DNA from: Methanothrix sp.
Lineage (GTDB): Archaea; Halobacteriota; Methanosarcinia; Methanotrichales; Methanotrichaceae
Assembly (NCBI GenBank): GCA_040770465.1
Contig: JAXGJB010000021.1
Coordinates: 1-40,758, forward strand
Direction of reading: 5' to 3'
Length of the DNA stretch: 40,758 nucleotides
The position numbers were made by a program, and so were the translations under genes. The first letter of the stretch is position 1; each line of letters starts with the position of its first letter. The notes under the pieces are model-generated. The model was given only the letters and a program-made list of their open reading frames with translations. It was not told the origin of the DNA and made no database searches. Of the stretch, positions 1 through 40,758 are shown piece after piece.

Positions 1-1
1 A

Positions 2-1462
2 GGTTTCTTGAAGCTGCCGACGAACACCTCGCCTCGCCAGACGACCCCCCTCTTCGAGGCTACCGAGGACTACACCGGGAGCTTCAAGGTTGTGGAGAAG
101 GTCGACGAGTACGGGTCGGCCGTCACATCTGAGAAGGCCGCCTCAGGCTCGGGCCTCGTCGTCGTCGATAAACGGGTCGGCGACAGCCAGAGGAGCTACG
201 AGTCGGGTGCGGGCAGCTACGACTCTGAGGAGCTGATCGAGACCTACACCAACTACATCGCCAAAGACATCAGCGTCGTCAACTCGCCGATGAACCAGAG
301 CCTAACGGGCGACGTCTCGATCAACAGCTCGATGAAGTGGAAGGAGGGTATGTACTCGAAGGTGCCAGAGACGAGCTTCATCGGCGAGGAGTACACCTCG
401 ATAACGGAGATGGACAAGGAGACGGTGGCCAAGGGCCTGAACGAGATGGACACGTTGGCGAACTTCTCAGGGAACGCGAGGTACCGAGCGATCCTCAAGG
501 ACGAGGTCGACTTCGATGAGGCTTACTCCGGAGACTACTCGGTCGAGCGGCGTGTGATGTTCTCCGGGACGGCTAAGTACGACCGTCCCCACCTGAACGT
601 CACCAAGACCCTCGACGGCATCTCCGAGGAGAAGGAAGATTGTGATGCAGGAAACTGCAGCAAGACGAAGTACATAGCGACCTACACCATAACAATCGAG
701 AACGACGGGAACGCCGCTCTGGGCCCGATCGAGGTGAAGGACTTCTTCCCGCCGGGTGCGGTCTTCGATGAGCCGTCGTCGCTCCGACCGACTGAGTTGA
801 CGGAGACGAGCGCCAACTGGACTCTGACCCACCTTGCGATAGGCGACGTGGCGACGATCACTCTGAAGCTTGACGTGGCGAAGTACTACCCCGAGGAGCT
901 GGTTAATAGAGTCGAGGTCTGCGGCGGTTACGGCGACGGTTGGGTCTGCGCCTCGAACTTCAGCGCGCTCGAGCTGAACTGGCTCAGCTGCTGTCTTGAC
1001 GAGCCGGTCTCGGCGACGAAGACGGCGGAGGTCGACGACGCTGACCCTGACGTTGTCTGGTACAGGATCGATATCATGAACCGCGACAACGTCACCCGTG
1101 CGGCGACTGTGACCGATCATCTCCCCGAGGGGATGGTTCTGCTCGACAGCATGGTCCCCTTCGCATCTTACAACGGCAGCACCATCACCTGGAACCTGAT
1201 CGATATCGGGCCGTTTGAGACGGTGACGATCCCCTATCGTGTCAGCGCCCAGCATCCCGGAAGGTTCGTCAACTCCGTATTGGTCGACGCCAGATCTGTC
1301 GACGGTCCCGTTGTTCAGCCGATCCGGGCGAGCTCGACGGTCGAGGTCGGCGAGCCTTCGGAGTGCGAGTCCACAGCCTGCGGGCTGTGGAGCCCGCCCA
1401 ACTGGGAGTTCGAGTACGTCGGAAGCTATTCGGGCGACTTGACCTGCGCGGATCTGAGCTGA
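2..1462 (+). CDS. 3' part of giant secreted surface protein, cassette copy 1 (5' end lies outside the window)
   Basis: Frame is open from the window edge. Nearly identical to the C-termini of 3586..8982 and 11106..18551, with two DUF11-like domains (LNVTK...YTITIEN.G, V.D.LP.G) and the end WSPPNWEFEYVGSYSGDLTCADLS. Confidence 0.9.
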   Translation, partial: GFLKLPTNTSPRQTTPLFEATEDYTGSFKVVEKVDEYGSAVTSEKAASGSGLVVVDKRVGDSQRSYESGAGSYDSEELIETYTNYIAKDISVVNSPMNQSLTGDVSINSSMKWKEGMYSKVPETSFIGEEYTSITEMDKETVAKGLNEMDTLANFSGNARYRAILKDEVDFDEAYSGDYSVERRVMFSGTAKYDRPHLNVTKTLDGISEEKEDCDAGNCSKTKYIATYTITIENDGNAALGPIEVKDFFPPGAVFDEPSSLRPTELTETSANWTLTHLAIGDVATITLKLDVAKYYPEELVNRVEVCGGYGDGWVCASNFSALELNWLSCCLDEPVSATKTAEVDDADPDVVWYRIDIMNRDNVTRAATVTDHLPEGMVLLDSMVPFASYNGSTITWNLIDIGPFETVTIPYRVSAQHPGRFVNSVLVDARSVDGPVVQPIRASSTVEVGEPSECESTACGLWSPPNWEFEYVGSYSGDLTCADLS

Positions 1463-1492
1463 ATGATCTGAGCTGAACCGAGGGAGGATTCT

Positions 1493-1533
1493 GCCCCGCG
1501 GCCTCGAACGAGGGCGGGGCCTTTACATATTTC
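1493..1533 (+). terminator. Hairpin plus T-rich tract after giant gene copy 1
   Basis: gccccgc-gg-cctc-gaac-gagg-gcggggc followed by ctttacatattt; the same hairpin follows all three copies. Confidence 0.55.
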
Positions 1534-1974
1534 ATCCAAATCCCGTCAAAATCAGAACTTCCCGAGATCTCTTTCCTCGGGCGCAGGGTCTCTGGATAGA
1601 AAAAGATGCATCATCTATCGGGATGGTCCGCTCTGGAACGTCTTCATCACAGATCCACTGCTGGTCGTTTTGGATCTCATCGGGGGCAATGACTGCCAAG
1701 GGAGATCATAGTTCCGGAGAACCTCATAAAACTTCCACCGCAAAACTTGAAAGGCAACGATGGGTCGCCTATCTGAGCCAGGTCCAAACCGCTCTCTATG
1801 TCCTCCTCCTCCTCCCGCCTTAGACTCAACCACCTTCCGCGCATCCCGGGGATGCTGTCCGGAAGAATTTCATCCCGGAATGGAGGGATCTTCTGTCCAT
1901 CTGAGCCAATGTAGGATAAGACGGTGAAGAGTCTCACGACCTTGGACCAATTCCAAGGGATGATGCCATAAAGG

Positions 1975-2315
1975 ACAGATTCAAAAAAGATACAATTTAA
2001 TCATAATTTTATATAGTATTAAATACAAATAGAATCGGATCGTATCTCAGATTTATAAACAATCGGCCAGCTCGACGCAGATTTAAAGATTAAAAAGAAA
2101 AATATTAATTTTAAATTTTTGTTTTTCAGAATGGCAAGGTCTTGAAACTGCCTCATTATCGATATGCTTATATCGAATTCCTATATTTCTACCTACGGAC
2201 TGTTATAAAACGAATATCAAATCATTATACTATAATTAATCTTGAAATCGACGTGCACCTACATCTTTCAGCAGAAAGGTACATATAGCCAATATCTCCC
2301 AAACAAGTTAATAGA
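1975..2315 (+). promoter_or_regulatory. AT-rich promoter region of cassette 2
   Basis: Very AT-rich island in GC-rich DNA with several TTTATA/TTATA boxes upstream of the co-directional ORF chain; exact TATA box not resolved. Confidence 0.5.
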
Positions 2316-2333
2316 GATTGTTGAGGGAGGGAG

Positions 2334-2607
2334 ACGGTCTATTTCGCGGTCCATCTCATCTTATTATTCGACTGCCATCCGTCTGGCAGTCTCCAGAAGC
2401 TTGGAGACGGGCATCTGCCAGCTTGGGCGCTCTCTCACCCCAGGAGATCAAAATAGTAATCAAGGCGGCAGACAAAATATGAATTCATGTAATTTTATGT
2501 TAATGTTGATCGGCAGCCACATATTCACGGCTTCAGGCTCGGCAGAGCCTCAGGTCTGCGTGACCTGCACATACGAGCCCCATTTCTCCGGAGAGGCGGG
2601 TGTTTGA
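2334..2607 (+). pseudogene. Probable decayed paralog of the 215-aa secreted domain
   Basis: GGAGGG then ACG-VYFAVHLILLF (signal-peptide-like). The 3' end reads SAEPQVCVTCTYEP, matching SADSRLCVTYTY and SEMCVKYTY. Its stop overlaps the next start. Confidence 0.45.
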
Positions 2608-3251
2608 TGATGACTCATAGAATTTCACTGCTCTTGCTTTTTGCTCTCGCAACGATCGCCGGCCCATCAGCGGCTTCGATGGCGTATGAGGACTGCAGCT
2701 ACGTCTCCGAGAGGACCCTCAATTTCGACCCCCCTCAGATCCATGTAATTGATCTATTCGATCCGGATCTGGGAGACCTCGTCCGGGTCGACGTCAACCT
2801 CAGCGTCAACTGGTCAGAGAGCATCAGCTACCACAACCGGGACTCTTACGCCAAGGACGTCAATACCACCACGGATCTGAACCTTTTCGTGCAGATGCCC
2901 GACGGGTCGGATCTCGGTACAAACTATACCGATCTCGTTCTTCACAACGTCTCGGCTTATAACGGCACCAACCCCCTCACCTTCGCCCCTCCCGAGGGTT
3001 TCGATTACGAGCAGACGGCTTTCACCTGGGCCACCATCAGCTTCACCGATGATGAAGATCTGAAGGCCTTCACATCGGGGGAAGATGACGATACGATGGA
3101 GCTATCCATATCCACAGAGAGCATCGTCAAATGCGACGACCGGGGTAACAGAGCCTTTTCCGTCCTCACCTCTGCGGACAGCCGCCTTTGCGTCACGTAC
3201 ACTTACAACGCCTCTACGACGATGGCATCGGCGTCAGGGGGGTCCATATGA
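2607..3251 (+). CDS. Secreted ~215-aa protein, choice-of-anchor E-like domain
   Basis: Signal peptide (HRISLLLLFALATIAGPSAA), LFDPDLGDLVRV motif, C-terminal CVTYTY; paralogous to the N-terminal domain of the giant proteins. Start could be 2604 (TTG), 2607 or 2610. Confidence 0.8.
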   Translation: MMTHRISLLLLFALATIAGPSAASMAYEDCSYVSERTLNFDPPQIHVIDLFDPDLGDLVRVDVNLSVNWSESISYHNRDSYAKDVNTTTDLNLFVQMPDGSDLGTNYTDLVLHNVSAYNGTNPLTFAPPEGFDYEQTAFTWATISFTDDEDLKAFTSGEDDDTMELSISTESIVKCDDRGNRAFSVLTSADSRLCVTYTYNASTTMASASGGSI

Positions 3252-3589
3252 TGAGTGCAGTTCCTTCGGCATATCCCGATACCGACTTCGATCTCGATCC
3301 CTCATCCGTCCCGGATAGTGCGGGCGGGGTTCGGCATCTTTGCGGGTCCATCCCGGTCGGTGCCCCGGGTCGTGAATTCATTCTGTGGTTGAGGTCCCGG
3401 AGGTCGGAGGCCGGCTTCTCGGATCGATCCAACGCGGAGGCCCCTTCGGAGGCCTCACCACATTATGATGATAAATATTCAAGATGTATAACGGGGGCAT
3501 CAGGCGATTCCTGGGCCACCATATCTCATGTTCGTGTTACTGACGTTCGTGTTACAGACGTTCCTGAATCCGGTGGTGATTTGCGATGA
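3248..3589 (+). CDS. 113-aa ORF of unknown function, possibly a degenerate paralog or translational-coupling linker
   Basis: ATGA overlaps at both ends (3248-3251 and 3586-3589); stays open in both cassette copies; carries GGTGGTGA RBS for the giant gene. Confidence 0.4.
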   Translation: MMSAVPSAYPDTDFDLDPSSVPDSAGGVRHLCGSIPVGAPGREFILWLRSRRSEAGFSDRSNAEAPSEASPHYDDKYSRCITGASGDSWATISHVRVTDVRVTDVPESGGDLR

Positions 3590-6500
3590 ATCTGACAAGA
3601 TTGTTTCTCGCGATTTTGCTCCTCCTGCTGTTGGTGGGGCAGTCGTCGGCAGCGCTGAGGGAAGTGGTCGACTGCAGCGTATCCCAGAACGAAACGCTCG
3701 TTTATACTCCCGCACAGAATCACGTAGTTGACCTCTTCGACCCCGATCTGGGGACCCTCGTCCAGGTCGATGTCAACCTCAGCATGGACTCGACCTACTT
3801 TATAAAGTATCAAAACCAGAACAATGCCCCCAAGAATGTCATGATCACATTGGACTACGGCCTCGGCATCACCATGCCCAGCGGGTCGGTTCTGGGGGTG
3901 GACTTCTATAACGTCAGCACCCATAGCGTTTTGGCTCTTACTAATCCGGAATACACTTTTAAGCCACCCGACGGCTTCAACTTTACGGGTCAGAACTTCA
4001 CCAACGTCTCCATCAGCTACACCGACTGTGCCAACCTGTCGGCATTCACGGCGACGTTCAATGGTGAGACGAAGACCTTCCCGATCGCGACCTTTAATTT
4101 TGTAGTCAGCAACGACACCAGCGCCAGAATTGAGGATTATGTGGTTTATGCCCTATCAGAGATGTGCGTCAAGTACACCTATGATGATGAGAAGCTGAAG
4201 ATCACCAAGACGGGGAACACCTCGGGCCCCGCCAAATTCGGAGAAGAGATCAAGTATGAGATCGAGGTCTGCAACCCCACAACCATCACCGTCTACAACG
4301 TCAACGTATACGACAGCCTCCTTTCTGGAAGCCCGTTCTTCCTGGGGACGCTTGCTCCGACAGACTGCAGGAACGTCACCGCCTCCCTGAACTACACGGT
4401 GACCGAGGACGACGTCTGTCGCGGCTGGATCAACAACACCGCCAACGCGACCGGTGAGGACGTCTGCGGCTCCGTAATCGAGACCGATAAGAACGCCACC
4501 TGGAACGTGAGCACGAGCTACAACGCCTCGATGAACATCACCAAGACGGCGAACACCTCGGGACCTGTCTCATACGGCGATATCATCACGTATACGATCA
4601 ACGTCACCAACACAGGAGACGTCGACCTGACCGGGGTCAAAGTTGTTGACGATCTCTTGAGACCCTCGGGCTGGCCGATGATCAAGCTTGTGCCCGGCGA
4701 GAGTTATAACTATATAATCCAATACCAGGTCAAGTTGCAAGACGTCACCAGGGGCTTCATCGTCAACAACGCCACGGCCAACGGAACCGATCCTTGCAGC
4801 GGAGCTGTGGGGCCGGTGGAGGCCAACGTTACACTCGACGTGAACAAATTCTGCATCTCGGGCAAAAAGGTCATCAACTGCTTCCAGGCCGACCTCTCAG
4901 GCTGGAATATCACCCTGTACGACGCAAGTGGAACCACGCTTCTGAACTGGACCCTGACCAACACCACCGGGTACTACGAGTTCTGCGGCCTCGATCCTGG
5001 CGACTACATAGTCTGCGAGACGGCCAGGCCCGACTACACCAACGTCACCGACTCCTGCGTCAAAGTCGGTCTGCACGATAACGAGACCGGCATTGACTTC
5101 GAGAACGATCCCCTCCTCTGCATCTCAGGCCACAAGATCATCCACTGCGTCCAGGCCGACCTCTCGGGTTGGAATATCACCCTGTACGACGCCGGTGGAA
5201 GGCTGCTGGACTGGAACCTGACCGACGCCACCGGGTACTACGAGTTCTGCGGCCTCAAACGAGGCAGCTACAGAGTCTGCGAGGAGGTCAAGAACGGCTA
5301 CACCAACGTCAGCGACACTTGCAAAAACGTGACCCTCAACGGCTGCGTTAACGTGACCGGCATCGACTTCGAGAACGATCCCCTCCTCTGCATCTCAGGC
5401 CACAAGATCATCGTCAACTGCCCCAATGCCGATCGATCTGGCTGGAATATAACCCTGTACGACGCCGGTGGAAAGCTGCTGGACTGGAACCTGACCGACG
5501 CCACCGGGTACTATAAGTTCTGCGGCCTCAAACGAGGCGACTACAGAGTCTGCGAGGAGGTCAAGAACGGCTACACCAACGTCAGCGACACTTGCAGAGA
5601 TGTGCCCCTCAACGGCTGCGTTAACGTGACTGGCATCGACTTCGAGAACGAGCCTCTCCTCTGCATATCGGGCCACAAGATCATCAACCATGCCGGAGCC
5701 GACCTCTCTGACTGGAATATCACCCTGTACGACGCCGGTGGAAAGCTGCTGGACTGGAACCTGACCAACGCCACCGGATACTACTCGTTCTGCGGCCTTG
5801 TCCCCGGCAGCTACAGAGTCTGCGAGACGGCTCGGCTCGGCTACATCAACGTCACCGACGCTTGCGAAGATGTGACCCTCATCTGCAATAATGCGATCGT
5901 CGACTTCGAGAACCAGCCCCACCTTACCTGCATCGGCGGCTACAAGCTCGACACCTTCGGCAAGGGGCTCGAGGGCTGGACGATCTTCGTCGATTATAAC
6001 AACAGCGGGACCCTGGACCCAGGCGAACCGTACAACGTCACCGATGCCAACGGACGCTGGCGGATCTGTGACCTGGTGGTGGGAAGCAATGTCAACCTCA
6101 CTGAGGTCCTCAAGGCCGGGTGGAAGCCCGTGGACCCGGCCGGCGGCTGTCAGCAGGTAACGGTCCGAGCCAACGATACCGACGACTACAACTTCACCAA
6201 CGAGCCTTACGACCTCTGCATTTCAGGGTACAAGATCAACAACTGCACCGGCGGTACGATTCCAGGCTGGACGGTCTCCCTTTACAACGAAACGGGTGAC
6301 TGGATAAAGAACGCCACGACCGACGCCGACGGGTGGTACGCCTTCACCGGCCTCAGTCCAGGCAACTACACCGTCTGCGAAGACCTCCCGGCTGGGTGGA
6401 CGAACGTCAGCGAGAGATGCATCGACGTCCCTCTCGGAGTGATCAACGTCTCGGACCAGAACTTCACCAACGATCCGCCGGGCTGCATATTTGGGCGCAA

Positions 6501-8982
6501 GCTCGACTTCACAAACAACAAAGGCCTTGAAGGCTGGACGATGGTCCTCAAGAACGCCACAGGAGGAAAGCTCGACGAGAAGAAGACCGACGCTGACGGC
6601 AGGTACTGGTTCTGCGGCCTTGTTCCCGGCGACTACACCGTCTGCGAAGTCCCCCAGTCGGGGTGGACGAACGTGACGCCCATCTGCCAGAACGTCACCC
6701 TCCTTCCCTGCGGTGGAGCGGCCCTGGACTTCATCAACGACCCGAGGAACAACCTCACCATCACCAAGGAGGCTGACAAATACGAAGTCCAGGAGTGTGA
6801 ACTGGTGAACTACACCATCCGTGTCTGTAACGGCGGCGGAGCTTCGGTCGGAAACGTCACCGTCTGGGACATCTTCAACAGGTACGTCGAGATCCTCTCG
6901 ATGTCACCGGCTCCCGGCCCCGACGACAAGTGGCACTTCGCCTCGATCCCGGCAGGCGAATGCGCCGTGATAACGATCAGGATCAAAGTGCCCGAACGTC
7001 AGGACTTCGAGTTCGGGATGGAACAGGGCGTCAGCGGCGAAGGTTTCGTCAACGTCGCCAACGACTACAGCACGACCTTCGAAGAGTACCTGATCAAGAA
7101 CTGCGCCTACGCCACCAGCGACTGGAACGTCGACCCCATCTCGTCTTGCATCTGCGTGACTGTTGGAGCCGATATGGGCACCGAGCTTGAGACCCGCGAG
7201 TACGGAAGCGGCCGCTACGACAGCGAAGAGAAGGTCGACGTCTACACCGAGAACAAGTCGATCGAGTGGGAGGAGGACGTCTCAGCCGGCTACAATCCCA
7301 CGACCCTGACTTTGTACAACAACCGGACCGTCTCCTACGACTCGGCCTGGGTCAAGAAGGCTCGGGCGAAGAACTACGTCACAGGGGCCTCTATGTCCGA
7401 GACCTACCACGACGCCGCATGGCTCGACCGTGAGTCGAGGATCTTCCTCGACGAGAACGAGTCGGTTATGGCGGTCGAGAGCGAGTTCGACGGCCGGGGC
7501 CACATCGGTTTCCTCAAACTGCCGACGAACACCTCGCCTCGCCAGACGACCCCCCTCTTCGAGGCGACCGAGGACTACACCGGGAGCTTCAAGGTGGTGG
7601 AGAAGATCGACGAGTACGGGTCGGCCGTCACCTCTGAGAAGGCCGCGTCGGGTTCGGGGCTGGTGGTCGTCGATAAGAGGGTCGGCGAGAGCCAGAGGAG
7701 CTACGAGTCGGGTGCGGGCAGCTACGACTCTGAGGAGCTGATCGAGACCTACACGAGCTACATCGCCAAAGACATCAGCGTCGTCAACTCGCCGATGAAC
7801 CAGAGCCTAACGGGCGACGTCTCGATCAACAGCTCGATGAAGTGGAAGGAGGGGATCTATTCGAAGGTACCAGAGACGAGCTTCATCGGCGAGGAGTACA
7901 CATCGATAACGGAGCTTGACAAGGAGACGGTGGCCAGGGGCTTGAACGAGATGGACACGTTGGCGAACTTCTCCGGGCAGGCGAGGTACCGAGCGATCCT
8001 GAAGGACGAGGTCGACATTGATGAGGCTTACTCCGGAGACTACTCGGTCGAGCGGCGGGTGATGTTCATCGGGACTGCTAAGTACGACCGGCCCCACCTG
8101 AACGTCACCAAGACGTTGGACGGGATCGTCGAGGAGACGGAGCCGTGGGGTTACAACGAGACCCATCTGCCGGGCGAGGTGAAGAAGAGAACGGTTGCGA
8201 CTTACACCATATCAATCGAGAACGACGGGAACACAGCACTCGGCCCGATATACGTGAGAGACCTCTTCCCGCCGGGAGCGGTCTTCGATGAGCCGTCGTC
8301 GCTCCGACCGACTGAGTTGACGGAGACGAGCACCAACTGGACTCTGACGCACCTTGCGATAGGCGACGTGGCGACGATCACCCTCCGGCTTGACGTGACG
8401 AAGTACTACCCCGAGGAGCTGACCAACAGGGTCGAGGTCTGCGGCGGGTACGGCGATGGTTGGGTCTGCGCCTCGAACTTCAGCTCTATCGAGTTGAACT
8501 GGCTCAGCTGCTGTCTTGACGATCCGGTCTCGGTGACGAAGACGGCGGAGGTCGACGACGCTGACCCTGACGTTGTCTGGTACAGGATCGACATCATGAA
8601 CCGTGACAACGTCACCCGTGCGGCGACTGTGACCGATCACCTCCCCGAGGGGATGGTTCTGCTCGACAGCATGGTCCCCTTCGCATCTTACAACGGCAGC
8701 ACCATCACCTGGAACCTGATCGATATCGGGCCGTTTGAGACGGTGACGATCCCCTATCGTGTCAGCGCCCAGCATCCCGGAAGGTTCGTCAACTCCGTAT
8801 TGGTCGACGCCAGATCTGTCGACGGTCCCGTTGTTCAGCCGATCCGGGCGAGCTCGACGGTCGAGGTCGGCGAGCCTTCGGAGTGCGAGTCCACAGCCTG
8901 CGGGCTGTGGAGCCCGCCCAACTGGGAGTTCGAGTACGTCGGAAGCTATTCGGGCGACTTGACCTGCGCGGATCTGAGCTGA
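3586..8982 (+). CDS. Giant secreted surface glycoprotein, copy 2 (1798 aa): signal peptide, choice-of-anchor E-like domain, 2 DUF11/DUF7507-like, 7 SdrD-B/CnaB-like, conserved C-terminal block
   Basis: Long ORF, signal peptide MNLTRLFLAILLLLLLVGQSSA, CISG.K...Y.VCE...F.N repeats, many N-X-S/T sequons. Confidence 0.9.
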   Translation: MNLTRLFLAILLLLLLVGQSSAALREVVDCSVSQNETLVYTPAQNHVVDLFDPDLGTLVQVDVNLSMDSTYFIKYQNQNNAPKNVMITLDYGLGITMPSGSVLGVDFYNVSTHSVLALTNPEYTFKPPDGFNFTGQNFTNVSISYTDCANLSAFTATFNGETKTFPIATFNFVVSNDTSARIEDYVVYALSEMCVKYTYDDEKLKITKTGNTSGPAKFGEEIKYEIEVCNPTTITVYNVNVYDSLLSGSPFFLGTLAPTDCRNVTASLNYTVTEDDVCRGWINNTANATGEDVCGSVIETDKNATWNVSTSYNASMNITKTANTSGPVSYGDIITYTINVTNTGDVDLTGVKVVDDLLRPSGWPMIKLVPGESYNYIIQYQVKLQDVTRGFIVNNATANGTDPCSGAVGPVEANVTLDVNKFCISGKKVINCFQADLSGWNITLYDASGTTLLNWTLTNTTGYYEFCGLDPGDYIVCETARPDYTNVTDSCVKVGLHDNETGIDFENDPLLCISGHKIIHCVQADLSGWNITLYDAGGRLLDWNLTDATGYYEFCGLKRGSYRVCEEVKNGYTNVSDTCKNVTLNGCVNVTGIDFENDPLLCISGHKIIVNCPNADRSGWNITLYDAGGKLLDWNLTDATGYYKFCGLKRGDYRVCEEVKNGYTNVSDTCRDVPLNGCVNVTGIDFENEPLLCISGHKIINHAGADLSDWNITLYDAGGKLLDWNLTNATGYYSFCGLVPGSYRVCETARLGYINVTDACEDVTLICNNAIVDFENQPHLTCIGGYKLDTFGKGLEGWTIFVDYNNSGTLDPGEPYNVTDANGRWRICDLVVGSNVNLTEVLKAGWKPVDPAGGCQQVTVRANDTDDYNFTNEPYDLCISGYKINNCTGGTIPGWTVSLYNETGDWIKNATTDADGWYAFTGLSPGNYTVCEDLPAGWTNVSERCIDVPLGVINVSDQNFTNDPPGCIFGRKLDFTNNKGLEGWTMVLKNATGGKLDEKKTDADGRYWFCGLVPGDYTVCEVPQSGWTNVTPICQNVTLLPCGGAALDFINDPRNNLTITKEADKYEVQECELVNYTIRVCNGGGASVGNVTVWDIFNRYVEILSMSPAPGPDDKWHFASIPAGECAVITIRIKVPERQDFEFGMEQGVSGEGFVNVANDYSTTFEEYLIKNCAYATSDWNVDPISSCICVTVGADMGTELETREYGSGRYDSEEKVDVYTENKSIEWEEDVSAGYNPTTLTLYNNRTVSYDSAWVKKARAKNYVTGASMSETYHDAAWLDRESRIFLDENESVMAVESEFDGRGHIGFLKLPTNTSPRQTTPLFEATEDYTGSFKVVEKIDEYGSAVTSEKAASGSGLVVVDKRVGESQRSYESGAGSYDSEELIETYTSYIAKDISVVNSPMNQSLTGDVSINSSMKWKEGIYSKVPETSFIGEEYTSITELDKETVARGLNEMDTLANFSGQARYRAILKDEVDIDEAYSGDYSVERRVMFIGTAKYDRPHLNVTKTLDGIVEETEPWGYNETHLPGEVKKRTVATYTISIENDGNTALGPIYVRDLFPPGAVFDEPSSLRPTELTETSTNWTLTHLAIGDVATITLRLDVTKYYPEELTNRVEVCGGYGDGWVCASNFSSIELNWLSCCLDDPVSVTKTAEVDDADPDVVWYRIDIMNRDNVTRAATVTDHLPEGMVLLDSMVPFASYNGSTITWNLIDIGPFETVTIPYRVSAQHPGRFVNSVLVDARSVDGPVVQPIRASSTVEVGEPSECESTACGLWSPPNWEFEYVGSYSGDLTCADLS
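4852..6740 (+). repeat. Seven ~90-aa SdrD-B/CnaB-like coding repeats
   Basis: Repeat starts (CIxGxK) at 4852, 5119, 5389, 5662, 5929, 6217, 6484; the first four are highly similar in DNA. Confidence 0.85.
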
Positions 8983-9012
8983 ATGATCTGAGCTGAACCG
9001 AGGGAGGATTCT

Positions 9013-9053
9013 GCCCCGCGGCCTCGAACGAGGGCGGGGCCTTTACATATTTC
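9013..9053 (+). terminator. Hairpin plus T-rich tract after giant gene copy 2
   Basis: Identical to 1493-1533. Confidence 0.55.
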
Positions 9054-9489
9054 ATCCAAATCCCGTCAAAATCAGAACTTCCCGAGATCTCTTTCCTCGG
9101 GCGCAGGGTCTCTGGATAGAAAAAGATGCATCATCTATCGGGATGGTCCGCTCTGGAACGTCTTCATCACAGATCCACTGCTGGTCGTTTTGGATCTCAT
9201 CGGGGGCAATGACTGCCAAGGTAGATCATAGTTCCGGAGAACCTCATAAGACTTCCACAGCAAAACTTGAAAGGCAACGATGGGCCGCCTATCAGAGCCA
9301 GGTCCATCACCGCCCTCTATGTCGCCCTCCTCCCGCCTTAGACTCAACCCCCCACCGCGCATCCTGGTGGTGCTGTCCTGAAAAATTTCATCCCGGAATG
9401 GGGGGGATCTTCTGTCCATCTGAGCCAACGTAGGATGAGATGACGAAGAGCCTCACAACCTGGGATCGACCTCAAGAGATGATACCATC

Positions 9490-9840
9490 AAAAAAGGGTT
9501 CAACCATATTATCATTCAATCATAATTTTATGTAGTGTCAAATACAATTGAATCTGATCAGCTCTCAGATTTATAAACAATAGGCCGTCACGACGCCGGA
9601 TTTACAATTAAATAAGAAAAATATTAATTTTAATTTTTGTTTTTTGGAAAATATCCGGTCTTGTAACAGTCTCGTTATCGATATGCTTATATCAAATATT
9701 CATATTTTTATATACTAAGTATCAATAAAATGACTATTAAAGCATTAGATTATAATTAATTCTGACATCGGCGAGCACCCCTATCTTTCAGTAGAAAGGT
9801 ACATATAGCCAATCTCTCCCAAATAAGTTAATAGAAATAG
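9490..9840 (+). promoter_or_regulatory. AT-rich promoter region of cassette 3
   Basis: Diverged homolog of 1975-2315. Confidence 0.5.
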
Positions 9841-9853
9841 TCGAGGGAGGGAG

Positions 9854-10127
9854 ACGGTCTATTTCGCGGTCCATCTCATCTTATAATTCAAGTGCCATCC
9901 GTCTGGCAGTATACAGAAGCTTGGAGACGTGGATTCACCAGCTTGGGCTGTATCTCTCCCCAGGATATCAAAATAGTAATCAAGGCGGCAGACAAAATAT
10001 GAATTCATGTAATTTTATGTTAATGTTGATCGGCAGCCACATATTCACGGCTTCAGGCTCGGCAGAGCCTCAGGTCTGCGTGACCTGCACATACGAGCCC
10101 CATTTCTCCGGAGAGGCGGGTGTTTGA
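9854..10127 (+). pseudogene. Probable decayed paralog (copy of 2334..2607)
   Basis: Same ACG-VYFAVHLIL start and identical QVCVTCTYEP end. Confidence 0.45.
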
Positions 10128-10771
10128 TGATGACTCATAGAATTTCACTGCTCTTGCTTTTTGCTCTCGCAACGATCGCCGGCCCATCAGCGGCTTCGAT
10201 GGCGTATGAGGACTGCAGCTACGTCTCCGAGAGGACCCTCAATTTCGACCCCCCTCAGATCCATGTAATTGATCTATTCGATCCGGATCTGGGAGACCTC
10301 GTCCGGGTCGACGTCAACCTCAGCGTCAACTGGTCAGAGAGCATCAGCTACCACAACCGGGACTCTTACGCCAAGGACGTCAATACCACCACGGATCTGA
10401 ACCTTTTCGTGCAGATGCCCGACGGGTCGGATCTCGGTACAAACTATACCGATCTCGTTCTTCACAACGTCTCGGCTTATAACGGCACCAACCCCCTCAC
10501 CTTCGCCCCTCCCGAGGGTTTCGATTACGAGCAGACGGCTTTCACCTGGGCCACCATCAGCTTCACCGATGATGAAGATCTGAAGGCCTTCACATCGGGG
10601 GAAGATGACGATACGATGGAGCTGTCCATATCCACAGAAAGCATCGTCAAATGCGACGACCGGGGCAACAGGGCCTTTTCCGTCCTCACCTCTGCGGACA
10701 GCCGCCTTTGCGTCAAGTACACTTACAACGCCTCTACGACGATGGCATCGGCGTCAGGGGGGTCCATATGA
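10127..10771 (+). CDS. Secreted ~215-aa protein, choice-of-anchor E-like domain (second copy)
   Basis: Differs from 2607..3251 by one visible residue (CVKYTY vs CVTYTY). Confidence 0.8.
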   Translation: MMTHRISLLLLFALATIAGPSAASMAYEDCSYVSERTLNFDPPQIHVIDLFDPDLGDLVRVDVNLSVNWSESISYHNRDSYAKDVNTTTDLNLFVQMPDGSDLGTNYTDLVLHNVSAYNGTNPLTFAPPEGFDYEQTAFTWATISFTDDEDLKAFTSGEDDDTMELSISTESIVKCDDRGNRAFSVLTSADSRLCVKYTYNASTTMASASGGSI

Positions 10772-11109
10772 TGAGAGCAGTTCCCTCGACATATCCCGAT
10801 ATCGACTTCGATCTCGATCCCTCATCCGTCCCGGATAGAGTGGGCGGGGTTTGGCATCTTTGCGGTTCCATCACGGTCGGTGCGCCGGGTCATGAATTCG
10901 TTCGGGGGTCGAGGTCCCGGAGGTCGGATGCCGGCCTCTCGGATCGATCCGACGTGGAGGCCCCCTCGGAGGCCACATATCATTCTGATAATAAATATTC
11001 AAGATGTATAAAGGGAGCATCAGGCGATTCCTGGGCCTCCATATATCATGTTCGTGTTACAGATGTTCGTGTTACAGACGTTCCTGAATCCGGTGGTGAT
11101 TTGCAATGA
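10768..11109 (+). CDS. 113-aa ORF of unknown function (copy of 3248..3589)
   Basis: Same length, ATGA overlaps at both ends, many amino-acid changes. Confidence 0.4.
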   Translation: MMRAVPSTYPDIDFDLDPSSVPDRVGGVWHLCGSITVGAPGHEFVRGSRSRRSDAGLSDRSDVEAPSEATYHSDNKYSRCIKGASGDSWASIYHVRVTDVRVTDVPESGGDLQ

Positions 11110-14100
11110 ATCTGACAAGATTGCTTTTCGCGATTTTGCTCCTCCTGCTGTTGGTGGGGCAGTCGTCGGCAGTGCTGAGGGAAGAGGTCGACTGCAGCGT
11201 GACCCTGAACAAAACTCTCACTTATACTCCCGCACAAAATCACGTCGTTGACCTCTTCGACCCCGATTTGGGGACCCTGGTCCAGGTCGATGTCAACCTC
11301 AGCATGAACTCGACCCACTTTATAAAGTATCAAAACCGGAACGATGCCCCCAAGACTGTCATGATCACATTGGACTACGGCCTCGGCGTCAACATGCCCA
11401 GCGGCTCGTATCTGGGGGTGGACTTCTATAACGTCAGCAACCATAGCGTTTCGGCTTATGTTGGTCCGCTATATTCTTTTAAGCCACCCGACGGCTTCAA
11501 CTTTACGGGTCGAAACTTCACCAACGTCTCCATCAGCTACACCGACTGTGCCAACCTGTCGGCGTTCACGGCGACGTTCGATGGAGAGACGAAGACCTTC
11601 CCGATCGCGACTTTTAATTTTATAGTTGACAACGACACCGGGGCAAAAGCTACGGATTATGTGGTTTATGCCTTTTCCGAGATGTGCGTCAAGTACACCT
11701 ACGATGATGATAAGCTGAACATCACCAAGACGGGGAACACCACCGGCCCCGCCGGCGTCGGCGACGTCATCGAGTACGAGATCGAGGTCTGTAACCCCAC
11801 CACCGTTACCGTCTACAACGTCACCGTATACGACAGCCTCCTTTCTGGAAGCCCGTTCTTCATAGGGACGATAAACCCGAACAATTGCAGTAACGTCTCC
11901 GTCAGCCTGAACTACACGGTGACCGAGGACGACGTCTGTCGCGGCTGGATCAACAACACCGCCAACGCGACCGGTGAGGACGTCTGCGGTTCCGTCATCG
12001 AGACCGATAGGAACGCCACCTGGAACGTGAGCACGAGCTACAACTCCTCGATCAACATCACCAAGACGGCGAACACCTCAGGTCCTGTCGGAATCAACCA
12101 CACCATCGAATATTACATCCGGGTCTGCAACACGGGGAACGTCACCGTCTACAACATCACGGTCAACGACAGCCTGCTCTCGGGCGATCCGTTCGATATA
12201 GGGGACCTCGATCCAGGCGATTGCAGAAATGTCACTCCCAAGACCTACGTTGTAACCGAAGATGACGCCTGCCGTGGCTGGGTTAACAACACCGCCAACG
12301 CATCAGGCGAGGACTTTTGCGGCGATCCTGTCAGTGCTCAGGCCAACACCACCTGGAACGTGAGCACGCGGTACAACTCCTCGATCAACATCACCAAGAC
12401 GGGGAACACCTCAGGTCCGGTGGGAGTCAACCACACCATCGAGTACTACATCCGGGTCTGCAACACGGGGAACGTCACCGTCTACAACATCACGGTCAAC
12501 GACAGCCTGCTCTCAGGCGACCCGTTCTGGATAGGAACCCTCGATCCAGGCGATTGCAGAAATGTCACTCCCAAGACCTACGTTGTGACCGAAGACGACG
12601 TCTGCCGCGGCTGGGTCAACAACACTGCCAACGCTTCAGGCGACGACTACTGTGGCGATCCTGTCAGAACGACCGATAACGCCACCTGGAACGTGAGCAC
12701 CCGGTACAACTCGTCGATCAACATCACCAAGACGGCCGACACCTCGGGCCCTGTTGGAGTCGATTACGATATCGAGTACTACATCCAGGTCTGTAACACC
12801 GGCAACGTCACGGTCTACAACGTGACGGTGAACGACAGCCTCCTCTCGGGCGACCCGTTCCCGATAGGCACCCTGGCACCCGGCCAGTGCAGAAACGTCA
12901 CACCTAACCCGACCCACCGGGTGACCGAAGACGACGTCTGCCGTGGCTGGGTCAACAACACCGCCAACGCATCAGGCGACGACCACTGCGGCGATCCTGT
13001 TGAGACCACTGCCAACGGGACCTGGAACGTCAGCACCCGGTACAACTCCTCGATCAACATCACCAAGACGGCCGACACCTCGGGCCCTGTTGGCCTCGAT
13101 TACGATATCGAGTACTACATCCAGGTCTGCAACACCGGCAACGTCACGGTCTACAACGTGACGGTGAATGACAGCCTTCTATCGGGCGACCCGTTCCCGA
13201 TAGGAACGCTGACACCAGGCCAGTGCAGAAACGTCACACCTAACCCGACCCACCGAGTGACCGAAGACGACGTCTGCCGCGGCTGGGTCAACAACACCGC
13301 CAACGCATCAGGCGACGACCACTGCGGTGACCCGGTCGAGACTGACGCTAACGCCACATGGAACGTCAGCACCCGGTACAACTCTTCGATCAACATCACC
13401 AAGACGGCCGACACCTCGGGCCCTGTTGGAGTCGATTACGATATCGAGTACTACATCCAGGTCTGCAACACCGGTAACGTCACGGTCTACAACGTGACGG
13501 TGAACGACAGCCTCCTCTCAGGCGATCCGTTCCCGATAGGAACGCTGACACCAGGCCAGTGCAGTAACGTCACACCTAACCCGATCCACCGGGTGACTGA
13601 AGACGACGTCTGCCGGGGCTGGGTTAACAACACCGCCAACGCTGCAGGCGACGACCACTGCGGCGATCCTGTTGAGACCACGGCCAACGGGACCTGGAAC
13701 GTCAGCACTCGGTACAACTCTTCGATCGCCATCACCAAGACTGCCGACACGTCGGGACCTGTTGGTCTCGATTACGATATCGAGTACTACATCCAGGTCT
13801 GCAACACCGGGAACGTCACGGTCTACAACGTGACGGTGAACGACAGCCTCCTCTCGGGAGATCCGTTCCCGATAGGCACCCTCTCGCCAGGCCAGTGCAG
13901 AAACGTCACACCTAACCCGATCCACCGGGTGACCGAAGACGACGTCTGCCGCGGCTGGGTCAACAACACCGCCAACGCTGCAGGCGACGACCACTGCGGC
14001 GATCCTGTCAGAACGACCGATAACGCCACCTGGAACGTCAGCACCCGGTACAACTCTTCGATCAACATCACCAAGACTGCCGACACTTCAGGTCCGGTTG

Positions 14101-17100
14101 GTCTCGATTACGATATCGAGTACTACATCCAGGTCTGTAACACCGGCAACGTCACGGTCTACAACGTGACGGTGAACGACAGCCTCCTCTCAGGCGACCC
14201 GTTCCCGATAGGCACCCTCTCACCAGGCCAGTGCAGAAACGTCACACCTAACCCGACCCACCGGGTGACCGAAGACGACGTCTGCCGCGGCTGGGTCAAC
14301 AACACCGCCAACGCTGCAGGCGACGACCACTGCGGCGATCCTGTTGAGACCACGGCCAACGGGACCTGGAACGTCAGCACCCGGTACAACTCTTCGATCA
14401 ACATCACCAAGACTGCCGACACGTCAGGCCCTGTTGGTCTCGATTACGATATCGAGTACTACATCCAGGTCTGCAACACCGGCAACGTCACGGTCTACAA
14501 CGTGACGGTGAACGACAGCCTCCTCTCGGGAGATCCGTTCCCGATAGGCACCCTCGCACCCGGCCAGTGCAGTAACGTCACACCTAACCCGATCCACCGG
14601 GTGACTGAAGACGACGTCTGCCGGGGCTGGGTCAACAACACGGCCAACGCTGCAGGCGACGACCACTGCGGCGATCCAGTGGAGACCACGGCCAACGGGA
14701 CCTGGAACGTCAGCACTCGGTACAACTCTTCGATCAACATCACCAAGACGGCGAACACCTCAGGTCCGGTGGGAGTCGACCACACCATCGAGTACTACAT
14801 CCGGGTCTGCAATACGGGCAACGTCACGGTCTACAACGTGACGGTGAACGACAGCCTGCTCTCAGGCGACCCGTTCCCGATAGGAACGCTAACACCAGGC
14901 CAGTGCAGAAACGTCACTCCCAAGACCTACGTTGTCACTGAAAACGACGTCTGCCGGGGCTGGGTCAACAACACCGCCGATGCTTCAGGCGACGACCACT
15001 GCGGCGATCCTGTTGAGACCACTGCCAACGGGACCTGGAACGTGAGGACGACCTACGACTCGTCTCTGAACATCACCAAGACTGGGAACACAACAGGTCC
15101 GGTGGGAGCCGACCACACCATCGAGTACTACATCCGGGTCTGCAACACGGGGAACGTCACGGTCTACAACGTGACTGTCAACGACAGCCTTCTATCGGGC
15201 GATCCGTTCCCGATAGGCACCCTCGCACCAGGCCAGTGCAGAAACGTCACTCCCAAGACCTACGTTGTGACCGAAGACGACGTCTGCCGGGGCTGGGTTA
15301 ACAACACGGCCAATGCTGCGGGCGACGACCACTGCGGCGATCCTGTTGAGACCACGGCAAACGCTACCTGGAACGTGAGGACGACCTACAGCTCGTCTCT
15401 GAACATCACCAAGACTGGGAACACAACAGGTCCGGTGGGAGTCGGCCACACCATCGAGTACTACATCCGTGTCTGCAACACTGGCAGCGTCACCGTCGAG
15501 AACGTGAAGGTCAACGACAGCCTTCTTTCAGGCGACCCGTTCCAGATAGGCGACCTCGATCCAGGCGAGTGCAGAAACGTCACTCCCAAGACCTACGTTG
15601 TGACTGATAACGACGTCTGCCGCGGCTGGGTTAACAACACCGCCGATGCAGCGGGCATCGACCACTGCGGCGATCCTGTCAGGACTCTGGTCAACGGGAC
15701 CTGGAGTGTCATGACGACCTACAGCTCGTCTCTGATCATCGACAAGACCGCGAACACCTCGGGCCCCGTCACCACGAATGACACGATCAGGTATACGATC
15801 AACGTCACAAACACGGGTAACGTGAACCTGACCGGGGTGCACATCGTGGACGATCTCGTGCCCCTCTTCTGGGTAATACCCGATCCTCTGGAACCCGGTG
15901 AGATGGAGACCCGCACGTTCGACTACCACGTCACCGACGCCGACCTCACCGCCGGCGAGATCGTCAACAACGCCACGGTCAACGGCACCGATCCGTGCGG
16001 CAACGATCTTGAAGCGGAAGATAATGTGACCATCACGACGATCAAATACTGCATCGACGGCCACAAGTTCGACTACTACGGAAGTCCCCTCGATAACTGG
16101 ACGATATTCATCGACCGGAACAACGATGGGAAACTCACCGCCGGCGAGCCGAATGACACCACCGACGTGAACGGTTTCTGGGAGATCTGCAACCTCAATC
16201 CCGGCATCGGATACAAGGTATGTGAAGATCTTGAAGGTCTGAACGGCAACTGGACGCCGATCAATCCTCCGGACGGCTGCCATTACAACGTGACAGCACC
16301 CAACCATAACGTGGACTTCGTCAACGACCAGAGGAACCTCACCATAGTGAAGACGGCCGACAAGTATGAGGTAAAAGAGTGCGACGAGGTCACCTACACC
16401 ATCCGCGTCTATAACGGCGGCGGAGCTTCGGTCGGAAACGTCACCGTCTGGGACATCTTCAACAGGTACGTCGAGATCCTCTCGATGTCACCGGCTCCCG
16501 GCCCCGACGGCAAATGGCACTTCGCCTCGATCCCGGCAGGCGAATACGCCGTGATAACGATCAGGATCAAAGTTCCCGAACGTCAGGACTTCGAGTTCGG
16601 GATGGAACAAGGAGTCAGCGGCGAAGGTTTCGTCAACGTCGCCAACGACTACAGCACGACCTTCGAAGAGTACCTGATCAAGAACTGCGCCTACGCCACC
16701 AGCGACTGGAACGTCGACCCCATCTCGTCTTGCATCTGCGTGACTGTTGGAGCCGATATGGGCACCGAGCTTGAGACCCGCGAGTACGGAAGCGGCCGCT
16801 ACGACAGCGAAGAGAAGGTCGACGTCTACACCGAGAACAAGTCGATCGAGTGGGAGGAGGACGTCTCAGCCGGCTACAATCCCACGACCCTGACTTTGTA
16901 CAACAACCGGACCGTCTCCTACGACTCGGCCTGGGTCAAGAAGGCTCGGGCGAAGAACTACGTCACAGGGGCCTCTATGTCCGAGACCTACCACGACGCC
17001 GCATGGCTGGACCGTGAGTCGAGGATCTTCCTCGACGAGAACGAGTCGGTTATGGCGGTCGAGAGCGAGTTCGACGGCCGGGGCCACATAGGTTTCTTGA

Positions 17101-18551
17101 AGCTTCCGACGAACACCTCGCCCCGCCAGACGACACCGCTATTCGAGGCGACCGAGGACTATACAGGCAGCTTCAAGGTTGTGGAGAAGGTCGACGAGTA
17201 CGGGTCGGCCGTCACCTCTGAGAAGGCCGCCTCAGGCTCGGGCCTCGTCGTCGTCGATAAACGGGTCGGCGACAGCCAGAGGTCCTACGAGTCGGGCGCG
17301 GGCAGCTACGACTCCGAGGAGCTGATCGAGACCTACACGAGCTACATCGCCAAAGACATCAGCGTCGTCAACTCGCCGATGAACCAGTCCCTCACTGATG
17401 ACGTCTCGATCAACAGCTCGATGAAGTGGAAGGAGGGGATGTATTCCAAGGTGCCAGAGACGAGCTTCATCGGCGAGGAGTACACCTCGATAACGGAGCT
17501 CGACAAGGAGACGGTGGCCAAGGGCCTGAACGAGATGGACACGTTGGCGAACTTCTCCGGGCAAGCTCGGTACCGAGCGATCCTCAAGGACGAGGTCGAC
17601 TTCGATGAGTCTTACTCCGGAGACTACTCGGTCGAGCGGCGTGTGATGTTCACCGGGACGGCTAAGTACGACCGGCCGCACCTGAACGTCACCAAGACCC
17701 TCGACGGCATCGCCGAGGAGAAGGAAGATTGTGATGCTGGAAACTGCAGCAAGACGAAGTACATAGCGACCTACACCATAACAATCGAGAACGACGGGAA
17801 CGCCGCCCTGGGACCGATATACGTTAAAGACTTCTTCCCGCCGGGAGCGGTCTTCGATGAGCCGTCGTCGCTCCGACCGACTGAGTTGACTGAGACGAGC
17901 GCCAACTGGACTCTGACGCACCTTGCGATAGGCGACGTGGCGACGATCACTCTGAAGCTTGACGTGGCGAAGTACTATCCGTCTGAGCTGGTTAATAGAG
18001 TCGAGGTCTGCGGCGGTTACGGCGACGTTTGGGTCTGCGCCTCGAACTTCAGCGCGCTCGAGCTGAACTGGCTCAGCTGCTGTCTCGACGAGCCGGTCTC
18101 GGCCACGAAGACGGCGGAGGTCGACGACGCTGACCCTGACGTTGTCTGGTACAGGATCGATATCAAGAACAACGACAACGTCACCCGGGCGGCGACTGTG
18201 ACCGATCATCTCCCCGAGGGGATGGTTCTGCTCGACAGCATGGTCCCCTTCGCATCTTACAACGGCAGCACCATCACCTGGAACCTGATCGATATAGGAC
18301 CTTTTGAGACGGTTACGATCCCCTATCGGGTATCGGTCCAGCATCCCGGAAGGTTCGTCAACTCAGTATTGGTCGACGCCAGATCCGTCGACGGTCCCGT
18401 TGTTCAGCCGATCCGGGCGAGCTCGACGGTCGAGGTCGGCGAGCCTTCGGAGTGCGAGTCCACAGCCTGCGGGCTGTGGAGCCCGCCCAACTGGGAGTTC
18501 GAGTATGTCGGAAGCTATTCGGGCGACCTGACCTGCGCGGATCTGAGCTGA
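11106..18551 (+). CDS. Giant secreted surface glycoprotein, copy 3 (2481 aa): signal peptide, choice-of-anchor E-like domain, 13 DUF11/DUF7507-like, 1 SdrD-B-like, conserved C-terminal block
   Basis: Long ORF, signal peptide, (S)INITKT...YYI.VCNTGNVT...V.D.L...NTA.A.G repeats. Confidence 0.9.
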   Translation: MNLTRLLFAILLLLLLVGQSSAVLREEVDCSVTLNKTLTYTPAQNHVVDLFDPDLGTLVQVDVNLSMNSTHFIKYQNRNDAPKTVMITLDYGLGVNMPSGSYLGVDFYNVSNHSVSAYVGPLYSFKPPDGFNFTGRNFTNVSISYTDCANLSAFTATFDGETKTFPIATFNFIVDNDTGAKATDYVVYAFSEMCVKYTYDDDKLNITKTGNTTGPAGVGDVIEYEIEVCNPTTVTVYNVTVYDSLLSGSPFFIGTINPNNCSNVSVSLNYTVTEDDVCRGWINNTANATGEDVCGSVIETDRNATWNVSTSYNSSINITKTANTSGPVGINHTIEYYIRVCNTGNVTVYNITVNDSLLSGDPFDIGDLDPGDCRNVTPKTYVVTEDDACRGWVNNTANASGEDFCGDPVSAQANTTWNVSTRYNSSINITKTGNTSGPVGVNHTIEYYIRVCNTGNVTVYNITVNDSLLSGDPFWIGTLDPGDCRNVTPKTYVVTEDDVCRGWVNNTANASGDDYCGDPVRTTDNATWNVSTRYNSSINITKTADTSGPVGVDYDIEYYIQVCNTGNVTVYNVTVNDSLLSGDPFPIGTLAPGQCRNVTPNPTHRVTEDDVCRGWVNNTANASGDDHCGDPVETTANGTWNVSTRYNSSINITKTADTSGPVGLDYDIEYYIQVCNTGNVTVYNVTVNDSLLSGDPFPIGTLTPGQCRNVTPNPTHRVTEDDVCRGWVNNTANASGDDHCGDPVETDANATWNVSTRYNSSINITKTADTSGPVGVDYDIEYYIQVCNTGNVTVYNVTVNDSLLSGDPFPIGTLTPGQCSNVTPNPIHRVTEDDVCRGWVNNTANAAGDDHCGDPVETTANGTWNVSTRYNSSIAITKTADTSGPVGLDYDIEYYIQVCNTGNVTVYNVTVNDSLLSGDPFPIGTLSPGQCRNVTPNPIHRVTEDDVCRGWVNNTANAAGDDHCGDPVRTTDNATWNVSTRYNSSINITKTADTSGPVGLDYDIEYYIQVCNTGNVTVYNVTVNDSLLSGDPFPIGTLSPGQCRNVTPNPTHRVTEDDVCRGWVNNTANAAGDDHCGDPVETTANGTWNVSTRYNSSINITKTADTSGPVGLDYDIEYYIQVCNTGNVTVYNVTVNDSLLSGDPFPIGTLAPGQCSNVTPNPIHRVTEDDVCRGWVNNTANAAGDDHCGDPVETTANGTWNVSTRYNSSINITKTANTSGPVGVDHTIEYYIRVCNTGNVTVYNVTVNDSLLSGDPFPIGTLTPGQCRNVTPKTYVVTENDVCRGWVNNTADASGDDHCGDPVETTANGTWNVRTTYDSSLNITKTGNTTGPVGADHTIEYYIRVCNTGNVTVYNVTVNDSLLSGDPFPIGTLAPGQCRNVTPKTYVVTEDDVCRGWVNNTANAAGDDHCGDPVETTANATWNVRTTYSSSLNITKTGNTTGPVGVGHTIEYYIRVCNTGSVTVENVKVNDSLLSGDPFQIGDLDPGECRNVTPKTYVVTDNDVCRGWVNNTADAAGIDHCGDPVRTLVNGTWSVMTTYSSSLIIDKTANTSGPVTTNDTIRYTINVTNTGNVNLTGVHIVDDLVPLFWVIPDPLEPGEMETRTFDYHVTDADLTAGEIVNNATVNGTDPCGNDLEAEDNVTITTIKYCIDGHKFDYYGSPLDNWTIFIDRNNDGKLTAGEPNDTTDVNGFWEICNLNPGIGYKVCEDLEGLNGNWTPINPPDGCHYNVTAPNHNVDFVNDQRNLTIVKTADKYEVKECDEVTYTIRVYNGGGASVGNVTVWDIFNRYVEILSMSPAPGPDGKWHFASIPAGEYAVITIRIKVPERQDFEFGMEQGVSGEGFVNVANDYSTTFEEYLIKNCAYATSDWNVDPISSCICVTVGADMGTELETREYGSGRYDSEEKVDVYTENKSIEWEEDVSAGYNPTTLTLYNNRTVSYDSAWVKKARAKNYVTGASMSETYHDAAWLDRESRIFLDENESVMAVESEFDGRGHIGFLKLPTNTSPRQTTPLFEATEDYTGSFKVVEKVDEYGSAVTSEKAASGSGLVVVDKRVGDSQRSYESGAGSYDSEELIETYTSYIAKDISVVNSPMNQSLTDDVSINSSMKWKEGMYSKVPETSFIGEEYTSITELDKETVAKGLNEMDTLANFSGQARYRAILKDEVDFDESYSGDYSVERRVMFTGTAKYDRPHLNVTKTLDGIAEEKEDCDAGNCSKTKYIATYTITIENDGNAALGPIYVKDFFPPGAVFDEPSSLRPTELTETSANWTLTHLAIGDVATITLKLDVAKYYPSELVNRVEVCGGYGDVWVCASNFSALELNWLSCCLDEPVSATKTAEVDDADPDVVWYRIDIKNNDNVTRAATVTDHLPEGMVLLDSMVPFASYNGSTITWNLIDIGPFETVTIPYRVSVQHPGRFVNSVLVDARSVDGPVVQPIRASSTVEVGEPSECESTACGLWSPPNWEFEYVGSYSGDLTCADLS
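11715..16045 (+). repeat. Thirteen 333/336-bp in-frame tandem repeats
   Basis: ITK/IDK codons start at 11721, 12057, 12390, 12723, 13059, 13395, 13731, 14067, 14403, 14739, 15072, 15405, 15738. Confidence 0.92.
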
Positions 18552-18581
18552 ATGATCTGAGCTGAACCGAGGGAGGCCTTT

Positions 18582-18623
18582 GCCCCGCGGCCTCGAACGA
18601 GGGCGGGGCCGTTACATTTTTTC
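18582..18623 (+). terminator. Hairpin plus oligo-T after giant gene copy 3
   Basis: Same hairpin followed by acatttttt. Confidence 0.6.
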
Positions 18624-18685
18624 AACTCGACTATTTCTTCCATCCAGAGGAAAGCCATATACCGTTGCAGGTAGAACTTCCGCTC

Positions 18686-19168
18686 ATGATCAGGGGAAAG
18701 GCATGGGTCTATGGGGACGATGTGGACACCGACGTCATAATCCCCGGCCCCTACCTCAGGACCAAGGACGTAAAGGAGCTGGCATGCCACGCCATGGAGG
18801 GGCTGGACCCGGAGTTTGCAGAGAAGGTGAGGCCGGGGGACGTCATCGTCGCCGGCAAGAACTTCGGCTGCGGCTCATCCCGGGAGCAGGCGCCTCTGGC
18901 CCTCCGGGAGGCGGGGGTCTCTTGCGTTGTGGCAAAGTCCTTTGCGCGGATATTCTACCGGAACGCCATCAATGTCGGCCTCCCGGTGGTGGAGGCAGAC
19001 GTGGTCTGTAGGCAGGGGGACGAGGTGGAGGTGAACCTCTCGGATGGGACGGTGACCGTCGGTGGCAGGACCTTCTCTGGGACGAAGCTTCCAGACTTCC
19101 TCCTTGAGATCCTCCAGGACGGAGGGCTTGTCCCCCATCGGAGAAAGGAGAAGGAAGGAGCGCTTTGA
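18686..19168 (+). CDS. hacB: LeuD-family aconitase small subunit, probably methanogen homoaconitase small subunit
   Basis: [41 protein letters not shown]. The YLRT loop is the motif reported for homoaconitase (AksE) rather than isopropylmalate isomerase. Confidence 0.8.
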
Positions 19169-19992
19169 TCTTCCCTGAGGACTACAAGTACGTGGGGGCG
19201 GCCGGCGAGGCGAGGCCCGGAGACCCCATCTACTTCTCCACCAGGTTTCTGATCCACTTCGGGGACGAAACCACCATCTACGCGGTGGAGGCAAAGCCCG
19301 GTAGGGGATTTATGAGACCGGTGAAGTCGATGGAGCCGATCGCCAGCGGGGGCACAATCCTGGTCTACCCTGAGACGGTGGACACCAGGAACCGGGCGAT
19401 GCTCATAGAGCTTGCAAGCTCCCTCTGCGAGGGGAGGGTGAAGACGGTGATCTTTCGGGGCCCTGACGAGCACATCACCTTCGTCCACGATCCCGACCCC
19501 TCCGCCATAACCGAGATCGAGATCCTGGACGTCGTCCCGCCGCGACCGTCGTGGCTGGCGAGCGTCATCGAGAAGCTGGTGGAGGCCGGAGTCCTGGGAG
19601 ACCTGACTTTGAAGTTCAAGGAGAGGGTCCTGGACCTCAGCAGGTTCAACGGCGAAGACGTCTACTTCCCATGCACCGCCTCGGGGCTGGGCAGGTCTCT
19701 GGATAGAGATCATGTCGACGTCGACGACCCCCTGATCGTCGGCTGCGAGGTCTCCAGGGAGGTCTTCAGGGATATGTACCCCGGAAAGGTGAACAGATTT
19801 CTGAACACCTGCCCTCTCTCCAATAATGAGCTTGCACCGAAGGGGCCCTTCATCACCAGGTGCTGCAAGTCGGAGAGGAGGGGGATCAGAAGGTCCGGGG
19901 GCCATCTGGGGGTCGTCGTCCACTGGGGGGACGGTGCCCCGAAGATCGCGGAGGCTATAAGATGTCTGGCAGAAGAGCTGAAAAGAGGGTAG
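19165..19992 (+). CDS. Cys-rich protein of unknown function
   Basis: TTG start overlapping the hacB stop with an AAGGAG RBS; typical codon usage; FPC, VGC, NTCP, RCC and VVHWG motifs. Confidence 0.85.
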
Positions 19993-20945
19993 CTCTCGTC
20001 AAGGGGGACGGAGTTGGGCCGGAGGTGATCGACGGCGCTCTGACCGTCCTCGCGGCGGCGGGCGCCGACCTGGAGTTCGTCCCCGTGGAGCTGGGGTACG
20101 GCCGGTGGAAGAGGACGGGAAAAGCGATGGCCGATGAGGACCTGGAAACGATCAAGGGCTGCCACTGCGTCCTCTTCGGCGCCATAACGACTCCGCCGGA
20201 CCCAGACTACAGTAGCGTCCTTCTGGCCTTGAGGAAGGGGCTGGACCTCTACGCCAACATCAGGCCCTTCTCCGCCGCGGGGCTTGACTTTGTTATCGTC
20301 CGGGAGAACACCGAGGGTATGTACTCGGGGGTGGAGAAGCTGGATGAAGAGGAGGCGACGACGTTGAGGGTGGTAACCACCCGGGGCTCTCTTCGGATCG
20401 CCGAGAGGGCCTGCGCCATCGCCTCTAAGAGGGAGCGTCTCACCATCGTCCACAAGTCCAACGTCCTCAAGAGCGACAACCTATTCTTGCGGATCTGCAG
20501 GGAGACGGCCTCCAGGTGGGACGTCCCCTTCGAGGATATGCTCGTCGACGCCGCGGGCTACAACCTGGTCGTAAACCCAAAGAGGTTTGACGTCATCGTA
20601 ACGACGAACCTCTTCGGAGACATCCTCAGCGACGTGGCGGCCGGTGTCGTCGGGGGCCTGGGCCTCTGCGCCAGCGCGAACCTCGGCGACAGGTATGCCC
20701 TCTTTGAGCCGATCCACGGCTCAGCCCCCGACATCGCGGGACGGGGGATCGCAAACCCCATCGGAGCAATCAGGTCCGCCGCCATGATGCTGGAGTGGTT
20801 CGGCGATTCGGGGAAGGCGAGGATGATCGAGGAGGCGGTGACTTGGGCGCTGGCCAAGGGGGTCAGAACTCCTGATTTGGGCGGGAGCTTCTCCACCAAA
20901 GATGTGGCCTGTGCGATAGCAGACCGTCTCGCCTGGTCGGACTGA
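19962..20945 (+). CDS. aksF: Isocitrate/isopropylmalate dehydrogenase family, probably homoisocitrate dehydrogenase
   Basis: GDGVGPEV, LRKGLDLYANIRP, VRENTEG, HKSNVLK, NLFGDILSD, FEPIHGSAPDIAG; operon with hacB. leuB cannot be excluded. Confidence 0.72.
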   Translation: MSGRRAEKRVALVKGDGVGPEVIDGALTVLAAAGADLEFVPVELGYGRWKRTGKAMADEDLETIKGCHCVLFGAITTPPDPDYSSVLLALRKGLDLYANIRPFSAAGLDFVIVRENTEGMYSGVEKLDEEEATTLRVVTTRGSLRIAERACAIASKRERLTIVHKSNVLKSDNLFLRICRETASRWDVPFEDMLVDAAGYNLVVNPKRFDVIVTTNLFGDILSDVAAGVVGGLGLCASANLGDRYALFEPIHGSAPDIAGRGIANPIGAIRSAAMMLEWFGDSGKARMIEEAVTWALAKGVRTPDLGGSFSTKDVACAIADRLAWSD

Positions 20946-20980
20946 CGGCGTAACCCTTCAGCCGTCTGGGACCTTCCTGC

Positions 20981-21014
20981 CGTGAAGTTTTGCGGGTCGT
21001 GAAGTTTTGCGGGT
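20981..21014. repeat. Perfect 17-bp tandem duplication
   Basis: cgtgaagttttgcgggt x2. Confidence 0.9.
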
Positions 21015-21223
21015 TCAAGCGTTGCCCTCGTCGCAGAAGGGCAAATCCGATGATAAAGGCGGAGGCCTGGTCAGGTGGGTGCGGGAGATAGTGGCAGGTC
21101 TAGGAGTACGAGGCTTCGTCCGCCGACCTACGCCTTGGTGAATTGGAGCTTATCGGATTTGGGATGCTGAGGCGGCATATTGATCGAAATCTTTTTCACC
21201 AGGAAGCCCCCTTCGCCACCTGA

Positions 21224-21490
21224 ATGTCAGAAGAGAAGGTTACGACCCGCAAAAACAAAGCCAACGGCCGCAAGAGCGAGCTGGCTGATAAGCTGGGCGA
21301 CATGAACGTGAACATCACAGTCCCGAAGCTGGATTACAGGGATTACGTCAGGGTGCTGAAGCTGGCGAGAAAGCCCACCCGCGAGGAGTTTTTTATGATC
21401 TCCAAGATCGCCATGCTGGGGATAGCCCTGATCGGGATGATGGGTTTCGTCATCTACGTCTTCCTCACCGAGCTGCCCAAGGCGCTCTAG
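21224..21490 (+). CDS. secE: Protein translocase subunit SecE / Sec61-gamma
   Basis: YVRVLKLARKPTREEF followed by TM segment GIALIGMMGFVIY. Confidence 0.93.
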   Translation: MSEEKVTTRKNKANGRKSELADKLGDMNVNITVPKLDYRDYVRVLKLARKPTREEFFMISKIAMLGIALIGMMGFVIYVFLTELPKAL

Positions 21491-21521
21491 GCGGGCGCTG
21501 GCTGTCTAAGCAGGCATCCGG

Positions 21522-21554
21522 AAAAAAATAGAGATGGGGCGTCGGGACCCCATC
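21522..21554 (-). terminator. Terminator between convergent secE and cfbD
   Basis: gatgggg...ccccatc hairpin next to an A7 run (U-run on the minus strand). Confidence 0.55.
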
Positions 21555-21570
21555 CACTTCGTCCCCTCTT

Positions 21571-22674
21571 TTATCCCACCTCGTTCAGACCCCGCAAGGT
21601 GGCTCCGAACTCCGACTCGACGATGCTCGATACGCCCATCGTCTTGGGGTGGAGGTCGATCTCCACCATCACGTGCTGATGGCCGAGTTCTCTGAGGGGC
21701 CGGACCTGGCGGGGGCCGTTGGTGATGGAGAAGATCTCCATGCCCCTGAGCGCGTCGATGGGTATCGCGTGGGGTACGCCGGAGATTACGGCGAAGTCGT
21801 ACCCCTCCTGGCCAGCGAGCCAGCTCGCCACCTCATCTCCCGCGATGGGATACTCGTCGAGGCCGCCGATGATCTTGTCGATCACAACGCCCCTCTCCTC
21901 AAGCCCCGAAAGGATGTTCTTTGCGTCCTTTCTCACCTTGGCCAGCCCCTTATTCTCGTCGAGGTTTGCGAGGGTTTTGACCTCGGCTCCGCGGGCCTTG
22001 GCCACCTGGGCGACGGCGGCGTTGATGTCGGCGAACATGTACGCCGTCTCCTTCTTGGCGTTGAGGATGTTTATCCCCCTCTTCCCCTCAGCCATCAGCT
22101 CCAGGAGCCGCTCAGCGGCCCTGTACTTGAGCTCGCCCCTCTCGGGGGCGAGGTACTCCTGGCTCGCGGCCCCGTGGAGCCTCTCAACCTCCGTCGCCTT
22201 CTCCAGGAGGAACTTCTGCCGTTCGAACTCCGCGAGGTCGATGATCCCCTTCTCCAGGGCAGCCTCCAGGGTGATGATCACCCCCCTGGTGTTGTCCCGG
22301 TACCCGGCGTGAACCTCCACCTCGATGACGGGGACGTCGACCTCGGCGTCGACGACGGACTGGTGGAGGTCTTCTCCGATGATCATGCTGCTGCATGTCC
22401 CCACCACGCCGATCAGCTTCGGATCGAATAGCTCCCTCGCCCTCCGGATGAGCCTTGTGAGCTGCTCCTGCCCGCCGAAGACGAAGCCTGCCTCGTCGAG
22501 GGCGGTGGTGAGGGTTCTGACCCCGTCCTCCTCCAGGAGGCGGGCGTGCTTGAAGCAGCAGCCGCTGGGCCCGTGCATTATGACGACGTCGACGCCCAGG
22601 TCTCTCAGGGTGTAAAGGGCTGCAACGATGGAGCTGGGCCTCGGGTGCAGTATCTGAACTTCGCTTGCCATCAT
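21571..22674 (-). CDS. cfbD: Ni-sirohydrochlorin a,c-diamide reductive cyclase catalytic subunit (NflD)
   Basis: [48 protein letters not shown]; AGGTGA RBS. Confidence 0.93.
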
Positions 22675-22679
22675 GAAAA

Positions 22680-23957
22680 TCACCTGAAACATTTAACGCA
22701 TGAAATTATCCTGTCGCCCCTCGCCGAGGCTGCCTTCGCCATGGAGAGGCCAGAGTCGAGGTCGGGGGCGAGCTCTGCCGAGAGGCCGGTGGCAAAGGGC
22801 GCCAGCCTCTCCCCCACCAGGACGAGACGGTCGATTTCCCGACGGCGGCGAGAGAGGAGATCGATCAGGGCCGGGACGTCCATCCCCTCGCAGACCGTCT
22901 CCGCCTCCTCGCCGACGACGAGGGTGAGGCTGCCGTCGCCTCCGGCGCGGTCGAGGGCCGCCTCCACCCCAGAGGCCCGAAGGCCGGAGTTGGAGTTGTC
23001 GATCACCAGGACTCCATCCGTCCGCGTCTCCTTCATCCTGCCACCGAGCCCATCGAAGCCCTCAAGGGCGGAGGAGATCTCCTCAAGATCGAGGCCCGCC
23101 GCCAGGGCGGCTGCCGCAGCCCCGGAGATGGCGGCAGAGTAGCTGTCGAGGTCGAAGCCCTCGCCGAGATGGAGGGTCGCCCTCTCGCCGCTCGCCAGAA
23201 TCTCCCGGCCCGCAGACCAGACCGAGCCCCTCTGTCCGGGGCCGAAGGTGACGTCGGCGGATATTCTAGCATCCTCGCCAGCCACGAGCTTTGAGCCCCG
23301 CTTTGAGAGCGAGACCATCTGGAGCTTGGCGGTGCTGGCCCAGAGGGTCTCACCTGCGATCCTGTAGTCGCCGGAAAAGCTCGTCAGGACCCCGAAGTCG
23401 GCAACTCCCGTCCCCCCCAGGGAGACCTCGGATACAAGATCGTCGGCACGGGCCTCTCTGGCGGCATCGAAGGCCAGGATCACGTTGGCGGGGGTGATGC
23501 TGAGCCCCGACCGGACGAGCTTGCTTCTTCCATCTTTCCATACCTCGATCCCCCGGGTGGTGTGGGACGCAACGGTCCTCCCGGTGGAGAGGATCCGGGC
23601 AAGGATCAGGGCGGTGGTGGTCTTGCCTCTCGTCCCCGTCACCTCGAAGGCCCGAAAGTTCCGTTCGCCGGCCAGAAGGTCGCCGACGGCCCGGTGGTGG
23701 GTGACTACCTCTTTTCCAAGCCTGTTTGCCTCTTTTAGGGCGGGGTTCTCGGGCGAGAGGTGGACCGGGGCGACGATGAGGTCGAAGGCTGAGACGTCCT
23801 GGGTGTTGTGGTAGACCTCAAGGGCGGCAGCCTCGATCCCCCTCGCCCTCATCCTCTCGGCGATCAGCCCGGCGCCGTGGATGGTGTCGAGGACCGCAAC
23901 TTTCGGGGCTACTTCAGAGCTTCCGTAGCTCTCCGGTAGGCAAGAGCGGCGATGCAC
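22680..23957 (-). CDS. cfbE: Coenzyme F430 synthase (Mur ligase-like)
   Basis: [51 protein letters not shown]; start uncertain (nearest in-frame GTG is 23957). Confidence 0.88.
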
Positions 23958-24304
23958 TCGTCCACGCCCAGGGGCTCTGCACACCTGATCTCCACCTCGC
24001 TTCCGTTCAGCCTGCACTTGCCCCTCCGAAGTGCCGGGTCCACAGAGAGCTCGTTGGGGATGTCTTCCATGGTGTGGACGCCGTGGGCGAGGAAGATGGG
24101 AAGGGCGACGATCGTCTTGACCTTCGTCCCAGAGAAGCTCTCAAGCCCCGCGGCGATGTTCGGCTCGTCCATGTTCAAAAAGGCGATCCTTACGGGTCCG
24201 CCGTGGAGGTCGCCGATCATCTTTGCGCATTTTTCCACCATCTCTTTGTTGTACGGTTTGGTGCTGCCGTGTCCCAGAACGAGAATCCCTACATCATCGA
24301 CCAT
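23909..24304 (-). CDS. cfbA: Sirohydrochlorin nickelochelatase (CbiX-S type)
   Basis: LGHGS, PIFLAHGVHTMEDIP, AEPLG; first gene of the cfb operon. Confidence 0.9.
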   Translation of the reverse strand: MVDDVGILVLGHGSTKPYNKEMVEKCAKMIGDLHGGPVRIAFLNMDEPNIAAGLESFSGTKVKTIVALPIFLAHGVHTMEDIPNELSVDPALRRGKCRLNGSEVEIRCAEPLGVDECIAALAYRRATEALK

Positions 24305-24472
24305 AAATCTCACCAATGTTACGTTTTTATATATTTGTATTAACCAGATGGGATTAATAACTAATAAATCCTTTCCCGGCGTAAAGTGATCCGGCCCAAT
24401 GCCCCCGGAACTCAGCCGGTGTCCGGAGGTCGGAGCCTCGGAGTAGGCGCAGAACTAATGGGATAAGTCGAA

Positions 24473-24964
24473 ATGAGCCGCATAGCGTATCTCTTGATCT
24501 CAGTTCTCTTAGTTATCCAGACTGCGAGCGGCGCCGATGTCCTCATGTCGACGCGAGAGAGGATCACCTTCGCCGAGAACCTGACCCTGGTGGTGATGGA
24601 CGTCGAGCCGGGGGCGAGCGCGGGAGCGGGCGTCGTCTGGCTGGAGCTTCGGGACGATCGGGGCCCCCTCAAGTCTTCGATCCTCGTGGCTGGGGAGAGC
24701 TTCGCCTACAACGAGAGGGGCGATGGCCCGAACCTGACCGTCACCAGGATCTACGCCGGGGGGGAGAGGGATCTGGTGGAGCTGGAGATCGTCTCAGGCG
24801 TTGTGGTGGGGAGGGCTGCCGGGGATCTCTCCACCGAAGCGGCTCAAGATAGCCAGCAGGCCCGAGAAGGGGACTCGTCCCTCATGAACCGGGGACTTGC
24901 GGCTCTGCTCGTCGTGCTTTTGGCTGCCTGGGTTTACTTTGGGGCGAGGCAGAGGGGTAGGTAG
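24473..24964 (+). CDS. Small secreted, C-terminally membrane-anchored protein
   Basis: Signal peptide, beta-rich core, C-terminal hydrophobic helix and basic tail ARQRGR. Confidence 0.75.
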   Translation: MSRIAYLLISVLLVIQTASGADVLMSTRERITFAENLTLVVMDVEPGASAGAGVVWLELRDDRGPLKSSILVAGESFAYNERGDGPNLTVTRIYAGGERDLVELEIVSGVVVGRAAGDLSTEAAQDSQQAREGDSSLMNRGLAALLVVLLAAWVYFGARQRGR

Positions 24965-24994
24965 AAGGCGATATTATCTCAGGGAAGATCGAGG

Positions 24995-25939
24995 TCAGAC
25001 GAGGTGACATAGGACTTGGTGATCTCTCTCCACCTCGACCATCTCGGGCTGCTTTTTGATGCAGACCTCTTCGGCGATGGGGCATCGAGGACGGAAGACG
25101 CATCCCTGGAGGTTTCCGTCTCCGCCGTTTGCGTCTCCTTCTTCCGGGCTCCGGCCATCCTTCAGCTCAGCAGCCTCCTTCGGCTCGGGGGAGATCAGGA
25201 GCTTCGAGTACGGATGCATCGGACGGCTGAAGATATCTTCCGTCTCACCCATCTCCAGGATCTTGCCCCGGTACATCACCGCCATCCTGTCGCTCATGTA
25301 TTCGACGACTTCAAGATCGTGGGTGATGAACATGGTGGTGAGCTCCAGGTCTTCTTTGAGCTCTTTCATCAGCTTCAGAATTTGAGCCTGGACGGAGACG
25401 TCGAGGCCCGAGGTCGGCTCGTCCGCCACGATGAGATCGGGGTTTGAAGCAAGAGCCCTTGCCAGAACCACCCTCTGGTTCTGGCCGCCGCTCATCTGGT
25501 AAGGATAGCGGTGAGCGTGTTCGGGGTTCAGCCCGACGGTCTCGATCAGATCCGCGACCCTGCCTTCGATCTCTCCCTTCCCGAGACCCCCTCTGAGCCT
25601 CAGGGGCTCTGCGATGCATCTCTCGATCTTCATTCGAGGGTCCAAGGAGGCGTCCGGGTCCTGGAAGATCATCTGCATCCGAGGCCTGATCTTTCTCATC
25701 TCTTTCGTCTTCAGTCTCGTTATATCGATCCCGTCGAAGACGATCCTGCCGGAGGTCGGCTCGATCAGTCGGAGGGTCAGCTTTCCTGTGGTCGTCTTTC
25801 CGCACCCGCTCTCCCCCACCAGGCCGAAGGTCTCGCCCCGATCGATCCGGAAGGATACCCGGTCTACGGCCTTGACGTACTTTTTCTTCAGCATCCCGCC
25901 GGATGAAAACCGCTTCTCAAGGCCGATCACCTCAAGCAT
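24995..25939 (-). CDS. Dpp/Opp/Nik ABC transporter ATPase (DppF-like)
   Basis: GESGCGKTT, MSGGQNQR, ADEPT, HPY, C-terminal Cys motif. Confidence 0.92.
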   Translation of the reverse strand: MLEVIGLEKRFSSGGMLKKKYVKAVDRVSFRIDRGETFGLVGESGCGKTTTGKLTLRLIEPTSGRIVFDGIDITRLKTKEMRKIRPRMQMIFQDPDASLDPRMKIERCIAEPLRLRGGLGKGEIEGRVADLIETVGLNPEHAHRYPYQMSGGQNQRVVLARALASNPDLIVADEPTSGLDVSVQAQILKLMKELKEDLELTTMFITHDLEVVEYMSDRMAVMYRGKILEMGETEDIFSRPMHPYSKLLISPEPKEAAELKDGRSPEEGDANGGDGNLQGCVFRPRCPIAEEVCIKKQPEMVEVERDHQVLCHLV

Positions 25940-26867
25940 AAAGAAAACACCTCACCTGCCGCCCGTTCTCTTTTTCGATCATGGGTGGATGCTTCCTCAT
26001 GCAGACCTCGGTCGCATAGTCGCACCTCGGATGAAACTTGCATCCGGTGGGAAGGTCGATCAATGAGGGGCCGTTGCCCCTTATCGGCTCAAGCCCCCTC
26101 GAAGGTAGAGCGCCGAGAAACCCCTTCGAATAGGGGTGGAGTGGATCGTTCATCAGCTCCTCGGTCCTGGCGACCTCCAGAAGCTCTCCCGCGTACATCA
26201 CTGCGATCCGCTGGCAGATCTCGGCCGCCGATGCCAGATCGTGGGTTATAAAGATCATCGACTTCTTCTCCGTCACCTCCGTCAACAGCCTCAAAATCTC
26301 CCGTTTGACGGTGGTGTCAAGCCCCTTTGTTGGCTCGTCGGCGATGATCAAAGAGGGGTCCGCCGCCAGGGCCATGGCGATCATCGCCCTCTCTTTCATC
26401 CCCCCGCTGAACTGGTGAGGATATTCTTTCGCCCTTCTCGGAGCGTCTCTGATCTTGACCATCCTCAGAAGCTCGACGACCCGCCTTCTTGCGGACCGTT
26501 TGTCGAGGCCGTCATGGAGCCGGAGGACCTCTTCGATCTGGCTTCCTACGGTGAGGGCGGGGTTGAGGGAGTTGGTCGGATTCTGGAGGATCATGACGAT
26601 CTCCTTTCCTCTGATCCGCCTCATCTCGTCCTCCTCCAGGGATAGGAGGTCCCGACCGTTGAACATGACCTTCCCATCCACCACCGCATCCTTGGGGAGG
26701 AGCCGGAGGATCGCCATAGCCAGCACCGTCTTTCCGCTCCCGCTCTCTCCGATCAGCCCCAGGTTCTCCCCCCCCTCGATCTTGAGGGAGACGCCGTTTG
26801 TTGGCCTCACGAGGCCGTCGTCGGTGGGAAAGAGGACCCTCAGATCGGAGATATCAAGCCTGCCCAA
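25932..26867 (-). CDS. Dpp/Opp/Nik ABC transporter ATPase (DppD-like)
   Basis: GESGSGKT, FSGGMKER, ADEPT, GCKFHPRC. Confidence 0.92.
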   Translation of the reverse strand: MGRLDISDLRVLFPTDDGLVRPTNGVSLKIEGGENLGLIGESGSGKTVLAMAILRLLPKDAVVDGKVMFNGRDLLSLEEDEMRRIRGKEIVMILQNPTNSLNPALTVGSQIEEVLRLHDGLDKRSARRRVVELLRMVKIRDAPRRAKEYPHQFSGGMKERAMIAMALAADPSLIIADEPTKGLDTTVKREILRLLTEVTEKKSMIFITHDLASAAEICQRIAVMYAGELLEVARTEELMNDPLHPYSKGFLGALPSRGLEPIRGNGPSLIDLPTGCKFHPRCDYATEVCMRKHPPMIEKENGRQVRCFLYA

Positions 26868-26876
26868 ATATCCTCC

Positions 26877-27707
26877 TCAATGGGGTATCTCCTTTCTGAA
26901 CCTCGGGTCCATTTCGTCTCGCAGGCCGTCGCCGATGAAGTTGAAGGCGAGGACTGTGATCATTATGGCAAGGCCGGGGAAGATCATTATGTAGGGCGCC
27001 TTTCTCATGAATAGGCGGCCGTCGTCGAGCATCGATCCCCACTCCGGAGTGGGGGGCTGGACCCCGAACCCAAGAAAGCTCAAACCCGCCGCGGCGAGGA
27101 TGGCGTAGCCGATCCCGAGAGTCGCGATGACGATCACCGGGGATATGATGTTCGGCAGGACGTGGTGGAGCAGGATGTATTGGTCGCTTGCGCCAAGCCC
27201 CTTCGCCGCCTGGACAAATTCCAGCTCCTTCACCGAGAGGATCGAGCCTCTCGCCACCCTCGCGTAGCTCGTCCACTCCACGGCTATGAGAGCCATCATC
27301 AGGTTGAAGAGCCCTGGGCCGAGGGTTCCGGCAAGGGCTAAAGCGAGGAACATGCTGGGGATGGCGAGAAACCCGTCGACGAGCCGCATGATAATGTCGT
27401 CGGCAATGCCGCCAAAGTAGCCCGAGACGGTGCCGAAGACGATCCCGATAAGTAGCGAGCCGCTTACCACGGCGACGCCGACAAATAGAGATACCCGGGC
27501 CCCAAATACGATCCTGCTGAATATGCAGCGGCCCAGATGATCCGTGCCAAAGGGGTACTCCTTCGACGGCGGCTGGAGCCTGACCTTTGAGTTGACCTCC
27601 GTCGGATCGTGGGGGGCGACCTGAGGCGCGAAGACGGCAACGAATACCAAGACCGAAATGATACATAATCCGATAATTATATTCCTGTTTTTAATCCACG
27701 ACCTCAT
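26877..27707 (-). CDS. ABC permease (NikC/DppC-like)
   Basis: FGTDHLGR, GARVSL, EFVQAAKGLGAS, PPTPEWG, GDGLRD. Confidence 0.92.
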   Translation of the reverse strand: MRSWIKNRNIIIGLCIISVLVFVAVFAPQVAPHDPTEVNSKVRLQPPSKEYPFGTDHLGRCIFSRIVFGARVSLFVGVAVVSGSLLIGIVFGTVSGYFGGIADDIIMRLVDGFLAIPSMFLALALAGTLGPGLFNLMMALIAVEWTSYARVARGSILSVKELEFVQAAKGLGASDQYILLHHVLPNIISPVIVIATLGIGYAILAAAGLSFLGFGVQPPTPEWGSMLDDGRLFMRKAPYIMIFPGLAIMITVLAFNFIGDGLRDEMDPRFRKEIPH

Positions 27708-28635
27708 AACGTATCCTCGGATTTAGATAGGTGTAAGATATGTCCACGATCAGGTTCAATGTTACAAAGATGACCGCGATGAAGAGGATCGACCCCTGGA
27801 TCATGGTGTAGTCCCGCTTGTAAATGGAGTCCACCACCAGATCGCCGATCCCGGGCCAGCCGAATATCCACTCGGTCACGACGGCGCCGTTCAGAAGAAA
27901 TCCGAGACTGAGCCCCAGCATCGTCACCACCGGGATCAGCGCATTTTTAAGCGCGTGCTTTCCGATTACGACCCGCTCGGGAAGCCCCTTCGCTCTGGCG
28001 GTTATTATATAATCCTGGCTCAACGCCTCCAGTAGGCTCGATCTCATCAGCCTGGTGGTTACGGCGGCGGAGCTGGTTCCCAGGGTGATGGCGGGCAGGA
28101 TCATATGTTCGAGGTCGCCGCCTCCATATCCAGCCACCGGAAGCCAGTTGAGATAGACGGCGAAGAGGAGGATCAGGAGGAACGCCTGCCAGAAGTTGGG
28201 GATGGATACGCCGATGAGGGCCCCCAGCCGACAGAGGTCGTCTATTATGGTGTTGTGCTTTATCGCCGCCAGAATGCCGAGGGGGATGGAGATGACGATG
28301 GATACGATCATGCTCACGACGGAGAGCTTCAGCGTTGCCCTGAAGCTGTTCATGATGGCGTCTGCCACCGGCTGCTCCGACATGTAGGAGTATCCAAGGT
28401 CACCGTGAACGACCTTTTCGAGCCATCGGAGGTACTGGACGTAGATCGGCTGATCGAGCCCCATCCTGACCCTGTAGGCGTCGATCGCCTCCTGACTCGG
28501 GCTTCCTTCAGGGCTCATCAGAAGGATTTCTGCGGGGTCGCCGGGGGCGAGATACGCCGTAGAGAAGCTGATTACGGAGACGAATAGGAGGGCGGGGATG
28601 ATCAGAAGGATCCTCTTGATTATGTAACCCAGCAT
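27691..28635 (-). CDS. ABC permease (NikB/DppB-like)
   Basis: MLGYIIKR, APGDPA, GDLGYS, DYIITARAKGL, NPRIR. Confidence 0.92.
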   Translation of the reverse strand: MLGYIIKRILLIIPALLFVSVISFSTAYLAPGDPAEILLMSPEGSPSQEAIDAYRVRMGLDQPIYVQYLRWLEKVVHGDLGYSYMSEQPVADAIMNSFRATLKLSVVSMIVSIVISIPLGILAAIKHNTIIDDLCRLGALIGVSIPNFWQAFLLILLFAVYLNWLPVAGYGGGDLEHMILPAITLGTSSAAVTTRLMRSSLLEALSQDYIITARAKGLPERVVIGKHALKNALIPVVTMLGLSLGFLLNGAVVTEWIFGWPGIGDLVVDSIYKRDYTMIQGSILFIAVIFVTLNLIVDISYTYLNPRIRYEVVD

Positions 28636-28728
28636 TCCGGCCTCTCGATAGCTATCGTCTTCGTTCTCGGATTCGCAAACATCGACGCGTTTCTCATAAT
28701 TCCGGATCAATGAAAAAGCCGACGGGTC

Positions 28729-29502
28729 TTAAGCCTTTTCACCCATTACGAGAAATGTGGGGTCCTTATGGGCGATTCTGTATGAGATCGGGCCGCGGGC
28801 GTTCTGAAACTGCAAAACCTCCTGCAGATATCGGAACGAGACGTTGGAGAGCCCGGCCTCTTCGAAGATGGAGCATATCTTCTTCGGTTTTGAGTCGCCG
28901 TAGAGGGGAAGCTCACTTCGTATGGGATCATAATATTCGCCGAAGACCGAATAGAACGACGGCAGTCTTCTCTCGGCGATGAGGGTTATCGCCTTTGACA
29001 GACCTTTTCGGAGGCGGACGTTGGGTGATGGGTCGAACCACGCGCCGTCGATGGCTAGGACCCTCCCCTTCGGCCTCAAGACCCTTGCCCACTCCTCCAC
29101 CGCCCCCTTTGGGTCTGGAAGGGTCCAGAGGAGGTGCCTGTTCACGAGAATATCGAAGCTCTCATCCTCGAAGGGGAGCCTCTCAGCGTCGGCACAACGA
29201 AAGTCCGCCGCAATGTCCATCATCCTGGCGTTGCCTATGGCCTTTTCGATCATCCCCGTCGAGATGTCCACTCCAGTCACCGCATGGCCCATCTCCGCCA
29301 GGATCAATGCGAGAAAGCCGGGACCTGTCCCCACGTCCAGAGCCTTCAAGCCCCCATTGCCGTCGAGGGCGGGTCGGAGCTCTCTCTTCCAGACCGCCTT
29401 CTCCTCATCATCGAATCCGCGGATGCCGTTGGTGTAGGTCTGGCTTCTCCAATCCCAGTACTTTGAAATGGTCTCTTTCGCTTCCATGAATGCCATCACC
29501 AT
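28729..29502 (-). CDS. Class I SAM-dependent methyltransferase
   Basis: YWD, LDVGTGPG, DAERLPF, RHLLWTLPDP, RVLRPKG. Confidence 0.9.
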   Translation of the reverse strand: MVMAFMEAKETISKYWDWRSQTYTNGIRGFDDEEKAVWKRELRPALDGNGGLKALDVGTGPGFLALILAEMGHAVTGVDISTGMIEKAIGNARMMDIAADFRCADAERLPFEDESFDILVNRHLLWTLPDPKGAVEEWARVLRPKGRVLAIDGAWFDPSPNVRLRKGLSKAITLIAERRLPSFYSVFGEYYDPIRSELPLYGDSKPKKICSIFEEAGLSNVSFRYLQEVLQFQNARGPISYRIAHKDPTFLVMGEKA

Positions 29503-29729
29503 CTTTCGATCGCTTTCCTCTCCTCAATATCACGAAATCGACATGATCCGAACCGATGAGTCGAGTCGACGTAAGATAATAGATAATGGGCATAGCCATT
29601 ATTACTACGTTTATTCTCTATATTATCGTTTTATTGATAAAACTTTTGGCTTAATAAGACTCTATTGTATAAACGAATACGAATATGGATCAAATTGTTA
29701 AAACGGTGGGATGAACATAAAACGGCTGC

Positions 29730-29776
29730 GAAAATAGAATAGAAGCGAAACGGCTCGTTTTCTGCCGTTTTGCTTC
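29730..29776 (-). terminator. Hairpin downstream of the substrate-binding gene
   Basis: gaagcgaaacggc / gccgttttgcttc 13-bp stem with one mismatch, followed by a T-rich tract on the minus strand. Confidence 0.6.
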
Positions 29777-29787
29777 GATTTTTGGTA

Positions 29788-31314
29788 TCAGGCTATGTAG
29801 ACGTCTTCGGTCAGGACAGGCATCTCGCTGGGGAATATCTCGAAGCCTTCGACCCGTTCGTTGATCCCCACCAGCATCTTATCGTAGAAGAGGAAGATCT
29901 CCGGGCAGTCTTCCAGGACCTGTTCCTGGATCTCGGTGTAGATCTCCTCCCGGTCGTCCTGGTTGAGGGTTGTTCTTCCCTCCTCGATGAGGTCGTCGAT
30001 TCCCGAGTACCGGGTATAGCCAGCCTCAGTGCCCGTTGAGAGGAACTGCTGAGTTACGAAGTAGTCGGGATCTCCGTTGGTTGCAACTCCGTAGGCGTAG
30101 AGGCAGAGGTCGTAGTTCCCCTCGCTCATGGCAGATCTTAAGGCGGCAGCTTCGAGGGTCTCCACCGTCGTCGTTATTCCGATCCTCTCCAGCTGGGCTG
30201 CGATCATCTCCGCCGAGGGCTTGTTTGCAGGCCTGCTGGTGTAGGTGATTATGGAGAGCTCGAAGGGCTCACCATCGTAGAGCCACGCCTCTCCGTCCCA
30301 GGTGAGGCCCGCATCCTCCAACAGCTCCTTTGCCCTGTCCTGATCGTAGGGGTACCCTTCCAGGTCGTCGTTTGCAGACCACGGGTAGTTTGAAGGCCAG
30401 AAGCCCTTGGCAGGGGTGCCGGCCACACCCTCCAGGGCGGTGTCCACCAGCTCCTGGCGGTCGATGGCGTAACTTATCGCCTGTCTTACTTCCACCCTGT
30501 CAAGGGGCGGCTTGGCCGTGTTCACGAACATGAAGTAAGTTCGCATGGAGTCCTTTGATACGACCTTTGTGGCTGAACTGTCCTCGATCGCATCGTACCA
30601 CTGGGCGGGTATGGCCCAGGCGATGTCAACCTCGTCCCCTTCGAGCATCAGAGCCCTGGTCTCGGGTTGGGATATGTAGTAAACGATCGCGCCGTCGGAT
30701 TCGACGGTCCCGTTCCAGTAGTCTTCATTCCCGTCCAGAGTGAGGCTTACATCCGGCTCGTAGCTCACGAACTTGAATGGGCCCGTTCCAACAGGCTCAG
30801 CGTCCAGATCGTCTGCGGCTGGACTCGCCATGCAGGCGAACCTGATGTCGGCGAGGACCGAGAGAGTCGGTGCATACGGTTCTTTGGTTTTGATATCGAT
30901 GGTGTAGTCGTCCACCGCAGTTATGGAGTCTATGAAGCTGTATTGATCGTACCAGCGGTTTTCGGGATCGTTCCTCACCCGGTCGATGGAATAGATCACG
31001 GCATCGGCGTTGAAGGGGGTGCCGTCGTGGAATTCGACTCCCTCTCTGAGGTGTATGATCCACTCGGTATCGCTGGCCTGATCGTACCCTGTGGCCAGCT
31101 CCGGAAAGAGGTTCATCTCCTCATCGTAGCTGAAGAGGGTCTCGTAGACCCCCGCCTGCCTCATGTACCAGCCTGAATAGTCGAAGGCCGGGTCGAGCCT
31201 GTCGCCCGGAGAGAAGGGCATCACCAACCGAACGTCCTCGGCCAAGGCTGGCGCCATCGGCACCAAGAGCAGCGCCGCGATCCAGAGGATCTTTATTGTA
31301 TACGGTTTCGACAT
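29788..31314 (-). CDS. ABC substrate-binding protein, family 5 (NikA/DppA-like)
   Basis: Signal peptide, LREGVEFHDGTPFNA, PVGTGPFK, VRQAISYAIDR; AGGAGG RBS. Confidence 0.92.
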   Translation of the reverse strand: MSKPYTIKILWIAALLLVPMAPALAEDVRLVMPFSPGDRLDPAFDYSGWYMRQAGVYETLFSYDEEMNLFPELATGYDQASDTEWIIHLREGVEFHDGTPFNADAVIYSIDRVRNDPENRWYDQYSFIDSITAVDDYTIDIKTKEPYAPTLSVLADIRFACMASPAADDLDAEPVGTGPFKFVSYEPDVSLTLDGNEDYWNGTVESDGAIVYYISQPETRALMLEGDEVDIAWAIPAQWYDAIEDSSATKVVSKDSMRTYFMFVNTAKPPLDRVEVRQAISYAIDRQELVDTALEGVAGTPAKGFWPSNYPWSANDDLEGYPYDQDRAKELLEDAGLTWDGEAWLYDGEPFELSIITYTSRPANKPSAEMIAAQLERIGITTTVETLEAAALRSAMSEGNYDLCLYAYGVATNGDPDYFVTQQFLSTGTEAGYTRYSGIDDLIEEGRTTLNQDDREEIYTEIQEQVLEDCPEIFLFYDKMLVGINERVEGFEIFPSEMPVLTEDVYIA

Positions 31315-31456
31315 AGAATACCTCCTAAATATGACTATCAACGTTTTTATTAATAAATATTTTGATCTAATTTAATATAGTATTATCAAATAAAACAACC
31401 ATCGGAAATCGTCATCAATGCGAAACGGCTATCTATCCCGATGCGAATGAATAACG

Positions 31457-31816
31457 TTGAGGGACGATGTGATTGTGACAGACCTGGTAGTGGCCATTCT
31501 TGTGACGGAAGGGCTGGCCCTTTCGGCTTTTGTGTACTACTTGGATCACAAGAGGCGGATATGCCTGCTGGAGAAGGGGATCTCCGAGGAGAAGTCTCTG
31601 GACGCCAGGCTCGAGAGGAGGTTATTGAGCGGCCTATTCCTCCTATTGACCGGCATCGGCCTGATGGTCTCCCCCAATGTCGCATTCCGCGCGGGGCTTG
31701 ATGTAAGCCCCACCTTTGGCCTTCAGGTGATGGGAATTCTGGCCTTCTGCGGAGGCCTCTCCATGATCGTTGGATACTGCATACTGAAGAGAGGAGTCGC
31801 CTCCTCGATCGATTAG
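31457..31816 (+). CDS. Small membrane protein (DUF6249-like)
   Basis: Three hydrophobic segments with an HKRRICLLEKG motif; start uncertain. Confidence 0.65.
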   Translation: MRDDVIVTDLVVAILVTEGLALSAFVYYLDHKRRICLLEKGISEEKSLDARLERRLLSGLFLLLTGIGLMVSPNVAFRAGLDVSPTFGLQVMGILAFCGGLSMIVGYCILKRGVASSID

Positions 31817-32041
31817 GCCCTAACTCGCGTTGTCTAAAGTTGGGGGGTGGGCTTGAGCAGCACAATCCCATCGCCCGCCATATGTAACAAAAACATGAAA
31901 AATTAAGCCCTACAAAAGCACGTATTACGCCGATAAGTTCATACGGCATGGGGTGAAACCGGATATGCGACTTCCGGCCCCGACCCAAAACCCCTGGTGT
32001 CTTCTTCACCTAAACCCTCCCGTCACCGTCTAGCCAGGAAG

Positions 32042-32183
32042 TGTGGGGCCCGGGCCGGAACGTCGCCTCATTGCGGGAGTTTCGGGAGACCGTCTCCCCT
32101 GCCCCGATAGCTCTCTGGCGAGCTAATCGTACATTGCCCGACTCCTTCTCGCCAGAGGGCCGGGAACGCGGGGTCGGGCCCCC
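32042..32183. ncRNA. Candidate structured non-coding RNA
   Basis: Nested perfect stems in an ORF-free gap: 32045-52/32175-82, 32102-06/32169-73, 32113-22/32148-57, 32084-89/32093-98; TATA-like box at 32206-13. Confidence 0.45.
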
Positions 32184-32219
32184 AAAAGGGAGGAAGGTTT
32201 CTGACTATAAATAGAATAG

Positions 32220-32253
32220 ACACATATGGGAGATGAGCGCACACCATATGTGT
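32220..32253. promoter_or_regulatory. Perfect 10-bp inverted repeat, candidate operator
   Basis: ACACATATGG-N14-CCATATGTGT next to TATAAATA. Confidence 0.45.
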
Positions 32254-32353
32254 TGCCGATCAATTGCATTGTCATCTTGTCGCAACTTTAAGATGGTAAA
32301 TGGTCCAAGGCCTCGTGCCATGTTATTCCCGTCTCGAAGCAGGAGGTGAGTGC

Positions 32354-33136
32354 ATCGCTAAGATCACCATAGAGGGGCTCAAATTCAGCTATGGCAAAAC
32401 CAAGATCCTGGACGGCTTCGACGTGGCGGTCGGCGGCTCGGAGGTGCTGAGCCTGGTGGGCCCCAACGGCTGCGGGAAGACCACCCTCATCAAATGCGTC
32501 TGTGGGATTCTCAGGCCCGAGGGGACGATACTTCTGGGCGAAGAAGAAGTCGGGTCCATGAGCAGGCGCGATGTGGCCAGGTTTATAGGTTACGTCCCCC
32601 AGTCGACGACGAGCGTCCTCTCCACCACCGTCTTCGATACGATTCTGATGGGCAGAAAGCCCCACATGGGCTGGCGGGTCGGAGATGATGACATCGACCG
32701 GGTCGTGGAGGTGATGAAGCTCCTCTCCATCGAGGAGTTCGCCCTCAGGGACTTCTCGGAGCTCTCGGGCGGCCAGAAGCAGCGGGTTCTCATCGCTAGA
32801 GCCCTGGCCCAGGAGCCGGAGGTCCTCCTCCTCGACGAGCCCACATCCAACCTGGACATAAAGCACCAGCTGGAGGTGATGGAGACGATCCGCTCCCTCG
32901 TCAAGAGGACGGGGATATCCGCTCTGATGGCCATCCACGACCTCAACCTGGCGGCGAGGTTCTCCGACACCCTGGTGATGCTGAAGGACGGGAAGGTTCA
33001 TGCAAAGGGCGATCCCTTTTCCCTGTTGACGAAGGAGAATATCAGGTCCATCTTCGGCGTCGAGGCGGTGGTGATGAGGGATCTGGATCGGCCGTACGTG
33101 GTCCCTCTACGATCTCTGGATGGCGAAACAATTTGA
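32354..33136 (+). CDS. Fe-siderophore/cobalamin-type ABC ATPase (orphan)
   Basis: GPNGCGKTT, LSGGQKQR, LLDEPT, HDLNLA. The RBS points to an ATC at 32354; the alternative is ATG 32300. Confidence 0.85.
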   Translation: MAKITIEGLKFSYGKTKILDGFDVAVGGSEVLSLVGPNGCGKTTLIKCVCGILRPEGTILLGEEEVGSMSRRDVARFIGYVPQSTTSVLSTTVFDTILMGRKPHMGWRVGDDDIDRVVEVMKLLSIEEFALRDFSELSGGQKQRVLIARALAQEPEVLLLDEPTSNLDIKHQLEVMETIRSLVKRTGISALMAIHDLNLAARFSDTLVMLKDGKVHAKGDPFSLLTKENIRSIFGVEAVVMRDLDRPYVVPLRSLDGETI

Positions 33137-33163
33137 TTTTGGAAGAGATGTAAGACGATGAGA

Positions 33164-33361
33164 TCAAGAGAATTGTGTGTGCGGTTTTGAACGCCTTTCG
33201 ATGTATCCAGACCCGCTCCGATCTCCAGGACCTACCAGGAGGTCGATCTCCAGGGCGTCCCTCTCGGGATGCCTGGGGGAGAGCTTCCATATGCGGTTCC
33301 AGTCGATTATCGGCGCCGTGATCGGCCAGCATGAGCAATCCTTATGCACTTCAATGTTCAT
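33164..33361 (-). pseudogene. Possible remnant of a methyltransferase N-terminus
   Basis: IDWNRIWK resembles the start of methanogen class I methyltransferases found near FmdE/ABC loci; the rest is unrecognisable. Confidence 0.25.
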
Positions 33362-33385
33362 TCAATATGCATAGGATGATGAGCT

Positions 33386-33628
33386 ATGAATGTTAATCTT
33401 GGGGCTCCGTACGAGGTTGCCATAAAAAGCATCATCGAGAAAGGATACGCGGGAAATCGGACGGAGGTCATACGTCAGGCCATAATGGCTTATAAGCGGA
33501 TTATTGAGGAAGAAGAGCTGATGCTGGTACATAGAGGAGTCATGACGGAGATGGGCGAGCTGGAAGCCGGAAAGTCAAAGACCCATTCATTTGAAGAGAT
33601 AAAAAAGATCCTTGAGCCTGAGTCCTGA
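33386..33628 (+). CDS. Ribbon-helix-helix (CopG/ParD-like) antitoxin
   Basis: MNVNL...IIEKGYAGNRTEVIRQA RHH pattern, acidic tail GKSKTHSFEEIK. Confidence 0.75.
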   Translation: MNVNLGAPYEVAIKSIIEKGYAGNRTEVIRQAIMAYKRIIEEEELMLVHRGVMTEMGELEAGKSKTHSFEEIKKILEPES

Positions 33629-33634
33629 CGATCT

Positions 33635-33742
33635 ATGGAACTCGTCTTCTCAGATTCTGCAAAAAAGGAGCTTGAGAACCTGCCGCAGGAGCTGAATGTA
33701 GATGCGACCACCGAGATCAGATCCTCAGATCCGGTCGAATAG
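33635..33742 (+). pseudogene. Truncated RelE/ParE-family toxin
   Basis: MELVFSDSAKKELENLPQEL is a typical RelE start 6 nt after the antitoxin; it stops after 35 aa inside the convergent gene's 3' end. Confidence 0.65.
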
Positions 33743-34168
33743 CTCCTCATCCCGCCTCTCAGAGACCTCCCAGGCGAAATCCTCCAGATTGACGTATTTT
33801 CCGGCCTTTATCTCCGCCATCACCTGATCTTTCACCTTCAGGGTCAGGGACTTTCTGTCGGCGGAGAAGGTCGCCTCGGCCCTGCCCAGGTCCTCGGTTA
33901 CGATGTTGCCTTTGCCCATAGTGCAGCCGGTGGAGATCTGAATCCCGTCCACAAGACAGGAGATCGGCGGAGTCGTCCCGGTCTTTACCAGGGCCTCGAC
34001 GTCTTTGTGCCCCGAAGAGCCGAGGTCTTTGAGGGCCAAAAGCCCCATCCTTATCCCCAACACCAAAAAAGGCCCAAGATGGCCGTGGAACACCGTACCG
34101 CGCTCGATCAGGTCCCTGAGGGAGACGTTCTCTGGATCGATGGTTTTCATCTGCAACTTCATCACCAT
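33725..34168 (-). CDS. FmdE/FwdE family metal-binding protein
   Basis: FHGHLGPFLVLGIRMG, CLVDGIQISTGCTMGKGN. Confidence 0.88.
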   Translation of the reverse strand: MVMKLQMKTIDPENVSLRDLIERGTVFHGHLGPFLVLGIRMGLLALKDLGSSGHKDVEALVKTGTTPPISCLVDGIQISTGCTMGKGNIVTEDLGRAEATFSADRKSLTLKVKDQVMAEIKAGKYVNLEDFAWEVSERRDEELFDRI

Positions 34169-34337
34169 TTCCAAAATTGTCTTACGAAATGCACATTTCA
34201 AGGGCGATCTATTTAACCATTCTCGTTATAACTTCTCAGCCGTCCTGGCGCCGCCGATAGGTACCAGGATTGAAGACGAGGAGATCTGGCTGGCCACGGG
34301 CGTCTTACTTCACCCAATCATCATCAAGGAGGCAGCA

Positions 34338-35066
34338 TTGAGCATAATTGAGCTTGACGAGATCTATACCGCTTATGAGGGCGGCGACAAACCCGTAATA
34401 AGGGGTCTCTCCCTCTCTGTAGACCCTGGCGAATACGTGGTGATAGGAGGGCCAAACAGCGCGGGAAAGACGACGCTTCTGGAGTCCATAAACGGTCTTG
34501 TCAGGATCACGAACGGCAGAGCGACCATATGCGGGCTGGATCTCCATCGATCGGCGAACGAGGTCAGAAGGAGGGTCGGCTACGTCGTTCAAAACTTTTA
34601 TTTCGACCCCTTCACCCCCTTCACCGTCGAGCAGGTGGTGATGATGGGGCGGTTCGGTCGGCTGGGGCTTTTGAGACGCCCTTCAGAACCTGATTTCGAG
34701 TCGGTTCACAGAGCTATGAGGCTGGTGGGGATCGAGGATCTGGCAGAAAAGACGATAGGGACATTGAGCGGAGGCCAGCAGCAGAAGACGATGATCGCTC
34801 ACAACATCGCCAAGGAGCCGGAGGTGATGATGCTCGACGAGCCCTTCAGCAACCTCGACTTCAACGCCAGGGAATACCTCCAGGGAATATTCAAACAGAT
34901 AACCAGAAATGGGATCCCGATCCTGATGGTATCTCACGCCTTTGACGGCCTTCCGGACATGCGGATACACCTGGTGGTCATGAACAAGGGCCTGATCACC
35001 TACGACGACGAATGCTCCGCGGAAGACGTCGAACCCATCATCCGAAGAGAGTGCGGGGTGGACTGA
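34338..35066 (+). CDS. Metal (Zn/Mn-type) ABC ATPase, ZnuC-like
   Basis: AAGGAGG RBS plus TTG; GPNSAGKTT, LSGGQQQK, LDEPF. Confidence 0.88.
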   Translation: MSIIELDEIYTAYEGGDKPVIRGLSLSVDPGEYVVIGGPNSAGKTTLLESINGLVRITNGRATICGLDLHRSANEVRRRVGYVVQNFYFDPFTPFTVEQVVMMGRFGRLGLLRRPSEPDFESVHRAMRLVGIEDLAEKTIGTLSGGQQQKTMIAHNIAKEPEVMMLDEPFSNLDFNAREYLQGIFKQITRNGIPILMVSHAFDGLPDMRIHLVVMNKGLITYDDECSAEDVEPIIRRECGVD

Positions 35067-35067
35067 A

Positions 35068-35898
35068 ATGCTCGGGTTTCTGATCGAGAATAACGTGGTC
35101 TGCCATGCGGTCGAGGCGATGGTCTTCGCCTCCATAGCATGCAGCATCCTCGGCGTCATAATCTCCCGGATGAACCTCTCCTCCATCGGCTTCACCATGT
35201 CCCACGCCGCCTTTGCCGGCGCTGCCATCGGAATGTATCTTGGAATCAACGCCCAGATGGCTGCGATATTCTTCAGCGTGGGGGTGGCCGCCCTCATCGG
35301 ACCTGTGAGCGATAAGGCCAAGATGGCAGCAGATGCCACCCTTGGAATACTCTTCGCAATGTCGATGGCAGTGGCCATATTCTTGGTATCCTACATGCAA
35401 AATATGGGGATGGGGATCTCAGCAGGCAACCTTCTATTCGGCAACGTCGTCTCCCTTTATCGAGAGGACATTTACGCTCTCGCCCTGGTGTCAGCTCTGA
35501 CCGTATCATTTGTTCTGGTGTTTTTCAAAGAGATATCTGCCATAATGTTCAACATGAAGATAGCGGAGGCCTCTGGGGTCCGGGTCAGGCTCATTTATTA
35601 TATTCTTCTGTTCATCGTCGCCATATCCGTATCTCTCACCCTCAATATCGTGGGCGGATTATTGATATTCGTTCTGCTGGTAACTCCCGCCTCCATCGCC
35701 AGCCAGTTCTGCTTCAATGTGAAGAGCATGTTCATCGTGGCCCCTCTGGTTGCCCTCTTGGTGAGCGCCTTCGGCGTCTGGGCTGGCTTTGAGTTCACCC
35801 TTCCCATCGCACCTCTCGTAGCACTGTTGCTCACCGTCGTCTTCGCAGTATCTGTAATTCTGTCGTTCAAGAGGCGGGTCAACTATAAAAAAATCTAG
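35068..35898 (+). CDS. Metal ABC permease, ZnuB-like
   Basis: MSHAAFAGAA, LLFGNV, VGGLLIFVLLVTPA; multiple TM segments. Confidence 0.9.
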   Translation: MLGFLIENNVVCHAVEAMVFASIACSILGVIISRMNLSSIGFTMSHAAFAGAAIGMYLGINAQMAAIFFSVGVAALIGPVSDKAKMAADATLGILFAMSMAVAIFLVSYMQNMGMGISAGNLLFGNVVSLYREDIYALALVSALTVSFVLVFFKEISAIMFNMKIAEASGVRVRLIYYILLFIVAISVSLTLNIVGGLLIFVLLVTPASIASQFCFNVKSMFIVAPLVALLVSAFGVWAGFEFTLPIAPLVALLLTVVFAVSVILSFKRRVNYKKI

Positions 35899-35989
35899 TT
35901 ATTTATAACTACAGTTATTATGAATATATATTTAACCGTTATGAAGAATACAAAAAACTTATATATATCGTAATACTTATTATGGTTCC

Positions 35990-36874
35990 ATGGATACAAA
36001 GAGGTTTTGCAGCCTGATCTTGGTGATGCTTGCGATCTTCTCGATCGCTCCATCCATTGCTGATCAGGCTTCCGATAAGATACAGATCGTCTGCACCACC
36101 AGCGTTCTCATGGATCCGGCGACGTTCATAGGTGGCGATAATGTTGAAGCGATATCCATCGCCGACCCGACCCTCTGCCCCCACCTGCAATCCGACATAA
36201 TCCCCAATCGGGTACAGCTCAACATGGACTTCATCAAGGACGCCGACATATTCATGGCATACAACGACAGCAACGACAAAAACACAAACATGCCATCAGT
36301 TGAAAATTTCATGGAAGCGAACAACTTTGGAACCGTAGAGTGGAAGACGGTGTCCGACCCGTCGAGGGGATGGAATACGCCGACCACCGCCAAATTGCTC
36401 GCCGCCGAGGTGAAGGGGTGGCTGGTCGAGGAGGACCCCGCCAACGAGAGCTACTACGAGGAGCGGTATGATGAATATATCGAGACCTTCGATGCCGTGG
36501 AGCCGACCGACGCCGAGAGGGAGCAGCTGAACCAGACCAAGGTGATCGTCATGCTCTGGCAGAAGGAGCCGGTTCAGGACTGGCTCGGGATGAACGTCGT
36601 CAACTTCTTCGCTCCAGAGTTCGCCATGAACGGCACCAAGACGGCCGACAAGGTCGTAGACGATATCATTGCGAACCCAGAAAAGTATGAGGATGTGGCC
36701 TACGTCATCGAGAATATGCAGTCTGGCGAGCTGGGCAAGGGGATCGAGGAAGCCCTCCAGGACAGGGGCATAAACGCGACGCGCGTAATATTCACCAACT
36801 TCCCCATGTCGATACCCGGCGTGAATACCATAGCAGAGGTTCTCGATTACAACAAGCAGCTGGTCCTCGGATAA
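35990..36874 (+). CDS. Metal ABC substrate-binding protein, ZnuA/TroA-like
   Basis: Signal peptide, IVCTTSVL...IGGDNVE, CPH, DPANESYYEER. Confidence 0.82.
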   Translation: MDTKRFCSLILVMLAIFSIAPSIADQASDKIQIVCTTSVLMDPATFIGGDNVEAISIADPTLCPHLQSDIIPNRVQLNMDFIKDADIFMAYNDSNDKNTNMPSVENFMEANNFGTVEWKTVSDPSRGWNTPTTAKLLAAEVKGWLVEEDPANESYYEERYDEYIETFDAVEPTDAEREQLNQTKVIVMLWQKEPVQDWLGMNVVNFFAPEFAMNGTKTADKVVDDIIANPEKYEDVAYVIENMQSGELGKGIEEALQDRGINATRVIFTNFPMSIPGVNTIAEVLDYNKQLVLG

Positions 36875-37022
36875 GCCCAGGCGAAGCACGAGATCCCTCA
36901 ATCTCTTAAGACCGCCCCCTAACCCTGGGCGGATCATCTTTTATTTGTTGGAATTCCCTGCACCTCCTTGATATCACGCCCCTCTCTGGGGGCGGGCGAC
37001 ATCTTCGCCCTTTTTCGCCGAT

Positions 37023-37532
37023 ATGATGGCCTTCAACTATCAGAGGGTCGTCGATTACGCCAGAAAGAGCCCCGGAAACCTCCGCTGGGTCGAGGAGAAC
37101 GACCTCCTCGGCCTCGTCATGGGGCTGAACCTATCGGCCCTCGAAGAGGGGGCGAGGAGAGGCGAGGTCGAACACGACCTCGACTACAAAGGCAGAACCT
37201 GGAGGCTCCGGCACGATCCTCTCTGCTACTTCCCCGAGTACGCCCCAAAAAACCAGTTTGAGTACATCAAGAAGCCGACCCTGATAATCCACGGAGCCTG
37301 CGACCTGAACGTCCCCACCGAGGACGCCTCCATGATCGAGCTGGAATTGAAGAAACACGGCAACAGCGACGTGGAGCTTGCGATAATCCCGGAGGCGGAC
37401 CACAGCTTCCAGGAGATCGCCGAGTCCGAAGATCTGAGGCTGAGGGAGAGGATGTATCTAGAGAGCTTCCGGCGGCCTTACCGGGAGGAGTACTTCGAGT
37501 CCCTGGCCTCCTTTCTCAATAGGAGGCTTTGA
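37023..37532 (+). pseudogene. C-terminal fragment of an alpha/beta hydrolase
   Basis: PTLIIHGACDLNVP and IIPEADHSF supply the Asp and His, but there is no GxSxG nucleophile region. Confidence 0.6.
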
Positions 37533-37729
37533 AAACTTCGTCTCGACGGAGAACGGATATAATTAGCATTATATTCAATTCAATGGCTACTAAATACTAT
37601 TTCACCGAAAGATTTATGGGTAAAATCCACTCTTTCTGATTGATCATAACAATAAGTAGGAAATATATCCAGAAATTTTGGACGAAATTCGGGGCACCCC
37701 ATCCGTCCGCCTTTCTGGGAGGTTGTGAC

Positions 37730-38785
37730 ATGAGGAAGATCGTTTATGCGACCGCTTTGATGGTCCTGTGTCTTGTGCTGGCGTTCGTTCCGGCAGTGGC
37801 CCAGGACGACAACGCCACCGAGACGATACAGGTGACCGACGACAGGGGCAGGACGATAGAGATACCCTATCCCTGTGAGAGGATCGTATTTCTGGTCGAG
37901 AACGCCATGAACACCATGTACGCCGTGGGCGGCGCCGAGAATATCGTGGGGATCGGCGATATATGGATGGAGGAGGAGAAAGCCCCCTTCTTCCGGGCGA
38001 TAGACCCCAACTTCGACGAGAAGGTCAGAATCTCCCGGGAGGGCGACATGGTTAACATGGAGGCCCTCGCCCTGGCGGACCCTGATCTGGTCGTCCTCTG
38101 GTCGGCGGACTGGGATGACGAGGTGACCGTCGCCATCGAGGAGAACCTGGGCGTTCCCACCTTCGGCGTCTTCGTCGACGACCTGAACGACACTCTCACC
38201 CAGGCGGAGGTCTTCGGCCGGATAATCGGCAAGGAGGAGAGGGGACAGGAAGTTAGCGACATCATGAGCAGCAGCATCGCCAAGGTCACCGACGTCACGG
38301 CGACGATCCCCGACGAGGAGAGGCCCAAGGTCTACTGGATGTGGAGCGACATCCTGGGAACGGCCGGGACCGAGAGCACCGCAAACGACCTGATATACAT
38401 GGCGGGCGGGATCAACCTCATGCAGCTCTGGGACGACGAGGCCGCCTCTATGGAGCACCCAACCCTGAACCTGGAGACCCTGGTGGAGCTGAACCCCGAC
38501 GTCATCTACATGTGGTACAACCCCAGCCTCGACCCCTCGGACGTTCTAAACAGCTCCGAGTTTGAGGGTTGGGTGGACATCGATGCCGTCAAGAACGGTC
38601 GGGTCTACGAGATCTCAGACCCCTTCGTCTTCGACTTCCATTCCCCGCGGCTCCCCCTGGCTTTGATGCTTCTAGCCAAGAACCTTCAGCCTGAGAAGTT
38701 CGCGGACCTGAACCTTGATGAGGAGGTCGACAACCTCTTCGTCGACCTCTACTCCGTCCATTATCCCGGATACGCGCCGGCCTGA
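37730..38785 (+). CDS. Fe-siderophore/cobalamin ABC substrate-binding protein
   Basis: GGAGG RBS, signal peptide, VTDDRGRTIEIP, NPDVI, AVKNGRVY. Confidence 0.9.
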   Translation: MRKIVYATALMVLCLVLAFVPAVAQDDNATETIQVTDDRGRTIEIPYPCERIVFLVENAMNTMYAVGGAENIVGIGDIWMEEEKAPFFRAIDPNFDEKVRISREGDMVNMEALALADPDLVVLWSADWDDEVTVAIEENLGVPTFGVFVDDLNDTLTQAEVFGRIIGKEERGQEVSDIMSSSIAKVTDVTATIPDEERPKVYWMWSDILGTAGTESTANDLIYMAGGINLMQLWDDEAASMEHPTLNLETLVELNPDVIYMWYNPSLDPSDVLNSSEFEGWVDIDAVKNGRVYEISDPFVFDFHSPRLPLALMLLAKNLQPEKFADLNLDEEVDNLFVDLYSVHYPGYAPA

Positions 38786-38791
38786 GGTCGA

Positions 38792-39853
38792 ATGACGATG
38801 GAAAGAGCCTGTGGACCCTCTGCCGTCTGGCGGAGGGTCCACCTCTTCTCCAGAAAGAAGCCTCTCCTCCAGGCAGTCTTTCTCCTTGCGCCCCTCCCGG
38901 CCTTCGCCATCTCTCTTCTGATCGGGACCTACACATTACCCCCCGAGGACGCCGTCAGAGTCATCGCCTCTCATGTATTCAACCTGAACTTCGACCACCC
39001 AAGCGTCTATGATACGATAATCTTCAACATAAGGCTGCCCCGGATTCTTCTTGCCATGATGGTGGGGATGGCCCTATCGGTCTCAGGGGCCGCTTTCCAG
39101 GGGATATTCAGAAACCCCCTGGTCAGCCCCTTCATCCTTGGGGTCTCCTCGGGGGCCGCCTTCGGAGCCGCCCTCTCTCTGGGGGTATTTCCCGAGATCC
39201 CCGTCCAGGTCGGGGCCTTCATCTTCAGCCTGGTGGCGGTGGGCCTCGCCTATTCCATGTCGCGGATCAAGGGAAAAACCCCAGTCGTCTCCCTGGTGTT
39301 ATCCGGGGTGATCGTATCGGCGGTCTTCGGATCGCTGCTCGCCATAATCCAGTTCGCCGTCGACGAGAAGTCTCTTCAGAGCATCGTCTACTGGAACATG
39401 GGAAGCCTCTCCACCGCCTGCTGGTCGAAGTTCGAACATTCGTTTCCTATGGTGGCCTTAGGCTGTCTGTTGATTTTGATGTTGCGCTGGAAGCTGAACG
39501 TTCTGGCCCTCGGCGAGGAGGAGGCGCGGTCTGTGGGGATGAACTCGGAGCTTTACAAATCGATCTTCATCATCGCCTCCACCCTGGCGGCGTCGGCGGC
39601 GGTGGCGGTGGCCGGCATAATCGGGCTTATAGGGCTGATCGTCCCCCACATGGTCCGGATGATATTCGGCCCCGATCACAGGACTTTGATACCCCTGTCC
39701 ATGACCTTCGGGGCCGCATTCCTGGTTCTCGTAGACGACTTCGCCAGAGCGGCTCTGGGGTTCGAGGTCCCCGTGGGCGTCATCACCACCCTACTGGGAG
39801 CGCCCTTCTTCGTCTACCTCCTCCGAGCGACGAGGGGAGGTGGTTGGGATTGA
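38792..39853 (+). CDS. FecCD/BtuC family permease
   Basis: IRLPRI, FRNPLVSPFILGVSSGA, IGLIVPH, GAPFF. Confidence 0.93.
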   Translation: MTMERACGPSAVWRRVHLFSRKKPLLQAVFLLAPLPAFAISLLIGTYTLPPEDAVRVIASHVFNLNFDHPSVYDTIIFNIRLPRILLAMMVGMALSVSGAAFQGIFRNPLVSPFILGVSSGAAFGAALSLGVFPEIPVQVGAFIFSLVAVGLAYSMSRIKGKTPVVSLVLSGVIVSAVFGSLLAIIQFAVDEKSLQSIVYWNMGSLSTACWSKFEHSFPMVALGCLLILMLRWKLNVLALGEEEARSVGMNSELYKSIFIIASTLAASAAVAVAGIIGLIGLIVPHMVRMIFGPDHRTLIPLSMTFGAAFLVLVDDFARAALGFEVPVGVITTLLGAPFFVYLLRATRGGGWD

Positions 39854-40683
39854 TCCGGGCGGCGGACGACGGCATAAGGGTCAGCGACGTCAACCTCCTC
39901 TACGATCGAGTCCTGGTGCTGGACGAGGTGACCCTGAATCTGAAGCGGGGGAGTGTCACAACCCTCCTGGGGCCGAACGGCTGCGGAAAGACGACCCTTC
40001 TCAAGGTGATAAACGGCCTACTCAAGCCGGACGGCGGCGTCGTCTCCGTCGAAGGGAAGAACGTCGCCATGATGAACCCGAAGGAGCTGGCGAAGACCAT
40101 CGGCATCGTCTCGCAGACCCACAACACCTCATTTCCCTTTTCGGTGATGGACGTCGTCCTCACCGGGAGGATGCCTTACATAAACGCCTTCTCGATGCCC
40201 GGGGACGACGACCTGGAGATTGCAGGCACGTCCCTCGCGAGGGTTGGGATGAGCCACCTGAGTGAGAGGCCCTACACCCAGATCAGCGGGGGAGAACGGC
40301 AGCTGGCGATGATCGCCCGGGCCCTCGCCCAGGAGCCCCGGTTTTTGATTCTGGACGAGCCCACCTCTTACCTCGACTTCAAAAACCAGGTGATGGTCCT
40401 GAAGATGGTGACCGACCTCGCCAGGAAGGGCGACTTCACCGTGGTGATGACCCTTCACGACCCAAACCACGCCCTCCTCTTCTCCGACGAGGTGATCCTC
40501 ATGAGGAAGCTCGACTCGGGGCCGGAGGGGAATGGCGGGGGCGGGAAACAAGCCGGGTCAGGGAACGTGGTGGCCTTCGGAAGCCCAGCTGAGGTGATGA
40601 CCCCCGAGAATATAGCCGAGGCATACGGCATAAAGGTGGAGATCATCGAGCACAACGGTCGGAGGATCCTCCTCCCCCTTTAG
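39844..40683 (+). CDS. Fe-siderophore/cobalamin ABC ATPase
   Basis: GPNGCGKTT, ISGGERQ, LDEPT, LHDPNHA; start may be TTG 39850. Confidence 0.92.
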   Translation: MGLIRAADDGIRVSDVNLLYDRVLVLDEVTLNLKRGSVTTLLGPNGCGKTTLLKVINGLLKPDGGVVSVEGKNVAMMNPKELAKTIGIVSQTHNTSFPFSVMDVVLTGRMPYINAFSMPGDDDLEIAGTSLARVGMSHLSERPYTQISGGERQLAMIARALAQEPRFLILDEPTSYLDFKNQVMVLKMVTDLARKGDFTVVMTLHDPNHALLFSDEVILMRKLDSGPEGNGGGGKQAGSGNVVAFGSPAEVMTPENIAEAYGIKVEIIEHNGRRILLPL

Positions 40684-40758
40684 TTGCTGAGGCAGAAGAG
40701 CCTCAGAATTGCGATATTACGTTGAGATTTTATAAGGATGTGAAAAAGAATGAAGGTT

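Follow-up and report, generated by a model that had tools for sequence, protein, structure and literature searches.

The window, i.e. the whole stretch of DNA that was analysed, is the complete contig C21 of genome G000 and spans 40,758 nucleotides (here and below, G denotes a genome, C a contig, L a metagenome locus and X a run). It opens with three head-to-tail units: a partial unit 1 (1-1532), truncated as the contig start falls within its giant gene, and two complete ones, unit 2 (1533-9052) and unit 3 (9053-18621). In each complete unit, an AT-rich upstream region is followed by a 42-aa ORF, a 214-aa ORF, a 113-codon frame, a giant ORF and a hairpin, with all four ORFs overlapping end to start. 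The 214-aa ORF and the N-terminal part of each giant encode a choice-of-anchor E (CAE) domain, while a double SH (amyloid-like sheath) core is located towards the C-terminus of the giants.

1..1462, + strand: 3' part of giant gene 1, truncated at the contig start; encodes the latter half of the double SH core, a pair of DUF11 domains and a Cys-rich tail
1493..1520, + strand: hairpin copy 1, GC-rich and terminator-like, after the stop
1533..2478, no strand: unit 2 upstream region with AT-rich core (GC 0.31 at 1951-2330)
2479..2607, + strand: 42-aa ORF, presumed 3' relic of an older stand-alone CAE gene, copy 1
2607..3251, + strand: stand-alone secreted CAE protein (NF033208), 214 aa, putative tip partner, copy 1
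3248..3589, + strand: 113-codon open frame, copy 1, overlapping both neighbours by ATGA
3586..8982, + strand: giant sheath adhesin 2, 1,798 aa
3661..4186, + strand: CAE tip domain of giant 2
4187..6750, + strand: stalk of giant 2, mostly SdrD-B-like
6994..8085, + strand: double SH core of giant 2, 364 aa
9013..9040, + strand: hairpin copy 2
9053..9998, no strand: unit 3 upstream region with AT-rich core
9999..10127, + strand: 42-aa presumed CAE relic, copy 2
10127..10771, + strand: second copy of the stand-alone CAE protein, with 99.5% identity to the first
10768..11109, + strand: 113-codon frame, possible spacer, copy 2
11106..18551, + strand: giant sheath adhesin 3, 2,481 aa
11181..11706, + strand: CAE tip domain of giant 3, with 30 differences from that of giant 2 over 177 residues
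11707..16334, + strand: stalk of giant 3, DUF7507 repeats with Lys/Asp/Asn isopeptide triad
16578..17669, + strand: double SH core of giant 3, sharing 97.8% identity with that of giant 2
18582..18609, + strand: hairpin copy 3, at the array end, followed by a leuD/hacB-like gene

Organisation and assembly of the array

Self-BLAST of the window aligned 2-4569 with 7507-12089 (91.6% identity), 6725-9052 with 16312-18621 (92.0%) and 1-1532 with 17090-18621 (94.8%). This agrees with the first-pass annotation, which had described at least three head-to-tail cassettes; one is partial and two are complete. The parts it had assigned to each cassette (AT-rich region, overlapping small ORFs, giant secreted protein and common hairpin) were likewise recovered, as was its pattern of conserved ends around a swapped middle: the N-terminal domains of the two complete giants are 83% identical and their 746-aa C-termini 92.6% identical, with the middles made up of different repeat types. 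The upstream regions of units 2 and 3 share 73-83% identity in their middle part. The AT-rich stretch has a GC content of 0.31 over 380 bp, compared with about 0.58, and the promoter of each unit likely resides in its upstream region. An identical 28-nt hairpin is located 3' of all three giant stops. Its stability is not better than that of shuffled sequences (z -0.6 and -0.8), an Rfam search of positions 1-19000 gave no match, and a bacterial promoter scan, the scope of which does not include archaeal promoters, reported no terminator.

The window sequence was found to be present in 20 runs of 12 studies; three of these runs contain at least half of its words, and one is possibly the source sample. 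RNA contigs from run X4 map to both giants, which is not proof of transcription. The concern that the array as a whole might be an assembly artefact proved unfounded: with units that differ by ~8%, diverged upstream regions and different middles, the copies are too dissimilar to derive from collapsed or duplicated reads. Furthermore, two overlapping exact unitigs of run X2 (8978-9033 and 9019-9221) join the tail of a giant to the cassette upstream region. Run X1 contains both upstream types and both stalks, and tandems of an SH gene followed by a CAE pair occur in three relatives (G057, G045 and G083). A tandem of at least two units is thus well supported.

Exact repeats of 581 and 657 bp are present at the joints, so that the exact three-unit order rests on this one assembly. 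It could conceivably represent a chimera of two-unit strains, or of the same units in another order. No contig of another run spans the array, run X2 has the shared joint and nothing of unit 3's own upstream stretch, and no triple array was seen among 15 genus relatives. At metagenome loci L051/L052, moreover, a unit-3-like cassette is found behind DNA that in the window genome (C34) precedes only a 3' relic of the giant gene. The divergence between units, the X1 and X2 data and the tandems in the three relatives all argue against such a chimera, which we consider improbable.

Stalks and sheath core of the giant proteins

Both complete giants consist of a signal peptide, CAE tip, stalk, DUF11 domain, double SH core, two further DUF11 domains and a tail (WxPPxW/Cys in giant 2). 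By Pfam and NCBIfam, the C-terminal block comprises three DUF11 domains around a 364-aa stretch without family match. Each giant has a single N-terminal hydrophobic segment (mean hydropathy 2.4-2.5), which is taken as the signal peptide; hydropathy analysis revealed no further such segment, and hence no transmembrane anchor beyond it.

The stalk of giant 2 is composed of two DUF7507 and seven SdrD-B-like repeats, that of giant 3 of 13 DUF7507 repeats and one SdrD-B-like repeat. DUF7507, DUF11 and SdrD_B all score above the Pfam cut-off, indicating an Ig-like chain. In DUF11/DUF7507 domains, an isopeptide bond is formed by a Lys/Asp/Asn triad whose residues lie on the first, a middle and a late strand (PMC12617251). 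Using the same pattern, the triad was found in all 12 parsed DUF7507 repeats of giant 3 and, in full, in one of the two of giant 2; the DUF7507 repeats are hence predicted from sequence to be isopeptide-locked. Fibrillar adhesins whose stalks are built of CLIPPER domains (DUF11/DUF7507) or SdrD B-repeats resemble the giants in having a tip, an Ig stalk with isopeptide triad and a C-terminal anchor, but differ in that the anchor in the window is an amyloid-like sheath core as opposed to a sortase, archaeosortase or membrane signal (PMC12617251; statements on this and other cited work refer to the portions of each source that were covered).

SH sheath proteins contain a signal peptide and an amyloid-like core, and those with an Ig chain have been named sheath adhesins (Medvedeva, Borrel and Gribaldo 2024, PMC11576556). 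They are reported there, by computation, from Methanotrichales and ANME-1, and the published list includes two-core proteins of 785-4,560 aa, with two cores also present in the close matches of the window core. By eye, 39 and 37 of the 45 visible residues of SH core rows GCF000235565_00687 and _01557, respectively, match the start of the window core, while row _01477 equals our retrieved protein P0121 letter for letter over the visible stretch; P0121 is itself 53% identical to the window core at 99% coverage. The giants are therefore almost certainly members of the known SH sheath-adhesin family, two-core class, and not of an undescribed family as first thought; the match to published SH cores does uphold the initial reading of a sheath-associated, adhesin-like surface protein. 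Both the family and its tendency to duplicate are already in print and are not new here.

The core has 367 relatives among proteins of 638-2,000 aa. All named ones among the 120 listed belong to Methanotrichaceae, in keeping with the methanogen host that had been proposed. A profile of the core also picks up short single-core proteins in the same genome, and 255 clusters at 50% identity match the core. An atlas look-up returned unnamed clusters only. The core is internally duplicated (27% identity over 94 aa, E 1e-7). A model of the core (pLDDT 91.8) displays twelve long strands in two sets of six, positioned between the DUF11 domains, with the first sheath arch inserted inside the preceding DUF11 domain. 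No sequence match for the core or the CAE profile was found in the PDB, nor any SH or Methanotrichales sheath structure, and Foldseek with the 746-aa C-terminal model gave multi-Ig matches only (TM about 0.13). The SH monomer of the Methanospirillum sheath is a six-arch protein (PMC10593813), and the predicted twelve-arch fold is consistent with twice this monomer. Methanospirillum hungatei SH/MspA, the only member with experimental support, builds its rings from a six-arch amyloid-like core, to which the twice six long strands of the window model would correspond; it differs in having one core, a helical cap and 377 aa, with no Ig stalk in the descriptions covered (PMC10593813, PMC6242892).

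By virtue of its homology to the SH family the core probably anchors the giants in the sheath. The double core might instead polymerise alone outside the sheath, making the giants fimbria-like or matrix adhesins and not sheath subunits, given that the core in principle keeps open edge arches and that three bulky Ig domains might hinder ring packing. The core is, however, homologous to the family that includes the most highly transcribed SH proteins of Methanothrix, rings of mixed SH composition with differing caps have been modelled (PMC11576556), and two-core adhesins, mostly scattered, were found in all 16 genomes of the genus. Polymerisation outside the sheath is, on this evidence, very unlikely, and we retain the sheath as the likely site of anchorage. 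An adhesion role of the giants is probable; it is a proposal in PMC11576556, where SH genes other than the main ones are described as very weakly transcribed.

The choice-of-anchor E tip and its stand-alone counterpart

All four CAE domains of the window pass the NF033208 cut-off of 23.8 bits, with 78.9 for the stand-alone protein and 48.3 and 49.3 for the giants. Choice-of-anchor E domains are mostly bacterial and accompanied by sorting tags such as PEP-CTERM, whereas in the window the domain sits on a sheath core or stands alone; our literature search found no paper on it. Within the order, 21 of 105 genomes, belonging to two genera, contain CAE; it was not found in 300 other genomes sampled from the phylum, eight Methanotrichaceae among these. 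A bacterial origin is not supported by the profile search, which retrieved 26 proteins, the named ones being from Methanothrix. Just six of the 184 retrieved core-bearing proteins of at least 900 aa carry a CAE tip. Among the loci retrieved with wider flanks, a CAE-tipped gene with an SH core occurs in G023, G059, G052, G057 and G050 and, across a frameshift, in G088; such genes lacking the SH core were found in G045, G083, G047:C72 and G000:C42.

To describe the pairing of these genes, 65 of 74 CAE hits were used, nine fragments being dropped. There are 24 stand-alone CAE genes in 19 Methanotrichaceae genomes. Downstream of 23 of these genes, no more than 1.2 kb away and in the same orientation, lies another gene starting with CAE; the 24th is at a contig end. 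Two of the 23 downstream genes contain frameshifts, and contig ends truncate several. Among the other 41 CAE rows, 18 have no intact stand-alone neighbour, some of them at contig ends, and hence the partner is usual and not obligatory.

Of the small ORFs in the window, the 214-aa one alone clearly qualifies as a working gene, with a pN/pS of 0.08 between copies (few changes). The 113-codon frame is open in all five copies and has a pN/pS of 1.10. We rejected it as a working protein, given the lack of purifying selection and of any homologue outside these copies; it is possibly a translational spacer.

The stand-alone CAE protein is predicted to form a jelly-roll-like sandwich (pLDDT 95.5). Foldseek returned nothing convincing, the best matches (TM 0.33-0.41) being TNF-like lectins. 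In a wide structural search, a phage baseplate domain ranked first (Z 9.4, rmsd 2.8, 122 aligned residues, 9% identity), with the rest below Z 8. These matches are jelly-roll sandwiches, a common fold that indicates no function.

Modelling the tip of giant 2 with its putative partner gave a complex score of 0.67, compared with 0.00 for the best of three controls; in the reference sets, 116 of the 157 solved complexes and 2 of the 215 mismatched pairs score this high. Contact agreement between runs was at least 96%, and the pLDDT of the partner was no lower than 88. In the predicted dimer, which has pseudo-two-fold symmetry, strand 155-162 pairs antiparallel with 155-164, the same surface on both chains; the strand order would place it at the domain end away from the stalk. 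Since the two domains share 40-44% identity, this high score could stem from a general tendency of the family to self-dimerise, and close cousins also pass. With this in mind, we favour, with some reserve, a model in which the partner binds the tip of the giant.

The predicted interface is where the paralogous tips differ most. Of the positions that distinguish tips 2 and 3, 10 fall among the 28 interface residues and 20 among the 149 others (p 0.010), and the excess persists when stratified by loop and strand (odds ratio 3.3, p 0.017). Interface columns are also less conserved than the rest in both alignments (0.31 vs 0.40 and 0.36 vs 0.45). A variable tip interface facing a 99.5% constant partner is a poor fit to a fixed heterodimer, unless the contact is backbone-mediated. 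This concentration of differences, together with the use of the same surface by both chains, provides ground for a reading in terms of archaeal self-recognition. Tips on different filaments would pair, the variable interface setting the allele match such that filaments stick preferentially to matching alleles; the stand-alone CAE would be a soluble cap, re-invented from the tip, against premature or self pairing, and duplication with conversion would create new tip and stalk combinations on the amyloid anchor. Against this, distal loops vary in any binding domain, interface pN is not above pS (0.229 vs 0.218, with small counts), and the presence of CAE in only a fifth of the genomes of the order (see above) does not favour the idea. 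Both the pairing scheme and the wider picture of allele-matched filaments are therefore doubtful. A 'distal' tip region with pN above pS (0.197 vs 0.134) was at one point a candidate for positive selection; it was dropped as the region had been drawn after the differences were seen.

A tree of 55 CAE domains sheds light on the origin of the small gene. In this tree, 20 of 23 stand-alone domains, all 20 with an invariant cysteine, cluster apart from the tips of the giants, on a weak branch (82/70, not starred). The stand-alone CAE of the window and two close relatives are instead sister to the window's own tips (100/96), and the starred branches require two origins of the stand-alone form. The 42-aa ORF resembles the end of the stand-alone CAE of G000:C42, and in L051/L052 the 5' part of an older stand-alone CAE gene is fused to the same last 13 codons. 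We infer from this likeness and these fusions that the older partner degenerated and was replaced by a duplicate of the tip. Thus the window partner appears to derive from the tip of a giant, separately from the older partner, in a presumed replacement that left a relic.

The same derivation could reflect an ordinary birth and death of sheath-gene duplicates, in which the stand-alone CAE is a truncated duplicate or free decoy that makes no lasting contact with the giant. SH genes are known to duplicate in clusters, with many copies per genome (PMC11576556), 3' relics of the giant gene are present on six other contigs (C14, C5, C34, C4, C11 and C6), and many CAE loci in relatives are frameshifted. 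Such turnover would nevertheless leave the separate cluster with its invariant cysteine, the near-constant upstream place of the stand-alone genes, the low pN/pS of the window copies and the passing complex model without ready explanation, and we regard it as unlikely, if less so than allele-matched self-recognition.

Diversification and proposed mechanism

The core is under strong purifying selection, with pN/pS values of 0.09 and 0.17, and the tip under weak purifying selection, the first 200 N-terminal codons giving 0.70. Across the three window copies and a paralogue of 5,824 aa on C10, the 30 informative sites form 10 runs, where 18.1 would be expected (p 0.00045), and exact tracts of 251-657 bp recur within the array and on C10. 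These mosaics fit gene conversion or unequal crossing-over, to which cross-strain mis-assembly could add. Together with the contrast between core and tip, they bear out the notion of a diversifying system put forward at the outset. In Neisseria pilE/pilS and Borrelia vls, recombination between near-identical copies leads to mosaic surface proteins, using one expression site and promoterless partial copies of the variable region. The window is similar in that near-identical copies give rise to mosaic surface proteins, but its units are whole genes with their own upstream regions, and the relics keep the constant 3' end, in contrast to the pilS/vls scheme.

The sheath adhesins of PMC11576556 are alike in their signal peptide, two SH cores, long Ig chain, many copies and clusters of recent duplicates. 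The portions of that work covered name no tip domain or partner gene, and no conserved context was found there; its main text does not contain 'tandem', 'gene conversion' or 'recombination'. In the window, by comparison, the repeated unit is an entire cassette including its upstream region, the stalks have been exchanged and the adhesin is accompanied by a stand-alone CAE. A literature search that covered the text of papers, few subscription titles among them, turned up no account of a CAE tip, of a stand-alone partner or its double origin, of the predicted dimer or of cassette mosaics. While the SH family is known, the tip module, partner pairing and cassette-level mosaics thus appear to be new.

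Taken as a whole, the locus is best explained by a sheath-anchored giant with an Ig stalk and a variable CAE tip on which a small CAE docks, a model we consider reasonably likely. The giants would be exported by the signal peptide, as the motif suggests. By analogy with the family, the double core would then join the cross-beta rings of the sheath by co-polymerising, and the Ig-repeat stalk would project the variable CAE tip outward from the filament. According to the complex model, the small CAE from the upstream gene would dock on this tip in a head-to-head contact, completing or masking a binding head, and the capped tip may act as the binding head for partner cells, surfaces or glycans. 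Duplication and gene conversion via the near-identical core and flanks would maintain several stalk lengths and tip variants on one anchor.

Filaments of the sheath-forming Methanotrichaceae provide a scaffold for syntrophic partners (PMC10470525) and are repeatedly found in anaerobic granules, and DUF11 proteins have been tied to methanogen aggregation, as a hypothesis (PMC11224092). With sheath adhesins proposed for filament attachment in 2024, the locus is compact and amenable to testing, as it supplies a pair of natural tip alleles with a single partner, of ~180 residues each and with a confident fold, as well as a natural stalk swap on one anchor. Binding by the tip would give the choice-of-anchor E domain its first function. 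Beyond the array, the 177 N-termini of core-bearing proteins fall into 34 clusters, suggesting that the amyloid-like core is used as a display platform.

Anchor, tail and possible coupling frame of the window giants

The two complete giant adhesins of the window share a C-terminal WxPPxW motif and a cysteine-rich tail, and giant 2 displays an interlocked stalk-anchor junction upstream of it. The relevant window positions are:

6751-7170: first sheath-core arch, inside a DUF11 domain (giant 2)
8878-8982 and 18447-18551: C-terminal WxPPxW motif and cysteine-rich tail
3248-3589 and 10768-11109: 113-codon frame

In the structure model, the arch is inserted before the last two strands of the preceding DUF11 domain, and stalk and anchor of giant 2 are therefore interlocked. 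The WxPPxW/cysteine-rich tail is retained in relatives and is modelled with pLDDT under 50; its cysteines could cross-link the hoops by disulfides. The 113-codon frame is open in all five copies, one type of which carries a 15-nt in-frame deletion, and both of its end overlaps are preserved despite neutral sequence drift. It is perhaps a pure translational coupler.

Shuffling of the CAE tip

A second choice-of-anchor E (CAE) pair is located elsewhere in the genome of the window (G000):

C42:15266-19299, minus strand: older-type stand-alone CAE gene and a 1,136-aa CAE-tipped protein

The latter contains DUF7507/SdrD-B repeats without an SH core, and its unassigned 80-aa C-terminal tail is also present on the ORF at C42:22053-22934. 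In the relatives' genomes G045 and G083 (loci L039, L040, L041, L042 and L045), the CAE tip is found on cysteine-rich short repeats with different C-terminal domains. Hence, the tip is shuffled among several stalks and anchors.

Paralogues, relics and a possible related cluster

Further G000 contigs contain core-bearing genes, fragments, candidate core proteins and a decayed element:

C10:47519-64993: sheath adhesin, 5,824 aa, core 97% identical to that of the window, N-terminus different
C10:69507-71983: second core-bearing gene, 4.5 kb after the adhesin, cut by the contig end
C14:845-1076, C5:87604-87772, C34:27627-28349, C4:44309-44659, C11:46559-46762 and C6:15717-16499: 3' relics of the window giant gene
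C10:39120, C28:9845, C24:20907, C38:16748, C19:15479, C14:32581, C14:34010, C16:15197 and C51:8515: short proteins weakly matched by the core profile
C34:26885-27634 (also metagenome loci L051:1367-2117 and L052): decayed transposase-like element with inverted ends

Both C10 genes have patches of sequence in common with the window copies. The hairpin is kept in two of the six relics, and loose ends in other sequencing runs fall at matching positions; thus at least some relics are real. The decayed element, which may be IS481-like, directly precedes a full cassette in L051 and L052, whereas at C34 it is followed by an adhesin tail alone. The short proteins are likely single-core sheath proteins.

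Two retrieved CAE-tipped sheath adhesins and one window-type partner (P0004, P0322, P0284) have the same longest-contig value (173,428 bases), which hints that a related species may have a cluster like that of the window. Along its length, P0004 shares 81% identity with giant 2.

Array neighbours

The genes beside the array are ordinary:

18665-40683 (window): leuD/hacB-like, DUF7714 and isopropylmalate-type dehydrogenase genes; nitrogenase-like and Mur-ligase-like genes; several ABC metal or peptide transporters

The nitrogenase-like and Mur-ligase-like genes probably serve F430 synthesis.
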